Source of the DNA: Nitrospirota bacterium | GTDB lineage: Bacteria > Nitrospirota > UBA9217 | Assembly (NCBI GenBank): GCA_049793155.1 | Contig: JBARBN010000228.1 | Coordinates: 14,644 to 78,643 of the forward strand | Length of the DNA: 64,000 nt | Reading direction: 5' to 3' | Shown here: piece after piece, positions 1-64,000 of the stretch | How the letters are laid out: the number at the start of each line of letters is the position of its first letter | How positions within the stretch are numbered: the first letter of the stretch is position 1 | Made by a program: the position numbers and the translations under genes | Notes under the pieces: model-generated | The model's database searches: none | Told to the model about the DNA's origin: nothing | What the model saw: the letters and a program-made list of their open reading frames with translations, nothing else

Positions 1-447
1 GATTGCGCAGTGGGCTATGATGCCCCTCAGTGATTCACTCGCCTTCCTGATCAAGCTCAGCTCAAAGCGATTTTCTCTGCCCCCATTAAAAGAACCAACG
101 TCAATAAGCACATGGGGCGGCGACTGTTCTTTTATAAGGGAGCGCAAGAAACTGAAAACGAGAGCGCTCCGCGCACTGTGAGAGATAATGAGGTCATATT
201 TTTTTCTCTTTGAAAAGGCGGCAACGGCTTGAGCTATATAGAAATTGAGGACTTTGCCTTCAAAAGCATGAATAAGGGGTATCCTTCCGACATCTAAAAC
301 ATCAAAGTGGCAGAGGTGATCCGGCCAGTGTTTGAAGAACCAATAAGGACTGTTCTTTACCACCTTGTCGGGGGACTGAATGGAATCTGAGTCGACATCC
401 AGCCTGGCAACCCGCCAATCCACCGTGATCAATACTCTCATAATTAA
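1..447 (-). CDS. Partial CDS: N-terminal 149 aa of a hypothetical protein, possibly a glycosyltransferase-like N-domain; the gene continues past the window start
   Basis: Reverse-complement reading from the ATG at 447 gives MRVLITVDWRVARLDVDSDSIQSPDKVVKNSPYWFFKHWPDHLCHFDV... with no stop before position 1. An AGGAA Shine-Dalgarno lies 6 nt upstream. It follows the stop of the 469..3105 gene on the same strand. Confidence 0.4.
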
Positions 448-468
448 TTCCTATTCATGAGTTCAGGG

Positions 469-3105
469 TCACTGATAACCCTTTTCAAGGGCCGGAATGC
501 AGCTTACGAAAATGTCATCGATACAAAGGGCCTTATCATGTGTTGGGGTAATTCCAAACCAGTCCGCATATATCTTAAATACCGCCCGCGTGACATGCGG
601 AGGCATACGGAATCTGCCGTTATACATTCTGTAGTCCCGCTCTGCCGCGTTGAAGGGAAAATCCTTGGAAGCCACAGCCTCTATTTTCTTGGTGTGATCA
701 GCGTTCCAATACTGGAGTGTCGGGATGACTCTGAAATCACCATCTCTTTTCAGCCAAAACTCAATATAACCATTGCACCCTGGTGCGACGTCGAACGCCT
801 GCTCCATAAAAACAAACTTATCTGCAGGCTTCAACGTCAAGCTTGCGGCATATCTCCCGCTGTGACTGTCCTGCATTGTTTCCAGAGAGCCAAAGGATGA
901 CCATCGTGGAATAGAATCTCTACCGTGGCCGACAGGATCGAGTCGTTCTTCAAAACCCGCATTTTTCGTGAGGTTCATCGAATAATCTTTTTTTAGCCCG
1001 TCTTCCGCCGTCTCCAGCTTACCGTTGCCCTCTTCAAGCCATTCAAGCGCCTCATTTGACCAGTATCCTTGTCTTTCCATTTCCCGCCTGATCTCTGCGA
1101 GTCGATTGCGGCCATTTTTTATTATTTCCGAGGCTTCCGCGTTTAAACCCTTCATTGAAAGTTGCTTTGCCTGATAGTAAGTAGTTGTTGCACTGATCAA
1201 GAGGACCTGCCGGTAAGTGATGCCGAGGAAGCGTTTCAGTTTTTCCCTCACCGAACTGTCCATCTTTGGAGTACCCAGCGCTTGTTTCAGGCTCTCCAGG
1301 GCATTTTCCGCTTTTCTTAGTTGATCGCGGCTGGCATCCAATTCCGTTCCTGCCATGCTCTCACGGAGAACCTGACCGTAGAGTGCCGTGCTGCGCCAGC
1401 CGACGGGGTTGTTCCGAAAGAACTCGGCCATATAAGGAGCTGCTGCCTCGCCGAATTCAAGGCGACAGGCTTCCAGCAAAAGACCCCCCGTTGTCGGTTT
1501 CGGTTCTCGTGTCCCGTCAAACCAGGCCCACGAATTAACATCCGTGCCATTGACCATCTCTTTGCGGGAATGAAGTCTTCCACCAGTAATATTGATCTTG
1601 CCCGTTTTCTCTTCAATGACGTATCCGCTTCCTATTGCATCTACATTCCATTCATACTCAGACGAGATCAACTGCATCACTTCACCGTTAAAATATCCTA
1701 TCGGTTCCCAGTAGATGATTATGTCTTTTTTTCTCCCTTCGTCATAGGCCGATTTGGTGAACGCAGGGAGAGTCGAAAAGTATCTGCCCCATTGAAAGGC
1801 ATTTCCGTTGATCCAGTGGACGAGCGGCTGAGTGACGGCAGCAACCCAGGATTCAGTCTGATCCCTGTTGAGCTCGGCGACAGTAAAGTATATGTCGTGC
1901 GGGATCAACGCTGTTAATCGGGTCATCCATTTTTTGTAGCGCTCGTTACCGGCCAGATCGATGTTGGCGTGATAGGGGGACGCAACGAACTGCAGTTCGA
2001 TCCCCGGGTTGATCCTGCGTATCTCCCGGGTGAATATATTGATAACATTCGCGTCAGCCATTGCCCGGTCATTTCTGAAACGCGCACGTTCGTTTTTGCC
2101 GCGTTCGTCCCAGCCTTCCTCGTGCTTGTCAATGCAATGGAAATGCAGGGCATCGGCCTCGGTCTCCTTCGCAAACTGCGCAATTTCCAAGGCGCGCTTT
2201 CTTAGTAAACCGTCGTCACTCCAGGAATAATACTGAGCGTTAAAAAGTAAATTCCCCTGAAGCTCATCTCTGTTCCCTCCCGGGGATGTGGAGGCTACCG
2301 CCCACGTCAGCGCGTAATTGATCTTGATCCCCCGGTCTCTCGCATAGGCATTGATCTGCTTCAGATACCGGCGTTCTTCAGAGGTCGGAAGATTGAAGCC
2401 ATCCGGGGTTCTTTTTCTTGTCGTGTAGGTGTAAATCCTGTTGAACTTGTAGCGGAGCGCCCAATCGACGTATTTTTTGAAATCATCAAACGATCCGGGC
2501 AGCGGCCATACCGGCAGCCCCCGGAACTTGAAATCCGGCCAGTCCGTGACCTGCGCCTCGGTCGCGAAAATCGTAGAGCCTTCCTTCTTTATCAGCAGGC
2601 GAAAGGTACTGCCCGCATGCAGCAGTCCCTGCCATCCGACACCGGCGAGAAACGCCGCCTCGTTTTTACCCTGTCCCTTGAAAAACCGAATCGCATACCC
2701 CTGGTCGCCTTTTGCAGATACAATGTCCATGGCCTCCCGAATTTCACGGGAAATATCTCGGGAGGGATCTTCTCCCGGCACCGTCAGCGAGATCGTGTTC
2801 ATTCCAGAGAAGAGCCCTGCTGCGGCGCTACCGGTACCCCTGACCGTTGGCAATGGCTGTCCTCCCAAAGCTGTTATCCGGTCGTTGATCTCCCGGGCTG
2901 CAATAGCCGTTCTTCGATCGTCGTTATCCATGACTATAAATGCCACGGGTTTTTGGTTGTCATTCAACACGAATCTCTTATAAACTGCCTTCATCATTTT
3001 GGGCGTCGGCAGGACTCCCAGCGTTCCGTACGTTTCGTTCTCCGCTATGACCATTGCCGGGAAGAAGGAAATCGAGAGCAGCAATAGGAAAACAAGAAAA
3101 CGCAT
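469..3105 (-). CDS. Secreted GH20-like glycoside hydrolase (beta-N-acetylhexosaminidase-like) with a C-terminal discoidin/CBM-like domain
   Basis: Signal peptide MRFLVFLLLLSISFFPAMVIA. VTDWPDFKFRG matches the GH20 D-x-P-R-F-x-x-R-G signature. A TIM-barrel region follows with HFHCIDKHEEGWDE in place of the canonical H-x-GGDE. The C-terminal ~150 aa is jelly-roll/CBM-like. Confidence 0.55.
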   Translation of the reverse strand: MRFLVFLLLLSISFFPAMVIAENETYGTLGVLPTPKMMKAVYKRFVLNDNQKPVAFIVMDNDDRRTAIAAREINDRITALGGQPLPTVRGTGSAAAGLFSGMNTISLTVPGEDPSRDISREIREAMDIVSAKGDQGYAIRFFKGQGKNEAAFLAGVGWQGLLHAGSTFRLLIKKEGSTIFATEAQVTDWPDFKFRGLPVWPLPGSFDDFKKYVDWALRYKFNRIYTYTTRKRTPDGFNLPTSEERRYLKQINAYARDRGIKINYALTWAVASTSPGGNRDELQGNLLFNAQYYSWSDDGLLRKRALEIAQFAKETEADALHFHCIDKHEEGWDERGKNERARFRNDRAMADANVINIFTREIRRINPGIELQFVASPYHANIDLAGNERYKKWMTRLTALIPHDIYFTVAELNRDQTESWVAAVTQPLVHWINGNAFQWGRYFSTLPAFTKSAYDEGRKKDIIIYWEPIGYFNGEVMQLISSEYEWNVDAIGSGYVIEEKTGKINITGGRLHSRKEMVNGTDVNSWAWFDGTREPKPTTGGLLLEACRLEFGEAAAPYMAEFFRNNPVGWRSTALYGQVLRESMAGTELDASRDQLRKAENALESLKQALGTPKMDSSVREKLKRFLGITYRQVLLISATTTYYQAKQLSMKGLNAEASEIIKNGRNRLAEIRREMERQGYWSNEALEWLEEGNGKLETAEDGLKKDYSMNLTKNAGFEERLDPVGHGRDSIPRWSSFGSLETMQDSHSGRYAASLTLKPADKFVFMEQAFDVAPGCNGYIEFWLKRDGDFRVIPTLQYWNADHTKKIEAVASKDFPFNAAERDYRMYNGRFRMPPHVTRAVFKIYADWFGITPTHDKALCIDDIFVSCIPALEKGYQ

Positions 3106-3137
3106 AGTTCAGGGTTTGTAGCTGTGAATATTTCTCA

Positions 3138-4052
3138 TCAAAATTTCCCTGGCAAATAGGTTTGAAGCAGGGTTCTGTATTTTTTCCATTTTAGGTGAGC
3201 GGTTGCAGGCCTGGTATTGAGCAGTATCTTTCGGGCTGCTGCAGGATTTCCACCCTCGACGAGGCAATCATAACCGACAGCGAGCTGGAGCTTTACCATG
3301 TACTCAGTCAGGTCGCTCAAATCAGCAGTTCGGATCTCGCCCCGTCCGATTGCCTCCCTGGCCGATCGGACGAAAACCGCTTCAGGGTTCGTGATATAGT
3401 AGTGATGTCTACTACCCGGATGTTGATCGTCCTGGATGTATGATGCGCCGATCTTATTGCAAAAGGCGATGGGATATCTCAGCGCTATCCGTCCCCACAT
3501 ATCCAGGTCTTCCCCCAGGGGGATGCCAACGGGGAAAAAGCCCACCTCGTGAATAACATACTTGGGAACCGTCGTCGCGCTTGAGCAAACAGGGGGCGTA
3601 CCAAGGGATGAACGAAAATAACTGGGCAAAAGCCCTTGCCAGGGCTGACGGGGAACACCTTTATATTCGGGCCTGACAACCATGCCGTTCCGCCTGACTA
3701 TTTCATAGGCGGTCGCGTAAGCACCCGCCCCAGGGTATCGTTCGATCAACGATGCTACGATTTCCAGATAATTCGTTTTCCAGGTGTCATCGGCGTCGAG
3801 AAAGGCAATATAGTGCCCTGAGGCCGCCTTAATTCCGGCGTTTCGAGCAGCCGACACTCCGCGATTCTCCTGCCGAATGAGTCTGATGCGACGGTCGCCG
3901 TATCCGGCAACGATCTCCGGGCCATCATCGGTAGAGCCGTCGTCTACGACAATCACCTCATAGTCCTTTATTGTCTGCATCAACACGGAGTCCAGGGATC
4001 TCCTGATAAATCGAGCCTTATTGAAAAGTGGTATTATGACGGAAACGTGCAC
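3138..4052 (-). CDS. Family 2 glycosyltransferase
   Basis: VSVIIPLFNKARFIRRSLDSVLMQTIKDYEVIVVDDGSTDDGPEIV ... IAFLDADD is a classic GT2 (GT-A) N-terminus with a DxD motif. Confidence 0.8.
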   Translation of the reverse strand: MHVSVIIPLFNKARFIRRSLDSVLMQTIKDYEVIVVDDGSTDDGPEIVAGYGDRRIRLIRQENRGVSAARNAGIKAASGHYIAFLDADDTWKTNYLEIVASLIERYPGAGAYATAYEIVRRNGMVVRPEYKGVPRQPWQGLLPSYFRSSLGTPPVCSSATTVPKYVIHEVGFFPVGIPLGEDLDMWGRIALRYPIAFCNKIGASYIQDDQHPGSRHHYYITNPEAVFVRSAREAIGRGEIRTADLSDLTEYMVKLQLAVGYDCLVEGGNPAAARKILLNTRPATAHLKWKKYRTLLQTYLPGKF

Positions 4053-4101
4053 AGTCTCGAGGACCCCTCACCATTGAGAATCATTTGCCAGGTCTTTCTT
4101 C

Positions 4102-5460
4102 TTATCCCGCTGCCAGCTCAATATCTGTTATTTTGGTTCGCGATAACCTGTTGAAGGCGATGCCCCTCAACACTGCAGATAGAGAGTGCGCAGCAAGCAA
4201 TCCATAAGCCGCACCGATCAAGCCAAATGTGCGGACCAGGTATACATTTAATCCCAGCGTTGCGACCACCGCTATATTGATCTTGAAGTCAACATCGGCT
4301 CGTTCCATAGCAAAGAGGCCCCGCGAAAATGGAAATGTCGCCGAGCCCGCCACGAGGCTTAATGCAATAACAGAGAGAATCAAACTATTTCCGCTATACT
4401 TTTGACCATAAAGCAGAACGATCAACATATCGCCGAATATCATAATGAACACAAAGAATCCCAAGGTGAGCAAAACCAGGAGTGCTGCCGCTTTGAGGAC
4501 AAACCGGCGCATGGCTGGTGTGCCTCCCTGTGCGAAGGCATGAAGTATCCTGGGGCCAAGCAGGTTCTGCGTGCCGGCCAATACGATATTGCCGAGCCCT
4601 ATAACACCCATACAAACCGCCCATACGCCGTTGGCCTCAACTCCTTGAAAGACAGCAATGCACCACGGGAGAAGGCTGAATGCGGCCGACCACAGAAGAT
4701 TGCCCGCGGCGAGCCATTTTGCAAACATCCAGTTATGCCGGAATTCCGACCATGCTCTTGTCAGACTAAAGACAAATATATTTCTATTGAGAACCAGCCA
4801 AACCGCCGAGGTCAGACCGCACGCAATGCCTATAACAAGGAATGAACTATGAGCAGATAAAGCGCCATGCCATGCCAGCAACGATAAACCCCCAACCTGG
4901 AGCAGTACCGCAAAAGAATCCAGAATCAGCACTGTTTTCGCTCTCAAGGATGCAAAGCAGAGTTGGCGGATGAACTCCTTCAGCATGACAAATGTGATGA
5001 CGAGGATGACGGATCGCGAGACCTCCGCAAACCCCTTCGGTCCACGTGCGAAGGATAACACCGTCATGCAAATGACCATCACCAACAGCACGAGAACAGA
5101 ATAGGTCAGTTGATGAATGAGAGTGCTGCCATTGAATTGTCGGTGGCTATCGCCTTTTAATCGTGGGCTGTACACCGCGTAAGGTGTCGAAATAAATGCA
5201 GTCTGAAAGTCCGATACGAAGACCATAATGGTCAGTCCAAGTGCATAAAGACCAAGCTCTTCTTTTGTCGACGATCGGCCGATCAGCACGCTTGTCGCGA
5301 ATGCCGCGCCGCTGATCAACAGCTGATCAGAGAGGCCAAAGACCCCCTTGTTAGCTGCAAAAAGAAATTTATTTATCAAACCCCTTAAGAGAGGTTCGCG
5401 TGTCATGATGGCATCCCGGGCATTCTTGAATTTTTGCATGATATCAAAGAGAGCTGACAT
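4102..5460 (-). CDS. Polysaccharide biosynthesis protein / Wzx-like oligosaccharide flippase (MOP superfamily)
   Basis: 452 aa with about 12 predicted TM helices and a Wzx-like N-terminal amphipathic segment. It sits between a GT2 gene and galE. Confidence 0.55.
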   Translation of the reverse strand: MSALFDIMQKFKNARDAIMTREPLLRGLINKFLFAANKGVFGLSDQLLISGAAFATSVLIGRSSTKEELGLYALGLTIMVFVSDFQTAFISTPYAVYSPRLKGDSHRQFNGSTLIHQLTYSVLVLLVMVICMTVLSFARGPKGFAEVSRSVILVITFVMLKEFIRQLCFASLRAKTVLILDSFAVLLQVGGLSLLAWHGALSAHSSFLVIGIACGLTSAVWLVLNRNIFVFSLTRAWSEFRHNWMFAKWLAAGNLLWSAAFSLLPWCIAVFQGVEANGVWAVCMGVIGLGNIVLAGTQNLLGPRILHAFAQGGTPAMRRFVLKAAALLVLLTLGFFVFIMIFGDMLIVLLYGQKYSGNSLILSVIALSLVAGSATFPFSRGLFAMERADVDFKINIAVVATLGLNVYLVRTFGLIGAAYGLLAAHSLSAVLRGIAFNRLSRTKITDIELAAG

Positions 5461-5532
5461 TGTAACAGCTGAACCTGTTTCTCGTACTGCATGGTTGCCG
5501 TCTGCAAATATAAGAGGACGGCCGGATACACA

Positions 5533-7274
<1,742 letters not shown>

Positions 7275-7416
7275 TCATGTACCTGATGGTTGCAAAGCTC
7301 CGCCCTCTGAACTACGGGGCTCTTTTTTTATAGGTCCGCCATGTAATCCACAGGTTGATGTTGATAACGGTACGATTAGGCTTATCCCGGCCCCGGAATG
7401 ACCCCGGAAGAAACGA

Positions 7417-8430
7417 TCAGGGCTGTTTTGCCAGGATGCTTTCATCCTTTAAAAGTATTTCCACTTTGGCCTTTTCGCGCAATTTCCTGGCTTGAAGGTC
7501 CGCCTGCTGTTTCGATTTTTCCTCTCGGAGAAACTGTTTTATTTTCTCCTTCACGTTTTCATAGGCAAGCACGGTTTCAGGCTTTCTATCGGTCAGCTTG
7601 AAAATGTGGAAGGCGTAATCTGTCTCAATGATCTCCGTCGTTTCTCCCGGTTTGAGCGCAGCTATCGCGCTTTCAAACTGTTTCTCCAGTTGCCCGCTTC
7701 TGAGATACCCCAGATCGCCGCCGTGGGTCCGCGTGGGACCGTCGGACTGTTCCCGTGCAAGGGCGGAGAAGTCCTGCCCCTTCTTCAGGTTTTTCAGGAT
7801 CTGCTCGACCTTCCGGCGAGCCTCCTCTTTTCGAACATTGTCCCACGTGGGGTCCGAACGGACCATGATATGGCTTGCGCGCACCTGATACGGCTGCTTG
7901 AACAGGTCGAGGTGGCCCTCGTAATAAGCGACCATGTCGTCCTCCGAGACCTTTGTTTTCGCCCCGAACTGCCGCTCAATGTACTGCTGGACCGAATTGT
8001 TCCTTTCCAGCCTGGATCGCAAGACCTTTTCCGAGATATGTCTTCTGCTCAATTCATTATTAAATTCCGTCTCATCGGGAAACTGTTGCCTCAGCGCCTT
8101 GAGCTCGGCATTGATGCCGTTTTCATCAGGCTTGATGCCGGCTTTGCGGCTCTCCTGGCAAAGGATCTCACGCCGGATCATGCTTTCGAGCACCTCTGCC
8201 CTGATGGATGCGACCTGGTTCGAAGTGAGCGGCTTTCCGTAACCCAGGAGCGTTTTCTGGATCGTGAGGACCTCTCCCTCAAATTCTCCCCGGTCAATTG
8301 ATGAGCCGTTCACCAGTGCCGCCGTGTCATCTGCCGGTTCAGACTTCTTCACTTCAGCCTGGGCCGTCAGTACTACTGCAAGGAAGCCCATCATGATCAC
8401 CATCATCCGAAATCGCGAAACTCCGCTCAT
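7417..8430 (-). CDS. SurA/PrsA-like periplasmic parvulin-type peptidyl-prolyl isomerase / chaperone
   Basis: Signal peptide. N-terminal SurA-like chaperone region. Parvulin domain HIMVRSD...GGDLGYL...FHIFKL. Confidence 0.7.
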   Translation of the reverse strand: MSGVSRFRMMVIMMGFLAVVLTAQAEVKKSEPADDTAALVNGSSIDRGEFEGEVLTIQKTLLGYGKPLTSNQVASIRAEVLESMIRREILCQESRKAGIKPDENGINAELKALRQQFPDETEFNNELSRRHISEKVLRSRLERNNSVQQYIERQFGAKTKVSEDDMVAYYEGHLDLFKQPYQVRASHIMVRSDPTWDNVRKEEARRKVEQILKNLKKGQDFSALAREQSDGPTRTHGGDLGYLRSGQLEKQFESAIAALKPGETTEIIETDYAFHIFKLTDRKPETVLAYENVKEKIKQFLREEKSKQQADLQARKLREKAKVEILLKDESILAKQP

Positions 8431-8432
8431 GG

Positions 8433-9125
8433 TTATTCTCCTCCGTTATCTTTTTTATTATTGATCTTCTGCTGCTCGATCTCTTCCCGGTACTTCTGTG
8501 TAAGCTGTTCCAACTCGACCTTTTTGACCTGGACGATGGGTTCTCTCTCAAGAATGGCCGCGCCAATTCCCTTATTCCGATATTTTGTCAACAGTTCATC
8601 AGCAATGATGCAGAGCTCGGCGTTGTTTGACGCGCAATGGGCAAGGTCCTGGGTCTTTCTTTTCAACTCCGACTGGAGGGCCTGTTTCTCCCCGGTTGTC
8701 TTTTTCAGTCCCAGCTCCAGTTCCTTATTGCTCTGAGCTGTCTCCCGCAGTTCCTTTTTCATTTTGGTGGAAGCTTCTTCCGATGCCCTGGCCTGCATCT
8801 CGAGCTTTTGCACCTGTTCTTTTACCGTCCCCAACTGTCCCGTCAGGGTCTTCCGCTCATTACGGAGCGTGAGTTGGAGCTTGTCCAGATCACTCCGGCA
8901 CTTCTGTTCATTTTGCTCCAGGGAACTCATTGCCTCGGTTTTGTCCTCTGCCATTTTTTTCTGGAAAAAGGCGACCTTCTTGTTTGCCTCCTTGATCCTC
9001 TCCTGGCAGATCTTCTGCTCCTTGTTAATCTGAATGTGCCCCACGCCCAAACCGATGATCAGGCCGATCGCCAGTGCGGCCGCGGGTATGATGTGTTTTT
9101 TCTGAAGCACGGGCAGCTTTATCAT
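8433..9125 (-). CDS. Membrane-anchored coiled-coil protein of unknown function
   Basis: One N-terminal TM (IIPAAALAIGLIIGLGVG) followed by about 190 aa rich in heptad-like K/E/Q/L repeats. Contiguous with the flanking genes, so probably co-transcribed. Confidence 0.5.
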   Translation of the reverse strand: MIKLPVLQKKHIIPAAALAIGLIIGLGVGHIQINKEQKICQERIKEANKKVAFFQKKMAEDKTEAMSSLEQNEQKCRSDLDKLQLTLRNERKTLTGQLGTVKEQVQKLEMQARASEEASTKMKKELRETAQSNKELELGLKKTTGEKQALQSELKRKTQDLAHCASNNAELCIIADELLTKYRNKGIGAAILEREPIVQVKKVELEQLTQKYREEIEQQKINNKKDNGGE

Positions 9126-9201
9126 TTATGCTCTCCTCACACAGACCAGCACCGACACCCCGGAACAGTCATCAATTGGAAGTTATCGCGAGCTTGATAA
9201 A

Positions 9202-10806
9202 CTAAAATCTTGCATTAAGATCCACCTGCAGCACGTCGATCCCAAGCGGTGGACCGCTGATCTCGTCCGCCGTCAACCATCGAAGCGTAAGCCAGGTGTT
9301 CTTCGCCAACCCGACATCGGTCCCCAGGATCCACCCTTTTGCATTGGTGCCCCCCAGATGAAAATCTGAGTCTGTAAAGCCGTCCACCACGGCGTCCGCC
9401 CCCAGGCGTTTTTTGTAGAAATACACCTTCCACTGTCCTGGCGCATAAGCGGCCGGATACCCTACGGACATACCATATTGGTAGCCCTCGATTTGCCTGG
9501 CGGGATCGGGATTGCCCGTCCTCTGGGCAACATCGGATTTTTTAAAACCGAGGTTTTTCACATAATCGCCGAGGAAAACGATATGAAAAGGGTCCCAGAA
9601 GCCGATATCGAGGGTCCCCGTGACGTTCAGTTCCTTGAATTCCGAAGCAAGGGCCGTCTTATAGACGTTCGGGTCCGCGCTGATATTGAGCAGGGTGTTC
9701 CCCTTCTGCTGGAACAGAGGGGCGGTCCAGTCGGTGGCGCCGGGATTATTAGGATCATTGGGCACACCCGTGATGTTCTTGAAATCGTAGTAGGCGGAAC
9801 CGATCTTAAAACCTATGCCGTTCTGGCTTTTCCGGTCCAGTCCCAACTGCCCGGCCATAAGCCACTTCCCGTGCTGCGTGAAATCGTTCTGCTGCAGCGG
9901 AAAAGCGCCGGCAGTGAGAAAGGGCGTCCATGATTCCGCAATGGGCGTCCTCGCCTGCAGGGCTAGACCCTCGAAATTTAAATCCCTGGCCCACACAAGA
10001 TCGGACGAAAACCACGGATTAGGCATCCTCCCCCCGTACAAGGTGATCGACTTCCACGGCTGCCACTTGAGATAAGCAAGATCGAACAGGACAGAATCCT
10101 TGTTCATGTAGTCACCCATGGTCGAATTTGTCGACACGGGGTTTGTCGTGCTCCCTGAGGCCAGGCGAATGACTGCATCCCATTCTTCATTTACCATCGC
10201 CTCCGCGCCGAAACGGACCCGGTATTTGAAGCGGTCCGCGTCAACCTTTGTATTCATGAGTTGACTCGGGCTTGCCGGCTGGGCAAAATCGGCGTTGTTC
10301 TTGTCAAAGCGGTCTTTCTCATATCTCAGTCGAAGCTCGCCGTAAAAGCGAAGCCGCTTGTCTTTTTCGGTCAAGGCCCGATTTATCTTCCAGACTTCCC
10401 TGAGCAACTCATTCGTGACCTCGCTCCTGATCTCTTCTTTGATGTCCTCAAGCGATTTCTGCGATTCCAAAACAGCGGTAGAGACCTGCTCTTCGGCGGG
10501 CTCGGTCGCTGTTTGTCCGGTAATAAGAGCGGCATCTTCGTCGCTTATCACTTTTTTGCTCTTCAGGAGCTCCAGCAGTGCCGCGGTCTGCTGGTCGGGA
10601 AGCTCCTTCCGGCGCTGCAGATCAGCCAGAGTGGCCGCAATCCTCGGATCAGCTGGTTCCTTGCGGGCTTGCTCGGCGGACAAAGCGGCGTCGCTTTGAG
10701 AGGGCATTCTCTCATGTTGTATGATCACGGGCTGGGGAGCGGATGCGCATCCGATAAAAAGTGAAAGCAGGACCACCCCTATACCCCAACTGACTTTTTT
10801 TCTCAT
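9202..10806 (-). CDS. Outer-membrane beta-barrel protein (putative porin family), lipoprotein-type signal peptide
   Basis: Start taken at MRKKVSWGIGVVLLSLFIGCASAP (10806), which carries a lipobox. A long coiled/charged N-domain is followed by an aromatic-rich beta-strand region. The C-terminus ...LQVDLNARF ends with Phe, typical of outer-membrane beta-barrels. No TonB-dependent-receptor plug motifs were seen. Confidence 0.55.
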   Translation of the reverse strand: MRKKVSWGIGVVLLSLFIGCASAPQPVIIQHERMPSQSDAALSAEQARKEPADPRIAATLADLQRRKELPDQQTAALLELLKSKKVISDEDAALITGQTATEPAEEQVSTAVLESQKSLEDIKEEIRSEVTNELLREVWKINRALTEKDKRLRFYGELRLRYEKDRFDKNNADFAQPASPSQLMNTKVDADRFKYRVRFGAEAMVNEEWDAVIRLASGSTTNPVSTNSTMGDYMNKDSVLFDLAYLKWQPWKSITLYGGRMPNPWFSSDLVWARDLNFEGLALQARTPIAESWTPFLTAGAFPLQQNDFTQHGKWLMAGQLGLDRKSQNGIGFKIGSAYYDFKNITGVPNDPNNPGATDWTAPLFQQKGNTLLNISADPNVYKTALASEFKELNVTGTLDIGFWDPFHIVFLGDYVKNLGFKKSDVAQRTGNPDPARQIEGYQYGMSVGYPAAYAPGQWKVYFYKKRLGADAVVDGFTDSDFHLGGTNAKGWILGTDVGLAKNTWLTLRWLTADEISGPPLGIDVLQVDLNARF

Positions 10807-10910
10807 GCTCTCGAAGGCCCTCGTTATAATACTGTGATTCCGTTGTTTCATCGTGATATCCACCTTAAGTCTCTTGCCCCCGTTCCAAGCTGTCGTTCTC
10901 TCGCACACTG

Positions 10911-11615
10911 TCAACCCTGCGAAGTGATCCTGATGTCCATCGTCCGCGGCATCCCGTTTGGCGGCGGCTCACTGATCTTGATCGAGCCGAGGGTCCGCAG
11001 GACCGCCTCGTCCATCCTGTTGTTCCCCGAAGATCCGATGATCCGGAATCCGACTATGGCGCCGTCACTGTCCACGCTTAGTCTGACGACCGCCTGCAGT
11101 TTCCCCTTGGGGATCCCGCCTTCGTCGTCAAGGCTCTTCATGACCTTCTTCCTGATGGTTGTCGTCACGATCTGGGTATACCCGGCGTATTTGTTCAGAA
11201 GAGAGATCGCCCCCATGCCGTTTCCACCGGCAAGGAGGCTTCTGCCTCCCTTTTTTCCGACTAGTCCGAACGCGTCGTTCCCGGCGCCCCCTTCCGCATC
11301 CAGACCCAGTTTGTCGCCGGCCGGTGTGTTGTCATTATCGGCACTCGGAGCAGCCGGAGCCTCGTTCTTCTGTTCCGGATCTATGATGTCTTCCTTCTTC
11401 TGGGTCTCCTTGACCGGCTCCGGCTCCGGCGGTTTTTCCTTGATAACGACCGGCGGAGGTTTCATCAGGGTCACCGTGGCCACGGTATTCTTTTTTCTCG
11501 GGACCGTGTCGCTCATGGCTACTTTGACGATATATATTCCCGCGCCCAGAATGATGATCATCACGGCAATGAGCCCCCAGGACACGGAAGGCTTTTTATC
11601 CGGCATGTCGGACAT
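10911..11615 (-). CDS. tonB: TonB-family energy transducer
   Basis: Start at MSDMPDKK, with a GGGGA Shine-Dalgarno. One TM helix, a Pro/Glu/Lys-rich spacer (KPPPVVIKEKPPEPEPVKE) and a C-terminal TonB-CTD-like domain (YTQIVTTTIRKKV...GKLQAVVRLSVDSDGAIVGFRII). Confidence 0.75.
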   Translation of the reverse strand: MSDMPDKKPSVSWGLIAVMIIILGAGIYIVKVAMSDTVPRKKNTVATVTLMKPPPVVIKEKPPEPEPVKETQKKEDIIDPEQKNEAPAAPSADNDNTPAGDKLGLDAEGGAGNDAFGLVGKKGGRSLLAGGNGMGAISLLNKYAGYTQIVTTTIRKKVMKSLDDEGGIPKGKLQAVVRLSVDSDGAIVGFRIIGSSGNNRMDEAVLRTLGSIKISEPPPNGMPRTMDIRITSQG

Positions 11616-11747
11616 ATTTTTTCCCCAAATTACAAAGAGCCTCTTACAAATGCAGCACCTGTTATTGTAGCCGCAGGCTTTAGCCTGCGCCCGGAACGCT
11701 TCAGTGAAAGAAACACGCAAGCTGAAGCTTGCGGCTACCTACCAGCG

Positions 11748-12164
11748 TCACTTCACCAGCTTCTGCGTCACCAGCCCAAGCTGGGTGATCTCCAGTCGCT
11801 GGAGGATATCCAGGACCTCAATGACTTTTTTGTACGATATTTTTTCATCGCCCCGGATCACGACCGGGAAATTCGGCTCTGCGGCTTTATACTGCCGAAG
11901 CCTGCCTTCCAGTTCCTGCAGAGTGACGGGAAAACTGTCGAGGAAGATGGGCCCGTCAGCAGTGATCGTGATCGCCTTCGTGGTGGACTTTATTTTCCCG
12001 GCGGCGGCGCCTGCCTTGGGAAGATTGACGGCGATCCCCTGCACAGAGGCCGTCACGACGATCATGAACACGAGTAGGAGGTTCCACGCCAGGTCAAGCA
12101 TGGGTACCACGTTGATCTCATCGTATGATTCAAGTTCATCGAAGGGGTTTTTCCCATGACGCAT
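11748..12164 (-). CDS. exbD: ExbD/TolR biopolymer transport protein
   Basis: EINVVPMLDLAWNLLLVFMIV...PVVIRGD is the ExbD/TolR signature. The start MRHG (12164) abuts the upstream stop at 12166. Confidence 0.8.
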   Translation of the reverse strand: MRHGKNPFDELESYDEINVVPMLDLAWNLLLVFMIVVTASVQGIAVNLPKAGAAAGKIKSTTKAITITADGPIFLDSFPVTLQELEGRLRQYKAAEPNFPVVIRGDEKISYKKVIEVLDILQRLEITQLGLVTQKLVK

Positions 12165-12165
12165 A

Positions 12166-13989
12166 TCACTTGTCCCCTTCCAGCCTGAGGATGAAATCAT
12201 CGATAAAAACATTCACATCGGCATTCATATTTCTGATATGGCCGGTGACGTAACTGCTGGCGAACAGTGCGGGAATGGCGACCAGGAGACCTGCCATCGT
12301 GCAGGCAAGCGCTGAAGCAACACCCGGCGCGATCGCCGCGAGATTCGCTTCGCCGCTCTCAGCTAGGCCTGCAAAAGTGTTCATGACGCCCCAGACCGTG
12401 CCCAGAAGACCAAGGAAAGGCCCGCCCGCGACACTCATGTTCATGATGACCATGCCGGCGGAAAGTCTTCTGCTTTCATGCATGGCCTCTTTCTCAACAG
12501 CGGCCCGAAAACCGTTCATGGCCCTCCCGGAGAGTCCTTTTACTTCTTCATAAGATTCTCCCTTTCTCTCCAGCCCGTTTTTTATTTCTTCGCATCCGGC
12601 CCGGTAGACACGGTAGAGCGACGAGCCCGGGAATTCATGCTCCTTCTCAAGAAGCGCCAGGGGATGTTCGACATGCCGGAAGGACTGGGTAAACGTTTCA
12701 TTTCCCTTTTTTGCCTGGCCGAGTATGGTGATCTTCTGCCTGAAGATATACAGTGACCCGCATCCCATGAGGAACAGAAATCCGATGATAAGCCATCCAT
12801 CGAGGGTAATGGTCCGGATAATGACCTTCATAAGATGGACGGTCAAAGACTCGCCGCCTCCGCCGCCACCGCCCGTCTCTTCCTCCAGGTAGGACGTCAG
12901 CGCGCCGTCCGGTCCCTGGCCCTTGAAGGCCGCCTTGATCCAGCCGGCCGTTCTGGCCGTGTTGGACAACTGCACTTCATCCAGATCACCCGAAAACGCG
13001 TTGTCCCCTTTCTCGGATGCGCCGATGATGATTTCCGCTGAGGGCGCCGGTACCGCCCCTGTAAGTTTGATCGATGCTGTCTCAGTGCCATCCAGGTAAA
13101 GGGTGATCTTCTTATCGGGCTCCGCGGTCACGGCCAGATGATGCCAGCGATCCTGGACCAGGGCAGTTGTTTTCGGCGTCTCCGTGCTCCGACCTTTTCC
13201 CTGGCCCAGACTGCAGTATGCCTTAGCATCGTCGATCCCTATTACGATGGACTGGTTAAAGTCAGCCCAGGAAAAAAGACGCATATTCCCTGTAGAGCGG
13301 TTCAGGCGCACCCAGGCGGAAAAGGTGAATCCCTTGGCAAAGTTGAACGATGTCGCTCTGGCGACCGTCATCTTTGCATCGGTCCCGTTGAACTGAAAGC
13401 CGTTTCCGACGACCGACGGGATGCCGGGTTTGGCCGACGAAGAAGTGGTATGGTTGGCGTAAGCCGTTGCATCTTTCGGAAGTCCGAACAACTCATTCAG
13501 GTGATACACAGCCACCTGGTTCACATCATACGTCCCGCCCGCGTCCTGACCGTCCGGCGAGGAGGAGTTCCCGTAATACATCCAGATCGAATCCTGATCG
13601 GCCCCCCCGGAGATCCGGGGGACCTTGACCCATATCAGGGCGATCTCTTCCTTGGGATCGAACTTCTCGATATGATATTTCAGCGGTAACTTATCGTCCG
13701 CGCTCACAAACCTGAGGTCCGAGCCATCGGGCTTTGCATTGGGAAAATTGAAGTTGCCCGTATGGAGACGTACGAGAACGGGGACATCCGTGAGATCATC
13801 CTTGATGTCAGTGCCCTTGGATGTCGTATCGAACTGGATCTTTTTTCTTTGCTGCCACTTTCCGTCCCACCACGCATGCGCGCTCGGTGGAGCGAGCAGG
13901 CCGAGAACGAACACCAGCCCCGCAACAGCGGCCGCTGTTTTTATCAATGAACGCCACGGTATAAGAGAAGTTATTCTGCCCATAGACAC
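12166..13989 (-). CDS. Fusion protein: N-terminal periplasmic LamG/DUF2341-like domain of about 370 aa plus a C-terminal MotA/TolQ/ExbB proton-channel domain
   Basis: Signal/TM start. The N-terminal region is beta-rich and concanavalin/LamG-like, with a poly-Gly linker (GGGGGGG). The C-terminus AGGPFLGLLGTVWGVMNTFAGLA...AIAPGVASAL is the MotA/TolQ/ExbB channel signature, with three TM helices. Confidence 0.7.
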   Translation of the reverse strand: MSMGRITSLIPWRSLIKTAAAVAGLVFVLGLLAPPSAHAWWDGKWQQRKKIQFDTTSKGTDIKDDLTDVPVLVRLHTGNFNFPNAKPDGSDLRFVSADDKLPLKYHIEKFDPKEEIALIWVKVPRISGGADQDSIWMYYGNSSSPDGQDAGGTYDVNQVAVYHLNELFGLPKDATAYANHTTSSSAKPGIPSVVGNGFQFNGTDAKMTVARATSFNFAKGFTFSAWVRLNRSTGNMRLFSWADFNQSIVIGIDDAKAYCSLGQGKGRSTETPKTTALVQDRWHHLAVTAEPDKKITLYLDGTETASIKLTGAVPAPSAEIIIGASEKGDNAFSGDLDEVQLSNTARTAGWIKAAFKGQGPDGALTSYLEEETGGGGGGGESLTVHLMKVIIRTITLDGWLIIGFLFLMGCGSLYIFRQKITILGQAKKGNETFTQSFRHVEHPLALLEKEHEFPGSSLYRVYRAGCEEIKNGLERKGESYEEVKGLSGRAMNGFRAAVEKEAMHESRRLSAGMVIMNMSVAGGPFLGLLGTVWGVMNTFAGLAESGEANLAAIAPGVASALACTMAGLLVAIPALFASSYVTGHIRNMNADVNVFIDDFILRLEGDK

Positions 13990-13997
13990 GGTTTTAA

Positions 13998-16900
13998 TTA
14001 TTCCTCCTTACTCTTGTCATTATCGTCTTCAACAAAATCCACAACCTTCACATCCAGCCACTTCGCAATGATGTCCTCGACCATCTGAGATGCCTGCGCT
14101 CGAGACACGCCGATGCCGGATGCGTCAGTGTTCATCTGGGTGTTTTGCGTTATGCCGGTGCCCGCCAGCGTCCCCAGCGAAGCAGTGCCTTCCGAGGACT
14201 GGGGCACACCGATAGACCCAGCACTGAAGGTGATGTTCGAGGCATTGTTCACCTTGAGCGCCGCCAGGGTGATCTGTCCTCCCGCGATACCCGCTTCGCC
14301 CGCATCGATGACGCCCGTGGGTGCAAAGAGATGAACATTGCCGGGAACCGGCGGGTTGTCCCCGTACGTCAATGCCCGCATGCCGCTGCCGACAGCAGGG
14401 GGCGTAAACACCGTCTCATACACACCCGTCAAACCGGGAACTTGTTTCCGCTTTGGAGGAGAAGCGTTGACCGCGGTCCTTGATCCCCGGCCGGCATTAA
14501 TATTCCCCTGGTCGCTCCAGACGGTGATATCACCGTAAAGTTTCGTGGGGTCGACCATGTCCTGCCGGGAAAAAAAAGTCATGACGCGCGACTCCTGGAC
14601 ATTAATGTCTTTAACCGCGAAGATATTGATCGCTCCGCCATTGGCGGTCGTGATGCCGGTTGTGGTATTCACCACGCTTGCGCTCGGCAATGCGGTTTTT
14701 CCAAGGTTCAGGTTGCCGTTCGCGATGACGAAAATATCGGACGCAGCATTCGATGTCGAGATCTGCGAAGAGGTCATGTTGATATCGCCGGCGCCCGTAG
14801 GAGCGTCCAGGAGCGGAGCAATCGTTTTTGTTCTGGTCGTTTGCAACAGTTGGGATGCCTCATCCAATTTGCCATCGGCCATCAGCCCGGCGTATGTGTC
14901 ACCGGCCGTTCGAATGGAATTGAAGAAAGCCTGAATATCAGATGCCGGTTTGTCGAACCCGTATCCTGACAGGACAACCAGGCTGCTTTTTTCGGCTCCC
15001 AGGGCGGGATTATTGCCGTTGCCGATCTCCTGGATGCCGTCACTAAGCGATCCCAGGTCGATGGAACCTGCCGCCTGTACCAGGAAGACCCCCGGCCCGC
15101 CCTGGATCAGTCCGCCTTGTGCGGAGTTTTGCGAGGACGCCTTTACGTACTGTATCGATATGTCCCGGCCTGCCCGGATCATGGCTACATCATTAGAAGT
15201 AATGTTCTGTCCCTCATAGGTAATATCAACAATGTCCCGGCCTGCCGTCACTTCGGCCTTTTTCGAGAACTTCATGTTCAGACCTTTTATATCTTCGTCC
15301 GCATGGACCGTGATGGCTTGATCGTCCCCTGCATGCAGAGGCTCCGAAAACGACCATGTGTTGTCCGTTGGATCATACAGCCCGTGGAGGTTGGATGTTC
15401 GTTTACTGATCCATTGGCCGCTTTTCTCGGGGCTATCGGGGTTTCCGATATAGAAGAGCCCGTACCAGTTCTGGGTCGAGATGTCCGACATGAGGATCGT
15501 CGCAGATCGATAGGTTCCGTGAGCAGTATCCAGGACTTGTCCGATCACGTCGGCGCCGGCGTCGAGGCTGAGGTCCCCCTTGGAAAACGAGGCAAGGGTG
15601 AAATCATTCCGCAGCATAATATCCCCTCCCGCATCTACATTCACGGTCGCGGGCAGGACCCTCTCGTAATTCTTTGCATAACCCGTCGGATCATTTGCAT
15701 AGTAAGGCGAATTTCCTGCGATCGTTACATCGGTCCCGGCTTTGAGTTTGATGCTCGTTTCAGGCATATACGTACACTGCACAAAGTAGTTTCTGGACTC
15801 GTCTATCTTATCGCTTGCCAGTGTAGGATTGAGCACCGCGCCGATCTGCATCTCTCCCTGGGCAGTCACATTCATACGGCTGTTGAAAAGCTCGATCTGC
15901 GCCTGTTTATCAAATGCCCCGAAATTTCCCATGGCATGGATCTCCGCGCGTCCGGGCTCGCCTGCTGATCCATGATTCAGGAACCTGCCCTTGATATCCC
16001 CGCCGGAATAGATCGTAAGGTCTCCGGTCCCGAACGTCCCGGCCTGAGCAAGGAAATCTCCTCCTGTACGGACGGCAAGTTTCCCACCGCCCATGGTTGC
16101 CAGACCTGCGGTGCCGTTTACATAGTCGGCTGAGAAAACACCGTAATATGCAAGCGTCGCCGATCCTCCATTCCCCGCCAGCGGGAAAGAAACTTCTATC
16201 GGTGAAAAATAATCCCATGCATCTGTCTTGTCAGCTACTACCCATTGACCGGAGCTGTTCAATTTCCCCGCCTGTCTTCCCACCGAAAGGTTGATGTTGC
16301 CGCCTTTGTCGTATCTCCAATAATAGGTCTGGTAGATATCAGATTGAATTGATCCCGGGAGGGCAATTACCATCGGGTCAAAAGGATTATCTCCCCAGTT
16401 GGCAGCAGCCGCTGCTGCTGAAAGCCGGCCTGTCGTGCGGATCGCGCCGGCTCCGGCATTATTCGTATCATTTCCGACAAGGAGGTTCAGGTCTCGGCCG
16501 ATGTTGATGTCGATGTCGCCCGTCGCCGTCTGAATGGCTCCGGCTACAATGAGGTCACGGCCCACGTTTCCCCTGATCGATCCCGTAAAGGACGCAAGAC
16601 TATAGTTCATCATATAACTGGGCAGCATATACCCGGGCGGCTGGTCGGCAACGCCAATGATCGTGTCTTTTCCTGATGCGATACGGATGGGTGCGGTCTC
16701 GGTGTAAACAATTACATTGTTTGCAAAGCTAAGGTTTCCAGCGCCACTGTTGTTCACAGCCATATGATCGGCGCTCGACAGATCCGCTCCCGCAACAAGA
16801 TCAAATCCCCAGGAGTTTTGTCCTGAAGGGGCAGAGGTGATGTTGTAGCCGGATGGACTGTCCGCAAGATTGTTATTGATGTTGAGGTCACCCGCCGCGC

Positions 16901-19900
16901 GGATAGTCAGTACGCCTGGCTCGCCACCGAACCGGGAAGTGGTCGCATCCCAGGCTGCGTTCAAATCAATGTTGCCGTTACTGACTAATTCGATTCCAGG
17001 AAGGAGATGGAAATTATTGATGCCGGTTCCGAACCGGTTTGTATTATTCATATAATTTGTGTAGAAGGTCGTTGCGTCGCTGATCCCCGTGGGCAAGGCC
17101 AGATCGGGTGTCGAGGAAGATATATCGTATGATCTGACTGCTTCTGCGTATACTGCAGACGCGCCCGCGATGGCCCCCGAGGCTATAGTAGCGTTCAAGT
17201 CATTATTCGCCAAATTGCACTGCGCACGCAGGTAGACCACACCGGTGGGGGCAGTACCGTCGCTTCCGGACACATCAATCTTTCCGTTAATATTGATCGA
17301 TGCCGCTGATGAACTTAGCAGCACATTCGCATCCAAAGAACCGGATGTTGAAGAAACAGCCCGGATACTGCCGCCGGACTGAATGTTCAGGTCGTTCATG
17401 GCGTACAATTCGACACTGCCGCCTTGGCTGACTTCGATTCTTCCAGCGACATTGATGTTCCCATAAAGAGGATTGCCGTTGCTGTCCGTTAAGAGGACTC
17501 CATTTGCGTCTTTGGAGGGATCGTCTTCAGTAAGTTTGACAAGGTGCGCTGTCAGCTTATCGGTGGAAGCGATATCGATGTTTCCTTTTCTGGCCCGCAT
17601 ATCGACGGATTCCGTGAAGCCGCCCGCCGACAGGGTCCCGATGAGCCTGGTCATGTCAATGTCTGCAAGCTGACTGGTGTCGAGTATGAATGATCCGCCT
17701 GCTCCGCCATGAGCCGCAGCCATCAGACTGCCGTTAATCAAGACACCTCCTATGGGCGACTGAAGACTGATAAGCCCCGCGTCACCCTGGGAACCCGCGG
17801 ACACATCGATCAATGAAGACGAATCCAACACAATGCCGCCATTTACGGATTTCAGGAGCACCTGTCCTCCTGGCGCGTCAACAGTGCCTTGTGCGAGGAT
17901 CTTGCTGCCGCTGCGCAGCATGACGCCGTCGGCAGGTCCGGAACCCATTGCCGAGAGCTTAATGGACCCGCCATCGGCCTGTATCACTCCGCCCTGGTCG
18001 ATCGAAGCCCCCCAGAACTCCAGCGTCCCACCCTGCGTGGAGGATGGACCCGCAGCGTTTCCGTTGCCGGCAATAGTGATCTTATTGGTGGGGTTGGGAT
18101 CGTTTTGATCATTATGGTAATTAGCGCCGGCATAGACCGCGAAATCAGCAGGCGTAAGGGACGTCGTTGCCGTGCCGTCCTTATGCTTGTTTGTTCCAGC
18201 CGTGCTCACGGCAACCACGCGCGCGGCGCTGATCGACAGATCGGCGTTCCCCGCGCTCAGGCTTCCCTTTCCGTTCAGCGTCAAGTCGTTCCGGCTATTG
18301 AGATTGATCCTATTGAAATTTGCGAACAGAACATCGCCATCGCCGATGTTGATCGTGCCGATGCCGCCTGCATTGGCGGAAGTGGCGGCCGTGAAGATAG
18401 AGGCGCCCATGGACGCGTCGGGCGGTAACGTTGAAGCGGTTCCCGAATTCTTGAAATTGATGGTCGGTGCTTCCAGAGTAACTGCAATGGGACTCTGGCT
18501 CACGTTGGCAATGCGGCTTGCGTCCAGGGTCAGGCTGTTGCCGGCCGAAAGATTAAAGTTTTCCCGGAACTGGATGCCCGCATTATTGCCGCTGTTGCTG
18601 ACCAGGGTGATGTCCTGAAATCCGGTGAAATTATTAGTCCACATATTTTGTGTCACGTGAAGGCCGGTATCGGTCCGCGTCCCATCATCCAGAAATATGG
18701 CGCTGCTTTTCAGGGTCAGGGCGCCGTTGTCAGACTGGAGAGAACCTTTCATAGTTGCCACATTGTTCGCATCCAGACTTACGGCGTGAGTTGCGTGCAG
18801 AATAGCATTAGACCCGATATCAAGGGTGCCCGGCGTGGTCAATGTGATCACACCTTCGCCTGAGTTCGTATTCTGGTCAGTCACCGCCTGCAGTGAGGAT
18901 GATTTCCCGATCGTGATCTGATTCTTGGCTGCAAGCGAGATGATTGATGCGTTCAGGACCGTAGGTGCTTCAGCAGTGCTTGTAATCGTGATGCTGTTCG
19001 TTGAGCCTGCATCGCCCAAGTCGACTTCACGAAAACCCGTAAGACCGTCAGCGGACATTGTCAAGCCGCCTTTGAGTTTCTGGAGTTCGGGATGCAAAAG
19101 GTCGTCGAAACTGGTGTCGAAGTTGAAGTAATTCCCCAATGGGGATGTAGATGCGGTCTGCACGATGATATTCGCTGCGCTCAGGCTGATCTTCCCTCCC
19201 TGAAAGCCCTGTCCTGCAGCGGCTTTGAGCTTACCGTCGAGAATCATCGTATTCCCGGATATTTTTATGATGCCTGCATCGCCGGACAGGATTGGTTCCG
19301 GTTTCACATAACTCCCTTCCGCATGAAGGACTTCGGCCGCGGTCCGCACGGTGAAGACTTGCGGCCGCGTGCCCTGTATCGGGGTGTCCGCGACAGCCGA
19401 ATATCCGACAACAAGCGGGTACCCGTCTTTTGACAGCGCTCCCTGCTCCGGCAGGGATGGACCCGACTGCGCCTCGATGATAGAGGCCCCAGGGAGGAAC
19501 GCGTACCGCGCATTTTGAGGGTTCTTCGCATCCAGGGGGAGCAGGGTGTACATTCCCGCACTGAGGCCTCCCCCGCCCTGAAGATACACGGCCGTTCCGG
19601 GCATTGGGAAGGAATCGGCCTTGAAGACAACATAGCGTCCCGTCTTGGTGAGCGGATCAACGGAGCCTTCCACGCCCGGCTGGAATTTATACCCAAATAT
19701 CGAACCGCCGCCGGAAACGTCGATCACAGAACCTCCCCGGGCAACCACTTCGTCGGCATTCAGGGTGATGCCCTTCTGGGGAAGGCTGTCTTGCGTGATA
19801 CGCGATGTTGTTCCGGCGTTAATTCCCGGGTTGGACTTGTCCTCAAGGAGCCAAAGGTTGTTCGGGTCGATCAGACCGTACATTACCTCAGCACTCCCCG

Positions 19901-22900
19901 CGGTCGTCAGAACGCTGCCGTCGGCAAGATATATACGCTTTCCCGGGGCATTGAGTGTGATGGTCCCCATCGGGGCCGCGAGGGTCACGCCCTTTTCCAC
20001 ATCGATTCCTGCCAGGCCCTCCACAGTCAGGCTTCCGCCCGCCGAATAGATGGGCACATCTGCAGTGATATCCGCATTCTGGATCGTGTGCTGCAGCGTC
20101 ACTTTGCCGTTCGAGTGAACCGTGTAATCGGAGTACAGATCCGGATAGAATTGGCTTCCATGCGTCGTATATGAATAATAATTGCCCGGATATATCCGGT
20201 CCGCATCCAGAACCAGGTTGCCCGTTGTGGCCAGTATTCCATTCTTCACTGTTCCGGGATTGCCGTCTTTGCCGCTGGTGAAATTGTTGTCGTACAATAC
20301 CTGGCTCAGGCGTATATCCCGGTCGGTCCGCAGCGTGACATCACGAAAACCGTCGATCTGAACGTCTCCGATCACATCGATAAAGCCGCCATGTTTAACG
20401 CCGCTCGAATCTGTCCATCCTCCGGAAAGCGTGAACGATCCCGCGGTCGGGGAAGTTGAATTCGTGAGCGCCGGTGGAGACACTTTGGATGTGTTCGTAA
20501 GAACTATCCAGGGCGCGCTCAACGCCACGTTGTTTCCGGAGCCCGTGATCTCCGGCGCATCCAGGGTCAGCTTCCGGCCTATCAAGGCGTTATTGATGTT
20601 GCTGCTGAAGATAAGCGAGTACGCGCTCCTGAACGTCAGGTCGTCGAATCCCGTTGTGTGGAGAGCCAGCTTAGTGACGTCCATGCCGCTGGTCGCGTCT
20701 GTTTTGGCGATCGCCAGACTGCCTCCGCCCAGCCCCTCCAGTTGCGCATGATTGGCATATACGGAGCCCAGCGGATTCAGGTCGCTCCCGTAACTCAGGG
20801 AAACACTGCCCGGATTACTTGCTGTTTTATAGGTGGTGATCTTCCCGTTAGACAAGACCGTATTCTGGACCACGTCCGATCCTGAGACATCTACGATCGC
20901 CGAACGATCAATCTCCAGGGAACCAAAAGCAGTCAGTGACACATTGCCGCCGGTCATTGACTGGTAGTTGACGTCGAAGCCGTTTGGCGTAGATGACGGA
21001 TCAGGACGGTTGTATCCGGCTGCGGTTATTTTCGCGCCATTGCCCAGCAGAAGATCGCCCTTCGTCGCACTGAGGCTGATGTTTCCGGCCGGCGCGTCCA
21101 ACATTCCTTGCACGGTCACATTCGGGCCGGACAGAGATATGGATCCTCCGGGCGATGTTTGTATAACCGCGCCGTCGGAGACCATAAGGTTCACAGAGCT
21201 GCGATCTACGTCCTTTAAGTTGCCGGCAAAATTGCTGTTGCCGCTCGTCAGAGTGCCGTCAAAAAGTTTTGCCGCGTTCGCGGTAAATGAAGAGGGCCCG
21301 GCCATATAGCTCATAGCATCGTCGAGACGCATGAGATCGGGCCTTCCGGGTACCATGCTTCCTGAGGCATCCTGACCCTCGATCAGCGCTTTCCCTGTCT
21401 GCCCGATAATCGGATTGTTCATTCTGGCCAGCGAGGGAGTGATCGTTGTGTTTTTATCGATGATGAGATCATTCTGACTGTTGAGTGTGATCCGCGTGAA
21501 ACCAGTATCATCGAACCGGTTTTCGGCAAGGGTGAACTTGTCCTTCATCTCAGCGGAGACTGAAGATTTCTGTGGATCTGAACTGGCGGCATCAAAACTG
21601 CTCCAGTCGTATGTTTGAGGGATTGATGAAGCCGGAGCAACAGTAATATTGGTCGAAGCAAGGGTAATGGCGCCTCCCTGGAGTTTGCCGTTCGGATCAG
21701 CCAGGGCATAACCGCGCAGATCCCCGTCCAGCTCAATGTTCGTCCCCTGGATGCTTAATGACCCGGCATTCCCTCCCGTTACCTTGCCCTTCTGGTCGAT
21801 GGAGTATCCGCCGCTCACATCCATCAGGGCGCCCGTTTGCACGAAGACGCCCGCCCCCTGGTCCGTTTCATCCTTCAGAGAGACGGACCCGCCGTTCGTT
21901 CGCCCGGAACCTGCAAAGGCATTACCGGTTGTCCCCGCCTGGCTATTATCTATCCGTTCTCCCGACACATCGAGAACGCTCTTCTTTCCTGCAATGATCC
22001 TCTCATCGAGCGGCTCATAGGAGGCGCCATTGGACGTTCCGTTGGCGTTAAGTTGACTGGTGTTGTTCTGCGCCGCGTATAAATTTATTTCACCGCCGTG
22101 AACCGTGATCGAGCCCTCGTGGTCGATCCGTCTTGCCGTCGCCGCAAAAGAACCACCCGGTTGCAGCACGAGGCCGGCATCGGCAGCCGTGTCAATGGTC
22201 AGGTCTGCCGTAAGGTTCACGGTGCCCAGCTTCGCATTGTTCAGGGTCGTGGCCGAGATCAGCGTGGGACCGGTCAGGGGATCGGAACCGATGGTAAGCT
22301 TATTATCGATGCTAAGCTGTTGAGGGTCTATTTGCGAAAGGACGGAAATCGACGTGGGGTTATTGAGCGTAGTGCTTCCGGAATTGCCTATTTTCAGCGT
22401 TCCCGCCCTTGGTGTTTCGATGCCCTGGGCCTTGGAAAGCATCAGCGCTTCCTCGTAATCCGCATCGGTACCATATGCAGTTCTCGTCGTCCAGGCATTC
22501 TGATAGGTGCCGCGCGTTACACTGCCGTTGAGCTGACCATCGAGAACGACCGAGGACGCCGTGAGCGAAAGCGTGCCGGCATCGCCGCCCTGGGCATAGC
22601 CTTTCACATAGGTCTTCAACGAGGAGGCGCCGCCGTAGTATATCCCTGAATAGGACTCCCGGATACCGAACCCGTCGTACGTTTTTTCGTAATTTCCGAG
22701 GAGCTTATTATACTGAATGTTGGCCGGGGCATTGCCGATGTCGTAGATCTGCGTGCCTGACAGCAGCTTCGTGGAATCAACAAGGCCGCTTTGATAGTTG
22801 ATCAAGCCGCCGGCTAAATTGAGCGCGGCCCCTTGCTTGATGATAATATCGCCGTTCGTCACATTCATGTCTATGTTTCCGGTTTGGGGTTGATAGACCC

Positions 22901-24392
22901 AATGGTCCGGTAATTGGTTCGTGGAATCGTGCCATAAGTACTTTCTTATATCCCCGCCGACGAGCCGCTCATACGCAGTCTTGTCCCGGGTCAGCAATGC
23001 CTGCGAAATATCTCCGATCGATGACCCCGAGGTCACGGAGGTTGTTATTTTTTCACCCTGCAAAACACCGTTCTTCTGATCGTAATAATCCCGAAGCTCG
23101 ACGCTGGTCAATTTGGCATCGGCAACCACCGCAACGGGGAGGTCCTTCATGACACCGCTTACGTCGATGCTGCTGCCCGATTCCATGTAGACCCGGTCGG
23201 TCGCCCTCAAGGTTACGTTCCCCGCCGGCGCAACAATGTTTCCCCTCAGCTCGATCTCATTCGCGCTGTTGGTCCCTCCCCTCATGTCATTGTTGTTGTT
23301 CTTGCTCAAACCTCCTATGAACACGACCGGCTGAATGTCGAAGGTATCGCTGATGGTGCGCGGCAGGCCGGTCACCGGGTCCAATGAAACATCGACCGGC
23401 AGCAGAATCATGCTGTTAACGCCTGTGGTGATCTTTTTCGCTGCCCTCAATTCCACCTGACCGTTCTTATTCTGGAATGCCGTCACGGCACGGATGACCC
23501 CCCACTGATCAATGTTGTTGCCGTGCATGCCGGCCACGCCGCCATCGGCGTATAATTTCCCGCCCTCCCGGTTCACGGCACGGCCGAAATCAGGATCGGT
23601 ACTCATGGGCGCGTTCAGGAAGTCATCATTGATCACGACATAATAGCCGGATCTCGCCGTGTCGCTCTCTTGCGGGGTCAGCAGCTGCACGTCCGTCCCG
23701 GCAACCAGACCGATCTGGCCTGCGGGCGCATTGATGGTGCCGCCATTTTCCACACGGGGGGCCATAAGGAATACAGTGCCGCCATTTGCAGTGATCTCTC
23801 CAAAATTCGAGACCGTAGCCTGCAGATCAAAACCCGCTCCTGATTGCTGGTAGTCCTCCGCCTTGAATTTCAATGCATTGTTTATGAAATCGCCATCATG
23901 GATATTCAAGGCCGAGGCCACCAGGCTATTGACGTTCACTATCGAGCCCTGCCCGAAGAGGATGCCGTTCTGATTAATGAGGTAGATCTTTCCGTCCGCC
24001 GTGAGCTTTCCAAAGATCAGGCTGGGGTCCCTGCTCCAGATCCGGTTCAGGGCGGACCAGTTTGCATTTCCCTGCTGATCGAACTTTGTCCAGGCATCAG
24101 CGCCGATATCGAAAGATGACCAATCGATGATGACGTTCGGCTGGGTCTGATGGACGACGAGCTGGTTCTGCGAAGTATTATTATCAACAGTGACGCCAGG
24201 TATGGTTGCTGTCGGTTGTTGCAGCACAGGCAATTGTGTCCGGGGAGGAGGCGCTACCGTTGATCCGTAAAAGCCGGGAATATTGACCTGACCGGCCAGG
24301 GCGTAATGGGGGAACAGGACCAGCACGCAACCGAGCAGTCGCATCATGACATGAAAAAAGCTGATTTTCATTGCTCCCCTCCTGTACCTCAT
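13998..24392 (-). CDS. Giant TpsA exoprotein of a two-partner secretion system (filamentous-hemagglutinin-like; 3464 aa)
   Basis: Signal peptide, then a TPS secretion domain: NVIIDWSSFDIG...ALNRIWS...GKIYLINQNGILFG. This is the FhaB/ShlA-type NPNL/NPNGI-like core. About 3100 aa of degenerate G/N/S/T-rich beta-helix-like repeats follow. The C-terminus is acidic (...DFVEDDNDKSKEE). The real start is probably MKISFF at 24371. Confidence 0.85.
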   Translation of the reverse strand: MRYRRGAMKISFFHVMMRLLGCVLVLFPHYALAGQVNIPGFYGSTVAPPPRTQLPVLQQPTATIPGVTVDNNTSQNQLVVHQTQPNVIIDWSSFDIGADAWTKFDQQGNANWSALNRIWSRDPSLIFGKLTADGKIYLINQNGILFGQGSIVNVNSLVASALNIHDGDFINNALKFKAEDYQQSGAGFDLQATVSNFGEITANGGTVFLMAPRVENGGTINAPAGQIGLVAGTDVQLLTPQESDTARSGYYVVINDDFLNAPMSTDPDFGRAVNREGGKLYADGGVAGMHGNNIDQWGVIRAVTAFQNKNGQVELRAAKKITTGVNSMILLPVDVSLDPVTGLPRTISDTFDIQPVVFIGGLSKNNNNDMRGGTNSANEIELRGNIVAPAGNVTLRATDRVYMESGSSIDVSGVMKDLPVAVVADAKLTSVELRDYYDQKNGVLQGEKITTSVTSGSSIGDISQALLTRDKTAYERLVGGDIRKYLWHDSTNQLPDHWVYQPQTGNIDMNVTNGDIIIKQGAALNLAGGLINYQSGLVDSTKLLSGTQIYDIGNAPANIQYNKLLGNYEKTYDGFGIRESYSGIYYGGASSLKTYVKGYAQGGDAGTLSLTASSVVLDGQLNGSVTRGTYQNAWTTRTAYGTDADYEEALMLSKAQGIETPRAGTLKIGNSGSTTLNNPTSISVLSQIDPQQLSIDNKLTIGSDPLTGPTLISATTLNNAKLGTVNLTADLTIDTAADAGLVLQPGGSFAATARRIDHEGSITVHGGEINLYAAQNNTSQLNANGTSNGASYEPLDERIIAGKKSVLDVSGERIDNSQAGTTGNAFAGSGRTNGGSVSLKDETDQGAGVFVQTGALMDVSGGYSIDQKGKVTGGNAGSLSIQGTNIELDGDLRGYALADPNGKLQGGAITLASTNITVAPASSIPQTYDWSSFDAASSDPQKSSVSAEMKDKFTLAENRFDDTGFTRITLNSQNDLIIDKNTTITPSLARMNNPIIGQTGKALIEGQDASGSMVPGRPDLMRLDDAMSYMAGPSSFTANAAKLFDGTLTSGNSNFAGNLKDVDRSSVNLMVSDGAVIQTSPGGSISLSGPNVTVQGMLDAPAGNISLSATKGDLLLGNGAKITAAGYNRPDPSSTPNGFDVNYQSMTGGNVSLTAFGSLEIDRSAIVDVSGSDVVQNTVLSNGKITTYKTASNPGSVSLSYGSDLNPLGSVYANHAQLEGLGGGSLAIAKTDATSGMDVTKLALHTTGFDDLTFRSAYSLIFSSNINNALIGRKLTLDAPEITGSGNNVALSAPWIVLTNTSKVSPPALTNSTSPTAGSFTLSGGWTDSSGVKHGGFIDVIGDVQIDGFRDVTLRTDRDIRLSQVLYDNNFTSGKDGNPGTVKNGILATTGNLVLDADRIYPGNYYSYTTHGSQFYPDLYSDYTVHSNGKVTLQHTIQNADITADVPIYSAGGSLTVEGLAGIDVEKGVTLAAPMGTITLNAPGKRIYLADGSVLTTAGSAEVMYGLIDPNNLWLLEDKSNPGINAGTTSRITQDSLPQKGITLNADEVVARGGSVIDVSGGGSIFGYKFQPGVEGSVDPLTKTGRYVVFKADSFPMPGTAVYLQGGGGLSAGMYTLLPLDAKNPQNARYAFLPGASIIEAQSGPSLPEQGALSKDGYPLVVGYSAVADTPIQGTRPQVFTVRTAAEVLHAEGSYVKPEPILSGDAGIIKISGNTMILDGKLKAAAGQGFQGGKISLSAANIIVQTASTSPLGNYFNFDTSFDDLLHPELQKLKGGLTMSADGLTGFREVDLGDAGSTNSITITSTAEAPTVLNASIISLAAKNQITIGKSSSLQAVTDQNTNSGEGVITLTTPGTLDIGSNAILHATHAVSLDANNVATMKGSLQSDNGALTLKSSAIFLDDGTRTDTGLHVTQNMWTNNFTGFQDITLVSNSGNNAGIQFRENFNLSAGNSLTLDASRIANVSQSPIAVTLEAPTINFKNSGTASTLPPDASMGASIFTAATSANAGGIGTINIGDGDVLFANFNRINLNSRNDLTLNGKGSLSAGNADLSISAARVVAVSTAGTNKHKDGTATTSLTPADFAVYAGANYHNDQNDPNPTNKITIAGNGNAAGPSSTQGGTLEFWGASIDQGGVIQADGGSIKLSAMGSGPADGVMLRSGSKILAQGTVDAPGGQVLLKSVNGGIVLDSSSLIDVSAGSQGDAGLISLQSPIGGVLINGSLMAAAHGGAGGSFILDTSQLADIDMTRLIGTLSAGGFTESVDMRARKGNIDIASTDKLTAHLVKLTEDDPSKDANGVLLTDSNGNPLYGNINVAGRIEVSQGGSVELYAMNDLNIQSGGSIRAVSSTSGSLDANVLLSSSAASININGKIDVSGSDGTAPTGVVYLRAQCNLANNDLNATIASGAIAGASAVYAEAVRSYDISSSTPDLALPTGISDATTFYTNYMNNTNRFGTGINNFHLLPGIELVSNGNIDLNAAWDATTSRFGGEPGVLTIRAAGDLNINNNLADSPSGYNITSAPSGQNSWGFDLVAGADLSSADHMAVNNSGAGNLSFANNVIVYTETAPIRIASGKDTIIGVADQPPGYMLPSYMMNYSLASFTGSIRGNVGRDLIVAGAIQTATGDIDINIGRDLNLLVGNDTNNAGAGAIRTTGRLSAAAAAANWGDNPFDPMVIALPGSIQSDIYQTYYWRYDKGGNINLSVGRQAGKLNSSGQWVVADKTDAWDYFSPIEVSFPLAGNGGSATLAYYGVFSADYVNGTAGLATMGGGKLAVRTGGDFLAQAGTFGTGDLTIYSGGDIKGRFLNHGSAGEPGRAEIHAMGNFGAFDKQAQIELFNSRMNVTAQGEMQIGAVLNPTLASDKIDESRNYFVQCTYMPETSIKLKAGTDVTIAGNSPYYANDPTGYAKNYERVLPATVNVDAGGDIMLRNDFTLASFSKGDLSLDAGADVIGQVLDTAHGTYRSATILMSDISTQNWYGLFYIGNPDSPEKSGQWISKRTSNLHGLYDPTDNTWSFSEPLHAGDDQAITVHADEDIKGLNMKFSKKAEVTAGRDIVDITYEGQNITSNDVAMIRAGRDISIQYVKASSQNSAQGGLIQGGPGVFLVQAAGSIDLGSLSDGIQEIGNGNNPALGAEKSSLVVLSGYGFDKPASDIQAFFNSIRTAGDTYAGLMADGKLDEASQLLQTTRTKTIAPLLDAPTGAGDINMTSSQISTSNAASDIFVIANGNLNLGKTALPSASVVNTTTGITTANGGAINIFAVKDINVQESRVMTFFSRQDMVDPTKLYGDITVWSDQGNINAGRGSRTAVNASPPKRKQVPGLTGVYETVFTPPAVGSGMRALTYGDNPPVPGNVHLFAPTGVIDAGEAGIAGGQITLAALKVNNASNITFSAGSIGVPQSSEGTASLGTLAGTGITQNTQMNTDASGIGVSRAQASQMVEDIIAKWLDVKVVDFVEDDNDKSKEE

Positions 24393-25993
24393 CAGAACAC
24401 CGCCTTCAGTTTAAAATACAGCCTCAGATCATTGCTCTTTGTCCGGTCCGTGGCGTCCAGGGCCTTGGCCCCGTCCAGCTCGTATTCCAGGTTCTTCGCC
24501 ATCGAGCCCCGCAAGCCCACCCCGGCTCCTTCGAGCTTGACGCTGCCCGCCTGGCCAGGAAGGGGTTCTTGAGTAGTCAGCGCGGCAATGTCGTAGAAGA
24601 GAAAGGGGATCATCTGCAGCCACTTCCCGGTCCTGGTTTGTTCGAAAGGATTGGGGAAAGACACTTCCACCGTGCCATGCACGGCCTCATCGCCTGAAGC
24701 CTCGCTCTCCTTGTATCCCCGCACGCTTTCCATGCCACCCGCGACAAACTGCTCATTGTTGATAAGCGGCTGATCGGATGACTGCCCGTCCACCTTCACG
24801 AGCAGGTTCATCCCTCGGGGCAGCTTCTGGTTGCGCTGGATGGACGCTGTTTCGTAAACGTAGTCCGCCCTCCCCTTGAAGCGTTTGAGCTCGAACTGTC
24901 TCTCATGGGAACCCATGCCGCGGAAGGACATGTTCACTCCCGCGTTGAACTGTGTCATCCCTCCCCACTCATCCGGCAGGGACGCGTTGTAGGAAAAAGA
25001 AAGCGGCGTATAAGAGATCGGCGTATGGGTCGTCTCACCGCCTGCCGTGGTGAAACCGATGGCTTGATCGAATTGCTTGTAATCAATGCCCAGGGTCAGG
25101 TTATGTGAATATAGCTGGTACGGTGTCAGTGCTGTTACATATCGAGTGCCGAATATCTTTCCCTTTCCGATCACCTTGAAGTCTTCGCCAAATGCCGTAG
25201 TACTGTCCGACCAGATACCATACAGCGCCAGCTGATCGTCCTTCTGCCATGGCGCGGGCAGGACGTAGGATGCGCCCAGGACCTCAACCTCCTTCGTCTT
25301 TCGGGGAGCGGTCTGGTACTGAAAGGATAGGGAGTGCTCCGCTTGCCAGAGATTATCGTAACGGGCCATCCCGTTCAATCGCAATGCACTCGTGTCGTAG
25401 CTGGCCCTGTTGTTCAATTCCAGATACCCGTGAAAAGGAAGCCGGTCTTCCACCTTCAACTCAACATCGATGGTCCCTACTACCTTGCCCGGCGTCATTA
25501 CGGGTTCGACCTTGATGTCCTGGCTTCTGTTCAAGCGGCCGATCTCCTTCTGGACCTGCGGCAGATACAGGATCGAACCCGGGGTGAATGACGGCAGGTC
25601 CTTCATCACTTTTTCCATCGTGAAATACCGGTTGCCCGTGACCTTTACCCGGCCTATCCGGCTCTCGATGACCTGCAGCCGGACAACGCCCTCCTGCAGG
25701 GTTTGCTCGGGGATGTTCACCATAACAGCCGGATAACCGGCTTCGTGATAAAGTTTTTCGAGGACATCGCGGGCCTTTTCCACATCAACCGCTGTTTTTC
25801 CGGCGCCGGTCAACAACAAGACCGCTGCCTGCAGTTTATCTTCCGGCATGAGGGTATTTCCTGTGATCTCAAAGGTCTTGATCTCGAATCCTGATGTCCC
25901 GCCCTCCTCGGCGAGGCACACCCTGATCAGTGTTCCCTGCAGGGTCATGATCACGACCAGGAGACAGATGAGGCGCCTGCTGATATTCTCCAC
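24392..25993 (-). CDS. TpsB outer-membrane transporter (ShlB/FhaC family, Omp85 superfamily)
   Basis: Signal peptide, two POTRA-like regions and a 16-strand barrel region ending ...LRLYFKLKAVF (C-terminal Phe). Its stop overlaps the tpsA start. Confidence 0.8.
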   Translation of the reverse strand: MENISRRLICLLVVIMTLQGTLIRVCLAEEGGTSGFEIKTFEITGNTLMPEDKLQAAVLLLTGAGKTAVDVEKARDVLEKLYHEAGYPAVMVNIPEQTLQEGVVRLQVIESRIGRVKVTGNRYFTMEKVMKDLPSFTPGSILYLPQVQKEIGRLNRSQDIKVEPVMTPGKVVGTIDVELKVEDRLPFHGYLELNNRASYDTSALRLNGMARYDNLWQAEHSLSFQYQTAPRKTKEVEVLGASYVLPAPWQKDDQLALYGIWSDSTTAFGEDFKVIGKGKIFGTRYVTALTPYQLYSHNLTLGIDYKQFDQAIGFTTAGGETTHTPISYTPLSFSYNASLPDEWGGMTQFNAGVNMSFRGMGSHERQFELKRFKGRADYVYETASIQRNQKLPRGMNLLVKVDGQSSDQPLINNEQFVAGGMESVRGYKESEASGDEAVHGTVEVSFPNPFEQTRTGKWLQMIPFLFYDIAALTTQEPLPGQAGSVKLEGAGVGLRGSMAKNLEYELDGAKALDATDRTKSNDLRLYFKLKAVF

Positions 25994-26130
25994 CTGTCGC
26001 TACGCTCCAGTTCCGCTTTTGATCGTCCCCGCTTCCGCAACCTTGTCGATTGACGTATCGCAGGCCGGGAGCAGGAACACGACGGGTACGGCGGTATGCA
26101 GCCACGCACTGATCCGTTTTCTATATTGCA

Positions 26131-26325
26131 TCATGATGAAATTCCTTCTGCCCGCCTTTTTTCGTTTCTTGTCTCTCCCGACATAATGATCGCGGCATCG
26201 TTGATTTCTTCGTACTTTTCCACCCTCCCCAGGCTGCCCTGGCTGAAGTTGATCTTGACATATCCGCTGAATTCCCCTTCCACAAGCATCCTGATCACTT
26301 CGCTGAGACTTTTCATCCTGTCCAT
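26131..26325 (-). CDS. Small conserved protein S1 (64 aa), paralog of the ORF at 32339..32473
   Basis: MDRMKSLSEVIRMLVEGEFSGYVKINFSQGSLGRVEKYEEI... The corresponding 44-aa stretch of S1 (about 55% identical) aligns with MEKIKKMMEVIKALMDKKFTGYIRINFTRGSVERIEKFEEILKK. The shared core is EVI..L....F.GY..INF..GS..R.EK.EEI. It lies between the NusG-like gene and tpsB. Confidence 0.6.
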   Translation of the reverse strand: MDRMKSLSEVIRMLVEGEFSGYVKINFSQGSLGRVEKYEEINDAAIIMSGETRNEKRRAEGISS

Positions 26326-26363
26326 GGCCGCCCTCGTGATTCGCTGGTATTAAAATACCGGCA

Positions 26364-26867
26364 TTATGCCGCTTCAACATCGTCAGCGTAAATTTTTACG
26401 CCGACGCTTCTTCCCAGAAGCTCTATGCTGACGAGCAGAATGTGATGATCTTCTTTGCTCGCCAGTATCCCCTCTGCGCCCCTGAATACCCCGTTTTTTA
26501 CCCGCACCCGGGCGCCCTGTTTCAGATGCGGATAGACATCAATGTTTTCCCGGGCATCAAGGAGTATCTTCAGCGCGCGTATCTCTTCGGAAGCCACTGG
26601 TGTCGGATGTCCGGGCTCAAGGGATATGAACGTCACGGCGCCCCGGGTTTTCAAAACTCTTAGAAATTCCTCCGGACCCGGCAACAGGGAAACAAAGAGA
26701 TAGCCGGGGAACAGGGGAACGTCCACACGTTTTTTTCTGTCTTTCCATTGATTCAATTTTGTTACTGAAGGCAGAAAGGTTTCGATGCCCTTGCCTTGCA
26801 GTTCGCCCGAGACCACGAATTCATGTCGTGACTTCACGTGTACCGCATACCAGTTGGCGCTCATCAT
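26364..26867 (-). CDS. NusG-family specialised paralog (UpxY/LoaP/RfaH-like transcription antiterminator)
   Basis: NGN domain WYAVHVKSRHEFVV...FPGYLFV. C-terminal KOW-like GARVRVKNGVFRGAEGILA. Much shorter than housekeeping NusG and placed at the head of a long operon. Start taken at MMSANWYAV; the upstream 53-codon in-frame extension looks non-coding. Confidence 0.7.
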   Translation of the reverse strand: MMSANWYAVHVKSRHEFVVSGELQGKGIETFLPSVTKLNQWKDRKKRVDVPLFPGYLFVSLLPGPEEFLRVLKTRGAVTFISLEPGHPTPVASEEIRALKILLDARENIDVYPHLKQGARVRVKNGVFRGAEGILASKEDHHILLVSIELLGRSVGVKIYADDVEAA

Positions 26868-27035
26868 GGTCTTGCACCTAGGGAATGATTTGAGATTTGT
26901 ACAGACAAAGGGTGATACCGGAACGGACCATGAGGACTCGTTATGGGCTTTCCGGTCGTTGATGCTTTTTGAGCACCAACTCAGCAAAGTACCCGCATAC
27001 TCTTGCGGTGTGCGAAGCGATACCATACTATAGTC

Positions 27036-27089
27036 TTGTTAAAACTTGATGACTGTATTGTTACAATTTGATAAAGAATTTAATAACCG
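27036..27089 (-). promoter_or_regulatory. Direct-repeat array A (5 heptamers at 11-bp spacing) upstream of the NusG-like/tps operon
   Basis: TTGTTAAaac TTGATGActgt aTTGTTACaat TTGATAAagaa TTTAATA. It lies about 180 nt upstream of the NusG-like start. Confidence 0.5.
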
Positions 27090-27203
27090 CTAGTGCAAAA
27101 AGATTGTTCGCAAAGAACGCAATAAAAAGATCAAATATTTATTTTTGGCATTACGTGCTCTGTGTTCCATGCGAGCTCTACGGCTGATGTTTCTTCCCCG
27201 ATT

Positions 27204-28091
27204 CTAATCTGCCTTCAGTAAGGGCTTTGCATCAATGACCTTTCCCACGGTCACATCGCAAAGCAGCGTCTCACCGCCGAAGGAATTCCCGAAGTCGACG
27301 GTTATGCCCTTGTCGTCTACGTCGGTGATGTGTCCTACCATTTCGCCAGCCCGGACGAGCGCTCCTTTGCGGGCCTCAATGTCCACTTTGTAATCCTGGC
27401 CATCATCTCTGATGCGTCCGGGGCCGAAAGGCGTCTCGATGACGGCGCCTGGCGTCGCGGAAAACCGGATCGTCACTTCCTGGTCTGAAATGGACTCGAC
27501 CCTGCCGGGGAAATCGGGATCATAGGAATATGCTTGTCCCACTTCCGGAGATTGCTTGGCCCTGTACTCATAATCTCCCCTCGGCATTTTCATTTCCTTG
27601 GGCCGGGTGCGGACCCGGGTCAGGTGCGCGATATATTTTGGTGCTTCCTGATCCGGTACATCTTCCGCCTTGATCTCCGCCGTGCGACTATCGCCTTCCT
27701 TCATGCTGACAATGGCAAACGCGAGCTGATGCGAAATTTCCTCTTCCATTGACCGTTGCACGTAAGGCGTCGACTGCACTTGCACGGCATCCGCGGCGCT
27801 GACCGCCTCAATTGAAAGGGGAACAGCCTCATCCTTCTGCAAATAGGCGTTCGACTTTCGTTGGATCTCGGCAACGATGTCCGTTGCAGCCACAACCTCG
27901 CCCGACCGGAGTCGACACAAATAATGGACGGATGCCGTATCGCCGGGCTTTATCTCCTTCGCCTGCGCACGGTCAGTTGTGGGTTCAGGCTGCAAGGTCT
28001 GATGCGTTCCCGGGGTAGCACACCCCGTGATTGCCAGCAGGCAAACGGACACCTGAATAATTGTCTGAATTTCTTTCCCGTTAAACTTCAT
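27204..28091 (-). CDS. FKBP-type peptidyl-prolyl isomerase lipoprotein (two FKBP/SlyD-like segments)
   Basis: Lipobox LLAITGCATP. IKPGDTASVHYLCRLRSGEVVAATD resembles the FKBP GDxVxVHYxGxLxDG motif. The C-terminal GHITDVDDKGITVDFGNSFGGETL is SlyD-like. Confidence 0.5.
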   Translation of the reverse strand: MKFNGKEIQTIIQVSVCLLAITGCATPGTHQTLQPEPTTDRAQAKEIKPGDTASVHYLCRLRSGEVVAATDIVAEIQRKSNAYLQKDEAVPLSIEAVSAADAVQVQSTPYVQRSMEEEISHQLAFAIVSMKEGDSRTAEIKAEDVPDQEAPKYIAHLTRVRTRPKEMKMPRGDYEYRAKQSPEVGQAYSYDPDFPGRVESISDQEVTIRFSATPGAVIETPFGPGRIRDDGQDYKVDIEARKGALVRAGEMVGHITDVDDKGITVDFGNSFGGETLLCDVTVGKVIDAKPLLKAD

Positions 28092-28227
28092 GGCTCACTT
28101 CCTTTTCATAAATAAATTTTGCCACAAAAAGCACATTTAATATTCGCTTTCCCTTGTGTTCTTTGTGACTCTGTGGCTAAGACGATTTCAGGCTTATCCG
28201 GTTTAGGCAACGAACTCTATCACAGCT

Positions 28228-28270
28228 CTGTTACACCAATATGACAGTTGAATTAAGATTTGATGATAAC
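28228..28270 (-). promoter_or_regulatory. Direct-repeat array I upstream of the FKBP lipoprotein gene
   Basis: cTGTTACAccaa TATGACAgttg AATTAAGattt GATGATA. Preceded by CTATCAC, as in arrays C and D. Confidence 0.45.
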
Positions 28271-28282
28271 GTAAATAAAAAT

Positions 28283-28306
28283 GCGGGGCTCTGAACAGAG
28301 CCCCGC
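28283..28306 (-). terminator. Intrinsic terminator downstream of 28356..29615
   Basis: GCGGGGCTCTG-aaca-GAGCCCCGC. In the minus direction it is followed by AUUUUUAUUUACGUU. Confidence 0.6.
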
Positions 28307-28355
28307 GAAGGTTAAGACCAGCCCGTGATTTTTAACAGGCTGCAGAGTTCAAAGC

Positions 28356-29615
28356 TTAGTTGCAGTTTGCATTGTGATATTTCGTGTTTACTACGAAGCC
28401 GCCGAAATTGCTGTTTTTGATACGATGCATGTTGCACGAAGCTGACCAGTTGGGATTAACCGAAGTGATTGTGCTGGGCTGGCTTGCATACGTGCACAGG
28501 TCTTGCATGATGGGGGTCGCGGATACGGTGGTGTTCGCATACAGATTCTGGATCGTGGTGAATGGCCAGCTGTAGTCATCAACATTGGCCGTGATCGGTG
28601 AGATGCCGTCGAGTGTGAGGCGGACCGTATTGGGGAAGGTGGTGCCGAGAACCTGGTCCGCATCAGCATAACCGATGGCGCCGGCGCCGGTCCAGGTGCC
28701 GCTGCCGTTGACGCACCTCATCAGATCAGACGAACCGTCGTTAAAATAGAAATGCGCGCCGGAGCCGCCGGTGACAGCGTTCTGGATCATCCCTGAAGGC
28801 CGCATAAAGGAATCCATGGTTGCATGGGTGCCGGAACCCGCGTGGCGGTAGCAGACATTAACAGGCATAGAGGACATGCTGACAGCCTGCAGGTCCGCCC
28901 AGTTCTGAATAACGCCCTGGAATATCATCCTCGCTTCTGCGGTGCTGATGTTGCTTATCGTGGTGGTCCCATCCGCCAGTTTCACGGTGTTGTTCGCAAA
29001 GAACGCGAAGGGGACGGCAAGCGGACGGCAGTAAGCTGTCGTGTTTGAGGTGAGCACAAAAGGATTCGTCTGAAAATTGCGGACCGTCTGGACCCCGCCT
29101 AAGGGGCCAAGCAAAAGGCCGCTGGATTTCTGCACAAAGTCTCCCACCTGGACATCGGATGCGCCGATGGTCACGGGCTGGCAGGTCAAAAGTGTGGTGC
29201 TTCCGGGGTTGTCCAGCATCGGACGATAGTTAGCCCCGTTTGAAACTTCGCACGTCGTGTCACGGGACGGGTTGGTCGTGTTGCCATCCGCGGCAAGAGG
29301 ACCGTCATAGGAGGCCTTGGACGAAACGCGCCAATTGACGGTGTTTGATCCACAGGTGGCCTGCTGGATAAAGTGCTTGCCGTCAGATGATGAGGCGGAA
29401 CCGCCCAGGGTGCATCCTGCAGCCGTCAGATAGTGCGGGATCTCGCTCTTGAAAAAAGTAAACTCAGCTGATGCTCCATAGACGTTCAAGTCACCGGTAG
29501 GCGCGACCGGCGTGCCGGTTCCGGTTGAATATGTTGTCGCTGCCGAAGCGGCGCCCGCGAACGCGATGAGGGCTGCACCGGCAATGACGGAGGTAAAGAT
29601 ATTCTTGAGTTTCAT
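28356..29615 (-). CDS. Secreted protein with a divergent PstS-like (phosphate-binding periplasmic protein) fold
   Basis: Signal peptide. YRHAGSGTHATMDSFM parallels VHRSDGSGTTAIFTDYL in the bona fide PstS of this window. NVYGASAEF and IGYADADQ resemble PBP-fold motifs. Otherwise unknown. Confidence 0.35.
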   Translation of the reverse strand: MKLKNIFTSVIAGAALIAFAGAASAATTYSTGTGTPVAPTGDLNVYGASAEFTFFKSEIPHYLTAAGCTLGGSASSSDGKHFIQQATCGSNTVNWRVSSKASYDGPLAADGNTTNPSRDTTCEVSNGANYRPMLDNPGSTTLLTCQPVTIGASDVQVGDFVQKSSGLLLGPLGGVQTVRNFQTNPFVLTSNTTAYCRPLAVPFAFFANNTVKLADGTTTISNISTAEARMIFQGVIQNWADLQAVSMSSMPVNVCYRHAGSGTHATMDSFMRPSGMIQNAVTGGSGAHFYFNDGSSDLMRCVNGSGTWTGAGAIGYADADQVLGTTFPNTVRLTLDGISPITANVDDYSWPFTTIQNLYANTTVSATPIMQDLCTYASQPSTITSVNPNWSASCNMHRIKNSNFGGFVVNTKYHNANCN

Positions 29616-29699
29616 GTCATTTCTCCTTGGTTAGAGTGAAGGGTTCTTTACCGAACCCAATAAAGTTAACAATTAAAGTACATATCCTGTTTGTGACTA

Positions 29700-30449
29700 T
29701 TAGGCAACTGTCTTCCTACGGAGACCGACGAGACCCATCAGACCCGAGCCGAAGAGGTAGATAGCAGCCGGGATCGGCGTAGCTTGCGCGACCAGTTGCG
29801 TGGAGCCGTCAGCGAAGGTACGAATCGTAGCGATGCTCGTGCCTTGTGCTCCGGAACTCGGATCAGAGCCGTAGTAATAGAGAACCTGGTCAACATAGCT
29901 CGAAGTAGCAAGCGCCCCCAGATTCTTCTCGGCATCGCCCGATGCAAGATAATTGCCCATCGTTCCGATCATGGTTCCGCCGCCATTCATCATGTTCCAG
30001 TAGGAATACGTACCGGTCTGTGCAACCGTTGCATTGTTGCCGACTGCGGCGCCACGGTAAGTATCCAGAGTGCTACCTGCAGCTGGACTGAATGACCCCC
30101 AGAACGCATAGGGGTTGATGTTACCGGCGTTTGCCGGACCGCTGGCATAGGCAGAACCATTGCCGCCATTCGCGGTATTGGACAGGATGAAGTAGGCGAC
30201 ATTGGTATTGGCCAATGTCGCGCCTGACCCTAACTTGCTAAGGCTGAAGGTGTCCGTATTGAAGGCCACATTGGTGGTAAGAGGTGCGCTCGCTGAAAAA
30301 GCACCGAGGTCTGTTGCGTACTCCGTGCCGGCGCCGGTCCCGCTATATACCACGCGGATCAGATCGCCTTCGTCGAAAGCGGCCATTGCCTGACCGGCGA
30401 AACTGACCATGAGCATCATGGCTACAAAAAGCAAAATAATTTTTTTCAT
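29700..30449 (-). CDS. Secreted protein with a VPLPA-type PEP-CTERM exosortase sorting signal
   Basis: Signal peptide MKKIILLFVAMMLMVSFAGQAMA. The C-terminus ...ATPIPAAIYLFGSGLMGLVGLRRKTVA has a P-x-P-A motif, a TM helix and a basic cluster. Confidence 0.65.
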   Translation of the reverse strand: MKKIILLFVAMMLMVSFAGQAMAAFDEGDLIRVVYSGTGAGTEYATDLGAFSASAPLTTNVAFNTDTFSLSKLGSGATLANTNVAYFILSNTANGGNGSAYASGPANAGNINPYAFWGSFSPAAGSTLDTYRGAAVGNNATVAQTGTYSYWNMMNGGGTMIGTMGNYLASGDAEKNLGALATSSYVDQVLYYYGSDPSSGAQGTSIATIRTFADGSTQLVAQATPIPAAIYLFGSGLMGLVGLRRKTVA

Positions 30450-30845
30450 TGTTTTGTTTCCTCCTGAGTTTTTTAAAATCAATCGAAATCGTTCCTACCC
30501 AGCGTTTCGTGCGTGTATATCTGGAGACGCTGCGTATGCTTTTTACCCTCAGGCGACCCGGCCATCCACCTCTGGTGGACCCGCTGGTTTTCCGTCACCC
30601 GGTTGCCCGGGCTTTGGCTTTATTCTGAAGGCCGGATGCTGACTTGCGCAGACATCCTACCGAGTTGTATACATCATCTATGCTGTCTCTATCTCCCCCT
30701 CCTTTCTTTTATGGATGTATTGAGTGGGCCTGTCAATTTGAACTGTAATAAATCATTACGCGGCAGGCTCCCGACCCGGGCTTTCTGTTACCTTATTCAG
30801 GTCAGCTAAGTACCCTGGTACTAAATAAAAGACGATAAATAAAAA

Positions 30846-30892
30846 AAGCCCGAATCCTGATAAGAACTCACTCTTATCCATGATTCGGGCTT
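30846..30892 (-). terminator. Intrinsic terminator (hairpin plus U7) downstream of gene 31056..32228; part of repeat copy 1
   Basis: AAGCCCGAATC-ctgataagaactcactcttatccat-GATTCGGGCTT. In the minus direction it is followed by UUUUUUUAUUUAUCGUCUUUUAUUU. The loop carries its own inverted repeat (gataagaa/cttatc). Confidence 0.6.
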
Positions 30893-30940
30893 TCTGGTGC
30901 GCGACTGAATTCTGTCGGTCAGCAAAGGACCCTGATGATC
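30846..30940 (-). repeat. Leader/terminator repeat element, copy 1 (about 95 nt)
   Basis: Hairpin plus TTTCTGGT(A/G)C plus the CGGTCAGCAAAGGACCCTGA(T/G)GAT box. About 85% identical to copy 2 at 32237..32335. Confidence 0.6.
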
Positions 30941-30994
30941 ACTTGTTCATTTTATGCTTCTTGATCGTTAACGTAGCGAATACTACACGTCGCA

Positions 30995-31035
30995 GGTTAC
31001 ATGGTGATGACAGTTCAATGAAAGTTGTGTGAAGA
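30995..31035 (-). promoter_or_regulatory. Direct-repeat array X1 (TGATGA-type)
   Basis: ACATGGTGATGAcagtTCAATGAaagtTGTGTGAag. About 70% identical to array X2 at 32794. Confidence 0.4.
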
Positions 31036-31055
31036 TTTACGGCTCCGTCCTTCGG

Positions 31056-32228
31056 TTACTGAACAAACGATCGTGCTCTCCTGTCCAGGTCGGCGAGGTA
31101 ATTCGCCGTGAATATATACTCTGAGAGATACATTTTGTTCTTCCTCTGAACCGCCGAAGACCGGCTGTTTATGTATACCTGCAGTGCTTCGATGAAATTA
31201 TTTTCATTGACGACACGGATGAGATCGATCGGCGGGGCAACGACGATCGGATAGTCAAGGATTTCCCCGCCTGCAAGGGTGACCAGCCTCGCGTCCCAGG
31301 TCCCTTCACTCGGGAGGACCGTAATGACGATGTCTTTTTCGCGTGCTTCTTTCGACAACAGCGTGGCGTCGGACAGGGCGATCCCGGTTGAATGCGTTCC
31401 ATCCGACTGTACGTCTATCCGGATCGTGACCGGGGTTTTCCCGTCGGAGATCGCGATCGCAGGCTCCTGCCTGCATCGTTCGCCTTCGTTAGGCCCGAAC
31501 AGAGCGACAAACGAACTCAGGTCCTGCTCCCCCTTGTATTTTTTGAACCGCTGCAGTACGCTTTTTTCCTCACGCGTGAGGAGTGTTATCTTCGCCGCTT
31601 GAACCTGCCTGCCGACATTCCCCGGCGACCGCACCCCTGCTGTCATGGCAACGGGCGCATCAGTTCCCCTTATTCCATCCGGAGCAGCCGCGGAGTTATT
31701 TTTCGGGACTATTACAGTTGGGACCGTATTGTCTGTTCCGTTCCGGGAATTAATATTCTCGAGTCCGACCGTTGGTTCATCCGTTGGTCCGCCTGGCAGC
31801 GTGTTAGCATCAGACTCGGAGGGCCATGCGGTCGTGCTCCTGACACTCGCGGTTACATGATAGATGCCTTTGGTCGCATTCTCCGCCCACGCCTCCTCGA
31901 AATTTACAAAGATCTGGAGAAGAGGATCCGCGACCGGCCGGAAAATGCTGAGGAACAGTGTTCCCGGCACGTTGTCCTTTATCTGCCGCAATTCTCCCCC
32001 GCCGACCGTGATGTAAGGATGCGCCAGCATGGTGGAATCGTAGTCGATCTCTATATCCAGGGCCTGCACGCCGATGACATTTTCTCCTGTCATCACGAAG
32101 CTGCCCTGCCCATTCGGCTGGATGCTCATCGTGACGGCATCGGCAAATGAAAGAGCCGGGCAGATCACTACAAGCAGGAGACCCAGCAAAGGCAAATGTA
32201 GTGTTTTATAGATGATTTGTTTAATCAT
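31056..32228 (-). CDS. Secreted hypothetical protein
   Basis: Start at MIKQIIYKTLHLPLLGLLLVVICPALSFA (signal peptide). No recognisable domain. A structured leader lies immediately upstream. Confidence 0.5.
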   Translation of the reverse strand: MIKQIIYKTLHLPLLGLLLVVICPALSFADAVTMSIQPNGQGSFVMTGENVIGVQALDIEIDYDSTMLAHPYITVGGGELRQIKDNVPGTLFLSIFRPVADPLLQIFVNFEEAWAENATKGIYHVTASVRSTTAWPSESDANTLPGGPTDEPTVGLENINSRNGTDNTVPTVIVPKNNSAAAPDGIRGTDAPVAMTAGVRSPGNVGRQVQAAKITLLTREEKSVLQRFKKYKGEQDLSSFVALFGPNEGERCRQEPAIAISDGKTPVTIRIDVQSDGTHSTGIALSDATLLSKEAREKDIVITVLPSEGTWDARLVTLAGGEILDYPIVVAPPIDLIRVVNENNFIEALQVYINSRSSAVQRKNKMYLSEYIFTANYLADLDRRARSFVQ

Positions 32229-32236
32229 AATAACGC

Positions 32237-32285
32237 AAAAGCCCGAATCGGGATAAGAATATGATCTTATCTCTGATTCGGGCTT
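32237..32285 (-). terminator. Terminator-like hairpin in the 5' leader immediately before the start codon of 31056..32228 (candidate attenuator); part of repeat copy 2
   Basis: AAAGCCCGAATC-gggataagaatatgatcttatctct-GATTCGGGCTTT. In the minus direction it is followed by UUUGCGUUAUU and then the ATG. Confidence 0.5.
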
Positions 32286-32335
32286 TCTGGTACCCTGGCG
32301 ATATAATCCGCCGGTCAGCAAAGGACCCTGAGGAT
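32237..32335 (-). repeat. Leader/terminator repeat element, copy 2 (about 95 nt)
   Basis: Same modules as copy 1. A partial third copy (box plus a different hairpin) lies at 44441..44514. A box-only match TCAGCAAAGTACCC lies at 26977..26990. Confidence 0.6.
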
Positions 32336-32338
32336 ATG

Positions 32339-32473
32339 CTACTTTTTTAGAATTTCTTCAAATTTCTCGATCCGCTCGACGCTTCCGCGGGTGAAATTGA
32401 TCCTGATGTATCCTGTGAATTTTTTGTCCATAAGAGCTTTAATTACTTCCATCATTTTTTTTATTTTTTCCAT
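32339..32473 (-). CDS. Small conserved protein S2 (44 aa), paralog of 26131..26325; absent from the ORF track because it is under 60 aa
   Basis: Hand translation of the reverse complement: ATG GAA AAA ATA AAA AAA ATG ATG GAA GTA ATT AAA GCT CTT ATG GAC AAA AAA TTC ACA GGA TAC ATC AGG ATC AAT TTC ACC CGC GGA AGC GTC GAG CGG ATC GAG AAA TTT GAA GAA ATT CTA AAA AAG TAG. Confidence 0.55.
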   Translation of the reverse strand: MEKIKKMMEVIKALMDKKFTGYIRINFTRGSVERIEKFEEILKK

Positions 32474-32556
32474 CGATCTCTGCTCTTTTCGTGGACATGC
32501 CTGATGTAGCTGAATGCTTTAGTTCCGGCTGTAGGGAACAATTTATAACATACAAT

Positions 32557-32600
32557 TGTTACATTTTGATGACCATTTAATTAAAGTTCCGTGAAATGAT
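32557..32600 (-). promoter_or_regulatory. Direct-repeat array B upstream of small protein S2
   Basis: aaTTGTTACAttt TGATGACcatt TAATTAAagtt CCGTGAAA. It lies about 85 nt upstream of the S2 start. A TATAAA/TATGTT -10-like element lies beyond it in the minus direction. Confidence 0.45.
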
Positions 32601-32793
32601 CATTGGCAATTGCATTTTTCATATTCGAGTGACCAACAGCGCATTTCCTTAATATTCTGTTCATAAGTGCGATAATATTTTGATATCCTTGTTACTCTTT
32701 CCTTTGACCGCATAGGTACGATACTGTTCATTCCATCTGATATTTTCCCTGGCGCTCTTAACTAATGACTCATCTTTTACCACATATATATTT

Positions 32794-32832
32794 CATGGTG
32801 ATGAACGTTCGATGAAAGTTCAGTTAATTTAT
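32794..32832 (-). promoter_or_regulatory. Direct-repeat array X2 (TGATGA-type)
   Basis: CATGGTGATGAacgtTCGATGAaagtTCAGTTAATTTATC. Confidence 0.4.
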
Positions 32833-32853
32833 CGCAGATACATTTATCACTCC

Positions 32854-34692
32854 TTACGAAAAATGCTTTCTGCCGCGGAATAACACAAGACACAAGACAG
32901 CCGCTAAGAATGCAAAACCAGCCGGGGAAACTGCTGGCACCGGTGTGGCGGTCTGAATTGCGGCAAAGGTTGCCTCGACAGTGTGCGCGGAGGTGACAGC
33001 GGCAATAGTATAGGTGAATGTTCCAACCGGATATTCAACTGCCGATACTGATGAGCCGTTATCCTTGAGAGCGACGAGTGTATACCCTGTCAACGGCTTG
33101 ATGGTAAAGAAGGCGCTGCTTCCATAATTGGCAGTCGGGCTGCTGGGCGTATTGGAGCCGCCCAGGGAGTTGGTGACCGTACCCACAAGGGTATAGCTGG
33201 TAATCACGGCGCCGCAGTTTGCCGTACTCCCTCCGTTCTGTCCAGTGCAGGTCCAGTACCATGGACCGGTTCCGGTAACTGTTGACGGGGTGCCGGCGGA
33301 ACAAAGGCCGGTTGTGGGTGCTGTGGTATAGGTCTGGCCGTTCGCGCTGCCGCACAGGCCGTTGATCGGGGGCGGCAGCCCCAGACTGGCTGCGAGATTA
33401 AGACGGGGTTTGACGATCGAATTGCGCGGATCGGTTATGGGAACCCCGTTCGTCGTCATGCGCGCTGTAGTCTGGTCAAGCGAGTCTGTAGGGAAAGCAG
33501 CCCTGAGTATGGCCACCGCGCCTGCCACGTGGGGTGATGCCTGCGATGTCCCTCCCATGGTAATGTTGGCCGCGGTGATCAATGCCCCCGGCGCCACCAT
33601 GGTCAGAAACGAGGCGCTGTTCGAGAAGCAGGTGACCTGATCTGCCGTTGTCGTAAAATCGGTGCAGATACCCCAGTTCAGTCCTCCTACATTGCTGTCA
33701 TAAACCGCGCCCACAGACACGACTCCCGGCGTGCAGGCAGGGCTTGCAATGCCGTTCGTATAGGCATCGTTGCCGGATGCCGCCACCGGGAGGATGCCTG
33801 CCGATCGAGTGTTATTGAGCGGCGTGACAAAAGGGTTGGTATGACTGTTGCTGCATGGGGCGGCATAGTTGACATCGTCACCCAGGCTCATATTCAGGGC
33901 GACGATATTGTATGCGCTTTTATTGGTAATGGTCCAATTGATTCCGGCAAGGACCCAGTTGGTGTTCGAGGACCCGTTGGAAAATACGTTGATCGCAGCG
34001 ATTCGGGCGCCCGGAGCAACTCCGGCCACGATCCCGGCAACATTAGTGCCGTGATTGTTCGGATCGGTATTCAGCGTAAGGTTATTGCCGGTCACATCCA
34101 CAGAGGCGGCAACTTTACAATCTGAAGGAACTCCCGGCGCAGAGCATGAACCGAAAGCTGCGAGGGTATAGTTGATCCCGGTGTCGATGACCGCCACCCC
34201 CGAGCCGCTCCCGGTAAAGCCGGCCTGAATTGCCTGAGGCTGATTGATGAGGGGCAGACTTTGGGTTAATGAAGGATAGATAGGACGATTTTCATAGACC
34301 GCCACGACCTCGGGCCGCGTCAGGAAACGTTCGAGGGCCGGACGACTTTTGAATCGAATAAAGGACATGGGGAGATGGCTATAGTCCTGAACAAGCTCGG
34401 CTTCGCCGGGCAACATCACTGCCTCGGCCCGCTGCTTGATCTCCCGGTAGCGGTCCGCCCTGAAAGAAAGGATGGCATCATCATCGTGCGGTAGATGAGC
34501 ACGGTCCCTTCGGGCTGTTGCCTCTGTTTCAACATCGCGATCATCATAAAGAACGATCACGTCCTGCGGGACACCAGCCGCCAGACTGTCCAGCACACCC
34601 TGGGGAAGGGCCGGCGCGGCGATTGCGGTCAGCGACGCGGTGCAGCAGATCGTTGCGATGGCGTATATAACGAGACGTCTGAGGATACACAA
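32854..34692 (-). CDS. Subtilisin-like serine protease (peptidase S8) with a C-terminal PEP-CTERM-like sorting signal
   Basis: Catalytic triad contexts VAVIDTGI (Asp), NNHGTNVAGIVAG (His) and GTSQASPHVAGAVAIL (Ser). Signal peptide. The C-terminus ...ATPVPAVSPAGFAFLAAVLCLVLFRGRKHFS carries the sorting tail. Confidence 0.8.
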   Translation of the reverse strand: MCILRRLVIYAIATICCTASLTAIAAPALPQGVLDSLAAGVPQDVIVLYDDRDVETEATARRDRAHLPHDDDAILSFRADRYREIKQRAEAVMLPGEAELVQDYSHLPMSFIRFKSRPALERFLTRPEVVAVYENRPIYPSLTQSLPLINQPQAIQAGFTGSGSGVAVIDTGINYTLAAFGSCSAPGVPSDCKVAASVDVTGNNLTLNTDPNNHGTNVAGIVAGVAPGARIAAINVFSNGSSNTNWVLAGINWTITNKSAYNIVALNMSLGDDVNYAAPCSNSHTNPFVTPLNNTRSAGILPVAASGNDAYTNGIASPACTPGVVSVGAVYDSNVGGLNWGICTDFTTTADQVTCFSNSASFLTMVAPGALITAANITMGGTSQASPHVAGAVAILRAAFPTDSLDQTTARMTTNGVPITDPRNSIVKPRLNLAASLGLPPPINGLCGSANGQTYTTAPTTGLCSAGTPSTVTGTGPWYWTCTGQNGGSTANCGAVITSYTLVGTVTNSLGGSNTPSSPTANYGSSAFFTIKPLTGYTLVALKDNGSSVSAVEYPVGTFTYTIAAVTSAHTVEATFAAIQTATPVPAVSPAGFAFLAAVLCLVLFRGRKHFS

Positions 34693-34901
34693 TGCAATCT
34701 CCTAACCTGGACAAACCGGAAAAGCTCTTAGCCACAAAAGTCACAGAAAGCACAGAGAAAAGCTTTTTTTATAAATCAAATCCTTTTTAAAAAAACTATG
34801 TGTCTTATGTGCATTCTGTGGCAAAATATTCGCGACCCGGATCAACATCGCGAAGAGGCCGATTTGCCGCAATCGCCGTATCAGGTGTTGTTTCGAATTG
34901 A

Positions 34902-35216
34902 TCATGGTTCGATGATCAATTTGCCAACGGGTTCATCCGTAGGAAATTCTATCTGTGCAGCGAATCCTTCTAGAATTCTGAGAAACGCTTCCTGCTTATC
35001 CCGCCCTTCAACCTGCCAATAGGCGTGCGCGATATGCCTCATCAAGTCTGCAATCATGATCCCATAAGCCGCCGGGTCTTTCCAGGCGTCGGCTCTGACC
35101 GTAACGTAAGGAGCGCCATCAACATACCAGACGCTGAATAGCTCGAAGGCATCCGCCGCTTGAGTAGTCTTGTTCGGTGCGGGCAATGCCTTCATTTTCG
35201 GAATCACTGATGCCAT
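34902..35216 (-). CDS. Hypothetical small protein (104 aa)
   Basis: Intact ORF with coding-like composition: WYVDGAPYVTVRADAWKDPAAYGIMIADLMRHIAHAYWQVEG. A direct-repeat array lies about 135 nt upstream. Confidence 0.45.
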   Translation of the reverse strand: MASVIPKMKALPAPNKTTQAADAFELFSVWYVDGAPYVTVRADAWKDPAAYGIMIADLMRHIAHAYWQVEGRDKQEAFLRILEGFAAQIEFPTDEPVGKLIIEP

Positions 35217-35351
35217 GTCTCATCACCTTTTCGGTATGCATGCCGGATGCTGCAGGGGGCATCGTATGTGGCGCCCCTTCAATAGGCCTTACTGTTCCAT
35301 AACTGCAAAAGATTTATAATTAATGCAATGCACGCGTCACCCTATCAGTTG

Positions 35352-35395
35352 ATTGTTACAAGGTTATGAAGGACAGGTTAATTTATAATTAATTT
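35352..35395 (-). promoter_or_regulatory. Direct-repeat array C upstream of 34902..35216
   Basis: gaTTGTTACAagg TTATGAAGgac aGGTTAATTtat aATTAATTT. Almost identical in architecture to array D. Confidence 0.5.
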
Positions 35396-35412
35396 TTCGT
35401 TGCACAGGTTTA

Positions 35413-36456
35413 CTAAATATTTTCCGGAGCATTGATAACTGCTTTTCGCCGATAGCGGATCATGTAAATCAACAGCAGTAGAGGGAAGAGGTATTGCCCG
35501 ACTGCGATGAGGGTCAGGTCCATTGTTCTGGCGGATGTGTAATTAAAGTACGCCAGCAAAACATTGTCAATCCGGTGAAAAAGATGGATGACAAAAAGGA
35601 GCCCCAACCCCGCGGCGAGCCCCTTGATTTTCATTGCCCACGGTACTGAGCTAACAGCAAGGACCAGCGACGTAAAGATGACAATGCTGAAGGTTTCATA
35701 GTAGACGGTGGTTTCCTGCGCGAGGCCTACATGGTGATCGAAGAGAGAAAAACCCAGGACCATAAACCAATCCAGGAACCGGATATACCCGTGATGGACC
35801 TTCATCCATACAAGAAATAGACCGCTGGATATCAGCACAAAGCGTACAAAAAACCACGCTGCTTTCATGGGCATGCCCTTGTTCGACTCTTCCCGGTCGA
35901 TCCATTTCAGCCACAGGATGCAGGCCAGCAGGACAAATAACATAGTGAATACCTGGCCCAAATACACATGAAAAACCTCAAAGAGCCCCCGGTCATACCG
36001 ACTTACCATGAAGGTGAGTGCCAGCCGGAACAGGTTGCCCATATAGAGTAAGGGGATTCCCATTGCAAGACCGGTTGTCTTCTGTCGCGCCGTAGCGGGA
36101 TGAAAGATAACGAAGCTCAGGAAAAGGCCCGTTGTGAAGAGCGGAGTGCACTCGGGGATGATCTGGAACGCCAATGCGCCTTCCGATACCGTGTCGTTGA
36201 CAGTCGATGCGGGAATGCCGAAAGCATTCAGGACCAGGACCAGGGTCGCCGCAACGTGTTCGTTTATCGGCTTTGTGAAAGACGGCGGCAATGCGTTAAT
36301 GATCGCATAGATCGCAATGCAGGAAAGGGCGAACGCAGCGGCAAAGCGAAAACTACGCGACCGGATCATATTCGATATTAAAGATCCGAGAGAATCGCCT
36401 TTTTTTTCGGCGGCCTTCTGTTTCTCATGTCGATGCTTTGATTTCTGTTTTGCCAT
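35413..36456 (-). CDS. Exosortase (EpsH/Xrt family transpeptidase)
   Basis: About 8 TM helices. A conserved Cys sits in IIPECTPLFTTGLFLSF (exosortase E-C-[ST]-G/P-like motif) and Arg residues in FRLALTFMVSRYDR. It shares the window with five proteins carrying matching C-terminal sorting tails. Its start is 3 nt from the upstream stop. Confidence 0.6.
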   Translation of the reverse strand: MAKQKSKHRHEKQKAAEKKGDSLGSLISNMIRSRSFRFAAAFALSCIAIYAIINALPPSFTKPINEHVAATLVLVLNAFGIPASTVNDTVSEGALAFQIIPECTPLFTTGLFLSFVIFHPATARQKTTGLAMGIPLLYMGNLFRLALTFMVSRYDRGLFEVFHVYLGQVFTMLFVLLACILWLKWIDREESNKGMPMKAAWFFVRFVLISSGLFLVWMKVHHGYIRFLDWFMVLGFSLFDHHVGLAQETTVYYETFSIVIFTSLVLAVSSVPWAMKIKGLAAGLGLLFVIHLFHRIDNVLLAYFNYTSARTMDLTLIAVGQYLFPLLLLIYMIRYRRKAVINAPENI

Positions 36457-36458
36457 AC

Positions 36459-37859
36459 TTAACGTGTCCGCGGGTCATCCCCTTTCAGCGGAACGGTCGA
36501 CAAGTCAAGGGCATTGCTCAGGTCATTGGCAGCTGCGTCGCGCGTACCCAAAGGTGCCAGGTTCCATCGGCGTTCGATGAACTTCAGAATGGATGTCGTG
36601 TCGTACTGCGTGTGATCGACAAATCCTTTCTTTGCAAAGGGTGAAATGATGATCGCCGGGACTCTCGTACCGGGGCCCCAGCGGTCGCCCTTCGGCGGGG
36701 CCACATGGTCCCACCGGCCGCCGTTCTCGTCATAAGTGATGATGATCACGCTGTCGTTCCAATAAGGACTTTCCTGCACCGCCTTGACGAGTTCAGCCAC
36801 ATGCAGCTGTCCAAAAAGGAGCGCTGAATACCCGGGATGTTCGTTGTAGGAGCCGATCGGCTTGATGAAGGACACAGACGCCAATGCGCCTTTATTCAGG
36901 TCCGTGAGAAAGTCATTCTCGTCCTTAAGATGCGCTGCTTTGGCGACCGTATTGTCGGAAAAATTTGCGAAATAGGCAAAAGGCTGGTGATGGAACTGAA
37001 AATCTCCGGCCGGCTTTCCGGCGACGGCGTCGTTCCATCCTCCGGAATACCAGGTCCAGGAGAGGTTCTTCTCCGTAAGCCGGTCTCCGATAGTCGGCTG
37101 GGTCTGCGGCGGAACAAGATCTTTTGCGCCTTTCGGATGAGGCTGGTTTACCGAGTAAGAGGTATTGACGACGAAGCCATCAGGCGTCACAGCGCCGTCT
37201 TCTTCGAGGATCCCTTTCGAATCAAGCTTTGCTCTCATCAAGGGCGGTGCATCAGGCCAAACCGGCGTGCAGGCGCAGATGAGCCAGAAATGATTTAGGA
37301 ACGAACCGCCGAATGCCGCCTGAAAGAAATTGTCGGCGAGCGTGTATTGCCTCGCCAGCTTTCCCTCGGGCAGGTCGCCGGCATCAACATAGCTCATGAC
37401 GAGCCCTGGATTGTCACTCCAGGTCGCGAACTTGTCCATTTTGCCTCCGTCTATCTGGAGTTGGTTCTGGTAGAAGCGATGAACGAGGTCCCCCGTTTTT
37501 TCGTTCCCGGGAACATACCGGGCCAGATCATACGGTTTTGCCGGCATCTGCTCCGGAAATCGAAGATCGGGCACTGGAGGCTTCAGACAGGTATCCAACG
37601 GCCTCTTAAGAGTTTTAAGCGGCCTGCCCTCTTTGTCAATCTGGTTCAACGCATCTCCCGCATTCGCGATCCCGTTCGCGCCGGGAAAATTCCCATAAAG
37701 GCCGTCGAAGCTCCAGTTCTCCTGGTAGATGACGATGACATGATTGATCTTTGACTGGAGCGCTGTCGTAGTTGTATCTGCGGCCTGCACGAGCGTTGTG
37801 CAGAAAATCGTCGCTGCGGATAACGCAAAAATCCTTACGAACCGAGAGAGAAAAGGCAT
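36459..37859 (-). CDS. Phosphoesterase-family protein (PlcN/AcpA-type non-haemolytic phospholipase C / acid phosphatase), secreted
   Basis: Signal peptide. INHVIVIYQENWSFDGLYGNFPG is the PF04185 phosphoesterase N-motif. Immediately upstream of the exosortase and in the same transcriptional direction. Confidence 0.7.
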   Translation of the reverse strand: MPFLSRFVRIFALSAATIFCTTLVQAADTTTTALQSKINHVIVIYQENWSFDGLYGNFPGANGIANAGDALNQIDKEGRPLKTLKRPLDTCLKPPVPDLRFPEQMPAKPYDLARYVPGNEKTGDLVHRFYQNQLQIDGGKMDKFATWSDNPGLVMSYVDAGDLPEGKLARQYTLADNFFQAAFGGSFLNHFWLICACTPVWPDAPPLMRAKLDSKGILEEDGAVTPDGFVVNTSYSVNQPHPKGAKDLVPPQTQPTIGDRLTEKNLSWTWYSGGWNDAVAGKPAGDFQFHHQPFAYFANFSDNTVAKAAHLKDENDFLTDLNKGALASVSFIKPIGSYNEHPGYSALLFGQLHVAELVKAVQESPYWNDSVIIITYDENGGRWDHVAPPKGDRWGPGTRVPAIIISPFAKKGFVDHTQYDTTSILKFIERRWNLAPLGTRDAAANDLSNALDLSTVPLKGDDPRTR

Positions 37860-37977
37860 ATCTCCTCCTTAATTTAAAGCTATTGTACTAGCCGATAGTC
37901 GGCGACCGGTAGGTTTAGTTGGAAGACATGGATCATTCGCAGCCGATCATGTTTCTTATTCATGCGTTATGCTACGC

Positions 37978-38022
37978 TATCAGAATATTGTTACAGATTT
38001 ATGAAGGGCAGGTTAATTTATG
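37978..38022 (-). promoter_or_regulatory. Direct-repeat array D upstream of the phosphoesterase-exosortase operon
   Basis: taTTGTTACAgat TTATGAAGggc aGGTTAATTtat gATTAATTC. It lies about 120 nt upstream of the phosphoesterase start. Confidence 0.5.
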
Positions 38023-38052
38023 ATTAATTCTGTTGAAGAAAAGGGATTATAA

Positions 38053-38077
38053 TAAAAAAAAAAGGAGCTGCAAAAAA
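38053..38077 (-). terminator. Intrinsic terminator downstream of the transposase remnant
   Basis: GGAGCT-gcaaaaaaccgat-AGCTCC. In the minus direction it is followed by U10. Confidence 0.45.
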
Positions 38078-38132
38078 CCGATAGCTCCCCGAACATGAAC
38101 AAGCAGACGCCGCGCCTCATTAATTCGTACTG

Positions 38133-38303
38133 TTATGCCGCGCAATCACGGTCCTTGTGCCATTCCTTTCCATGCGTGTGATACCGCCTCAGCCACTTAT
38201 AAAACCATTGTTTAGACCGGTTGAGACTGATATAAATGCTCTTCGGCGATTCGCCCTGCAGGATGTAGCGCCGAACTGCTGCTTTTCTGATCTCTTCTTC
38301 CAT
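38133..38303 (-). pseudogene. IS630-like transposase N-terminal helix-turn-helix fragment (remnant)
   Basis: MEEEIRKAAVRRYILQGESPKSIYISLNRSKQWFYKWLRRYHTHGKE then stops. A transposase helix-turn-helix, but no DDE domain follows. Confidence 0.45.
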
Positions 38304-38441
38304 CACATGCTCCTTTGAGACGGCCGGCAGTGACAACCAAAGCCGTTCACTACCGGCACGCCTCACCCGCCCTATGACGGGAAATCCTCATAACTCTGAA
38401 GTTGAATGCTTTTATCCGTTTATTCGCTACTTCGCTGCGCA

Positions 38442-41400
38442 CTAAGAATGACGCCGTCTCCGGGATATATATCCTGCCAGCATCGCTACCGTCGCCATCA
38501 TCCCCCATATCCCGAGGGCCGGGACCGAATCCGCCTGCGATGCTGAGATCGTCATCGATCCAGCGGCGCTTCCCTGATAGTTGGGGTCGCTGATCGTCGC
38601 GACCACGGTGTAATTGCCCATGGCGGACGGAGCAGTGGCAGAACCATTGTAGGTCACCGTAACAGCACGTCCGGCAGGATTAGTGGTTACTGTAACACTC
38701 TTGGCCGAGCCGTCGTAGGTGAAGCTCATTGTACCCAGTGTGACAATCGCCGATGCTTTATCGATCGTGTAGGTGCCGCCGGCCAAGCCGGAATAGCCTG
38801 GCTGGGCAACTGTTGCCGAAACGGCGTACGCTCCCGCGTTGACCGGAACAGTGATGCCGCCGTTGTAGGTCACGTTGGTTAATAGTCCCGGCGGAATCGT
38901 GGTCACGCTGACCGGCTTTGCCGTTCCATCGAATGTGGCTGACAATGCGCCGAGAGTCATGATCGCTTCCGTTGTATAGGGCGGTGCGGCAGTGTAGTGC
39001 ACAGAAGACTGTGCGGCAGCGGGTGTCGGTTCCACATTATTGTTACTGTCAATTGCCTGGCTGTAGAACTCGTAATAGCCATAGCCCTGCGAATAATTAA
39101 ATGTTGCCGTATACGGCGCTGTCGTACTGGTTGCAAACTGCGTCCAGGCACTCCAGGATGTGTTGTCCGAGGAATAGCGGTAGTAGAACTTCACTTGCGC
39201 TATGGTCGCGCCGGAGGCCTGCGTATTTATCTGCAATACCGGTCCATTGCTGCCGTACTCCTTGGCGTCAAAGCCATAGCTTGGCGGTGTAGCGTCAGTC
39301 GAGCTTTCAGTTACAGGCTTGACGACAAGAGAGATGAGTTTATTGCCGCCCCACTTGGTCTGGGCAAAGGATGTGACATCCCACTGATACCAGATATTGC
39401 TCGTAGCGGAATCAAGGGTCTGGGTGGAAACTGCAGCTCCGAGAGCCGGTTGGGTGTTCCAGGTAATGCCGGTCTCTGTCCAGGTGTCGTCAGAGCCGCC
39501 ACGTACTTCGGCCGGCATTGGCGCTCCGGCAACCTTCCAGTTCCAGAGCTGGAGATTTGCGCTGGTAATGGTTGCGCCTGCCGGGATTGCGGAAAGATCG
39601 AACCTCAACCAGCCCCGCTCATTGCCGTAGCCGGCTGCGGCGCTTTGTACATACAGGTTAGTGCCGGACCCGTAATTGGTAGTCGGGTTTCCGCTGGCAA
39701 CCTGGGCATCGGCCACTGGTGTGAGGAAGTATGTTCCTGCGCTTGAAGAGGCGGATGCTGTCAGCGTGATTGGTGAGACGGTCGTCCCGGCCGGCGTAGA
39801 GTCTACTCTGGACGAAACAACGGAGGCCTCCGGTAAGCTTGAATTGGTTGTCGAGACGTTATCGCACCGGAACCTCAGCCCGTAGTTCTCCATGGTCGGG
39901 ACACCGGAAACGAGAAGTATATCCCCCACATTGCCAGGGACGGTCTTGTTCGCATAGCCGGTCGCGTCCATGAGCGTTATCGTCTGACCGTTCTGGTCGC
40001 TTACGGAGTTGGCGCCGGCTTTCCTGGCCAGGAACTCGACGTAGTGGTTCTTGGACTGGTCATTCCAGAAAGCGCCAATGGACGACATGAAGGCCGGCTT
40101 AGCCAGGCTGGCGTCGTGGCCGACGATATTGAATTCGACGCCATCGGAGTAGATCCCTTCCTGGTCAACAAATTCCGGGTTGCCGCCGTAGAAACTCCCC
40201 TTGCCCCAGGTTTCGATGATGTCTCCCGGTTTGAGGACACCGGTTTTGAAACCAAGGAAGCTGCGGTACATCTCCTGTTCAGCCAGATGATGCGCCGGAT
40301 TGATCGTACCATCGGCGTTGACCAGGTCTGTCGGGACCTGCTGAGAGCCGCGGCGCGCAAGGGTCTCGGGCGTGGCGCTCAGGAATCGGATGAAGGCGTC
40401 CTCGAAGGTCGTCTTGGTGTCGTTGTCGTTCATCATGGTGACGACCGCGCGGAAACCTCCCGAGAACTCGGTGTTCAGGTGATACCGTGGACCGCCGACC
40501 TGGTAGGCGTTGGCCTGGTCCGAATGCTGGCTCCGCATGAAATCAACGATCCCTTCGCGGCAGAGATAGGTCGAGGTGAGCGGGGCCGTGTCGGCCCAGG
40601 TCCAGTTGGCAGGAGGATGGGCATACATGTAGTTGTTGATCGCCACGGTATAGGTCTGATTCAGGTTGATCGGCTGACCATTGAACTTGACGCTCGCCGG
40701 TGTGCCATCATAGGCGGTCACATCCAGAGCGCTGGAGAAACCGGCGTTCATATTGGTTACCTTCAAAAAATTTACGATCTCCTGACCGCTCATGTTGACT
40801 CGATAGAAAGAGTCGTCGTTCCAGGGGAAGGTCTCGTAGATCTGCAAATAGGTTACCGGTCCGGCGGGGATATCGGCGCGGACACCGCCGCCGGCCTCGA
40901 TGGCGAGATCGGTTTGTCCAAAGAGCTGCTCGGACTTCCAGCGCATGGCGTCGCAGATCCACTGGCCCGCGGTATTGTTGCCGCTCCAGGGGTATTCGTC
41001 CGCCGACCACCATTTCATGTCATTGTCGAGCATCAGGTCGTCGGCAGTGTAGCCGACGACTTCATCCACCGGGTGGCCGGGGTGGTCGTTATTGTATTGT
41101 GTGGTCAGATCATTGAGCAGCGTCTGCACATCCGGGTCGGGTGAGATGTCTGCATCGCGGATCACGTGATTCGTGGCGCTGAAGTACTTGCCCGTGTCGG
41201 TCAACTGCAGTTCGCCGATGTATTTCATATAACTGTTCGCTTCGGTGAAGATCGTTTTGTAATTGAGCATCTCCGGCTGCCAGACGGTGTCGGCAATCGT
41301 GTGCCAGTGCCCGGTGACAACTACCTCGGGGAGTTTGGCCGCTCCGTTATCGGCCAGCACCGGTGCGGTCGGATCGACCAGGGCGCTGTGTCCGCTGTGC

Positions 41401-42947
41401 GCGGCAAGAATGACAAGATCGACATTATTGGGAGCATTGCGCAGCTCATTCACATAGTCGGACATATTGCACACAGCGCTGCCGCTCCATGCGCAGGGAA
41501 CGACTTCCAGGATATCGGCAAGGGTCGGCCCTATTTCCGCCGTATCGATGGTGTAGCCGATGATGCCGATCTTTTTACCATTGATCGTAACGACGTTGGA
41601 TGCGGCGAAGTACGGAAGGTGAGTATTTTTGTCCCGAACATTGACCGAAAGCACGGGTACACCGGAATTCCTGAGCGAGGTCAGATTGCTGATGTAGTTT
41701 ATATCGCGGACATCATGGTTGCCGACAACGACCGCGTCCATGCCGCGTCCGCGCTGGGCATTCAGTTTATTGGAGAGCAGGGTATAGAACATCGTCATAC
41801 TGCCATTGCCGTTCATATCGCCGATTGGGTTTCCCTCGGAGATATCACCTGCATCGATGACCAGCGAGTTCGGTTGAGCCGCGGTAAGCTGCAGCATTTC
41901 GGCGGCCAGGTAGGCCGCACCGCCTACGTCTTCAAACTGGCCGGAACCGGTCCCGTGGGCCGGGATGATCATCTTGTGCGGCGTCACCCGGGCATGGGTG
42001 TCGTTCACGTGGAAGATTGTCAAACCGGCTGAGGTCGCGGTAAAGTTCGCGGTGCAGGACTTGTTGTCCTCCATGACCACGGTGATCGTGGCGCTGCTGC
42101 TGCTCGAACAACCGCTCCACCCGCTGAACGCGGAGTTGTTCCCTGCTGTGGCGGTGATGACGGCGTTGCTCCCCGAGGTATATGGGTTGGCGACACCGGA
42201 TATGGTTCCGCTGCCGTTGCCCGCCGTGGCGGTGGTCAGCGTGTAATTCTGGGTTGCCTGGCCATCGGCAACGGTCCCCTGTATCTCAAAATCGCCGGCC
42301 GTGGTGTTGGCGACATCGAAGATATACCAGGTGCCGCTTGCTCCGCCTCCATAGTTGACTATCCGGAAGGTCACGGCCGTTCCGGCTGGAACGTTTTGTA
42401 ATGCGCTAATCGCTGAGAGGTCAATAGCTGCCAGCGAGGCCCCCGAGGACGCGCTGGAAGAATAGCCTAACGTTGTTATGTCGGCAAAAGCACCTGTCCC
42501 CACCTGGTACTGGAGAACGCCGTTTGCAGGTCCGGTTCCAGAGCGCCGGTAGTCGAATTTGCTGATCGAGCTGAACGAGACCTGCTTGCCGGTGTTAGCC
42601 GTGATCGTGAAGGAGGCAAACTTGTTGTCGGTAACGGCCGCAGCAGCATTTGCACTGTTCCAGGCAACGCCCCCCCAGGCCCGTGCGGCGCCGGAGCCGG
42701 TAATACCGACACCCGAGCCGCGGGTCAGGCCGACGACGGTCAGGTTTGGATCGCTCACCGACGCGGCCAGCGGCGAAGGCCCAAAATTATTGGTACCCCC
42801 GGGGAGGGCATGAACATCAAAGCCCGCCAGGGTGGCCGCGAAAACAGACCCGGCAACCGCCGTCAGCCCGAGGGTAATGATAAGGAAAGCAATTAAAAAT
42901 CTTTTAAGATGGGCTGCAAAGATCCGGTTGCCTGAATGCATGGTCAT
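38442..42947 (-). CDS. Giant (1501 aa) multidomain cell-surface 5'-nucleotidase/metallophosphoesterase with an exosortase sorting signal
   Basis: Signal peptide. InlB-B-repeat-like segment (TLTTATAGNGSGTISGV...AFSGWSGC). Calcineurin-like metallophosphatase motifs HVNDTHAR, DAGDISEG and GNHDVRD. DNRLRE-like domain (LYVQSAAAGYGNERGWLRFDLSAIPAGATITSANLQLW). Two MBG-like repeats. The C-terminus ...SVPALGIWGMMATVAMLAGYISRRRRHS carries the sorting tail. Confidence 0.75.
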   Translation of the reverse strand: MTMHSGNRIFAAHLKRFLIAFLIITLGLTAVAGSVFAATLAGFDVHALPGGTNNFGPSPLAASVSDPNLTVVGLTRGSGVGITGSGAARAWGGVAWNSANAAAAVTDNKFASFTITANTGKQVSFSSISKFDYRRSGTGPANGVLQYQVGTGAFADITTLGYSSSASSGASLAAIDLSAISALQNVPAGTAVTFRIVNYGGGASGTWYIFDVANTTAGDFEIQGTVADGQATQNYTLTTATAGNGSGTISGVANPYTSGSNAVITATAGNNSAFSGWSGCSSSSSATITVVMEDNKSCTANFTATSAGLTIFHVNDTHARVTPHKMIIPAHGTGSGQFEDVGGAAYLAAEMLQLTAAQPNSLVIDAGDISEGNPIGDMNGNGSMTMFYTLLSNKLNAQRGRGMDAVVVGNHDVRDINYISNLTSLRNSGVPVLSVNVRDKNTHLPYFAASNVVTINGKKIGIIGYTIDTAEIGPTLADILEVVPCAWSGSAVCNMSDYVNELRNAPNNVDLVILAAHSGHSALVDPTAPVLADNGAAKLPEVVVTGHWHTIADTVWQPEMLNYKTIFTEANSYMKYIGELQLTDTGKYFSATNHVIRDADISPDPDVQTLLNDLTTQYNNDHPGHPVDEVVGYTADDLMLDNDMKWWSADEYPWSGNNTAGQWICDAMRWKSEQLFGQTDLAIEAGGGVRADIPAGPVTYLQIYETFPWNDDSFYRVNMSGQEIVNFLKVTNMNAGFSSALDVTAYDGTPASVKFNGQPINLNQTYTVAINNYMYAHPPANWTWADTAPLTSTYLCREGIVDFMRSQHSDQANAYQVGGPRYHLNTEFSGGFRAVVTMMNDNDTKTTFEDAFIRFLSATPETLARRGSQQVPTDLVNADGTINPAHHLAEQEMYRSFLGFKTGVLKPGDIIETWGKGSFYGGNPEFVDQEGIYSDGVEFNIVGHDASLAKPAFMSSIGAFWNDQSKNHYVEFLARKAGANSVSDQNGQTITLMDATGYANKTVPGNVGDILLVSGVPTMENYGLRFRCDNVSTTNSSLPEASVVSSRVDSTPAGTTVSPITLTASASSSAGTYFLTPVADAQVASGNPTTNYGSGTNLYVQSAAAGYGNERGWLRFDLSAIPAGATITSANLQLWNWKVAGAPMPAEVRGGSDDTWTETGITWNTQPALGAAVSTQTLDSATSNIWYQWDVTSFAQTKWGGNKLISLVVKPVTESSTDATPPSYGFDAKEYGSNGPVLQINTQASGATIAQVKFYYRYSSDNTSWSAWTQFATSTTAPYTATFNYSQGYGYYEFYSQAIDSNNNVEPTPAAAQSSVHYTAAPPYTTEAIMTLGALSATFDGTAKPVSVTTIPPGLLTNVTYNGGITVPVNAGAYAVSATVAQPGYSGLAGGTYTIDKASAIVTLGTMSFTYDGSAKSVTVTTNPAGRAVTVTYNGSATAPSAMGNYTVVATISDPNYQGSAAGSMTISASQADSVPALGIWGMMATVAMLAGYISRRRRHS

Positions 42948-42971
42948 CCTCCGAAAATAATTGTAAGGTGC

Positions 42972-43448
42972 CTACTCAGCATGGGCCATCACACTCTTCC
43001 GGACGACAGGAACCTGCTCCGGCATGCCCTTGCCCAGCGCTTCTTGCACGATCCTGAGGAGTTCGAACGTGTTCACGGGCTTGATAATGTATTCGAAGAT
43101 GCCTGGATCAACAGCCTTGGAATAACTGTCGATATCACCGTGTTCGACAAGAAGGACCATCGGGACATCGGGATGCTGACGCTTCAGTGCTTCAACTAAT
43201 TCCAGACCGTTTATGCCTGGCAAGCGATAGTCGGTTATGACGAGATCGAACCTCCTGACGCCGAGGATCGAAAAATGGTGCGCTGATGGTGCATCATAAA
43301 AGACAGCGATGCCGTAGCCCTTCCTGCGCAGTACCTCTGACATGTACTTCAAGCGTACATGGTCGTTATCGACCAGGAGGACCGTCTGCTGACCCTCGCA
43401 TGCGGGCGATCCGTCCGGGTCGTGCATACTGTTAAGATGATCATTCAT
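42972..43448 (-). CDS. Single-domain response regulator (CheY-like receiver)
   Basis: VLLVDNDHV...FDLVITDYRLPGINGLELVEALK...PMVLLVEHGD gives the phospho-acceptor Asp context and a conserved Lys region. Confidence 0.75.
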   Translation of the reverse strand: MNDHLNSMHDPDGSPACEGQQTVLLVDNDHVRLKYMSEVLRRKGYGIAVFYDAPSAHHFSILGVRRFDLVITDYRLPGINGLELVEALKRQHPDVPMVLLVEHGDIDSYSKAVDPGIFEYIIKPVNTFELLRIVQEALGKGMPEQVPVVRKSVMAHAE

Positions 43449-43683
43449 GTATTTTTAAAACCTCCCTATGATGCATGCCTCGATTCATTCCGACCGAGTT
43501 CATGATGTTGTCAGTACAGCGACCGGCATCAATCGTCAAATCGAACACCGGAATTCGCTTACGATATAACCCGGACCGGAGTCGAAACCCGGTCCGGGCA
43601 GTGTTCAGCGGAAGTCGTGATCCCCAGTGGCAGCATGGCCTTGATTTAATTTGGAGGGCATTGACTATTTGCTGAAACTCTTA

Positions 43684-44376
43684 TTAGCTCTGTTTTCTTC
43701 TCATTTCTATCAACCCCGCGAGGCCTGAACCGAAAAGCCATACTGCGGCCGGAATCGGGGTGGCAACAGGGTTTGGATCAGGTGTGCCGGCGATAAAGAT
43801 GGTATTGCCGCCGGCATCAGTGGTACGAATGGCCGCAGTGGTAGTGCTCGGATTGGCGGTCATCCTGGGATAGAGGCTGAAGTTTGCCGTTGTTCCATAG
43901 CCGACGAGATCAACGAGGTTGGCGGACGTTGCAACGGTGCTTGCGCCGGTTGCAGTCGTATCGAACAATGCCAGCTTACCCGCGGTAGCGGACAAGTTGA
44001 GACCAGCGAAAGTACCCAGGGTCAGATCATAAGCCGGGTCGGGTGCCGTGCCGACGAGGCCCGTTCCCCGTCCTTCTTGAATGAGAAAATAGCTGTTTGG
44101 ATTGATGATACCGGACAGGTTGTGCGAGTTCGATGGGCCAAAAGTCGTTGTATTGGTAGCACTTGCATACTGGAGGCTGTAGCCGCTCAGATCGATCGCA
44201 GAAGTCCCGTCATTGTACAACTGGACCCAATCGTTGCTATACAGAGGATTAGTACTCGTTGCGCCGCCTCCCCCGTAGATCTGGCTGATGACAAGATCCG
44301 CATGGGCGGACTGGGGCGCTGCCATCAGCATTACCGTGAACATAACTGCTGTCAGTGTTAGCATTACCCTTTTCAT
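43684..44376 (-). CDS. Secreted protein with a VPLPA-type PEP-CTERM sorting signal
   Basis: Signal peptide MKRVMLTLTAVMFTVMLMAAPQSAHA. C-terminus ...VATPIPAAVWLFGSGLAGLIEMRRKQS. Confidence 0.65.
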   Translation of the reverse strand: MKRVMLTLTAVMFTVMLMAAPQSAHADLVISQIYGGGGATSTNPLYSNDWVQLYNDGTSAIDLSGYSLQYASATNTTTFGPSNSHNLSGIINPNSYFLIQEGRGTGLVGTAPDPAYDLTLGTFAGLNLSATAGKLALFDTTATGASTVATSANLVDLVGYGTTANFSLYPRMTANPSTTTAAIRTTDAGGNTIFIAGTPDPNPVATPIPAAVWLFGSGLAGLIEMRRKQS

Positions 44377-44440
44377 TGTACTTCTCCTTTTGTTATTAAA
44401 TTATTCGCCTGGTAGGGCGATAGAACCTGGCAAAATAAAA

Positions 44441-44481
44441 AAACCCGGAGAAGAACCTCAACAGGTTCGTTTTCCGGGTTT
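44441..44481 (-). terminator. Terminator-like hairpin in the leader of the VPLPA-CTERM gene 43684..44376
   Basis: AAACCCGGAGAA-gaacctcaacaggttcg-TTTTCCGGGTTT. In the minus direction it is followed by UUUUUUAUUUUGCC. It sits between array E and the ATG, just after the conserved box GGGCCCTTTGCTGACC. Confidence 0.5.
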
Positions 44482-44552
44482 TCTGTTTCCTTTATAAGGT
44501 CAGCAAAGGGCCCATGTCTGATTACGAATTCTTGCGTATTAAATCATATTTT

Positions 44553-44595
44553 CATTACAAGATGATGAAGGATCCGTTAATTTGCCGTTAAATTA
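44553..44595 (-). promoter_or_regulatory. Direct-repeat array E upstream of the VPLPA-CTERM gene 43684..44376
   Basis: cATTACAAgatgaTGAAGGatcc GTTAATTtgcc GTTAAATT. A TATGAT -10-like element follows in the minus direction. Confidence 0.45.
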
Positions 44596-44937
44596 TCTTT
44601 GGCAGCTGTTAATTTTAACTTGCCTGCAAGTTATCTCCCTTTTCCTTTTAAGAAGTTTGAAGCCCTCTTTCCCCGTGGTATACCCATGGGATAGAGGGTC
44701 AGCATAATGCCGGGCACCGCGCCGGGCAGCCAGATACAGGGAGCATTGCTTCCGATCGCGGCAATGAAATGTAGCTTCTCAGTAAGCTCCAATTCCAGGC
44801 TTTAATACCAATTTCGAACTATTCCATTATTTCTTACTCCCCTATGGTTTTCTCAGTGCGCCAAATATAAGAAAGCAATATGGTCATGCGCTCTGTCAGG
44901 GACGTTTTATTCTCAAACGGGCCGCCTCCCCTCACCC

Positions 44938-46356
44938 TTATATCGGCAGCAGCTTCAGGTTGAACCCCCGCTCGATAAGCCAGGTAAAACCCAGCAGGAA
45001 TATGGCAAGCGACACGCCGATGGTCACTTTTCTGAATTCTAACTTATTTTTGAGCAGGTACAAAACCGGCAGCAGTACCAGGAAGATCATCAATTGCCCT
45101 ATTTCCACACCCAGGTTGAACGAGACCACCGATACCAGCAAATTCGATTTCCCGACGATCAGGTCCTGGAGAACGCTTGCAAAGCCGAAGCCGTGGACCA
45201 GCCCGAACCCGAACGTCACGAGCCAGCGGTAATTCACCTTCTTCTTGTACAGGTTTTCAAGCGCGACAAAGCAAATGGAAAAGGCTATCACCGATTCCAC
45301 GATCCGGGAATTCAGACTAACAACCTGCGTTGCCGCCAGGAGCAGGGTTATGCTGTGCGCTACGGTAAATGCCGTGATTATCTTCAACACTTCCCTGATC
45401 GACAGCCCGATGACGATGAGCGCGAGCAGAAACGCTATGTGGTCGTAGCCCGTCAGAATATGCTCGATGCCGAGCACGATGAATTCGCCTATGTTCGCCC
45501 ATTGGGACCGTTTTGCAGGCATGTTCGCAACAGTATCGGGAGAGGTCGCGGCTGAAAGAGATTTTGATAAAACAGAAAGATTTCTCTCTACTATCCGTTC
45601 GGCCGGAAGCGCCCCGGCAATCCGACGGGAGATTTTTTTTGAGCCGGAATTCAGCGCGTTTGCGATGCCGCTTTTCGCGGCGATTGCAGCCCTGTTTTGT
45701 CCGGCAATATCTTTTATACTGCTTGATCCGACGTTGACAGCGTGGTTGTCAGCTTTCGGCGCTGCGGCGGGCTCCTGTGCAACGCCTTTGACGGACATTT
45801 CCCATACCGGAGCGTTATGGTCAAAGGTGGTCTGCATCGCTGGCGGGGAGAAATCAAAGACCTTTTGCAGTTCAGCTCCTGTTGCCTCGGACAAATATCC
45901 ATAGGCGAGGTTCACGTGCGCATTGTTCGTCTCTTCAAACAATAGGGTGTAATCGATCCTCACAGGATTTACGGGGCTGGTAAAGCTGATATCATTTACT
46001 GACAGCCATATGGTATACAGGTTGCCGCTTCTGACTATCTTGTTTACCTTGGCCGGATATATCTTGCCGGCTACTGCTATGGAAAGTCTTTTGTCTATAT
46101 AAGGCTGCAGTATATCGGTTGCAATGTGCTGCAGTTGCTCATCGGTAAGCGAATCAAGATCAAAATGTCCCTCCTTTATTCCTTTTATTTCCGCTAATAA
46201 AGACGGACCGAGATCTATATTGCCGATAATAGTGTTTTTACCGAAACACCACCTTGAGCCGCCCATGGGCAGGTTGTGCGCGTGAACAGGAACGGTTATT
46301 AAACAGAGCAAACCCGTTATGAAGAATAAGAATAATTTTCTGAACGTCATAAACAC
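44938..46356 (-). CDS. HupE/UreJ-family (Ni/Co transporter-like) membrane protein with an N-terminal periplasmic domain
   Basis: The C-terminal half has HILTGYDHIAFLLALIVIG (HupE/UreJ H-x-x-x-G-x-DH motif) and 6 TM helices. The N-terminal about 250 aa is soluble and follows a signal peptide. Confidence 0.55.
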   Translation of the reverse strand: MFMTFRKLFLFFITGLLCLITVPVHAHNLPMGGSRWCFGKNTIIGNIDLGPSLLAEIKGIKEGHFDLDSLTDEQLQHIATDILQPYIDKRLSIAVAGKIYPAKVNKIVRSGNLYTIWLSVNDISFTSPVNPVRIDYTLLFEETNNAHVNLAYGYLSEATGAELQKVFDFSPPAMQTTFDHNAPVWEMSVKGVAQEPAAAPKADNHAVNVGSSSIKDIAGQNRAAIAAKSGIANALNSGSKKISRRIAGALPAERIVERNLSVLSKSLSAATSPDTVANMPAKRSQWANIGEFIVLGIEHILTGYDHIAFLLALIVIGLSIREVLKIITAFTVAHSITLLLAATQVVSLNSRIVESVIAFSICFVALENLYKKKVNYRWLVTFGFGLVHGFGFASVLQDLIVGKSNLLVSVVSFNLGVEIGQLMIFLVLLPVLYLLKNKLEFRKVTIGVSLAIFLLGFTWLIERGFNLKLLPI

Positions 46357-46405
46357 GAAAATACCTCCTTACTCAGTCCCGAGAGATCGTTCCTGAACGA
46401 AGGAC

Positions 46406-46996
46406 TCAACCTTCTTCAGATGAGAAGTGCATGCTCTTTTCTTTCGCCCACAGGAAAAGGATCAGGCCGGACAGCGCCAGTAAAAAGCTCAGCCCGCTCA
46501 TAGGCGGCAAGCCTCCGTTCCACTTCTGGACATTCAACGTATCTTTTAAGCCCATGGCAAAAAGATGGCCTGCAACCAGGGCGTATGCCAGGGCCGTGAA
46601 AGTCCGCCGAAGGTCCGGCGTCGTTTTGGCGGTGCGCAGGCGCCAGAAACAATAAACAGCCAACGCTCCCATGAGCAGCACCAGTTCTCCGGTCAGGCTC
46701 ATCTTGTCACCGTCAAAGAAATTGACGTAATATCCCTTCGAAAGAATCCCGAGCGAGAGAATGATGTGAACGAACACCAGCTGCGCACATGCATTCGTCC
46801 AGAAACGGGCTGCGTCCTTCTCTTCCCGCATGAGGCAGAGGGCAGCCATAAACATCGCCTCCACCCCCGTCATGCATATCGCTTTGTTCATGATATAGGC
46901 CGGCAGGTGATCCAGGGAAACATGGCCGAACCCGGCATATCGAATGACCGCATAGGCAAGCGTAAACACAAACGCCGTCAGAAATTGTTTGACCAT
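46406..46996 (-). CDS. Hypothetical polytopic membrane protein
   Basis: Five to six hydrophobic helices. No recognisable motif. Confidence 0.4.
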   Translation of the reverse strand: MVKQFLTAFVFTLAYAVIRYAGFGHVSLDHLPAYIMNKAICMTGVEAMFMAALCLMREEKDAARFWTNACAQLVFVHIILSLGILSKGYYVNFFDGDKMSLTGELVLLMGALAVYCFWRLRTAKTTPDLRRTFTALAYALVAGHLFAMGLKDTLNVQKWNGGLPPMSGLSFLLALSGLILFLWAKEKSMHFSSEEG

Positions 46997-47079
46997 TTTG
47001 TTCTCTTTTGTCGACTGTTTCACCATTTTTATCTCCTTTGCCGCAGGTTTTTAAAATATCCTGTCCCCATCTGACAACT

Positions 47080-48228
47080 TCACTCCGCCGTGTCCACGAA
47101 CGGGCACTCCGGGTCGGGAGCGAAGATGTCGCCGGAAACAAACCCGCTCACGGCGCGGCACCCTCCCTTGCAGATCTTGAGATAGTCGCATGATCGGCAG
47201 GGCTCCGGGGCCCGCTCGATCCAGCTGCGCAGACGAGAGAGGTGCTCGGACCCGTTCCACAGCCGGGGCAGGTCTAGAATGCTCTCTTCTCCTGACAAGA
47301 AGGAGCAACCCGCGAACCTGCCGTCGGAGCGGACCCCCACAAGAACATTGCCGGCCTCGCACCCGTAGACCGAAAGCTGCTCCATGGTCTTTTTGTCCGG
47401 CCTATGCCAGCAGAACATCGGAACGAAAGAGCAGTCGATCTTTACCGGTACCCGGTGTTCCAGGGAAAGGCGTCTGATCATCGGATAGAATTCCCGGTTC
47501 TGATCCCGTGTTAATCTCCTGTCAAAATAGTCCTGCTTCCCCCGTCCCTTGGGTTTTAAGCGAAGGAGTTCCACGTCGGCAAGTCCACGCTCCCCGGCAA
47601 AGCTGAGCACGCCGGCCAGTTGATCGAAATTCCGGCGCGTCACGACGCAGTTCAGTCCGACCTTGACACTGGCCTTCAAAAGCAGATCTACCGCTCGCAC
47701 CGCTGCCGCGAGAGCAGCTGGGTCCCGGTCTGTTCCTTCGGGGCTGTCGAGCCCGTCGATACTTACGTTGACCTGACCGAACACGCGGCACCGTGCGGCA
47801 ATTTCATTGGTCATTAAAAATCCATTCGTGGTCAGGTTGGGGACGATGCCGCGGCTGCGCACGTAGGCGGCCAATTCAAAAAAGTCGGGACGCTCCAGCG
47901 CTTCTCCGCCTCCCAGCGCCATGTGGAAAACACCCATCCCGGCCAGCAGGTCCACGGCCTTTCGGAAATCCCCCGTAGACAGCTCGTTCGCATCTTTTTC
48001 CCCCGAATCCATGTAGCAGTGCCCGCACCGCAGGAAACAGGAGTTGGTAACCGAAAAATGGACCTCAAGGGGAGCGGAGAGAAGACCATCTTCGGGTTTA
48101 TCCCACAGGGGGCTGTGCTTATGACCCAGGCTGCGCATGAAGTCTTGGTCCACGTGCACCAGCACCGGAGGATCTTCTAGGGCCAGTATCCCGCCGAACG
48201 ATTCGAACCGATGCTTCATAACGCTCAT
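47080..48228 (-). CDS. Radical SAM / SPASM-domain enzyme (peptide-maturase-like)
   Basis: CFLRCGHC is a Cx3Cx2C radical-SAM cluster motif. The C-terminal SPASM cysteines are CSFVPMFC...CEAGN...CSF and CRSCDYLKICKGGC. An N-terminal extension of about 60 aa precedes the core. Confidence 0.8.
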   Translation of the reverse strand: MSVMKHRFESFGGILALEDPPVLVHVDQDFMRSLGHKHSPLWDKPEDGLLSAPLEVHFSVTNSCFLRCGHCYMDSGEKDANELSTGDFRKAVDLLAGMGVFHMALGGGEALERPDFFELAAYVRSRGIVPNLTTNGFLMTNEIAARCRVFGQVNVSIDGLDSPEGTDRDPAALAAAVRAVDLLLKASVKVGLNCVVTRRNFDQLAGVLSFAGERGLADVELLRLKPKGRGKQDYFDRRLTRDQNREFYPMIRRLSLEHRVPVKIDCSFVPMFCWHRPDKKTMEQLSVYGCEAGNVLVGVRSDGRFAGCSFLSGEESILDLPRLWNGSEHLSRLRSWIERAPEPCRSCDYLKICKGGCRAVSGFVSGDIFAPDPECPFVDTAE

Positions 48229-48479
48229 CTCTGATTCTCCCCACGACTGACTACGGGCGTTTCCTTCAATGTGTCCAGCGGCACCGCCTCCCCGGCCTTT
48301 GCCGCTGCAAGGACCGCGGCAAGCGTGTTGAAGAGGACCATCATGGCCGCTCCGGCGGTGAAAAAGACCACCGTATCTACGCCGATACTGCTTGAGTTCG
48401 GGTTGTAGCCGGTCTTGATCTTCAGGATTTGTCCTTTCATTTCCCCTACTTTCCTGTTTTGATTTTCTTTTTTATCCAA
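48225..48479 (-). CDS. Small membrane peptide (71-84 aa); its stop overlaps the start of the radical-SAM/SPASM gene (ATGA); candidate substrate or partner
   Basis: ...MKGQILKIKTGYNPNSSSIGVDTVVFFTAGAAMMVLFNTLAAVLAAAKAGEAVPLDTLKETPVVSRGENQR. One TM helix, no Cys. The likely start is the internal MKGQ preceded by AGGAAAGTAGGGGAA. Confidence 0.45.
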   Translation of the reverse strand: MDKKENQNRKVGEMKGQILKIKTGYNPNSSSIGVDTVVFFTAGAAMMVLFNTLAAVLAAAKAGEAVPLDTLKETPVVSRGENQR

Positions 48480-48504
48480 CTTATGCTCATTCTTCCCCGG
48501 TGCG

Positions 48505-49629
48505 TTACAGAAAGCTCACTTTATATTTGTACCGGAACGTATCGGCAAAAATGTCCATGAGCGCCGGTCCGTTGGGATAGTATACAAAGAATAGATAAAG
48601 CACTGCCGTAGTCATCAGCAGGGTCAGGACAGGGCTCGCCCACCGAAGCGCCCGGGACCGGGTCTGCCAGAACTTTCCCTTTGTCAAAAGCATAAGCCAG
48701 AAGAGGATCGTCAGGTTGAGTCCTGCGACAATGTAGACCACCTTATCAGGGATGACGATCGGATAGCCCCCGGTCTCTATGGAATAGTACGTCGGCATTC
48801 TGACGGCACTCAGCAGCACCCACACAAGCGCCAGTATCAGGAAATAGCCGATCGAGGACCGGGTCAGCAGTTTCCAGGGCCTCATCAGCAGGGCCGCAAC
48901 CCAGAGAATCACTACGACTCCCCACGCGACCCCTGCCCAGACTGTTGTCTCTTTCCAGTGGCGGCCTGCCGCTTCGTAGGCCGCCTGGTCGCTTGAAGAG
49001 AGTGTTTTTCCGTTGTTACCGGAAATGGACTGAAAGGCGAGATAGCTTTGCCGGCTCTTGTCCATGCGGGCGTAGGCGTATCCCAATTCGCTCAGCACCT
49101 TGTCCTTTAAAATAAATTCGGGATGGGCCTTCAGCAGCGCCTCGAACTTCTGCGCCATGACTTCATCGCCCTGATCGGCGGACAGGATCGCTTGATAGGT
49201 TTTAAAAGCCTCCTCTTGGTTCATCAGCTTTTCCAGAGAAGCCAGTTTCTCCTTGTAAAAGGGGAACTGACGGGGGTCGGCATACTTCTCAAGAAATTCC
49301 CGGTCCCATTTGATAGCCTTCTTTACATCGACGAGGTTGTTTTCGTATATGGTCCCCAGCATCTGTACGGCATAACGACGCTCCTCGCTTTCAGGATGCT
49401 TCTCTGCAATTTCCCGGTTTAAGGCTGCGGCCTCGGCGTAGCGGCTGTTGATAAATGCGTGCTGGGCCTTCTTCTTCAACGCATTCACTGCCGGGCTGTC
49501 TTGGGCCGCATATCCGGCAGGCGGTAGAAGTAACAAATTTATTAGGAGCGCAAGAATAGACAAAGGAACGAGCCTGATGCGCCGGATTGCGGAAAGCGTG
49601 CGCGACGGAATAACAGTTATAATTTTCAT
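48505..49629 (-). CDS. Membrane protein with a periplasmic TPR-like domain followed by 5 TM helices
   Basis: Signal/TM, then a helical repeat region (YAEAAALNREIAEKHPESEERRYAVQMLGTIYE...), then a hydrophobic C-terminal half. Confidence 0.5.
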   Translation of the reverse strand: MKIITVIPSRTLSAIRRIRLVPLSILALLINLLLLPPAGYAAQDSPAVNALKKKAQHAFINSRYAEAAALNREIAEKHPESEERRYAVQMLGTIYENNLVDVKKAIKWDREFLEKYADPRQFPFYKEKLASLEKLMNQEEAFKTYQAILSADQGDEVMAQKFEALLKAHPEFILKDKVLSELGYAYARMDKSRQSYLAFQSISGNNGKTLSSSDQAAYEAAGRHWKETTVWAGVAWGVVVILWVAALLMRPWKLLTRSSIGYFLILALVWVLLSAVRMPTYYSIETGGYPIVIPDKVVYIVAGLNLTILFWLMLLTKGKFWQTRSRALRWASPVLTLLMTTAVLYLFFVYYPNGPALMDIFADTFRYKYKVSFL

Positions 49630-49783
49630 TTTTTCGTCTCCATCATTTCAGGCCTCTGATGGTACTCCTTGTTTATTACAAGAGTATGACGATATAATTA
49701 TTTTTTTGTTACAGCGGAAACTTGAAGTGATATTGAAACGGGATAAATCCACTTTGAAAACCGTTTGTCTTTGCTGAAAAAAA

Positions 49784-49802
49784 GGGGGGCCCGAAGGCCC
49801 CC
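49784..49802 (-). terminator. Intrinsic terminator downstream of 49833..50411
   Basis: GGGGGGCC-cgaa-GGCCCCC. In the minus direction it is followed by UUUUUUU. Confidence 0.6.
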
Positions 49803-49832
49803 AAGAGCTCATCTTTATTCTTCACTAATTAC

Positions 49833-50411
49833 TTACACGGTCATCCTTCTGCGGATGCCGGCAAGGCCCATCACGCCGGAGCCGAACAGCCAAGCGGCTG
49901 CCGGGATCGGAGTTGCAGCCACAGTCACCTGGCTGCTGTTACTATTGATAGCAGCGCCATTCGCATTCATATCGATAGTAGTTGCAAACCCACTCGGATC
50001 ACTGGTCAAAAGCGACGTTACACCATCTGCCCCGTAGAAAGACAGCCCAAACGAGTTGTCGGCGCTGCCTGCGAGGTTAAGAGTAAAATGTGCGCCGTTG
50101 CCAAACGTTAACGCCTGGAAGTAATCGTTCCAACCAGTTGTGTTGTTGATTGTGACGGCGCCGGGAAGCGCTCCCGTGACGTCACCCGTTAAGATTGAAG
50201 CGCCAAGCGCAGCATCGGAAGTGAAATTTGAAATGACTGCGCTGGCGACGCCCGGATTGAGCCCGGGGTTGAACTGAAGCTCCAGATACCCGGTTTGCCC
50301 GGAAATGGACGATGTGTTCACGTCGAAATTGTAGGAATAATCCGCGAAGGCCGACGTGGCTGCAAACATGATCGCCGCAATGACGAGAAGCTTGATCATA
50401 TGTCGTTTCAT
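49833..50411 (-). CDS. Secreted protein with a VPLPA-type PEP-CTERM sorting signal
   Basis: Signal peptide. C-terminus ...VAATPIPAAAWLFGSGVMGLAGIRRRMTV. An intrinsic terminator lies downstream at 49784..49802. Confidence 0.65.
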   Translation of the reverse strand: MKRHMIKLLVIAAIMFAATSAFADYSYNFDVNTSSISGQTGYLELQFNPGLNPGVASAVISNFTSDAALGASILTGDVTGALPGAVTINNTTGWNDYFQALTFGNGAHFTLNLAGSADNSFGLSFYGADGVTSLLTSDPSGFATTIDMNANGAAINSNSSQVTVAATPIPAAAWLFGSGVMGLAGIRRRMTV

Positions 50412-50421
50412 TGTATTTCTC

Positions 50422-52179
50422 CTATTCCTGGTAGGTCACAGGGTTAAAGTTGATTTTGACATTATTCGGGTTGCTGAACTGAAGCGGTACGGTGATCGAA
50501 TCGCCGGCGGCAAGTCCATTGGCCGAAACCCTGATCATCGGTTCGCCGTTGTTAGAGCCGGTTGCATTGAGCAGCGTAACGGTGGAGATGAGGCCGCTCC
50601 CTGCCGGAGACGTCTTACCCGTTGCGGGATTCGCAGCGATCTTCGAGGCAAGTTTCGGGGTGGTCGTGCTGTACTGGTTGTCTGCATTGCCGATCCCCGG
50701 GAGGTTGAGAATACCGTCCAGGACAACGTGGATATTACCGGTGAGGTCGGAGGAGCCATTATTCGTGATCGTCAGGTTGCCGGTATATTTCCCGGTTGCG
50801 CGGCTGTACAAAAATCCGCTAGACGTGACGCTGACCTGCGGCGAGACATTGGTGAAGTGATTAACAACAGTCGTTTCAATCGGCGAGAGGGACAGGGTCG
50901 ACCCCCCGTCTGCAGCTGGGAACGTTGTCGACAAAGGATTGATCGTAGTCGAGCTCGCGCTGTTGACCTGGTAGGCGGTCATGGTGAGGGTCTTCCCCTG
51001 AATGTCGAAGGCCATGAATTCCGTAGAGGGCCATGCTGTGATGACATGCGGATAGCTATTCATGTTGGTCATATCGGGCTGGTACACCGGTGCGCCGCCG
51101 CCGCCGCTCGTGATGTGCGGGACGTTCAGGGCAACCGTGTCGCCGCCTGCCTGGGCGAGGGTATAGGCCCCGGTCCTGGCATAGTTGTGGCTGTGGCCGC
51201 AGTAGATCACATCCACACCGTACTGGGTAACGAGAGGCTCGAGCTGCCTCACGGTAGTGTCGTCAGCATCGCTTCCGGCAGAATAGGCGGGTGCGTGGTA
51301 AACAAGGACTTTCCAGGGCTTGGTTGTTGTGGCTAGGTCATTTTCGAGCCAGTTACGCTGCGCAGTGCCGACAGCGTAGGTTGAGTACTGGTCTACGAAG
51401 GTGAAGTGGACCGGGCCGTAATCGAAGGACCAGTACAGGTTGTTATAGTAAGGATTGCCGCTGGCATCCGTCAAAGGAGCAACTGTTTTAGCGGTCTGAT
51501 TCACGTACGGAAAGGGAAAGTACTTCGGGAAAGTGGCGCTGTACCCTGAGGCGTTGTCATGGTTGCCTTTGACCCCGTTGATAGGCGTGTTTGAAGTGTA
51601 GGCGACGATGTCTGTTTTGGTCGGGTCGAACCACTGGCTCGTCCAGTAGCTCTCACCGTCGGTGCTCACCCAGTCCCCATTGTGGATCGAAAGTCTCTGA
51701 TAATCCTCGTAGCCGGGCTGTGAATAGAAGGCCTTCATAGCCTTCACCATATTGTCAAAGGTGAAAGGATTGGTCCGCGAATCGCCCTGGGCTGTAAAGC
51801 GAATGGAGGTCACGTTCTCATCCGGCGCCGTAATGAACGACCCGGCGCCATAGACGCCGTTGGTCTGGTCAGCCACCTGATAGTAGTATTTCGTGTTCGG
51901 CGTCAGTCCGGTGATTGTATATTTGTGCTGATTATAGCTCCCGTACTCGGCTACCGTTGTAGTCCCCATGCTGCAAAGCGTATCAGTGCCCCAGCTGATC
52001 ACGTTCGTCGTCTCGCTGCCATTATCCTGCCAGAGGACCTGCATCTGGGTATTCTGCCCCGGGTAGATCAGGTAGGGGCTCTTAAGAATGCCGGCGAAGG
52101 CCGCGGTGCTGAACGCGGCAAAGGCCAGCACAAAGACCAGGCCGATCAAAGCCTTTTTCTTCATGGTATTCGTATTCAT
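50422..52179 (-). CDS. Secreted purple-acid-phosphatase-like metallophosphoesterase
   Basis: Signal peptide. An FN3-like N-domain. Metallophosphatase motifs FTAQGDSRT, IHNGDWV, GNHDNAS and YCGHSHNYAR (GHxH). About 150 aa of C-terminal beta-rich extension. Confidence 0.75.
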   Translation of the reverse strand: MNTNTMKKKALIGLVFVLAFAAFSTAAFAGILKSPYLIYPGQNTQMQVLWQDNGSETTNVISWGTDTLCSMGTTTVAEYGSYNQHKYTITGLTPNTKYYYQVADQTNGVYGAGSFITAPDENVTSIRFTAQGDSRTNPFTFDNMVKAMKAFYSQPGYEDYQRLSIHNGDWVSTDGESYWTSQWFDPTKTDIVAYTSNTPINGVKGNHDNASGYSATFPKYFPFPYVNQTAKTVAPLTDASGNPYYNNLYWSFDYGPVHFTFVDQYSTYAVGTAQRNWLENDLATTTKPWKVLVYHAPAYSAGSDADDTTVRQLEPLVTQYGVDVIYCGHSHNYARTGAYTLAQAGGDTVALNVPHITSGGGGAPVYQPDMTNMNSYPHVITAWPSTEFMAFDIQGKTLTMTAYQVNSASSTTINPLSTTFPAADGGSTLSLSPIETTVVNHFTNVSPQVSVTSSGFLYSRATGKYTGNLTITNNGSSDLTGNIHVVLDGILNLPGIGNADNQYSTTTPKLASKIAANPATGKTSPAGSGLISTVTLLNATGSNNGEPMIRVSANGLAAGDSITVPLQFSNPNNVKINFNPVTYQE

Positions 52180-52322
52180 CTCTTCTCCTTTTTTTTTATT
52201 TAATAATTTTGCTGATGCTTGTGACTCTTCTCACGCTCTGTATTGCCTGATAAACTATTATTTTACCTCCTTCTCACATGCAGTCCGGCAGTTAAAATAT
52301 TACCGCTGCCGGATGCAGTGCT

Positions 52323-53015
52323 CTATTTATCGAGGTTTACAAGTTTGGGGTCCATCAACGACTTGCTATCCAGGTTTGCCCCTCTCATGTTCGCCCCATT
52401 CAGATTCGCCCTGGTCAGGTCCGTCCCGCTCAGGTTCGCCTTGCTCAGGTCCGCCTTGCTGAAGTCCGTACTGCTCACATTCGCATTACTCAAGTCCGCC
52501 TCGCTCAGGTTCGATTTGCTCAGGTCCGCCTTGCTCAAGTCCGCCTTAGTCAGGTCCGCCTTGCTCAAGTTCGCCTTACTCAGGACCGCACCGCTCAAGT
52601 TCGCTTTGCGCAAGTTCGTCCCGCTCAGGTCTTGTTCTTCCAGATTTATTCCGTTCAGGTCCGCCCCATTTAAGTCCGCTCCGCTCAGGTCCGCTCCGCT
52701 CAAGTCCGCTCCGCTCAGGTTCGCGCCGCTCAAGTCCGCCCCGCTCAGATTCGCCCCGCTCAAATCTACCTCGCTCAGTTCCGCCCCGCTCAAGTTCGTC
52801 TTGCTCAGGTCCGCCCCGTCCAAGTCCTGCCCCTTCAGGTTCACCCCGTTCAGGTCCGCTCCGCTCAGGTCGCACTGGGCGCATTGATTGGTCTCTCTTA
52901 ATCTATCCAGATCAGGCTGCGCAAAACCGTATACGACGCTGCCTGTCAGAAACACGCAAAAAAAGGTTATCCCCAGCAGTGTTGCGGTCATCCTTCTCTT
53001 CATTTTTGTCTCCAT
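52323..53015 (-). CDS. Secreted pentapeptide-repeat protein
   Basis: Signal peptide METKMKRRMTATLLGITFFCVFLTG, then about 35 consecutive A(D/N)LSG pentapeptides (DLSGADLSGANLSGADL...). Encoded by 15-bp-periodic DNA. Confidence 0.8.
   Translation of the reverse strand: METKMKRRMTATLLGITFFCVFLTGSVVYGFAQPDLDRLRETNQCAQCDLSGADLNGVNLKGQDLDGADLSKTNLSGAELSEVDLSGANLSGADLSGANLSGADLSGADLSGADLNGADLNGINLEEQDLSGTNLRKANLSGAVLSKANLSKADLTKADLSKADLSKSNLSEADLSNANVSSTDFSKADLSKANLSGTDLTRANLNGANMRGANLDSKSLMDPKLVNLDK
52380..52900 (-). repeat. 15-bp-periodic tandem DNA repeat encoding the pentapeptide repeats
   Basis: Runs of GTCCGC(C/T)CCGCTCAG variants (for example 52675-52760: gtccgctccgctcaggtccgctccgctcaagtccgctccgctcaggttcgc...). 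Confidence 0.7.
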
Positions 53016-53041
53016 GTCAACTCCGGTTCCTGGAATAAAAA

Positions 53042-53073
53042 AAAGCCCGCCACGAATGAATTCGCAGCGGGCT
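53042..53073 (-). terminator. Terminator-like hairpin plus U8 in the leader immediately before the pentapeptide-repeat gene start
   Basis: AAGCCCGC-cacgaatgaattcgca-GCGGGCTT. In the minus direction it is followed by UUUUUUUU, then about 18 nt, then the ATG. Confidence 0.45.
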
Positions 53074-53285
53074 TTAAGGTACCCCTGATAGAGGGGCCTA
53101 AAAAGTACCCAATGATTAAATGACAGCCACTTGCTGAATGGGCGAGTGTTACTTCTGATCACCCATCGTGATAAGGTAAAAAAATCAAGTCTCACACAAA
53201 ACCACAAAGTAAAGAAACTTCGTTAATCAAGAGATTATCTTTGTGATCACTATTCGAATCATTTTTTAACACATAATTATTACAA

Positions 53286-53325
53286 GATGATGACCGTTAA
53301 ATTAATATTTCGTGAAATTGTCGTG
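53286..53325 (-). promoter_or_regulatory. Direct-repeat array F upstream of the pentapeptide-repeat gene
   Basis: TTATTACAAgatgaTGACC GTTAAATtaat ATTTCGTGAAATT. Confidence 0.4.
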
Positions 53326-53622
53326 ATAAATAACCTTTATAGATGCAGGCCTTGTCACCCTGAGTGGACGGGATAAACATCGAACATGGTGCTACTTGAG
53401 CCCGAGATCAGCGATAGTACTTTGACCACGCCGATGCTTTCAGGCAAACAGTCATAATTACCGGGCGTTGCTGGAGAAGACGGGATGGAGGGCATTGTTC
53501 GACGGAACTAACCGAAGAGCAACGTGGAATCATTAGCGGTATAAGTTCTTAGTCCGCTCCCATTGAGAGGAGCCGAAGAAGATATTTGTTCTGCTTTATC
53601 TGTCGTCCCACCAAACTACATC

Positions 53623-54312
53623 TCAACTTGGATTGCTGTCATCACTCGCCCGCTCTTCACATGCCGTGTGGCGAATGACCTTCCCTTTGACCATATACAC
53701 GACCATCTCCGCGATGTTGGTGGCATGGTCGGCAATGCGCTCAAGATACTTCGTAATGTAAGTGAGGCGAACAGCGCGTGATATGTTCTTTGGATCTTTC
53801 AGCATATACACGAGCAATTCATTGAAAATCTGATAGTTCAAATTGTCCACATAGTCATCAGACGCACACACCTTCATGGCGAGGTCGGCATCCTCTCTCA
53901 CAAAGGAATCAAGGCTGTCCTTGAGCATTGTCTGAGCCGCTTCTGCCATCCGAGGAATATCGATAAATGGCTTGAGCGGCGGTTCTTCGTTCAGCTCGAT
54001 GGCCCGCTCGCAGACGTCGACGGCCAGATCGCCCATGCGTTCGAGATCGGTGATGATCTTTATGGCGGTTGTAATCAAACGGAGCGTGCTGCCCGTGGGC
54101 TGCCAGATGGCAAGCAGTCTGATGCACTCTTCCTCGATCTCGACATCGTAATTATTGACAATGGCGTCGCCGTCGATGACCGTGATTGCCAGGTTCCGGT
54201 CCCGTTCAACCAGCGCTTTGACGGACTGCCTGATGGACTCTTCGACAAGGCCCCCCATTTTGAGGACCCGCTCCTTCAGCGCTTCAATATCCTCTTCTTT
54301 TTGTCTGGCCAT
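53623..54312 (-). CDS. phoU: Phosphate transport system regulator PhoU
   Basis: Two PhoU repeats with the conserved ...ITDLERMGDLAVD... and ...YLERIADHATNIAE... helices. Confidence 0.85.
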   Translation of the reverse strand: MARQKEEDIEALKERVLKMGGLVEESIRQSVKALVERDRNLAITVIDGDAIVNNYDVEIEEECIRLLAIWQPTGSTLRLITTAIKIITDLERMGDLAVDVCERAIELNEEPPLKPFIDIPRMAEAAQTMLKDSLDSFVREDADLAMKVCASDDYVDNLNYQIFNELLVYMLKDPKNISRAVRLTYITKYLERIADHATNIAEMVVYMVKGKVIRHTACEERASDDSNPS

Positions 54313-54405
54313 TCAGTACTCCCTCTTTGTAATTGAAGCATTATAAGAATACGGATTGAATAAAATCAAAGCACCGCCAAGCATTCGTCGTTCAACCTTT
54401 TCCGT

Positions 54406-55170
54406 TTAACCGAACCTTCCCGTTATATAATCGTCGGTTTGCTTATTGTCCGGGTTCGTAAAGATCTTCTCCGTGGTCGCGTACTCGATCAGTTCGCCCA
54501 TATACAGCAGGCCTGTCATGTCCGATACGCGGGCTGCCTGCTGCATGTTGTGAGTGACGATGATGATCGTAACATCCTTTTTCAACGACACGACAAGTTC
54601 CTCGATCTTGGCCGTTGAAATCGGGTCCAGCGCCGAGGTGGGCTCATCAAAGAGGAGGACTTCCGGTTCAACGGCCAGGGCCCGTGCAATGACAAGACGC
54701 TGCTGTTGTCCTCCGGACAACTCATAGGCGCTCTCATTCAGCTTGTCCCTGACTTCCGTCCAGAGCGCCGCGTGTTTGAGCGCATCTTCGATCCGCCCGA
54801 CGAGTTCCGATTTGTTCCTGATGCCTCTCAATCTGAGTCCATATGCTATGTTCTCGGCAATGCTCATGGGAAACGGCGTCGGCTTCTGGAATACCATTCC
54901 GATTCGGCTGCGTAGATGGATGAGGTCAATGTCATGCGCCAGAATATTCTTGTCCTGGAAGTGGATCTCCCCCTCATACCGGTGTTTCGGATACAGGTCA
55001 TGCATTCGGTTAAAGCATCTGAGCAGCGTCGTTTTGCCGCAGCCGGACGGACCGATCAAGGCGGTAACCTTTTCCTTATAGATCGTCAGCGATATATTCT
55101 GAAGGGCGTGAATATCTCCGTTATAGTAAAAATCCAGGTTTTTGACCTCGATCTCTCTCGTTGCTGTCAC
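54406..55170 (-). CDS. pstB: Phosphate ABC transporter ATP-binding protein PstB
   Basis: Walker [13 protein letters not shown] signature [14 protein letters not shown], Walker [13 protein letters not shown] and a PstB-like C-terminus. Confidence 0.9.
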
Positions 55171-56009
55171 TGCTTATACCTCCACTTTAAGATGAGTCTT
55201 CCGGCAATAGTAAGCATGAGAATAAAAAGGGTTATGACCAATGCCGCGCCCCATGCCTGGGAATGCCAGCTTTTATAGGGCCCCATGGCATACTGGAAGA
55301 TAGTGACCGTCAGCGACGCGATAGGCCGGTTCATGTCCGTTGAAAAAAAATTATTGTTGAACGAGGTAAACAGGAGCGGCGCGGTTTCACCCGCGACCCG
55401 GGCGATGGACAGCAGAATACCGGTCAGTATGCCGGTGGCCGCGCCGCGGTACACGACCTGGACGATCACCTTGTAATAGGGAGCGCCGAGGGCAAACGCC
55501 GCTTCCCGCAACGTCCAGGGCACCAGTGACAGCATGTCCTCCGTTGTCCTGAGCACCACCGGGATCATGATGATCGAGAGCGCGAACGCCCCCGCCCAGC
55601 CGCTGAAATGATGGAGCGGTCTGACAAGGATCGCGTACACAAAAGCGCCGACCACAATGGAAGGAATGCTGACCATGATGTCGGAAATAATACTGATTAT
55701 CCTCGCGATCGTTCTTCCCCGGGCATACTCGGCCAGAAAGGTCCCGCCGAGAACGCCGACCGGAACCCCGATTAACGTGGCGGCCAGGGTAATCATCAGT
55801 TGCCCGATAAAAGCGTTTTTTAAGCCCCCGCCTTCAACACCTGCAGGTGCAGGATCATTGAAGAACAGGCTTAAGTGCAACGCGCCCAGGCCATGGATGA
55901 GAACGTCGGCCAGGATATACACAAGCCAGAAGAGACCCGTTGCCGCGGCAAGACCGCTCAGCGTCAGCGCGACGAAGCTCTCTATCTTTCTTTTTTTCTC
56001 GACGTTCAT
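55167..56009 (-). CDS. pstA: Phosphate ABC transporter permease PstA
   Basis: Six TM helices. EAA-like loop ...[18 protein letters not shown]. Its stop overlaps pstB. Confidence 0.85.
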
Positions 56010-56947
56010 CGTGAATACTTTCTCTCTGCCTTCAGAAGAAAGAATTTGGATATCGCAAGGATGATAAAACTCATCGCGAACAGTATGAGCGCGAGATAAA
56101 AGAGTGACGAGAGATAGAGGTCGCTGTCAGCTTCCGTAAATTCGTTCGCAAGGCTCACCGTTATGGTGGAGGCAGCGTCGAGAAGCGACGTGGCGATCTT
56201 GTGATTGTTCCCGAGCACGAAGGCTACCGCCATGGTCTCGCCCAGCGCCCGGCCCAGGGACAGTGCTACGCCCCCAAACACGCCGAGCTTAGAATAGGGA
56301 AGCACCACGTTTTTGACCACTTCCCACTGAGTCGCCCCGATAGCATAGGCCGACTCCTTGACCACGGAGGGGGTCAGATTGAATGAATCACGCGCGATGC
56401 TCGCCGTGAACGGAATGATCATAATGGCGAGGATAACACTCGCCGTCAGCAGGTCGATGCCCATGGGAGTGCCCTTGAACAGAATGCCGACGAGGGGCAG
56501 CTGTCCGATGGTGTTCTGGAGCGCTGGTTCGATATACTTAGACATGATCGGAGCAAGGGCGAACAGCCCCCACATGCCATAGATGATGCTCGGGATTGCG
56601 GCAAGTAGTTCTATTGCGATGCCGATGGGACCCTTCAGAAAATTGGGCGCGATTTCTGTGACAAAGATGGCGATACCGATGGCGGTGGGTATGGCGAAGA
56701 GCAGGGCCAGGCCGGTCGTGAGGAATGTGCCGTAAATTGTGGTTGCCGCGCCGAACATTCCGGTCACGGGATTCCACGCCGTCGAGGTCAGAAATTCAAT
56801 CAGCCCGAACTTCCCGATCGCGAGTGAGGACTCCTGCAAAAGCACGGTGATGATGCCGATAATAAAGATGATGACGGTAAAGGAGGCGATTGCAGTGAGG
56901 GAGAGAAAGAGCATCTCAGGGATGTTTTTTTTCGACAATATGGCCAA
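56006..56947 (-). CDS. pstC: Phosphate ABC transporter permease PstC
   Basis: Six TM helices. ESAYAIGATQWEVVKNVVLP loop. Its stop overlaps pstA. Confidence 0.85.
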   Translation of the reverse strand: MAILSKKNIPEMLFLSLTAIASFTVIIFIIGIITVLLQESSLAIGKFGLIEFLTSTAWNPVTGMFGAATTIYGTFLTTGLALLFAIPTAIGIAIFVTEIAPNFLKGPIGIAIELLAAIPSIIYGMWGLFALAPIMSKYIEPALQNTIGQLPLVGILFKGTPMGIDLLTASVILAIMIIPFTASIARDSFNLTPSVVKESAYAIGATQWEVVKNVVLPYSKLGVFGGVALSLGRALGETMAVAFVLGNNHKIATSLLDAASTITVSLANEFTEADSDLYLSSLFYLALILFAMSFIILAISKFFLLKAERKYSR

Positions 56948-57066
56948 TGCATGGACCTTTCCGCATTAACGAACGATTCCCAACAAAACGTAAACGGGTC
57001 AGGCATCATTGGTATAGATACCTGACCCGCTTATTTCAATCTATTTCTTATCTATCGGACTGACGT

Positions 57067-58080
57067 TTACTGAATGCCGTTCGCTTTCCAGTACGCCCTA
57101 ATTTTATTCTGCAGCGATAGCGGAAGGGGAACATAAATCAGCTCTTCGGCTTTCGCCGCGCCGTTTTTAAATGCCCAGTCAAAGAATTTCACGACCTTCA
57201 CATTCGATTCCTTTTTCTCCTTAGCGAGCAGGATGAACGTAGCGCCCGCAATGGGCCACGCCTTCTTGCCCGGGGCATTGGTGAGCATGTAGTAGAAATC
57301 AATCTTCGGATCGAACGTGCCCGTGGCAGCGGCGTCTTCAAAACTGTCCGAACTCGGTGTGACGACGGCGTTGGCGGAGTTCTTAAGAAGCGTATATGCC
57401 ATATTGTTCTGTTTCGCATAGGCGAATTCCACGTACCCGATGGAGTTTGCCTGCTGCTGCACGTAATTGGCTACACCCTCGTTGCCTTTCCCGCCGATGC
57501 CGACGGGCCAGCTCACAGATGTCCCGGTCCCGACTTTTTCTTTCCACATCGGTGACACCTTGCACAGATAATCCGTAAAGATAGCGGTCGTGCCAGAACC
57601 ATCGGAGCGATGGACCACGGTAATTTCAGCCGCCGGAAGGTTGAGCTTCGGGTTCAGCGCTTTGAGTTTCGGATCGTTCCAGTTTTTTATTTCGCCCAGG
57701 TAGATTTTAGCGACCGCTTCCGAATCGAGGGTCAATTCTCCCGCCTTCACGCCGGGAATATTGACCACGAGTACGTCCGCGCCAATCACTGCCGGGAATT
57801 GGATCAGGTTGTCCTTAGCGAGCTCTTCCGGCTTCAGCGGCTTGTCCGAAGCACCGAAGTCAACCGTCCGTTCGGTGATCTGCTTGATGCCTCCGCCCGA
57901 ACCGATGGATTGATAGTTCAACTTCATTCCCGTCACCTTGTTGTATTCATTGGCCCATGCCGAGTATACGGGATAGGGAAACGTGGCGCCTGCGCCGTTC
58001 AACATCTCTTCCGCCTGCGCCATATTGAACGACAGCAGACCTATAACCACTAACGCAAAAACGAGTACACTTCTTTTCAT
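57067..58080 (-). CDS. pstS: Phosphate-binding protein PstS
   Basis: Start at MKRSVLVFALVVIGLLSFNMAQA, preceded by an AAGGAGG Shine-Dalgarno. Motifs GAGATFPYPVYSAWA, SIGSGGGI and HRSDGSGTTAIFTDYL are canonical PstS. Confidence 0.9.
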   Translation of the reverse strand: MKRSVLVFALVVIGLLSFNMAQAEEMLNGAGATFPYPVYSAWANEYNKVTGMKLNYQSIGSGGGIKQITERTVDFGASDKPLKPEELAKDNLIQFPAVIGADVLVVNIPGVKAGELTLDSEAVAKIYLGEIKNWNDPKLKALNPKLNLPAAEITVVHRSDGSGTTAIFTDYLCKVSPMWKEKVGTGTSVSWPVGIGGKGNEGVANYVQQQANSIGYVEFAYAKQNNMAYTLLKNSANAVVTPSSDSFEDAAATGTFDPKIDFYYMLTNAPGKKAWPIAGATFILLAKEKKESNVKVVKFFDWAFKNGAAKAEELIYVPLPLSLQNKIRAYWKANGIQ

Positions 58081-58129
58081 CTTTTTTTCCTCCTTAAATT
58101 TTAAATCATTGAAATAGTATGCCATGTAA

Positions 58130-58172
58130 TTGTTACAGGATTGTTACAAGTTGATTAATTTTCTGTTAAATT
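58130..58172 (-). promoter_or_regulatory. Direct-repeat array G: candidate Pho-box-type promoter of the pstSCAB-phoU operon
   Basis: TTGTTACAgga TTGTTACAagt TGATTAATttt CTGTTAAAttg is four heptamers at exact 11-bp spacing. In the minus direction it is followed after about 8 nt by a CATACTAT -10-like element, then AAGGAGG and the pstS ATG. Confidence 0.6.
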
Positions 58173-58285
58173 GCTTTCGCGTTGCAATTTATTTTACGAG
58201 CCGTTACTTGAAACTACTGTTGTATATGAATTTTCGGGTATTCCAAGCTGAGCATCCTGATGGCTGAAGCTTTTATTATTCCGTC

Positions 58286-59452
58286 TTATTCTGCACTATA
58301 AAGGCCTCTCTGACTATTCACCTGTTGTAACGGCAGAGATACGACAAATGTCGTTCCTTTCCCATAGCTGCTTGTTAGTGAGATCGTACCGCCTAAAAGT
58401 TCCGCAAGATTCTTGCTGATCGACAGGCCAAGCCCCGTCCCGCCCTGTTCTTTGGTTTTTGCGTCCTCGATCCGGCCGTAGGTTGTAAAGAGCTTATGAA
58501 CGTCCTCTTCTTTTATCCCGACACCCGTATCGCTGATCGCGATCTCCATCCAGCTACCGATGACGGAAAGCGTGATCATGATTTTACCCTGTTCGGTGTA
58601 CTTCGCCGCATTGCTGACCAGGTTAATGAGGATCTGCCTGAGCCTGACGTTGTCCGTATTTATCATCACGGACAGTGAGGGCTCCCTGACCTCCACGCTC
58701 ACCGGCTTATTCCCGATAAGGATGCGGGCGGTTTCCGCAATTTCAGAAATGAGCAATGCTGCATTAACCATCTGATTCGCCACCCCGGCATTTAACACAA
58801 CATCGGCCGGTTCACTTATCACTGGAGCGATGTCGACGTGTTTGACGGACAGGCTTTTTCCTCTTGTTTCAAGCCGGGGCAGAGGTGTCGCGTCACGAAG
58901 CAGGCGTTCTGCATGGGAAGCGACAGTATTAATGGTCTGGAGATGTTTATTCGAGCTATCCTGTCTGAGAGCGTGTGATGAAAATCCGCCAATGACATGT
59001 ATTGAACCTTTTAATTCATGAACTAAACACTGCAGGGCCGTGTCCTGTTCCTGCTCACGGGCCATGAGCTCTTTGATCGTTTCCTGTCGGTCAATGTGTT
59101 TTTTTATCTTCAGCAGCAGTTCTTTCACGGAATATGGCTTGGAAAGGTAATCATCGGCGCCAAGGCTGAGGCCCTTGACGCGCTCCTCTTCTTCGGACAG
59201 CGCGGTCAGCATGATGATCGGCAGCGATTTTCCGTTTGTGCTCTCGCGCAAAATACGGCAAACTTCCCAGCCATTAAGCTCGGGCATCATGACATCCAGG
59301 AGGACCACATCCGGCATTTGCCGCTGCACGGCTTCTATTGCTTCCTTCCCGTTGCGCGCGATCACCGCTTCATAGTTCTCTTTTTGGAGGTTATACGTGA
59401 GGAGCTCTGCACAATCATTTTCATCTTCAACAATAAGAATTTGTTTTTTCAT
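58286..59452 (-). CDS. Hybrid response-regulator/histidine-kinase (N-terminal receiver plus HisKA plus HATPase)
   Basis: Receiver: ILIVEDE...VVLLDVMMPELNGWEV...IIMLTA. H-box LVHELKGSIH. ATPase boxes NLVSNAAKY, ISDTGVGI and GGTGLGLSISK. No TM segments. Confidence 0.8.
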   Translation of the reverse strand: MKKQILIVEDENDCAELLTYNLQKENYEAVIARNGKEAIEAVQRQMPDVVLLDVMMPELNGWEVCRILRESTNGKSLPIIMLTALSEEEERVKGLSLGADDYLSKPYSVKELLLKIKKHIDRQETIKELMAREQEQDTALQCLVHELKGSIHVIGGFSSHALRQDSSNKHLQTINTVASHAERLLRDATPLPRLETRGKSLSVKHVDIAPVISEPADVVLNAGVANQMVNAALLISEIAETARILIGNKPVSVEVREPSLSVMINTDNVRLRQILINLVSNAAKYTEQGKIMITLSVIGSWMEIAISDTGVGIKEEDVHKLFTTYGRIEDAKTKEQGGTGLGLSISKNLAELLGGTISLTSSYGKGTTFVVSLPLQQVNSQRGLYSAE

Positions 59453-59513
59453 AAAACACTGGTCCCAACCTTTGCAGGTAATTTCAATTAGCAGTCAACA
59501 CTATAACCTGATT

Positions 59514-59560
59514 CTGTTACAGGAATATGAAGCCTGCGTTAAATGTTGGTTACAATAAGA
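59514..59560 (-). promoter_or_regulatory. Direct-repeat array H upstream of the receiver/histidine-kinase hybrid gene
   Basis: CTGTTACAgga ATATGAAGcct GCGTTAAAtgt TGGTTACAata. A TATAGT -10-like element follows in the minus direction. Confidence 0.5.
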
Positions 59561-59631
59561 TATGCGTATGGAAGGCAGGACTCACGACTGCATCCACGGG
59601 ACTGCCGAGGCAAACGACATGCGAAACTCTT

Positions 59632-60483
59632 TTATGAAGAACTCTTCAGTGGTAAAGAAACGGTAACGATCGTACCCTCGCCTGTTTTACTTGCAATGGA
59701 AAGGCTGCCTCGCAGCTGCTTGATCAGTTTATTGATGATCCGGAACCCCGGACAGCGCGGCAAGGAGGCATTATTTTCAATGTCAGGCTCATGATCAGAT
59801 AACGACAGGATCGCATCGACCTGTTCCTGCGCCATCCCTTTACCGGTATCGGCAATGGTCAGTCTGACTTCATCGTTATCCTTGTTCAGGATCATTGCGA
59901 TCCTTCCCCGCTCGGTGAATGATGCCGCATTGCTCATAAGACCAGTCATGATCCGCCTGATCTTAGCAGGATCGCAATGGATGAAAAAGGGCGTTGCGAA
60001 GGCATCATCCAACACTTTTATTGGTTTGTCCCGTACCAGCGCTCGTGCGGCATGGGAGACCTCCTGCAAAAGCGCTGCGATATCGAAGTCTTGACCGGTC
60101 GTCTCGGACGGCTTGAACCCCTTGCGGGAAAATTCGGTGATCATTGAGAGTGTTGACGAGAGCGCCCCGGCCTGAAGCAAAATGATCTCAAGCCTGTTCA
60201 GAGCGCTTTCCAGTTCCCCTTTTTCGTATGCCACCCGCAGAAGTTCGGCCATGCCCAGAAGTTCATACAGCGTCGACCCTGCTTCGCGGGTAGCCTGGGC
60301 AATGACAGGCGATTGTATACCTTGAAGAGGCGAATCATCATGCATGGCCGCTGGCAGGGACCTTCCCCGTGTTCGCGGGATGGCGGGTATGTACGGTAAT
60401 AGCATTTTAACGTTTGCAACGTCATCCTGAACTGACTTCATGATCATCTCCTTTGTGATCAACCTGCATGGCATTAGCATCAT
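59632..60483 (-). CDS. Soluble histidine-kinase-like protein (HATPase_c domain; atypical or absent H-box)
   Basis: MTGLMSNAASFT (N-box), IADTGKGMAQE (G1) and GFRIINKLIKQLRGSLSIASKTGEGT (G2). No TM helix. The N-terminal region is helical. Confidence 0.6.
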   Translation of the reverse strand: MMLMPCRLITKEMIMKSVQDDVANVKMLLPYIPAIPRTRGRSLPAAMHDDSPLQGIQSPVIAQATREAGSTLYELLGMAELLRVAYEKGELESALNRLEIILLQAGALSSTLSMITEFSRKGFKPSETTGQDFDIAALLQEVSHAARALVRDKPIKVLDDAFATPFFIHCDPAKIRRIMTGLMSNAASFTERGRIAMILNKDNDEVRLTIADTGKGMAQEQVDAILSLSDHEPDIENNASLPRCPGFRIINKLIKQLRGSLSIASKTGEGTIVTVSLPLKSSS

Positions 60484-60515
60484 TCCAGCAGAATTTTACG
60501 ATAACGCGCGCGCTG

Positions 60516-61658
60516 CTATTCTCCGGCAAGACCAGTAACCCGATGCGCCGTCGGTCCGGCTTGCACCGATCCGCTCTCCTGAATGACAGACAATGATTCC
60601 GGCTTCGGCCTTTTCATGATGAGGAAAAGGACCGCGGCAAGGAGCAGGAGAAAGTAAAACGTCAGAAAACGCCATCCCATGATCACCCCGCCGATAGAAT
60701 CCGCGGCGAGAAAGGGCCGGTAAAAGAGATAGAATACCGCTTCAGCGCCGCCTGCCCCTCCCGGCGTCGGAATGAACGACATGAGTGCGAACACAAGTAC
60801 CTGCAGTGACATGAAGAGGACAGGTCGTGCCGGGAGCCCGAGGCTCATGAGCAGCAGGGAAATTATGGCATACCGGCAGATCCACTGGGCAGCTGTCAAC
60901 ACAAAGGTCAGGGCAAAGACCGATTTTCCGCTGCACGTGATGGTTCTCCAGGTCAGAATAAACCTATGATATGCCGACCCTATCGTTGTTACGAAGCGAG
61001 CCGACGGCCGGAACCGCATTACGAGTGTTCGAAAGCGCGGTCGTGCCAGCACAAGGACAGCAGTGCAGGCAACCCCGCTTCCTGCAAGGAACATCCGGGG
61101 CGATGTATGGCGGATGCCGGACAGCAGACCCTGTATCACCGGCAGGTCCCAGGATGACGAAAGCGTGATGGCGAGCGGTACCATGAGGAGGAAGAACAAA
61201 CTTTCCTCCATGCTCTCGATCACGGTTAGAGACAGAGCCGCTCCGCTGGAGAGGCCTTGCTGCATCAGCATGCAGGTTTTTACAGCAGTTCCTCCGATCA
61301 TGGGCGGGCTTATAGCCGCGCCGAGCTCCGCTCCGAGCGCTATCCGAAACGTATCACGATAACGAAATCTGTTCCCAAGGAACCTGCTCCAGAGCAGCAG
61401 CCGAAGCGACCCCATAAACCAGGGGGCAATGCTCAGAAGCATGGCGATGATAATATATCCCGGTGAAAAACGGGGCACGGAGCGGAACAGAGACCCGCCG
61501 GTCGCAAGCAGAACAAAGACCACATTACCAATGACCCCGAGCGGTATGAGAAATATCAATTTTCTGAAGAGCGGATCTATCCATGACGGCTGGCGCGACA
61601 GCGTCGGCTCCATGGCATGATTGCCGGTGTCCATGGTCGCGTTACGCTCAGGCGACAA
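60516..61658 (-). CDS. UPF0104 / flippase-like (lysyl-phosphatidylglycerol-synthase TM-region-like) membrane protein
   Basis: About 8 TM helices. IPTPGGAGGAEAVFYLF matches the TPGGxGxxE signature of the LPG-synthase-TM/flippase-like domain. Confidence 0.55.
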   Translation of the reverse strand: MSPERNATMDTGNHAMEPTLSRQPSWIDPLFRKLIFLIPLGVIGNVVFVLLATGGSLFRSVPRFSPGYIIIAMLLSIAPWFMGSLRLLLWSRFLGNRFRYRDTFRIALGAELGAAISPPMIGGTAVKTCMLMQQGLSSGAALSLTVIESMEESLFFLLMVPLAITLSSSWDLPVIQGLLSGIRHTSPRMFLAGSGVACTAVLVLARPRFRTLVMRFRPSARFVTTIGSAYHRFILTWRTITCSGKSVFALTFVLTAAQWICRYAIISLLLMSLGLPARPVLFMSLQVLVFALMSFIPTPGGAGGAEAVFYLFYRPFLAADSIGGVIMGWRFLTFYFLLLLAAVLFLIMKRPKPESLSVIQESGSVQAGPTAHRVTGLAGE

Positions 61659-63495
61659 GACGGTCCCGTTTCATTGCTTCATGATGGTCAAGAAACATGC
61701 GGGCACCGTCCTTGCCAAGGTACCGATCCAGTATTCGCGGTTCAGTTTTCGTCAGGTCGACGATGATCAGGCCATCAACAACATTTCCGAATGCGGTATC
61801 GACATTAAAACCTGCGATCTCGCCACCCAGCTTGAGATATTGCTTCAGCAGGATCGGGACGCCTTTGCGGTCTGATTCCACGCAGGAGATCAACTCCGAT
61901 ATGTTCTCCACGTCGTCCTTCAGAAGCCGCACTGCGGCATCGATGTCCCAGCCTTTTAGTGGTTTTACCGGTAAGGGTTTTTTCGGTTTGACGAAGCCGG
62001 CCATATCACTGCGGTACCTGGTCATTTTCAGGTAACTGACCAGAAATTGCCTCGACAGCGACCGGTACTCATCACTGATGCTTACGGGACCAAAGAGGGT
62101 TTTATATTGCGGGTTTTCGACAACGAATCTGCCGATGCCTTTCCAGAGGAGCAGGAGAGGTGCGAAGGATTTTTGGTATTCCAGCCGGATAAAGGACCGT
62201 CCCATTTCCAGGGCAGGCCCCATCTGTTCGAAAAATTCTGGTTTGTAACGAAATAGGGAACTCGTGTAAAGGCCGCTCACTCCCTTTTGTCTGATGATCT
62301 CATCGGCCTTGCCGAGGCGATAGGCGCCGACCACTTCTTTTTTTAACCGATTCCATATAAAAAGATGGAGATAGGAGCTATCGAACCGGTCAATATCAAC
62401 GGCCTTTCCCGTCCCCTCGCCCACGGTACGGAAGGTGACCTCCCGCAGCCTGCCGATCTCGAGCAGGAGGTGAGGTATCTGGTCAGTCGTCGCCTGAATC
62501 ACGGCATGCTCGTTGCTCTCAACGAGCGTCTGGCTCGGCATCAGCCTGCGAATCTCCTCGGCCATGACATCCGGGTTCTGGGGTGGCATGATCTCGCCGA
62601 AGGCCTCGGTTTTTGCCTTTCGAATAAATGCCCCAATGCTGGGCACTTCTTCTTTATCGCCGCGATACTCCAGTATATAAGTGCGCAACCGCAGGTACGC
62701 AGTCATGTCGTCATCTTGGTCAAAGGACTCCAACTTGCCAATTGGCACAAGATCTCCGACGCGCACCTGAATCTTTCTGCTGTTCTTGTTAAACAGTTCA
62801 TTCGGCAGCATGGCCGTGCGAAGAACAGGATGTACCATGCCCGCTATATGAAATGCCGCGCTGTTCGTCCCTTGAAAGAACACCGGAAGCACCGGCACCC
62901 CGGTTTTCCTGATAATGCGCGCTATGCTCGGGCTCCATTCAGGATCGGTGATCGTACCTTTCCGGGCATCAAAGTGAGAAACCGCGCCCGCGGGAAAGAC
63001 CACGAGCATGCCGCCGTTCCTGACCCATTGGATGGCTTCTCTGAGCGGCCTGATGTTGTCGCGGACCGAAGTCTTTCCCGGAAAAGGGTTCACGGATATC
63101 AATAGGTCCCGTATTTCCGGTATCGCGTTCAACAGAGAATTGGCCATGAACTTGACATCGCAGCGCATCGAACGCAGGATCGAAGCAAGGATAACGGTTT
63201 CGATGAGCCCAAAGGGATGATTTGCCACAACGATCACCGGACCTTTGGGGATCATGATCCGCGAGAGGTCCTCTTCAGGAATATCGTAGAGCACGCCCAA
63301 TCGATCTAAGACCTTGTCCGAGAACGGACGGTTGTCAGGCATCCTGCTTACGTCATCGTAGAAAAGGTTCAATCGCTGCAAGCCAATAGCATGTTCAATC
63401 GGCCCCTTTACCAGCGAAAAAAGTCTGTTCTGCAACGGGCCTCTGAAAGCAAGGTTGAGGTTGAAGATCCGGGTTGTCTGTACTTGATCCATCAT
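61648..63495 (-). CDS. Bifunctional acyltransferase, OlsF-like: N-terminal PlsC/AGPAT-like O-acyltransferase plus C-terminal OlsB/GNAT-like N-acyltransferase (candidate ornithine or other amino-lipid synthase)
   Basis: N-domain VVANHPFGLIETVIL (H-x4-D/E box) and LVVFPAGAVS (FPEGT-like box). The C-domain of about 300 aa is hemolysin/GNAT-fold-like (YLHLFIWNRLKKEVVGAYRLG...). Its stop overlaps the start of the downstream flippase-like gene. Confidence 0.5.
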   Translation of the reverse strand: MMDQVQTTRIFNLNLAFRGPLQNRLFSLVKGPIEHAIGLQRLNLFYDDVSRMPDNRPFSDKVLDRLGVLYDIPEEDLSRIMIPKGPVIVVANHPFGLIETVILASILRSMRCDVKFMANSLLNAIPEIRDLLISVNPFPGKTSVRDNIRPLREAIQWVRNGGMLVVFPAGAVSHFDARKGTITDPEWSPSIARIIRKTGVPVLPVFFQGTNSAAFHIAGMVHPVLRTAMLPNELFNKNSRKIQVRVGDLVPIGKLESFDQDDDMTAYLRLRTYILEYRGDKEEVPSIGAFIRKAKTEAFGEIMPPQNPDVMAEEIRRLMPSQTLVESNEHAVIQATTDQIPHLLLEIGRLREVTFRTVGEGTGKAVDIDRFDSSYLHLFIWNRLKKEVVGAYRLGKADEIIRQKGVSGLYTSSLFRYKPEFFEQMGPALEMGRSFIRLEYQKSFAPLLLLWKGIGRFVVENPQYKTLFGPVSISDEYRSLSRQFLVSYLKMTRYRSDMAGFVKPKKPLPVKPLKGWDIDAAVRLLKDDVENISELISCVESDRKGVPILLKQYLKLGGEIAGFNVDTAFGNVVDGLIIVDLTKTEPRILDRYLGKDGARMFLDHHEAMKRDRLVA

Positions 63496-63501
63496 TTTGC
63501 A

Positions 63502-63999
63502 TTACCCCCTCCGACTACCTGATGCCTCGTTCCGTAGTTCATTCCGTCCGATTAAATCGTTGCAGCAATCTACTTCCCTCCCATCGAGAGCCCGGTGAAG
63601 TGCCCCGAACAGCTCTTCGCGGGTGAACGGTTTTGTCAGTTTTCCTATAAAACCGTAATCCCTGAAGTTCGTTAATGCCGGATCGAGAATGTCGCCGCTC
63701 GAAACAATGACCTTCACATCAGGGTCGAGTTCAAGCAGGCCTTTGATCGTTTCCTTGCCGCCCTTGCCAAGCGGGACGTTCAGATCCACGATCACTGCAT
63801 CATAGGGACAACCGGCCTCTTTTGCTTTTCGATAACACTCGATCGCTTCTTCGCCGTTTTCCATCACCTGTACCGCATATCCTTTTTTTTCGAGAGCGCG
63901 CTGAGTAACTGACCTCAGCAATTCTTCATCTTCCATCAAAAGGACTTTTCGTCTATTCTGCCCCACCGTTCCCCCTACCTTGACTGTTCCCTCCATCAT
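63502..63999 (-). CDS. Response-regulator receiver protein (the start may lie at or beyond the window edge)
   Basis: KVLLMEDEELL...DAVIVDLNVPLGKGGKET...KVIVSSG. Confidence 0.6.
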   Translation of the reverse strand: MMEGTVKVGGTVGQNRRKVLLMEDEELLRSVTQRALEKKGYAVQVMENGEEAIECYRKAKEAGCPYDAVIVDLNVPLGKGGKETIKGLLELDPDVKVIVSSGDILDPALTNFRDYGFIGKLTKPFTREELFGALHRALDGREVDCCNDLIGRNELRNEASGSRRG

Positions 64000-64000
64000 G

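Follow-up and report, generated by a model that had tools for sequence, protein, structure and literature searches.

Why does a two-partner secretion (TPS) pair stand beside a complete TonB-ExbB-ExbD motor? By the usual teaching, two-partner secretion needs no energy source at the outer membrane. The question is raised by a 64,000-nucleotide stretch of a Nitrospirota metagenome-assembled genome (the window), in which a first-pass annotation had described an operon of ten same-strand genes headed by a NusG paralog. The ten-gene cluster is real; all its genes are located on the minus strand, as are all other features for which exact coordinates are given below. Profile searches, which had been proposed as a check, confirmed all ten domain calls.

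Composition of the gene cluster

TpsB (24392..25993) has two POTRA domains and a ShlB barrel (PF08479, POTRA_2, 51.1 bits; PF03865, 72.8 bits), and the VRGY motif of loop 6 is present as SVRGY. The adjacent gene encodes TpsA (13998..24392), a protein of 3464 amino acids with a signal peptide, a TPS domain (amino acids 71-237; PF05860, 75.8 bits; TIGR01901, 66.4 bits), a long non-repetitive body and a C-terminal DUF3739 (amino acids 3287-3397), which is well conserved among the loci examined. Comparison of TpsA with the PDB yielded EtpA (2e-25) and HxuA (9e-15). The two proteins together constitute a two-partner secretion (type Vb) system, which is predicted to export a giant beta-helical exoprotein.

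Downstream of tpsA is the gene for an ExbB/TolQ-type subunit of 605 amino acids (12166..13983; DUF2341, Laminin_G_3 and MotA_ExbB). In this fusion protein an N-terminal periplasmic DUF2341-LamG part of about 350 residues, which is lectin- or CBM-like in structure, precedes a TolQ-like channel. The gene for ExbD/TolR (11748..12164, 138 amino acids), which has the transmembrane Asp, follows. The TonB-like protein (10911..11615, 234 amino acids) consists of a TM anchor, a Pro-rich spacer, a conserved LGLDAxGxAGxDxFGL motif and a TonB_2 C-terminal domain. Altogether, the three proteins have the features of an energy transducer. The best NCBIfam matches of the channel subunits are TolQ (118 bits, cutoff 221) and TolR (85 bits, cutoff 127), both far below the cutoff.

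The next gene (9202..10806) codes for a lipoprotein of the Porin_5 family (534 amino acids, E 5e-127) with a lipidated N-terminus and a near-invariant Gly-Cys-Ala. In the structural model a 42-residue helix (the stalk) leads into a barrel of about 16 strands. The Z score of the model is 26 to OmpM and about 11 to TonB receptors, and OprP is the second-best structural match. The predicted fold is therefore that of an OmpM-like stalked porin, which rules out a classical TonB receptor. The protein differs from the stalked trimeric porins OmpM (Veillonella) and DcaP (Acinetobacter) in that it has no SLH domain, is lipidated at the N-terminus and is encoded together with a TonB set. A receptor with a plug and 22 strands was found neither in the window cluster nor in the genes that recur around the module in 80 loci of other species. 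The two remaining genes encode cc230 (8433..9125), a coiled-coil protein of 230 amino acids that is anchored N-terminally in the inner membrane and has a conserved C-terminal motif, and a SurA-like parvulin PPIase, a periplasmic chaperone with a signal peptide (7417..8430). cc230 has no Pfam match, and none of its 125 homologues is annotated.

The 126-amino-acid small protein of the first-pass annotation proved to be an artefact. The region contains instead a conserved 64-amino-acid ORF (sm63, 26131..26325) with the core EFSGYIKINFSQGSLGRVEK and a 44-amino-acid lipoprotein remnant (26000..26134). sm63 has no Pfam match and is 57-75% identical in five other loci (75% in L089, 60% in the L002 family and 57-60% in L011, L012 and L023). 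Comparison with a 370-amino-acid ORF of L089 showed that in the remnant a signal peptide with its lipobox is fused to the final approximately 19 residues of an FKBP-like lipoprotein.

The NusG paralog and the limits of the transcription unit

The NusG paralog (26364..26867, 167 amino acids, NGN and KOW domains; NF033644, PF02357) matches the UpxY model NF033644 over its full length with 127 bits (cutoff 100). Its scores on the models for RfaH (83 bits, cutoff 144.5) and for NusG (TIGR00922, 48 bits, cutoff 135.7) are below the cutoffs, and a secE-nusG-rplK context is missing. An ordinary NusG was thus rejected, and the protein is, as had been proposed, a specialised paralog, here of the UpxY family. 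Its supposed place as the head of the TPS genes, with a link to the length of tpsA, was not upheld. In relatives with 63-78% identical paralogs the gene is located mid-cluster, between the genes for the SurA-like protein and GalE, and what is conserved is its association with the glycan genes and the locus. In the 80 loci from other species no NusG paralog was detected, the region beyond TpsA being out of view where TpsA fills the upstream flank. The paralog belongs to the wiring of this lineage, not to the module described below. UpxY-type NusG paralogs hence occur in Nitrospirota and can occupy different positions within the locus.

As with known UpxY and RfaH paralogs, the gene lies inside a long surface-polymer operon and has a long leader ahead of it. 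The leader is AT-rich and 336 nucleotides long (26868..27203), and its segment 27013-26933 is conserved in the two relatives L088 and L090. In contrast to the known systems, the position of the paralog within the locus varies, and no ops-like element was found on the sense strand of the leader (neither GCGGTAGC nor YGCGNAGCR), with the conserved segment being defined by three sequences. A UpxZ-type partner after the NusG paralog is also missing, since in relatives sm63 and the paralog are not linked.

Upstream of the leader, g295 (27204..28091) encodes a lipoprotein with an ITGC lipobox and weak similarity to FKBP-type PPIases; in L089 a 41% identical paralogue of g295 is located between the small ORF and tpsB. 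The sole strong terminator nearby is found upstream of g295 (28283..28306) and has a 10-bp stem with 8 GC pairs, followed by ATTTTTATTT (-21.9 kcal/mol). It closes the upstream riboswitch-g260-PBP419 unit and is the upper boundary of the transcription unit, of which g295 is probably the first gene. No terminator was found between g295 and the NusG gene or from the SurA-like gene through the glycan genes to about position 470. The probable downstream continuation (469..7259) encodes GalE, a DUF218-like protein, a MOP-flippase-like protein, a GT2 and an 878-amino-acid protein. In both L094 and L124 the module is followed, in this order, by GalE, ORFs of about 240 and 440 amino acids and GT2; L094 also has the gene for the 878-amino-acid protein downstream. 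The limits 26867 to 7417 given earlier are thus probably too narrow at both ends: with the absence of terminators as the sole indication of co-transcription, the genes from g295 (28091) to the 878-amino-acid protein gene probably form one long unit of about 27 kb.

Within the unit, the description of tight or overlapping junctions without terminators holds in part. The genes for TpsB and TpsA overlap by 1 nucleotide, but with realistic start codons the spacers are 132 nucleotides (ExbD-TonB), about 104 nucleotides (TonB-porin) and 76 nucleotides (porin-cc230). The ExbD-TonB spacer contains a terminator-like hairpin with a T-rich tail (11716..11733, -11.9 kcal/mol), which is nested in a larger fold of -47 kcal/mol and is not conserved in relatives. 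In the close relative L124 the ExbD-TonB and TonB-porin gaps are 38 and 11 nucleotides.

Conservation of the module

Among species-representative genomes, 598 stretches contain the ExbB fusion; the carriers belong to Nitrospirota, NC10, Desulfobacterota, Alpha-, Beta- and Gammaproteobacteria, Verrucomicrobia and Planctomycetes. The comparative analysis that had been suggested showed that the linkage is kept in 80 loci of other species. Behind the ExbB fusion come ExbD in 71 of 71 cases, TonB in 60 of 69, Porin_5 in 54 of 62 and cc230 in 37 of 57; a TPS gene is located directly upstream in 63 of 73. This gene arrangement is far beyond chance. The module consists of TpsB/TpsA(DUF3739), DUF2341-LamG-ExbB, ExbD, TonB, the lipoprotein Porin_5 and the coiled-coil protein, with or without a PPIase, and is conserved across at least eight phyla and hundreds of species. 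The coupling of the TPS pair to a complete TonB-ExbB-ExbD set, a barrel other than a TonB receptor and a coiled-coil protein, to which the first-pass annotation had pointed, is a conserved trait across phyla. Seven loci have the motor genes between tpsB and tpsA. In five others (L030, L034, L041, L043 and L077) motor and porin genes are found beside EPS export genes and the position directly upstream holds no TPS gene, so that the motor may not depend on TpsA as its obligatory partner.

Relation to the pdtA cluster of Pseudomonas aeruginosa

The arrangement had been regarded as unusual, but it has a precedent. The P. aeruginosa cluster pdtA-phdA-pdtB-exbB2-exbD2-tonB4-PA0696-PA0699 is of the same type; its gene order in PAO1, from pdtA (PA0690) to PA0699, is taken from PMC7035377 and PMC2729926, according to which PA0696 is a putative porin, PA0698 YbjN and PA0699 a PpiC PPIase. 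A Klebsiella plasmid and a Burkholderia chromid, both with full-length homologues, provided the match, so that homology to the PAO1 proteins is inferred through these intermediates. On the Klebsiella plasmid (L125) the ExbB-fusion homologue is followed by ExbD, TonB, a putative porin, a hypothetical protein, YbjN, a PPIase, a hypothetical protein and LysR, which is the order of PA0693-PA0701. On the Burkholderia arboris chromid (L126) VreA/ECF-sigma/FecR-like genes are located upstream of tpsB and the ExbB fusion, an arrangement that matches the PUMA3 locus (PMC2729926, PMC4971064, PMC7035377). Gene content and order thus agree with those of the window cluster, with the exception of YbjN, which is absent from the window.

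Both clusters encode TpsA, a small gene product, TpsB, ExbB, ExbD, TonB, a porin, a protein of about 220 amino acids and a parvulin PPIase, and both are located beside phosphate-starvation genes. They differ in that tpsB precedes tpsA in the Nitrospirota genome, where the VreAIR ECF-sigma system is missing and a UpxY-type NusG paralog is present instead. In addition, the window cluster contains an FKBP-like lipoprotein and sm63, and glycan-synthesis genes follow without a terminator.

The conserved association of the P. aeruginosa genes was noted in 2009 (PMC2729926). The cluster depends on PhoB and sigma-VreI and is induced by low phosphate (PMC4971064, PMC7035377), and phdA to PA0701 were reported to be a single transcriptional unit (PMC4971064). 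In the sole assay reported, mutation of tpsA, tpsB, tonB4 or PA0696 one at a time gave no phenotype (PMC2729926), and what the TonB set and PA0696-PA0700 do was stated to be unknown (PMC7035377). The exbB2-exbD2-tonB4 genes and PA0696-PA0699 have gone unexplained since 2009 as members of the virulence regulon that responds to phosphate starvation. New here are the phylogenetic breadth of the module, the lectin-like periplasmic domain of ExbB, the modelled trimeric-porin fold of the porin with a coiled-coil stalk and without a TonB-receptor plug, and the recurrence of the module beside glycan/PEP-CTERM genes and, in the window, beside a phosphate-scavenging island. These points lead to hypotheses that are testable in a tractable model organism.

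Phosphate and glycan genes in the neighbourhood

The region from 35 to 64 kb of the window encodes PstSCAB-PhoU, acid and purple phosphatases, a 5′-nucleotidase and an OlsF-like enzyme. A gene for a PstS-like protein is located just upstream of the cluster and also adjoins the module in L011, L012 and L023. Upstream of g295, Pho-box-like direct repeats with an 11-bp period (28219..28258) are a candidate regulated promoter; the site at 28247 has at most three mismatches to CTGTCAT-N4-CTGTCAT, the E. coli consensus and the only one used. With this consensus, 5 of 10 Pho-box-like matches on the gene strand fall into the intergenic 10.6% of the window, and similar repeats are found upstream of g260. 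It is suggestive that the array might be the regulated promoter of the unit.

Glycan export genes are a second recurrent neighbour. XrtA/PEP-CTERM-type export genes are the best matches beside the module in gammaproteobacterial loci (below cutoff in L030), and in L002 an exosortase is encoded inside the cluster. A search for an exosortase in the window gave no match; four window proteins have PEP-CTERM/VPLPA-like tails according to an ad hoc pattern.

Possible functions of the module

Our preferred reading, to which we give somewhat less than an even chance, is that the cluster is the Nitrospirota member of a widespread envelope module, a trans-envelope assembly that uses proton-motive force in the service of an extracellular polymer and is expressed by NusG-dependent read-through. 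The stalked porin and the coiled-coil protein would join the motor in this assembly beside TpsB. The assembly would spend proton-motive force on placing, holding or releasing the polymer, which could be the TpsA fibre, an associated glycan to which the lectin domain binds, or both. The NusG paralog would keep RNA polymerase transcribing to the end of the unit, past the exbD-tonB hairpin. Against this reading count the P. aeruginosa single mutants without a phenotype (PMC2729926), the five loci in which motor and porin genes have no TPS gene directly upstream, and the leader of the NusG paralog, where no ops-like recruitment site was found. A more far-reaching version, which we put forward tentatively, is a distinct and widespread class of PMF-coupled surface machine, in which a lectin-bearing Ton/Tol-like stator acts via its private TonB and the stalked porin and gates the release of, retains or powers uptake by a TPS-secreted giant fibre. 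If this is true, type Vb secretion would gain its first dedicated energy coupling, and the orphan ExbB2-ExbD2-TonB4 of P. aeruginosa would have an explanation.

TonB systems classically drive import, not export. Phosphorus scavenging, in which a surface-located TpsA captures or processes a phosphorus-containing polymer and the TonB set energises uptake through the stalked porin, would proceed without a plug-type receptor and by a logic like that of HxuABC; it is the strongest competitor and in our view only somewhat less likely. The first-pass annotation had named both possibilities, PMF-driven export or presentation and TonB-dependent uptake with TpsA as bait, and either may hold. The phosphate-starvation induction in P. 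aeruginosa (PMC4971064, PMC7035377) and the phosphate island of the window are at least equally compatible with an uptake role as with the assembly proposed above. The PstS-like genes, the enrichment of Pho-box-like repeats in intergenic DNA and the structural similarity of the porin to OprP point in the same direction, as does the TPS domain, which resembles that of HxuA. In HxuABC, the haem-haemopexin system of Haemophilus influenzae, a TPS pair is likewise genetically coupled to a TonB-dependent step. However, HxuC is itself a TonB-dependent receptor with a plug and relies on the general TonB of the cell, whereas here a private ExbB/ExbD/TonB set and a porin-fold barrel are found and such a receptor is encoded neither in the cluster nor recurrently in the 80 loci. 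Also, many loci are located in EPS/PEP-CTERM export settings, and the Pho boxes, scored on the E. coli consensus only, give no clear picture in other loci.

The module could also be a Tol-Pal-like set for envelope tethering or polysaccharide handling that is independent of the TPS pair, the two being neighbours through a shared surface or matrix programme. The order tolQRA-(tolB)-pal-cpoB is mirrored by the genes for the TolQ-like, TolR-like and TolA-like proteins, the outer-membrane lipoprotein and the coiled-coil protein. The channel subunits match TolQ/TolR better than ExbB/ExbD, the C-terminal domain is of the TonB_2/TolA type, ExbB has a carbohydrate-binding-like domain, and some loci have OPX/PCP export genes and no nearby TPS gene. 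Nevertheless, none of the scores comes near the Tol cutoffs, the lipoprotein forms a barrel of 16 strands, ExbB carries the 350-residue lectin-like domain, and profile searches of the window cluster revealed neither TolB nor Pal domains. Such independence is moreover at odds with the TPS gene directly upstream across phyla, and unless there is a direct functional tie, it is difficult to see why the motor genes are inserted between tpsB and tpsA in seven loci. We therefore regard this as quite improbable and retain the PMF-using assembly that serves an extracellular polymer as our preferred reading.

That the ten genes are merely adjacent and independently transcribed, with an ordinary NusG among them, would agree with gaps of 76-157 nucleotides at four junctions and with the exbD-tonB hairpin, but is hardly credible given the synteny across phyla, the single transcriptional unit reported for the homologous P. 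aeruginosa genes phdA to PA0701 (PMC4971064) and the clear preference of the NusG-like protein for the UpxY over the NusG model outside a secE-nusG-rplK context.

A TPS exoprotein in a matrix/polysaccharide setting is also known from CdrAB of P. aeruginosa, but CdrAB has no dedicated TonB set or porin; the sequence comparison covers the TPS domain. CdrAB is a TPS adhesin that binds the Psl polysaccharide and is controlled by c-di-GMP. In the window, a c-di-GMP riboswitch-controlled operon adjoins the cluster.

Gene content and predicted structures of the module

Nearly all long open reading frames of the 64-kb window lie on the minus strand. The first-pass annotation had described ten of them as an operon with a NusG paralog at its head, in which a two-partner secretion (TPS) pair is followed by ExbB, ExbD, TonB and a porin, and all its domain calls (NusG, TpsB, TpsA, ExbB fusion, ExbD, TonB, porin, SurA) were borne out by profile searches. 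TpsB carries POTRA_2 and ShlB domains together with the VRGY motif. TpsA (3464 aa) has an N-terminal TPS domain and a C-terminal DUF3739 domain; the solved structures nearest to it are EtpA (2e-25) and HxuA (9e-15), and a BLASTP comparison of the TpsA body against itself revealed no internal sequence repeats. The ExbB-type protein is a fusion of DUF2341, Laminin_G_3 and MotA_ExbB, and the NCBI record that is 100% identical to it bears the name "DUF2341 domain-containing protein". ExbD was confirmed, TonB is of the TonB_2 type and shows, besides its Pro-rich spacer, a conserved motif rich in Gly, the porin belongs to Porin_5 (E 5e-127), and the last gene of the cluster encodes a SurA-like parvulin. 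The 230-aa coiled-coil protein (cc230) matches no family and all 125 homologues found are unannotated; its N-terminal membrane anchor is followed by a coiled coil of approximately 150 residues, and the C-terminus bears a conserved motif. Gene calls in relatives, together with signal peptides, guided the choice of start codons, which results in 605 aa for ExbB, 138 aa for ExbD, 234 aa for TonB and 534 aa for the porin. A literature search for DUF3739, PF16930, DUF2341 with ExbB, and PEP-CTERM with hemagglutinin and ExbB gave nothing functional.

The predicted structure of the ExbB fusion (pLDDT 78.9) shows a signal helix, two beta-sandwich domains that resemble clostridial toxin lectin-like domains and pentraxins, and the TolQ/ExbB helical bundle. 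The porin model, built on a 40-sequence alignment (pLDDT 70), begins with a near-invariant Gly-Cys-Ala lipobox, then a disordered stretch and short helices; a 42-residue helix leads without a break into the barrel, which has about 16 strands.

The module is conserved in several layouts

Species-representative genomes were scanned with the ExbB-fusion alignment, which gave 598 confirmed relatives, and 80 loci were kept. They come from Nitrospirota, NC10, Desulfobacterota (Geobacter, Desulfuromonadaceae, Desulfobulbus, Desulfosarcina), Gammaproteobacteria (Steroidobacter, Povalibacter, Solimonas, Methylocaldum), Betaproteobacteria (Sulfuricella, Rhizobacter), Alphaproteobacteria (Methylosinus, Hyphomicrobium, Bradyrhizobium, Magnetospirillum), Verrucomicrobia and Pirellulales. 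Neighbours on the same strand downstream of the fusion were counted by tblastn with the window proteins in loci with enough flank: ExbD was found in all 71 assessable loci, TonB in 60 of 69, Porin_5 in 54 of 62, cc230 in 37 of 57 and a SurA-like protein in 9 of 53. A TPS gene ends at most 2.5 kb upstream of the fusion in 63 of 73 assessable loci. The initial observation holds, and the most interesting thing about it is that the TPS-TonB coupling is conserved. The C-terminal region of TpsA aligns in 54 loci, with conserved motifs, and is the part matched in the largest number of loci, a count that is biased by truncation of the upstream flank.

The window type of layout, with tpsA directly before exbB, is present in 41 loci. 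Three loci have the order tpsA-tpsB-exbB, and in 12 tpsB precedes exbB with tpsA out of view. In a further seven, the motor genes are placed between the two partners (tpsB-[exbB...cc230(-surA)]-tpsA), an arrangement that points to a direct functional link. Clustering of all open reading frames of the 80 loci revealed no TonB-dependent receptor among the recurrent neighbours.

Relation to the P. aeruginosa pdtAB/exbB2 cluster

This kind of cluster is already on record in P. aeruginosa, where it is mechanistically unexplained. The PA0690-PA0699 cluster comprises pdtA (TpsA), phdA, pdtB (TpsB), exbB2, exbD2, tonB4, PA0696 ("putative outer membrane porin"), PA0697 (function unknown), PA0698 (YbjN family) and PA0699 (PpiC-type PPIase), with the LysR gene PA0701 beyond; one promoter transcribes phdA to PA0701, phosphate starvation induces all genes via sigma-VreI and PhoB, and the TonB set is termed "still uncharacterized" (PMC7035377, PMC4971064). 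Llamas et al. (2009) reported that PUMA3, the sigma-VreI system, travels together with the TPS pair, ExbBD and PA0696 in several Proteobacteria, and that single tpsA, tpsB, tonB and PA0696 mutants had no phenotype in zebrafish virulence (PMC2729926). We found no later functional work on the cluster in the literature.

Matches covering 93-95% of the ExbB fusion were found in twelve plasmid or chromid records. On the Klebsiella pneumoniae plasmid NZ_CP065459 (2292-13789), tpsA and tpsB, apparently decayed (frameshifted, unannotated), precede genes for the ExbB fusion, ExbD, TonB, a "putative porin", a 218-aa hypothetical protein, YbjN, a PPIase, a hypothetical protein and LysR. In Burkholderia arboris, a VreA-like protein (STN and TonB_2), an ECF sigma factor, FecR, a transposase/Phd-like ORF and tpsB are followed by the ExbB fusion, ExbD, TonB, Porin_5, a cc230-like protein, YbjN and PpiC, an order that is the PUMA3 locus layout. 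The assignment of the module to the P. aeruginosa cluster type is therefore well supported, the window being compared with PAO1 via these intermediate loci.

Klebsiella IncFIB/IncHI1B plasmids of clinical and environmental origin bear the whole module; their tpsA and tpsB appear decayed, while the genes for the ExbB fusion, ExbD, TonB, porin, YbjN and PPIase are intact.

Glycan and phosphate genes surround the module

The glycan genes located after the module are the same ones in relatives. L002, a Nitrospiraceae locus, contains an exosortase and a kumamolisin-like protein within the cluster. Exosortase was considered as a core component and rejected, as it is confined to L002-type Nitrospiraceae loci and none is present in the window. 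Five of the ten loci without a TPS gene directly upstream (L030, L034, L041, L043, L077) have related neighbours: in L030, XrtA/PEP-CTERM export families (OPX, chain-length determinant, tyrosine kinase, PrsT) are the best matches beside the motor, all below cutoff, and in L041 a VPLPA-CTERM protein is among the best matches. These five represent a gammaproteobacterial variant in which ExbB-fusion/ExbD/TonB(/cc230)/Porin_5 lies by XrtA/PEP-CTERM-type EPS export genes, together with genes for a PrsT-like TPR protein and DsbA-like proteins.

Four minus-strand window proteins (29700-30482, 43684-44376, 49833-50411, 32854-34692) end in PEP-CTERM/VPLPA-like tails (TPIPAA.WLFGSGL.GL.G.RRR), recognised by our own pattern only, with no match in Pfam or NCBIfam. 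They include a Lamin-tail-domain protein and a possible S8 peptidase; the window yielded no exosortase gene.

Upstream of the module, a c-di-GMP-I riboswitch (RF01051, 53.9 bits, 30549-30628, minus strand) heads a two-gene operon on the same strand, which encodes the 260-aa secreted tail-bearing protein (g260, gene at 29700-30449) and a 419-aa PstS-like binding protein (28356-29615). The same pairing of riboswitch and gene also adjoins the module in two Desulfobacterota loci (L011, L012). A large phosphate-starvation-type island follows at 35413-63999 (minus strand), with pstS-pstC-pstA-pstB-phoU, several phosphatases (a purple acid phosphatase among them), a PF04185 phosphoesterase and histidine kinase/response-regulator genes; its nucleotidase is a 1501-aa protein with 5'-nucleotidase, CBM96 and MBG domains, and it also encodes an OlsF-like acyltransferase-GNAT (61648-63495). 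Pho-box-like direct repeats (CTGTCAT-N4-CTGTCAT, 11-bp period), searched with the E. coli consensus, are enriched in intergenic sequence, which holds five of the ten gene-strand matches in 10.6% of the bases. They are located on the minus strand at 53296, 32818, 31024-30996, 28258-28219 and 27066-27049, and arrays precede the riboswitch operon as well as g295, an FKBP-like lipoprotein gene (27204-28091). The same consensus gave too few matches upstream of the module in other phyla for a comparison.

Possible roles of the module

The analyses establish the parts, their predicted compartments and their conserved linkage. The ExbB fusion, ExbD, TonB, the inner-membrane-anchored coiled-coil protein and the stalked porin might form a trans-envelope assembly beside TpsB, which would couple the proton-motive force to a step at the outer membrane linked with the TpsA fibre. 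We tentatively favour a role in export, anchoring or release of an extracellular polymer, because the module occurs in glycan contexts, includes a lectin domain and chaperones, and lacks a plug-type receptor. A serious rival, which we consider possible but less probable, is that TpsA captures a phosphorus source whose uptake TonB then drives; the regulation by Pho speaks for it, as does the direction in which TonB systems usually work. That a Tol-like system merely neighbours the TPS genes is rather improbable, given the loci in which the motor genes are interleaved with the TPS partners.

The NusG paralog and its leader

The NusG-NGN protein scores 127 bits with the NCBIfam UpxY model (cutoff 100) and only 48 bits with the housekeeping nusG model (cutoff 135.7). 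It is thus a specialised paralog, as had been proposed, but its place at the head of the TPS genes is not fixed. In a metagenome scan, 36 relatives were identified. In loci L091-L094 and L098 (63-78% identity) the paralog is located mid-locus, directly after the SurA-like gene with gaps of 20-90 nt, and precedes galE, DUF218-like, flippase-like, GT2 and 878-aa genes, which are those found after the module in the window. The window layout was found again in L089 only (paralog 87% identical), and more distant paralogs adjoin GalE-like or GT2 genes. No NusG paralog was detected among the 80 species-representative loci; in those with tpsB immediately before the ExbB fusion this covers about 8 kb ahead of tpsB, and in those where TpsA fills the flank the stretch beyond the TPS genes is out of view. 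The "NusG-headed" framing applies to this lineage only.

A leader segment of approximately 80 nt (26933-27013, minus strand) is shared with two relatives, L088 and L090, with the pattern GCACACCGCAA.AGTATG..GGGTACTTTGCTGAGTTGG.GCTC..AAAGCATCAAC.ACCGGAAAGCCC; two relatives are too few for covariation analysis, and an Rfam search of the leader gave no family. Neither RfaH ops nor the Bacteroides YGCGNAGCR element (PMC11685472) is present on the leader sense strand, and window-wide counts are at chance. The segment might be a recruitment or pause element for the paralog.

Junctions and probable extent of the transcription unit

The genes had been described as tightly packed and free of visible terminators. 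The tight packing does not hold for the exbD-tonB (132 nt), tonB-porin (about 104 nt) and porin-cc230 (76 nt) gaps; 157 nt follow the SurA-like gene. The exbD-tonB spacer (11616-11747, minus strand) contains a terminator-like hairpin (-11.9 kcal/mol) with a T-rich tail, which lies inside a larger fold, a long stem-loop (-47 kcal/mol over 132 nt) that competes with it. The hairpin is not conserved in relatives and is thus, like the stem-loop, lineage-specific; in a relative with an 82% identical ExbB the exbD-tonB and tonB-porin gaps are 38 nt and 11 nt.

The sole strong terminator nearby (28306-28283, minus strand) is located after the PstS-like gene. None was found between g295 and the NusG paralog, nor from the SurA-like gene through the galE, DUF218-like, flippase-like, GT2 and 878-aa genes. 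The transcription unit therefore likely begins near 28.1 kb and extends to about 0.47 kb, wider at both ends than the 7417-27100 originally assigned.

Small open reading frames ahead of tpsB

The 126-aa small protein of the first-pass annotation was replaced by a 64-aa ORF in a different frame (sm63, 26131-26325, minus strand), which is conserved in L089, in the L002 family and in three loci from Desulfobacterota (57-75% identity). A YezD/DUF2292-like or UpxZ-like identity was rejected, as sm63 has no Pfam match and shows no linkage to the NusG paralog elsewhere. Directly before tpsB, a 44-aa lipoprotein ORF (26000-26134, minus strand) joins a signal peptide with lipobox to the final ~19 residues of an FKBP-like lipoprotein. 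In the closest relative, L089, an intact FKBP-like lipoprotein occupies this position (584-1696), and the 44-aa ORF looks like a deletion remnant of it. The product of g295, upstream of the NusG leader, is a 41% identical paralogue of the L089 lipoprotein.

Follow-up and report, generated by a model that had tools for sequence, protein, structure and literature searches.

The window, by which we mean the whole 64,000-nucleotide stretch of Nitrospirota DNA that was analyzed, carries on its minus strand a gene for an ExbB/TolQ-type protein with a large N-terminal extension, preceded by the genes of a two-partner-secretion (TPS) pair and followed by genes for further predicted envelope proteins. 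The features are listed below in the order in which they are read.

24392..25993, minus strand: TpsB, the ShlB/FhaC-type Omp85 transporter for TpsA; counterpart PdtB (PA0692) (Pfam ShlB, 4.4e-20; POTRA_2, 1.2e-13)
13998..24392, minus strand: TpsA, a 3,464-residue TPS exoprotein; counterpart PdtA (PA0690) (Pfam TPS and DUF3739)
12166..13989, minus strand: DUF2341-LamG-TolQ/ExbB fusion, 607 residues; orthologue of Pseudomonas aeruginosa ExbB2 (PA0693)
13873..13989, minus strand: signal peptide of the fusion, residues 1-39, predicted cleavage after AHA (model helix and alignment)
13519..13872, minus strand: DUF2341 beta-sandwich, residues 40-157 (Pfam DUF2341 and AF2 strands)
12895..13518, minus strand: LamG/concanavalin-like jelly roll, residues 158-365
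12814..12894, minus strand: flexible linker, residues 366-392, with poly-Gly at 373-379 (pLDDT below 50 at 359-396)
12169..12813, minus strand: TolQ/ExbB-type proton-channel module, residues 393-607, with TM1, cytoplasmic helices, TM2 and TM3 (PDB profile search, Foldseek)
11748..12164, minus strand: ExbD/TolR-type subunit (Pfam ExbD, 6.9e-27)
10911..11720, minus strand: TonB-family protein with a C-terminal TonB_2 domain (Pfam TonB_2, 3e-11; TIGR01352)
9202..10914, minus strand: Porin_5-family outer-membrane beta-barrel; counterpart PA0696 (Pfam Porin_5, 5e-127)
8433..9125, minus strand: 230-residue coiled-coil protein with an N-terminal membrane or signal segment; counterpart PA0697 (homology)
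7417..8430, minus strand: SurA-like PpiC-type peptidyl-prolyl isomerase (PPIase), a periplasmic folding factor; counterpart PA0699 (Pfam Rotamase, 5.2e-25; SurA_N_3, 6.4e-12)

The reading frame of the fusion is unbroken and begins with GTG, while the NCBI protein, 100% identical, begins at an ATG two codons downstream and has 605 residues. The initial annotation had described the product as an ExbB/TolQ channel with an N-terminal DUF2341/LamG module, and this was borne out by three Pfam domains scoring above their curated cut-offs: DUF2341 (PF10102; residues 88-155, E 4.9e-19, 69 bits vs a cut-off of 23.4) and Laminin_G_3 (PF13385; residues 201-351, E 1.2e-25), which are the two families that it had proposed for the N-terminal region, and MotA_ExbB (PF01618; residues 486-589, E 2.5e-26, 92.3 bits vs 22.9). 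The channel motif on which it had relied, GLLGTVWGVMNTF, lies at residues 527-539, and its poly-Gly linker is the run at residues 373-379. Both N-terminal domains were present in all 120 relatives listed, nearly all of which are about 560-690 residues long with all three domains, a few being truncated fragments. By tblastn against a one-genome-per-species collection, the full-length fusion was found in at least 597 species from seven phyla (597 of the 600 stretches examined, among the matches listed), and its boundaries stay constant through thousands of independent isolate, plasmid, and metagenome sequences. A frameshift, sequencing, or assembly artefact was ruled out by this full-length architecture common to the relatives, and the possibility that the N-terminal region is really an upstream gene could be set aside on the same evidence together with an end-to-end match to ExbB2. 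The fusion is not new as a protein family: databases annotate it as a "DUF2341 domain-containing protein", and DUF2341 on stators is listed as an uncharacterised appendage in a 2025 mBio paper (PMC12505986).

The N-terminal part of the fusion begins with a hydrophobic helix at residues 12-32 of the structure model, followed by an AHA/WW junction at residues 37-41 in which A37, A39, and W40 are invariant in the alignment; such a signal peptide agrees with Sec export of the N-terminus and with ExbB's N-out topology. Within the periplasmic module, conservation is highest in the DUF2341 sandwich (median identity to the window protein of 54% among 80 species, vs 41% for the channel overall in 80 sequences), with near-invariant residues R48, R74, D91, R93, D99, K104, and D111. 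Of the 71 residues kept in at least 95% of the 80 sequences, 32 fall in the periplasmic module, and the pattern of conservation indicates that this module is under constraint. Modelled alone, it is predicted as one rigid unit (pLDDT 93.5, pTM 0.91), and the LamG-like fold that had been anticipated was recovered with confidence as a jelly roll. With both the profile match and the jelly-roll fold in hand, we assign the domain to the concanavalin-like lectin/LamG superfamily. Carbohydrate-binding modules were the best structural matches in a fold search, and the DUF2341-LamG pair is a generic binding block that is reused in many giant proteins of the cell surface. The linker that follows is 23-34 residues long across the family, its Gly run being specific to the window's lineage.

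A PDB profile search with the channel module retrieved TolQ (2.2e-24, residues 396-602) and ExbB (5e-19), and Foldseek gave TM-scores of 0.78-0.81 against the TolQ chains of the TolQRA complex. The AF2 helices span residues 398-439, 513-545, and 550-605, and with the N-terminus placed outside by the signal peptide, the topology matches the three-helix one of TolQ and ExbB. The threonines T531 of the TM2 motif and T564 of the TM3 motif are kept in at least 95% of the 80 family sequences. Scores against the NCBIfam models for TolQ (TIGR02796, 118 bits vs an equivalog cut-off of 221) and ExbB (TIGR02797, 80.3 bits vs 206.2) fall short of the cut-offs, and the fusion represents a distinct subfamily. 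The five cassette proteins searched against the PADLOC defence models (Zorya and others) gave no match.

The operon is tightly packed, with the TpsA stop 8 nt ahead of the fusion start and the likely ExbD start 1 nt past the fusion stop codon (junction TGA-T-ATG). The window ExbD carries its membrane Asp in the motif PMLDLA and is 52% identical to ExbD2 (PA0694); the Asp was found in 73 of 79 loci. The TonB-family protein has a membrane anchor, a Pro/Lys/Glu-rich spacer, and the TonB_2 domain (likely start M36 at 11615; TIGR01352 score 32.5 bits vs a cut-off of 27.1), and its best match is TonB4 (PA0695). Judged by the retained TM2 and TM3 threonines, ExbD Asp, and TonB domain, the channel motor is intact. 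The canonical His is absent from the window protein's anchor and, by a crude hydrophobicity-window test, from that of 53 of 61 loci; coupling to the channel may thus differ from the textbook case.

TpsA has a TPS domain at residues 71-237 (6.5e-21) and a DUF3739 domain at residues 3287-3397 (1.1e-29), and its C-terminal region, which is kept across loci and ends in a strand of the form W-L-D/E-V-x-V-h-G/S-F, has the C-terminus of PdtA as its best match. TpsB is 33% identical to PdtB over 505 residues. The Porin_5 protein (likely start M22 at 10851) has a periplasmic N-terminal extension with a conserved helical motif and is 35% identical to PA0696 over 471 residues. The coiled-coil protein matched no Pfam family; in R. 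palustris, Povalibacter, the Klebsiella plasmid, and P. aeruginosa, the gene that follows Porin_5 encodes a homologue. The PpiC PPIase has PA0699 as its best match. A PDB sequence search returned no solved relative for the TpsA C-terminus, the coiled-coil protein, or Porin_5. The window also holds a NusG paralogue upstream, which was not kept in the other loci (BLAST, 80 loci). Several phosphatase genes lie elsewhere in the window; they were considered as part of the cassette and rejected, since the window phosphatases and the Povalibacter PhoD had essentially no BLAST matches in the 80 loci, and their neighbourhood is therefore local.

Comparison with P. aeruginosa identified the cassette. 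The fusion aligns end-to-end with the P. aeruginosa protein (36% identity, E 5e-112), which has the same three domains in 615 residues, and the P. aeruginosa locus corresponds gene for gene to PA0690-PA0701a. That copy was retrieved with a Klebsiella plasmid copy as the query, Bradyrhizobium having dominated the listed matches of a query with Pseudomonas-like gene order. Every cassette protein of the window has its PA counterpart as best match. The window and PA0690-PA0699 alike encode TpsB, TpsA (TPS, DUF3739), the fusion, ExbD, TonB_2, Porin_5, a protein of about 220 residues, and PpiC. Since an ExbB2-type fusion is followed on one strand by ExbD, TonB, Porin_5, and a PA0697-like protein, and accompanies a ShlB-type TpsB and a TpsA with N-terminal TPS and C-terminal DUF3739, we class the locus as a PdtAB-type cassette and the fusion, on homology, as the orthologue of P. 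aeruginosa ExbB2. The gene order is TpsB-TpsA-fusion in the window but TpsA-PA0691-TpsB-fusion in PAO1, and the window lacks YbjN (PA0698), PA0700, LysR/AraC, and vreAIR and has the NusG paralogue upstream instead. No YbjN homologue or vreAIR-like genes were seen in the window; since only 14 of 80 loci yielded a YbjN match, the protein appears to be accessory.

The P. aeruginosa Pdt cluster belongs to the sigma-VreI/PhoB regulon. Sigma-VreI induces pdtA, pdtB, exbB2, exbD2, tonB4, and PA0696-0699 (PMC2729926; PMC7035377), and when phosphate is limiting, PdtA, PA0696, and PA0698 rank with the most strongly enriched proteins (PMC9769906). In a VreI-induced zebrafish assay, single transposon mutants of tonB4 (PA0695) and of PA0696 had wild-type virulence (PMC2729926), and in the searchable literature we found no report of an effect of tonB4 or PA0696 on PdtA secretion. 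The ExbB2-ExbD2-TonB4 system has been called 'still uncharacterized' (PMC7035377). Literature searches on TPS combined with ExbB, TonB, or TolQ returned nothing on the cassette except the Pseudomonas VreI papers, those on DUF3739, Porin_5, and PF16930 returned nothing relevant, and periplasmic force transducers are the subject of a 2025 MBE paper that mentions neither TPS nor the clade of the fusion.

The association of the fusion with TPS genes, which the initial annotation had proposed to look for in related genomes, was found in both directions. TPS genes lie on the fusion's strand in 70 of 75 loci, with a TpsA C-terminus or TpsB directly upstream in 60; the other 5 have no TPS gene within 10 kb. 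ExbD neighbours the fusion in 77 of 77 loci, TonB in 59 of 74, Porin_5 in 59 of 66, and the coiled-coil protein in 42 of 62, and the cassette is conserved over seven phyla. Conversely, among 72 DUF3739-type TpsA C-termini from metagenomes, 53 are followed on the same strand by the fusion (52 within 6 kb), generally with ExbD, TonB, and Porin_5 next where the contig is long enough, and 19 have no fusion nearby. Genomic support for the link is strong, and since the fusion almost always adjoins genes for giant secreted filament proteins, the motor probably serves that secretion system. The earlier proposal that the lectin-like module couples the motor to a specific ligand or polymer, possibly the TpsA filament or exopolysaccharide, is thereby supported in part: the genomic link to TPS stands, and the module itself may make the connection. 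The cassette also occurs on plasmids of clinical Klebsiella. Accessory genes for PpiC PPIase, DsbC, and YbjN occur in cassettes, in keeping with a large client protein that is secreted or placed in the outer membrane.

We hypothesize, with a probability of roughly 60%, that the fusion is the ExbB2-type A subunit of a Ton/Tol-like motor, driven by protons and dedicated to the TPS and porin machinery of the outer membrane, and that this motor is part of a conserved envelope cassette centred on a two-partner-secretion (type Vb) system. Once the signal peptide is cleaved, the DUF2341-LamG module would lie in the periplasm, tied by its short linker to TM1, and if the channel is a pentamer, as in ExbB and TolQ, five modules would ring its periplasmic face. 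Acting with ExbD, which is co-translated with it, and with the neighbouring TonB-family protein, the channel would use proton flow to do mechanical work at the outer membrane, most likely on TpsB/TpsA with its giant DUF3739-ended filament protein and/or on the Porin_5 barrel and its extension into the periplasm. The lectin-like ring may be the docking or adaptor surface that gives the motor its cassette specificity.

A more specific form of this hypothesis, which we offer tentatively and at odds well below even, is an energised type Vb system in which the ExbB2/ExbD/TonB motor engages the DUF3739 region or terminal strand of TpsA through the lectin ring and does work on it, powering or gating its export or holding, releasing, or retracting it. 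To our knowledge, TPS secretion is generally regarded as proceeding without an inner-membrane energy source, so that an energised step would be unusual. We know of no earlier TPS system shown to depend on inner-membrane energy, and this one, if the proposal is right, would be the first.

The motor might instead work in uptake, gating Porin_5 to import a nutrient captured or released by the surface TpsA filament, in the manner of HxuA/HxuB/HxuC (PMC5422565; PMC4873976) with Porin_5 replacing the TonB-dependent transporter and the lectin ring receiving or sensing the polymer as it arrives in the periplasm. Porin_5 accompanies the fusion almost as constantly as ExbD does, carbohydrate binding is common among LamG-like folds, and the conserved Porin_5 extension bears in Proteobacteria a beta-strand-like VRVTYVPExVK motif reminiscent of a TonB box, but the motif is missing from the window Porin_5 and the Desulfobacterota copies, and no plug domain or TonB-dependent-receptor family was detected in the cassette. 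Likewise, phosphate starvation induces secreted phosphatases along with the P. aeruginosa cluster, and the window has phosphatase genes of its own, yet such neighbours are not kept across the 80 loci, and the folding factors of the cassette point more to biogenesis. We consider uptake possible but rather doubtful.

It is unlikely that the module merely anchors the stator, the ring binding peptidoglycan or another periplasmic glycan to fix the ExbB pentamer, as the peptidoglycan-binding domains of MotB and TolR do in other stators, and recognizing no cassette protein. The lectin-type fold with its carbohydrate-binding structural matches, the reuse of the same two-domain unit in giant surface proteins, and a short linker that holds the module near the membrane and cell-wall zone are all consistent with anchoring; however, conservation peaks in the charged, near-invariant residues of the DUF2341 sandwich rather than on the sugar-binding face of LamG, and the tight two-way linkage with DUF3739-type TpsA would be left unexplained.

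Gliding machineries likewise combine a TolQ/ExbB-type motor, a TonB-like protein, an outer-membrane barrel, and a giant surface adhesin. By analogy with Agl-Glt gliding of Myxococcus or GldLM/SprB of Flavobacterium, the motor could drive or reposition the giant TpsA through the TonB-like and barrel proteins, and besides this parallel in composition, the cassette is found in Anaeromyxobacter and many non-flagellar sediment bacteria. We regard such movement as very improbable, since the cassette is also present in flagellated, non-gliding Pseudomonas, Bradyrhizobium, and Klebsiella, no gliding-specific Pfam families were detected in the window, and no track-forming cytoplasmic component is encoded. 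The chance that the N-terminal domain is a separate gene joined by error, or that a generic TolQ paralogue adjoins TPS genes by accident, is negligible: we found no support for it, the sub-cut-off TolQ and ExbB scores showing only that the protein is not housekeeping TolQ or ExbB, and it is contradicted by the constant boundaries, the end-to-end conservation with ExbB2, and the TPS linkage statistics.

Ton-, Tol-, and Mot-type stators are the main known route by which inner-membrane energy reaches the outer membrane in Gram-negative bacteria. The fusion family pairs a putative dedicated, lectin-bearing stator with a TPS system, a specialised porin, and periplasmic folding factors. Sequence comparison identifies the DUF2341 stator family as the orthologue of ExbB2 of the Pdt cluster. 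This identification joins the literature on stator evolution to that on Pseudomonas phosphate-starvation virulence, between which we found no cross-citation on this link among searchable papers, and it provides a tractable model organism for the motor's role, the P. aeruginosa member being phosphate-starvation-induced, part of the VreI virulence regulon, and still called uncharacterised in the searchable literature.

Several known systems resemble parts of the cassette. Like the fusion, the 'long' ExbB of Serratia marcescens and Alphaproteobacteria has a signal peptide that is cleaved off and, behind it, a periplasmic N-terminal extension. In Serratia this extension, borne by an ExbB pentamer, touches the C-terminal domain of a TonB paralogue dedicated to the system and plays a part in its function (Biou et al. 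2022, PMC9008036). That extension is about 50 residues long (from a few to 150), Ala/Pro-rich, and disordered, whereas that of the fusion is a folded, two-domain, lectin-type module of about 330-350 residues; moreover, the Serratia protein serves haem uptake via a TonB-dependent transporter, whereas the fusion is linked to TPS. TtpC/TtpB of the Vibrio TonB2 system, which serves siderophore receptors, and the DUF3450 appendages are, like the fusion module, extra periplasm-facing components that are either joined to an ExbB/ExbD/TonB motor or encoded with it, and TtpC is itself ExbB-like. Components of the TtpC/TtpB type are needed for motor function (PMC6957404), and DUF3450 appears with DUF2341 in a list of uncharacterised appendages at the N-termini of Exb/Tol-type A subunits (PMC12505986), although Pfam and NCBIfam searches detected no sequence kinship of the window proteins with the TtpC/TtpB/DUF3450 families. 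Among solved structures, TolQ of Tol-Pal is closest to the channel module in both sequence and fold, but it lacks the periplasmic module, and no tolB, pal, or ybgF lies near the fusion. Finally, although the HxuA/HxuB/HxuC system of Haemophilus influenzae uses the general Ton system and a classical TonB-dependent transporter, and has no dedicated ExbB/ExbD/TonB, Porin_5, or lectin-like stator domain, its TPS pair is linked, in genetics and in function, to a step at the outer membrane that TonB energises (PMC5422565).

The open reading frame at 12166..13989 of the minus strand has a GTG start and encodes 607 residues (NCBI places the start two codons downstream, giving 605 residues that are 100% identical). 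As the initial annotation had it, the product is an ExbB/TolQ-type channel with an N-terminal LamG/DUF2341-like part: three Pfam domains lie in this one frame, all well over the curated cut-offs, and the HMM search proposed for DUF2341 and Laminin_G_3 matched both.

Residues 88-155 of the fusion: DUF2341 (Pfam, E 4.9e-19)
Residues 201-351 of the fusion: Laminin_G_3 (Pfam, E 1.2e-25)
Residues 486-589 of the fusion: MotA_ExbB (Pfam, E 2.5e-26)

The motif GLLGTVWGVMNTF and the poly-Gly linker, both remarked on at the outset, were located at residues 527-539 and 373-379, respectively. The N terminus carries a signal peptide ending in AHA before WW, as is required of a Sec-exported periplasmic domain that precedes the N-out TM1 of an ExbB-type protein. 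An artefactual fusion, by frameshift or assembly error, is refuted by the full-length architecture of the database relatives. Three independent database searches found the N-terminal Pfam domains in 120 of the 120 best relatives, nearly all of which are about 560-690 residues long with all three domains, a few being shortened fragments. In a one-genome-per-species collection, tblastn found a relative in at least 597 candidate stretches, 600 having been examined, and the best 80 of these matches span essentially the whole protein. By record title, these best 80 fall in seven phyla: Nitrospirota, NC10, Thermodesulfobacteriota (Geobacter, Desulfobulbus elongatus DSM 2908, Desulfosarcina), Planctomycetota, Verrucomicrobiota, Myxococcota (Anaeromyxobacter), and the Alpha-, Beta-, and Gammaproteobacteria (Bradyrhizobium, Methylosinus, Magnetospirillum fulvum, Sulfuricella, Steroidobacter, Solimonas, Povalibacter). 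The fusion protein is a Nitrospirota member of a large, already annotated, functionally uncharacterised family, whose Pseudomonas aeruginosa member is ExbB2.

Structure prediction returned a LamG-like fold, in keeping with the initial annotation. The full-length model was of moderate confidence (pLDDT 68), with the LamG and channel parts at 80-90 and linker residues 359-396 disordered. When residues 40-376 were modelled alone from a 64-sequence alignment (pLDDT 93.5, pTM 0.91), the prediction indicated a single rigid unit in which a DUF2341 beta-sandwich (about 47-140) packs against a jelly roll (about 158-365), and Foldseek agreed. The C-terminal 210 residues are nearest to TolQ both by sequence (E 2.2e-24 versus 5e-19 for ExbB) and by fold (TM-score about 0.8 to TolQ in TolQRA). 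The channel module scores well under the NCBIfam equivalog cut-offs for TolQ and for ExbB, which makes it a separate subfamily; a housekeeping TolQ or ExbB was rejected on these scores and because the gene context is wrong.

Within the periplasmic part, conservation across the 80 species is highest in the DUF2341 sandwich, whose median identity to the window protein is 54%, as compared with 41% for the channel module overall and 32% for LamG. At a threshold of 95% or more of the sequences, 71 residues of the protein are conserved, 32 of them in the periplasmic module; these 32 include the charged residues R48, R74, D91, R93, D99, K104, D111, D155, H163, D173, D337, E338, and R346. A fixed and conserved partner or ligand would account for this constraint better than would variable ligand recognition. 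Across the family the linker is only 23-34 residues long, and the poly-Gly run is restricted to the window's own lineage. Since at least 95% of the sequences keep T531 and T564 of the TM2 and TM3 motifs, and 73 of 79 loci the membrane Asp of the adjoining ExbD, the ExbB/ExbD motor of the cassette looks functional.

In the window, the fusion lies among closely packed genes of the same strand, 8 nt separating the TpsA stop from its start codon and 1 nt its stop from the ExbD start.

Same strand: TpsB (ShlB/POTRA_2)
Same strand: TpsA, 3,464 aa, with an N-terminal TPS domain and a C-terminal DUF3739
Same strand: ExbD, TonB-family protein, and Porin_5 barrel
Same strand: 230-aa coiled-coil protein and SurA-like PpiC PPIase

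Six-frame ORFs of the 80 genomic loci were searched by BLAST with the window proteins, and genes that kept strand and order were counted among the loci with enough flank. The fusion was followed by ExbD in 77/77 loci, TonB in 59/74, Porin_5 in 59/66, the coiled-coil protein in 42/62, and the PPIase in 16/56. Immediately upstream (within 600 bp) we found the TpsA C terminus in 29 and TpsB in 31 of 75 loci; TPS genes stood elsewhere in the locus in another 10, and none lay within 10 kb in 5. In the reverse test, metagenome contigs were scanned with an alignment of DUF3739-type TpsA C termini. Usable sequence downstream was available at 72 loci. At 53 of these the fusion was encoded downstream on the same strand, in 52 cases no more than 6 kb away and in one at 6.7 kb; where the contig was long enough, ExbD, TonB, and Porin_5 generally came next. 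The absence of the fusion downstream in the other 19 is partly expected from the common Bradyrhizobium/Rhodopseudomonas order, in which tpsA is placed after the cassette or exists in extra copies. Conservation of the fusion beside TPS genes in related genomes was therefore strongly positive in both directions, and the genomic evidence for the suggested TPS link is strong.

Some cassettes carry further genes. YbjN was present in 14 of the 80 loci, and a DsbC-like disulfide isomerase lies between tpsA and the fusion in Povalibacter uvarum (L040, 9073..9843) and in loci L009, L039, L109, and L122; in P. uvarum a PhoD phosphatase and an arginase-family gene come after the cassette. In Rhodopseudomonas palustris BisB18 (L082), genes of 169 and 121 residues without a Pfam family flank the TonB gene (12465..12974 and 13726..14091). 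The first of these alphaproteobacterial extras is conserved in 9 loci and the second in 19, and both are missing from the window cassette. About 370 bp upstream of tpsB in the window lies a NusG-domain paralogue (26364..27026, minus strand, 220 aa, Pfam NusG 5.9e-19), which had no BLAST counterpart in the other 80 loci and could be an operon-specific antiterminator for the roughly 19-kb TPS-motor operon.

When 1.84 billion cluster representatives were scanned exhaustively by HMMER with residues 40-376, 33,209 matched at E <= 1e-3 and 1,758 of them at E <= 1e-30. The best matches were mostly giant proteins of 1,500-7,800 residues rather than ExbB fusions, in which the complete DUF2341+LamG unit of about 320 residues is repeated 3-27 times at 25-33% identity. 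They come from Kiritimatiellia (P0241, 7,264 aa), Parcubacteria (P0260, 1,825 aa), and Fibrobacteria, among others, and the neighboring domains (within P0241-P0389) include PKD, FG-GAP, and CarboxypepD_reg. This recurrence marks the unit as a probable general extracellular binding block recruited by the stator family. In a survey of stator evolution, DUF2341 figures among the uncharacterised N-terminal appendages of Exb/Tol-type A subunits, and its study is called for (mBio 2025, PMC12505986); recognition of the whole periplasmic unit as a reused extracellular binding block goes beyond the literature searched.

The cassette combines an intact ExbB/TolQ-ExbD-TonB motor, a predicted rigid lectin-type module on a short periplasmic tether, and operon structure with two-way linkage to a DUF3739-type TPS, a Porin_5 barrel, a coiled-coil protein, and periplasmic folding factors; the orthologous P. 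aeruginosa genes are co-regulated (PMC2729926). By analogy with solved ExbB and TolQ, the fusion would form a pentamer with five modules round the periplasmic channel mouth. The work of the motor would be aimed at the co-encoded outer-membrane machinery, for which the module ring would be a docking surface conferring specificity. The nearest mechanistic precedent is Serratia ExbB, whose N-terminal extension, there short and disordered, binds HasB, a TonB paralogue, at its C-terminal domain (PMC9008036).

Candidate contacts can be named. The last 25 or so residues of DUF3739-type TpsA proteins (in the window 13998..14100, minus strand; C-terminal alignment A4) include a conserved amphipathic strand, W-L-D/E-V-x-V-h-G/S-F (AKWLDVKVVDF in the window), followed by an acidic tail; this strand, similar to a beta-augmentation or TonB-box-like element, is a candidate binding site of TonB or of the lectin-like ring. 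The periplasmic extension ahead of the Porin_5 barrel (about 10400..10700, minus strand; loci L005-L073) has a conserved helical motif, LLxLLxxKGVIxxEEAxxL, duplicated in some copies, and proteobacterial copies add a strand motif, VRVTYVPExVK, which the window copy lacks; both motifs are further candidates. In the cassette TonB anchor (10911..11720, minus strand, and 60 loci), the canonical His of the TonB/TolA S-x3-H motif is missing in 53 of 61 by a crude hydrophobicity-window test with uncurated start codons, so coupling to the channel may lean more on periplasmic contacts.

The work of the motor may serve the export, the release, or the retention of TpsA, with a type Vb secretion step possibly energised, or it may gate uptake through Porin_5. 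We favor secretion or biogenesis over uptake because PPIase, DsbC, and YbjN-type accessory genes accompany the cassette; uptake gated through Porin_5 keeps about one chance in five. A phosphate-scavenging neighborhood was rejected as a part of the system, as the window phosphatases are not conserved in other loci; these window genes recall the phosphate-starvation regulation of the Pseudomonas orthologues.

Minus strand, 28356..29615, 36459..37859, 38442..42947, and 50422..52179: a weak PBP_like_2 (PstS-like) protein, a PF04185 phosphoesterase, a 1,501-aa Metallophos/5'-nucleotidase with CBM96 and MBG, and a purple-acid-phosphatase-like protein

Six minus-strand ORFs of 260-878 residues without a Pfam family at E <= 1e-3 to 1e-4 (469..3105, 4102..5460, 27204..28091, 29700..30482, 31056..32321, and 35413..36456) sit between polysaccharide-synthesis (GT2, epimerase) and phosphatase genes. 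An anti-phage defence motor is unlikely, as none of five cassette proteins searched had a PADLOC match.

The fusion also occurs on twelve PLSDB plasmids or chromids, one from a clinical Klebsiella pneumoniae isolate. This IncFIB/IncHI1B plasmid (NZ_CP065459.1, 1-13800; L083) carries a whole Pdt-like cassette in PAO1 order, from the TpsA C terminus to LysR; its tpsB is broken into two ORFs and IS5/IS3 elements adjoin immediately downstream, which suggests horizontal acquisition and partial decay. With this copy, whose gene order is that of PA0690-PA0701, as the query, we retrieved "DUF2341 domain-containing protein [Pseudomonas aeruginosa]" (615 aa, a 904-member cluster) with all three Pfam domains. 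Its context, TpsA (4,180 aa, TPS + DUF3739), DUF772, ShlB-type TpsB, fusion, ExbD, TonB_2, Porin_5, a 220-aa protein, YbjN, rotamase, a 141-aa protein, LysR, and AraC, is PA0690-PA0701a. In PAO1, the sigma-VreI regulon includes PA0690 (tpsA), PA0692 (tpsB), PA0693 (exbB2), PA0694 (exbD2), PA0696-0698, and PA0699 (PpiC), a mutant of the tonB homologue PA0695 was assayed, and the co-travel of TPS, exbBD, and PA0696 homologues in other bacteria was already remarked (Llamas et al. 2009, PMC2729926). The TPS pair was later named PdtA/PdtB, and under phosphate limitation PdtA, PA0696, and PA0698 rank with the most enriched proteins (PMC9769906). The VreI/Pdt papers on P. aeruginosa do not mention the DUF2341/LamG module; explicitly recognising ExbB2 as a DUF2341-LamG fusion, and showing that the TPS linkage is broad and holds both ways, goes beyond the literature searched. 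The P. aeruginosa and window fusions align end to end (36% identity, E 5e-112), every other window cassette protein has its PA counterpart as best match, and R. palustris BisB18 carries the same gene set as the PA cluster.

Follow-up and report, generated by a model that had tools for sequence, protein, structure and literature searches.

In the hut operon of Bacillus subtilis, the regulator HutP is encoded by the first open reading frame (ORF) and controls a terminator lying just behind it, an arrangement also found with PyrR. Other small proteins, such as PmrD and the membrane peptide MgrB, serve as connector or feedback proteins of two-component systems. We analyzed a 64-kb stretch of DNA (hereafter, the window) in which an earlier note had pointed out two small ORFs, and both are present on the minus strand in the ORF list:

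26131..26325, minus strand: S1 gene (S1-type), 64 aa, with a conserved 41-aa core and a variable tail (listed ORF, NCBI match, family HMM)
32339..32473, minus strand: S2 gene (S2-type), 44 aa, its core ending ...EKFEEILKK-stop (listed ORF, NCBI match, family HMM)

The likeness to HutP and PyrR lies in the S2-type genes, where no other ORF separates the small gene from the promoter and where it is followed, on one transcript, by a predicted antiterminator/terminator element (hereafter, the switch) and then by the structural genes. Since the S2-type gene precedes the terminator on the same transcript, the small protein would be made whatever the terminator decides. S nevertheless differs from HutP in several ways: the two have no sequence or fold relationship, S counts 44 aa against ~148 aa for HutP, the candidate target of its putative RNA binding is a bulged helix whereas HutP recognizes UAG repeats, and over half of the switches lack an S gene in cis. 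Judging from the gene neighborhood, we tentatively propose that the S proteins are small, cytoplasmic, trans-acting regulators of an RNA attenuator with a HutP-like layout, a reading that we regard as plausible though short of probable.

S1 and S2 are true protein-coding genes under purifying selection and are paralogs in a real, widespread family of ~40-residue bacterial proteins. The core GY-x-x-INF-x-x-GS-x-x-R-x-EK-x-EEI reported earlier was found in S1 and S2 (GYVKINFSQGSLGRVEKYEEI and GYIRINFTRGSVERIEKFEEI). While the paralogy of the two cores held, the quoted identity of about 55% proved too high, as BLASTP gave 20 identical residues of 41 (49%), with 88% positives in a gap-free alignment (E = 2e-16). 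S2, described as unannotated, is in fact deposited at NCBI under MGC1456608.1 (WA946_15595) with exactly the same 44-aa sequence, and S1 is 100% identical to MGC1456602.1 (WA946_15565); both records are labeled 'hypothetical protein' and share one 81.6-kb contig of a Nitrospirota MAG. Searching a six-frame translation of the 64 kb with the family HMM recovered S1 (E = 2e-34) and S2 (E = 1e-22) and no third copy, the next match having an E value of 3.

The opposite view, that the two ORFs are a duplicated non-coding segment or arose by chance, retains virtually no probability and was rejected. No point was found in its favor, and it is refuted by the codon-position pattern (entropies of 0.81, 0.59, and 1.43 at positions 1, 2, and 3 across 101 distinct genes, the third position varying most) and by median dN/dS values of 0.14 for S1-type and 0.25 for S2-type genes. 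Moreover, hundreds of homologs keep the reading frame, and a strong Shine-Dalgarno sequence precedes 28 of 31 S1-type genes, with a GAGG located 6 nt 5′ of S1 itself. The S1 and S2 core DNAs are 64% identical, with saturated synonymous sites (pS 0.76) and a pN of 0.27, and a repeat finder linked the two loci solely via short regulatory motifs, which places the similarity at the protein level, as the earlier note had argued, and not in duplicated DNA. Of the checks suggested in that note, the homology search uncovered a conserved family, syntenic across dozens of species, and the dN/dS analysis showed purifying selection within the family. The family comprises 290 clusters at 50% identity and 1268 at 90%, belongs to Nitrospirota and Desulfobacterota, counts Geomesophilobacter sediminis Red875, Geobacter argillaceus ATCC BAA-1139, and Desulfosarcina cetonica JCM 12296 among its cultured carriers, and is abundant in sediment and soil anaerobes. 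S2 orthologs are 64-98% identical, and the tail of S1 shows a 2-nt deletion inside an A-run relative to its closest homolog.

The two proteins are translated as a cytoplasmic, soluble domain of ~41 residues. Neither S1 nor S2 has a signal peptide, a hydrophobic stretch, or a Cys, and we rejected on these grounds a secreted or membrane small protein and a RiPP precursor; the radical SAM/SPASM gene at 47080-48228 lies ~15 kb from the S genes, outside the conserved synteny. The structure model (pLDDT > 90 for residues 1-40; helix at 3-16, strands at 21-28 and 31-39) predicts an N-terminal amphipathic helix followed by a beta-hairpin.

That no family could be recognized for these proteins was borne out. 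S1 and S2 matched neither a Pfam nor an NCBIfam family, the family profile drew only noise from the PDB sequences (E ~1), and no solved structure or fold match was found; the same searches revealed no homology to known antiterminator families. Likewise, no sequence or fold similarity of the S proteins to RNA- or DNA-binding domains was found, an observation that speaks against a role in reading an attenuator. DUF2292 (PF10055, YezD-like), which we took to resemble S in size, in its helix-plus-hairpin look, and in a ...G-x-[IV]-x-x-[IV]-EK-x-E... motif, was rejected, as S1 and S2 gave no match even at E ≤ 1; among 149 members, a single one (P0192) scored 15.1 bits (E = 0.017, cut-off 22) over positions 3-33 of the 37-position profile, about what chance would yield. 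DUF2196 (PF09962, YwbE-like) was likewise discarded, with 5 of 112 members matching weakly below the gathering threshold (best E = 0.053) and only locally around G-x-V-G-R-V, as was a resemblance to Hfq/Sm1 (GRVEKFEEI versus GQIESFDQF; hhalign probability 0.2%). Literature searches on DUF2292 and on PEP-CTERM with riboswitch and c-di-GMP turned up nothing about the S protein.

Both S genes lie among genes for exported proteins:

31056..32228, minus strand: secreted protein, 390 aa, visible signal peptide, first gene after S2 and its switch
30549..30628, minus strand: c-di-GMP-I riboswitch, leader of the PEP-CTERM-type gene (RF01051, 53.9 bits against a gathering threshold of 35)
29700..30449, minus strand: secreted 'GDLIRVVY' protein, 249 aa, PEP-CTERM-like C-terminus (ORF and synteny)
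28356..29615, minus strand: PstS-like periplasmic binding protein, 419 aa, conserved cluster member (synteny; PF12849 and TIGR02136 below cut-offs)
27204..28091, minus strand: FKBP-like lipoprotein, 295 aa (weak FKBP match NF011676; tblastn synteny)
26000..26134, minus strand: lipobox ORF (LLPAC), 44 aa, its ATG overlapping the S1 stop (ATGA)
24392-25993, minus strand: tpsB, two-partner secretion, 3′ of S1 (Pfam ShlB and POTRA_2)
13998-24392, minus strand: tpsA, 3464 aa, two-partner secretion, 3′ of S1 (conserved synteny)

The proximity to secreted-protein genes described earlier is conserved synteny. Across dozens of species, the order runs from an S2-type gene through the switch, often a c-di-GMP riboswitch, a PEP-CTERM-type protein, and a PstS-like protein to an S1-type gene, an FKBP-like lipoprotein, TpsB, and TpsA. 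The S family is tied to one conserved island of exported-protein genes that includes two adjacent operons, one headed by each paralog. The 390-aa secreted protein has no Pfam or NCBIfam family, and its ortholog follows an S2-type gene and a switch in one other locus (L088). In most genomes, the gene that comes after the S2-type gene encodes the 'GDLIRVVY' protein, and the c-di-GMP riboswitch occupies the equivalent position in 7 of 11 other loci. TPS and DUF3739 domains were found in orthologs of the tpsB-tpsA pair (13998..25993). The FKBP-like lipoprotein gene lies directly 3′ of the S1-type gene in most genomes, often overlapping its stop; where homologous loci carry this full gene of 275-333 aa, the window has the 44-aa lipobox ORF, which L091 retains, which a deletion has partly removed in L092, and which we read as a remnant of the FKBP-lipoprotein gene.

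The two loci are, however, not built alike, contrary to the earlier claim that S1 and S2 occupy the same relative position. At the S2 locus, promoter repeats are followed by S2, the RNA box with its terminator hairpin, and the secreted protein, so that S2 does run directly into the leader box and hairpin, as had been noted. At the S1 locus, the order is promoter repeats, RNA box, NusG paralog, S1, the 44-aa lipoprotein remnant, and tpsB-tpsA; the box precedes S1 instead of trailing it, and there is no structured leader between S1 and tpsB.

Such surroundings could also mean that S acts on the products of these operons and not on their transcription. It might be a small factor that chaperones, targets, or holds the nascent FKBP-like lipoprotein, the giant TpsA, or the PEP-CTERM cargo, or it might associate with the secretion machinery from the cytoplasmic side. 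The family occurs only in the exported-protein island, with TPS and type II secretion (T2SS) genes adjacent, and the S1 stop overlaps or abuts the lipoprotein start in most genomes (-3 to -25 nt; ATGA in the window). Two genomes (L025 and L035; proteins P0090 and P0108) carry in-frame S1::lipoprotein fusions, and S2-S1 tandems without a switch stand directly before a T2SS operon at L003 and L023, which are the same contig, and at L018 in a second genome. However, the S proteins lack a signal peptide while folding of their putative clients takes place outside the cytoplasm, no resemblance to known secretion chaperones was detected, the fusions may be lost stop codons with internal initiation, and the 200-700 nt of regulatory RNA between the S2-type gene and the next gene are not a chaperone-client layout. 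An export-linked function of this kind thus appears unlikely to us. The overlaps and fusions with the lipoprotein do point towards an export-related role and, like the switchless tandems, count against S as a regulator of the attenuator.

The RNA element that would be the target of such a regulator occurs several times in the window:

32237..32328, minus strand: switch directly after S2 (sequence, folding, RNAalifold)
30802..30932, minus strand: two more tandem switch copies, with no S gene upstream (boxes 30932-30919 and 30815-30802)
26920..26994, minus strand: variant switch upstream of the NusG paralog and S1 (box 26994-26981, hairpin, GACCGGAAAGCCC, alternative hairpin without a U-run)

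The S2 switch is made of the box GGGUCCUUUGCUGA (32328-32315), a variable hairpin, ACCAGAAAGCCC (32291-32280), and a long hairpin with a U-run; its fold has a z of -4.46, and its terminator ends 8 nt before the next ATG. RNAalifold, applied to 42 copies, predicted a P1 helix in which GGGUMCUUUGCUGA pairs with CAGAAAGCCC, with two compensatory changes (CUG/CAG to CCG/CGG). This helix is invariant and closes the variable hairpin, which occurs in 58 distinct sequences and folds better than shuffles in 60 of 62 cases. As the 3′ strand of P1 shares sequence with the 5′ arm of a strong hairpin that leads into a U-run, the helix and an intrinsic terminator are predicted to compete for the AAAGCCC strand, forming an antiterminator/terminator switch, and the near-invariant, bulged P1 strands suggest recognition by a factor. 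The invariance could equally reflect a small-molecule ligand, with S playing no part. The leader box and hairpin matched no Rfam family even at E ≤ 1. A simple terminator scanner missed the switch hairpins, whose loops and stems are too long for its settings, and direct folding shows them.

A switch lies within 450 nt downstream, on the same strand, of 45 of 65 distinct S2-type genes (median 35 nt), against a background expectation of 0.017 per 450 nt, so that the proposed association with terminator elements is strong for this type. The distance from stop to box is at most 50 nt in 25 of these 45 genes, with a minimum of 5 nt, and reaches 300 nt, the longer spacings being filled by unrelated repeats. 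In a metagenome search starting from the RNA, an S-family ORF was present within 700 nt upstream of 38 of 87 distinct switches (44%), at a median stop-to-switch distance of 15 nt, and the other 49 had no S leader ORF. The order of first ORF and then terminator was thus found for S2, for these 45 S2-type genes, and for these 38 switches, but not for S1-type genes. S1-type genes have a switch downstream in 1 of 38 cases and upstream in 4 of 38, and a variant switch lies 308-460 nt upstream of an S1-type gene in four other distinct loci (e.g., L025, L034, L035, and L037). This scarcity of switches around the S1-type also weighs against S as a regulator of the attenuator.

The short spacing recalls trpL and tnaC, where a short ORF ends near the 5′ strand of an antiterminator helix competing with an intrinsic terminator. 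By analogy with trp or tna attenuation, S2 might be a translated leader ORF acting in cis, the ribosome at its stop, beside the antiterminator 5′ strand, deciding between antiterminator and terminator. Stops within 50 nt of the box and the 15-nt median of the unbiased sample would fit, as would S2-type starts that vary in position and often lack a good Shine-Dalgarno sequence (10 of 29) while the C-terminus and stop stay fixed. However, an attenuator leader peptide can change freely in sequence except at its regulatory codons, whereas S is conserved across phyla as a folded protein, with purifying selection over the whole 41-residue sequence (dN/dS 0.14-0.25) and a confident predicted fold. 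In addition, there is no regulatory codon run, spacings extend to 300 nt of unrelated repeats, and the paralog S1 is conserved away from any terminator and without a downstream switch. The 49 switches without a leader ORF, including two more in the window, make a trans factor a better fit than an obligatory cis ORF. We accordingly rejected S as an attenuator leader peptide and consider a cis role quite improbable.

Direct-repeat promoter elements precede both units:

32558..32595, minus strand: promoter element 5′ of S2, GGTCAT-N5-TGTAAC, 10 nt, TATAAA (repeat family D1; Pho-box-like pattern matches)
27038..27086, minus strand: promoter element of the NusG/S1/tpsBA unit (repeat D7; pattern match)

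A second copy of the S2-side repeat is located at 32791-32827. The same TGTMAY-N5-TGTAAC-N10-(-10) layout is found ahead of S2, the NusG/S1 unit, pstS, a phosphoesterase gene, and others, and the S promoters look like the Pho-box promoter of pstSCAB-phoU in the window itself. Elsewhere, the double repeat was found upstream of 24 of 63 S2-type and 10 of 34 S1-type genes (background 0.015). From these sequence patterns, the S-headed operons are likely induced by phosphate starvation.

This raises the possibility that S works at the promoter, binding the direct-repeat, partly palindromic DNA or the cognate response regulator or kinase, and feeds back on the phosphate-starvation response. S is small, as are PmrD and MgrB, and comes from promoters that apparently depend on an OmpR/PhoB-type regulator. 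The S genes are the first product of promoters sharing repeats with pstS, some of these promoters carry GTAAC-N7/8-GTTAC inverted repeats overlapping the -10 region, S2 is basic (net charge +5), many S1-type tails are lysine-rich, and at loci L004-L006 an OmpR-type regulator and kinase pair lies inside the island, 5′ of S1. Still, no helix-turn-helix or other DNA-binding signature was found in S, homology to PmrD or MgrB is absent, S is soluble where MgrB sits in the membrane, and an interaction with the regulator is conjectural. Moreover, control at the promoter leaves the tight, directional spacing between the S2 stop and the switch unexplained, and we consider it distinctly unlikely.

One further neighbor is specific to the S1 side:

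26364..26867, minus strand: UpxY-family NusG paralog, 167 aa from the MMSANWY start, directly 5′ of S1 (NF033644, 125.8 bits against a cut-off of 100)

In the window, the small gene directly follows this paralog, downstream of the leader box, an order recalling UpxY-UpxZ of Bacteroides capsule loci; S could then modulate the UpxY-family antiterminator, with the RNA box as loading site. However, when 91 loci were searched by tblastn, just 2, the window and L030, had a NusG paralog no more than 6 kb from an S gene; gene tables add two close relatives, L091 and L092. The arrangement is thus limited to one sub-lineage, and co-localization with a NusG paralog, to which the earlier note had pointed, is not a trait of the family. 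Conservation of the S genes and of the switches extends well outside this sub-lineage, and S is far smaller than UpxZ and has no similarity to it. We rejected a UpxZ-like assignment because adjacency to a UpxY-family gene is not consistent, and a partnership of this type is very improbable given the distribution.

Taken together, the family is real, conserved, and under selection, and the earlier suggestion of a small regulatory or chaperone-like factor is a reasonable reading that could be narrowed; S is probably a small regulator, the function still being putative. As a regulator of the attenuator, S would be made whenever the direct-repeat promoters fire, probably under phosphate limitation, would bind the switch RNA or the complex transcribing it, and would thereby set transcription read-through into the secreted-protein genes. 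S1, which opens the tps operon, would be another copy, expressed differently but directed at the same switches, and may be a partner of S2. More speculatively, and with greater doubt on our part, S may represent a new class of ~40-residue nucleic-acid-binding regulators, working alone or as an S1/S2 pair, that read an undescribed RNA switch (GGGUMCUUUGCUGA-hairpin-ACCAGAAAGCCC-terminator); together with the Pho-type promoters and the c-di-GMP riboswitch, this would place the secreted-matrix, two-partner-secretion, and exosortase island of Nitrospirota and Desulfobacterota under three layers of control.

Small proteins are frequently overlooked or remain 'hypothetical', and the S family, with its 1268 clusters at 90% identity, is strongly conserved. 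Its genes stand at the front of two operons in a conserved island where Pho-type promoters, an attenuator RNA absent from Rfam, and a c-di-GMP riboswitch occur together with exosortase cargo and a giant two-partner-secretion protein. Should S not read the attenuator, the RNA would be a riboswitch candidate, and the protein would be a candidate accessory of export or signaling; should it do so, the known antitermination proteins would gain a new type of very small size, and a new RNA motif would acquire a function.

Two operons of a secreted-protein island each begin with the gene for one paralog of a conserved cytoplasmic mini-protein, and an RNA terminator switch directly follows one of these two genes. 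Both genes, S1 and S2, were found in the ORF listing where the earlier note had placed them:

26131..26325, minus strand, S1 gene, 64 aa (NCBI MGC1456602.1, WA946_15565)
32339..32473, minus strand, S2 gene, 44 aa (NCBI MGC1456608.1, WA946_15595)

S2 had been described as unannotated, but NCBI lists both as "hypothetical protein" on the same 81.6-kb contig of a Nitrospirota MAG. BLASTP gave an ungapped alignment over residues 1-41 of both (20/41 identical, 49%; 36/41 positive; E 2e-16), and the core motif quoted in that note occurs in both proteins. When the six-frame translation was searched with an HMM of the homologs, S1 and S2 were the only copies in the window. Their core DNA is 64% identical, with a pS of 0.76 (synonymous sites saturated) and a pN of 0.27, and a repeat finder linked the two loci through short regulatory motifs only, not through coding sequence or flanks. 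The comparison points to an old paralogy at the protein level, not a recent DNA duplication.

Homologs were numerous. A word index returned 35 for S1 (57-87 aa) and 31 for S2 (mostly 44-54 aa), and searching 1.84 billion representatives with a profile gave 290 clusters (50% identity) at E ≤ 1e-3, of which 167 reached E ≤ 1e-10. A profile of Geobacteraceae members reached 1268 clusters at 90% identity, none with a Pfam domain. Among 101 distinct genes from homologous loci fetched from other genomes, entropy at codon positions 1/2/3 was 0.81/0.59/1.43, and median pairwise dN/dS for distinct genes was 0.14 for S1-type and 0.25 for S2-type homologs. The homolog search and dN/dS check proposed in the earlier note, the latter run across each subfamily, bore out a conserved small-protein family under purifying selection, with synteny recurring across phyla. 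Judged from these sequence patterns, S1 and S2 are genes, and the reading that they are not is excluded. A well-placed GAGG-like Shine-Dalgarno precedes 28/31 S1-type genes; S2-type starts are less canonical (10/29) and shift in position, unlike the fixed C-terminus, ...EKFEEILKK-stop.

Beginning 11 nt past the S2 stop, we found GGGUCCUUUGCUGA, a hairpin, ACCAGAAAGCCC, a long hairpin with AAAGCCC at the start of its 5′ arm, and a U-run 8 nt before the next ATG, a stretch that folds with z = -4.46. This module (the switch) matches the window five times against 0.2 expected:

32328-32237, minus strand, switch copy behind S2
30932-~30841, minus strand, switch copy
30815-~30760, minus strand, switch copy
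26994-~26920, minus strand, variant switch copy without U-run
44513-~44440, minus strand, switch copy

Fetched loci contained 62 distinct copies, 61 on the gene strand, and metagenome contigs 98; most copies stand ahead of secreted-protein genes. RNAalifold on 42 copies paired the box GGGUMCUUUGCUGA with CAGAAAGCCC in 10 pairs with two bulges, including a compensatory CUG/CAG to CCG/CGG change in two sequences. The hairpin enclosed by this helix takes 58 different sequences and beats shuffles in folding in 60/62 copies (mean -6.6 vs -2.1 kcal/mol). Since the 3′ strand of the box helix also forms the bottom of the terminator stem, helix and terminator are mutually exclusive, which makes the module an antiterminator/terminator switch. 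No Rfam family matches it, even at E ≤ 1, and it may act as a riboswitch or as an attenuator that binds a protein. Where S2-type stop and switch lie far apart (loci L011, 5345-5480; L058, L059; L078, L079, L073), the spacer consists of short tandem or inverted repeats with units such as GTGTCAAAGT, CCATTAC and CACTTAACAC. Downstream of two window copies lies a known riboswitch, a layout shared by 7/11 other loci, in some of which it scores as the c-di-GMP-I-UAU variant:

30549..30628, minus strand, c-di-GMP-I riboswitch (RF01051, 53.9 bits), leader of a 249-aa PEP-CTERM-type gene

Linkage between gene and switch is strong and directional. By a strict pattern, a switch lies within 450 nt downstream of 45/65 distinct S2-type genes (background 0.017 per 450 nt) at a median of 35 nt, with 25 cases within 50 nt, and several of the remaining genes show visible variants. 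Among 38 S1-type genes, it is downstream of one and upstream of four. We also started from the RNA, scanning metagenome contigs for the exact pattern: sequence upstream was long enough for 87 distinct switches, and in 38 of these (44%) an S-family ORF lies on the same strand within 700 nt upstream (median stop-to-switch distance, 15 nt). Most of the others precede genes for signal-peptide proteins (including "GDLIRVVY" proteins and TAT-signal metallophosphatases); some stand before glycosyltransferase-like genes. With no such ORF ahead of 49/87, the switch works without a leader ORF, yet no other upstream neighbor is nearly as common as the S2-type gene; that S2 is purely a cis-acting leader ORF is decidedly unlikely. 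The directional linkage, the switches lacking a cis ORF and the bulged helix, so nearly invariant as to suggest a reader, favor S as a trans-acting regulator of the switch. This reading is tentative but ranked most likely, although the RNA possibly senses a metabolite by itself. HutP and PyrR tune terminators behind their own genes, and S would resemble them: the protein would be made whenever its promoter fires and would then tune read-through at the switch.

The conserved part of the protein spans ~41 residues with the consensus MDRMKxLxExIxxLxxxxF[ST]GYIKINFSQGSLGRVEKFEEI, in which L14, F19, G21, I25, N26, F27, G30, R34, E36, K37, E39 and E40 are (nearly) invariant. S2-type proteins stop two to a few residues past this core; S1-type proteins continue into a variable tail, often lysine-rich. 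AlphaFold2 with the family alignment predicted a helix (3-16), a beta-hairpin (21-28 and 31-39) and a disordered tail, with pLDDT >90 over residues 1-40. In the hairpin, conserved Y22, K24, N26, R34 and E36 alternate with hydrophobic residues, so this polar/aromatic side should face away from the helix. By inspection, neither S1 nor S2 has a signal peptide, hydrophobic segment or cysteine. For a trans-acting regulator, the basic character of S2 (net charge +5) and of many S1 tails is favorable, but a nucleic-acid-binding signature is absent. The S1 tail of the window differs from its closest homolog, in locus L091, by the loss of 2 nt from an A-rich run (26150-26165, minus strand), turning ...NEKKSGRKEFHHDAL into ...NEKRRAEGISS and replacing the ...KEFHHDAL tail of homologs; either the lineages truly differ here and the tail is evidently weakly constrained, or the assembly is wrong at a homopolymer.

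Neither protein matched Pfam or NCBIfam. DUF2292 (YezD), a suspected family, was rejected: one of 149 members scanned reached 15.1 bits (cut-off 22; E 0.017), about the chance expectation. DUF2196 gave five matches among family members scanned, all at E ≥ 0.05, and resemblance to the Hfq Sm1 motif was only local (hhalign probability 0.2%). The earlier note's caution in not recognizing the family was justified, as we found no curated family, structure or literature report covering it.

Scanning one genome per GTDB species gave 129 loci, in Nitrospirota/Thermodesulfovibrionia, Syntrophales/Smithella, Syntrophobacteraceae, Geobacteraceae, Desulfobacterales and a few others, including the isolates Geomesophilobacter sediminis Red875, Geobacter argillaceus ATCC BAA-1139 and Desulfosarcina cetonica JCM 12296. 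From tblastn with window proteins and called-gene tables, one order recurs across phyla: an S2-type gene, a 200-700 nt leader, a secreted "GDLIRVVY" protein (~250 aa, PEP-CTERM-like end) and a PstS-like protein (~420 aa), then an S1-type gene, an FKBP-like lipoprotein, TpsB and a giant TpsA (TPS, DUF3739). Type II secretion and TonB/ExbD-type genes are frequent neighbors. S1-type stops mostly overlap or abut the lipoprotein start (-3 to -25 nt), and some loci are fused or in tandem:

L025 5992-7062 and L035 4546-5643, in-frame fusions of S1 domain and FKBP-like lipoprotein (P0090, P0108)
L003 7836-8234, L018 5843-6189 and L023 5836-6234, S2-type and S1-type genes in tandem, 24-30 nt apart

The fusions, which carry a signal peptide and lipobox mid-protein, may have arisen by loss of a stop codon, with translation initiating internally, or may represent a form of S1 anchored in the membrane. 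The tandems (L023 is the same contig as L003) sit directly before a T2SS operon (GspC, PagL, GspD, E, F, G in L003/L023) and have no switch. This absence, and the coupling and occasional fusion of S1 to an exported lipoprotein, speak against a trans-acting switch regulator; that S is instead an export-linked cytoplasmic factor seems somewhat unlikely.

The window holds a rearranged version of the recurrent order:

31056..32228, minus strand, secreted 390-aa protein with signal peptide
27204..28091, minus strand, full-length FKBP-like lipoprotein gene upstream of S1
26364..26867, minus strand, UpxY-family NusG paralog (NF033644, 125.8 bits) between lipoprotein gene and S1
26000..26134, minus strand, 44-aa lipobox ORF (MMQYRKRISAWLHTAVPVVFLLPAC...) before tpsB, its ATG overlapping the S1 stop (ATGA)

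The secreted gene starts at ATG 32228, as the earlier note assumed; a longer 421-aa TTG ORF (31056-32321) overruns the terminator hairpin. The lipobox ORF looks like a degenerate N-terminal piece of the lipoprotein gene found behind S1 elsewhere. A weak hairpin and T-run (26371-26359) separate the NusG paralog from S1. Co-localization with this paralog, which the earlier note cited in favor of a regulatory or chaperone-like role, did not generalize: of 91 loci, only the window and L030 have it close to an S gene by tblastn, and L091 and L092, the two nearest relatives, are arranged likewise. It is therefore an insertion specific to this sub-lineage of Nitrospirota, not a family property, and a partnership of S with the NusG paralog is very improbable.

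The "direct-repeat arrays" are CTGTCAT/TGTAAC-like heptamers with an 11-bp period, ending 10 nt before a -10-like hexamer. They resemble the E. coli Pho box, including its position relative to the -10. A Pho-box-like pattern matches the window 25 times (shuffles: 11.1 ± 3.3), and every coherent match lies in one of the minus-strand intergenic regions before S2, the PEP-CTERM leader, the lipoprotein gene, the NusG/S1 unit, an LTD/VPLPA-CTERM protein, a phosphoesterase gene and pstS:

58132-58149, 37990-38007, 44554-44571, 35355-35372, 49675-49692, 53279-53296 and 59516-59533, minus strand, Pho-box-like repeats, besides those near S1 and S2
53623-58079, minus strand, canonical pstS-pstC-pstA-pstB-phoU operon
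35413-36456, minus strand, exosortase H (TIGR04177, 90 bits vs cut-off 86)

The gene pstS starts at ATG 58079, which AAGGAGG precedes, rather than at 58125, where the listed ORF has its first in-frame ATG. About a dozen intergenic promoters, including that of pstSCAB-phoU, share TGTMAY-N5-TGTAAC 10 nt before the -10 hexamer. Elsewhere, a double repeat lies ~100-110 nt upstream of 24/63 S2-type and 10/34 S1-type genes (background 0.015). Because the S-gene promoters share their architecture with the window's own pstS promoter, we infer that S1 and S2 belong to a phosphate-limitation-responsive regulon; that S itself acts as a promoter-level or two-component regulator is unlikely. The window also encodes a purple acid phosphatase and a 5′-nucleotidase-type giant protein, and several neighbors of the exosortase (XrtH) have PEP-CTERM/VPLPA-CTERM-like ends (29700-30449, 43684-44376, 49833-50411). 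Candidate regulon content comprises phosphatases, a nuclease-like protein, PstS paralogs, the TPS system and exosortase cargo, and the whole window looks like one phosphate-starvation regulon. S would be a leader-encoded small regulator beside an attenuator, a known kind of arrangement, and the switch, absent from Rfam, may be a more tractable discovery than the protein.
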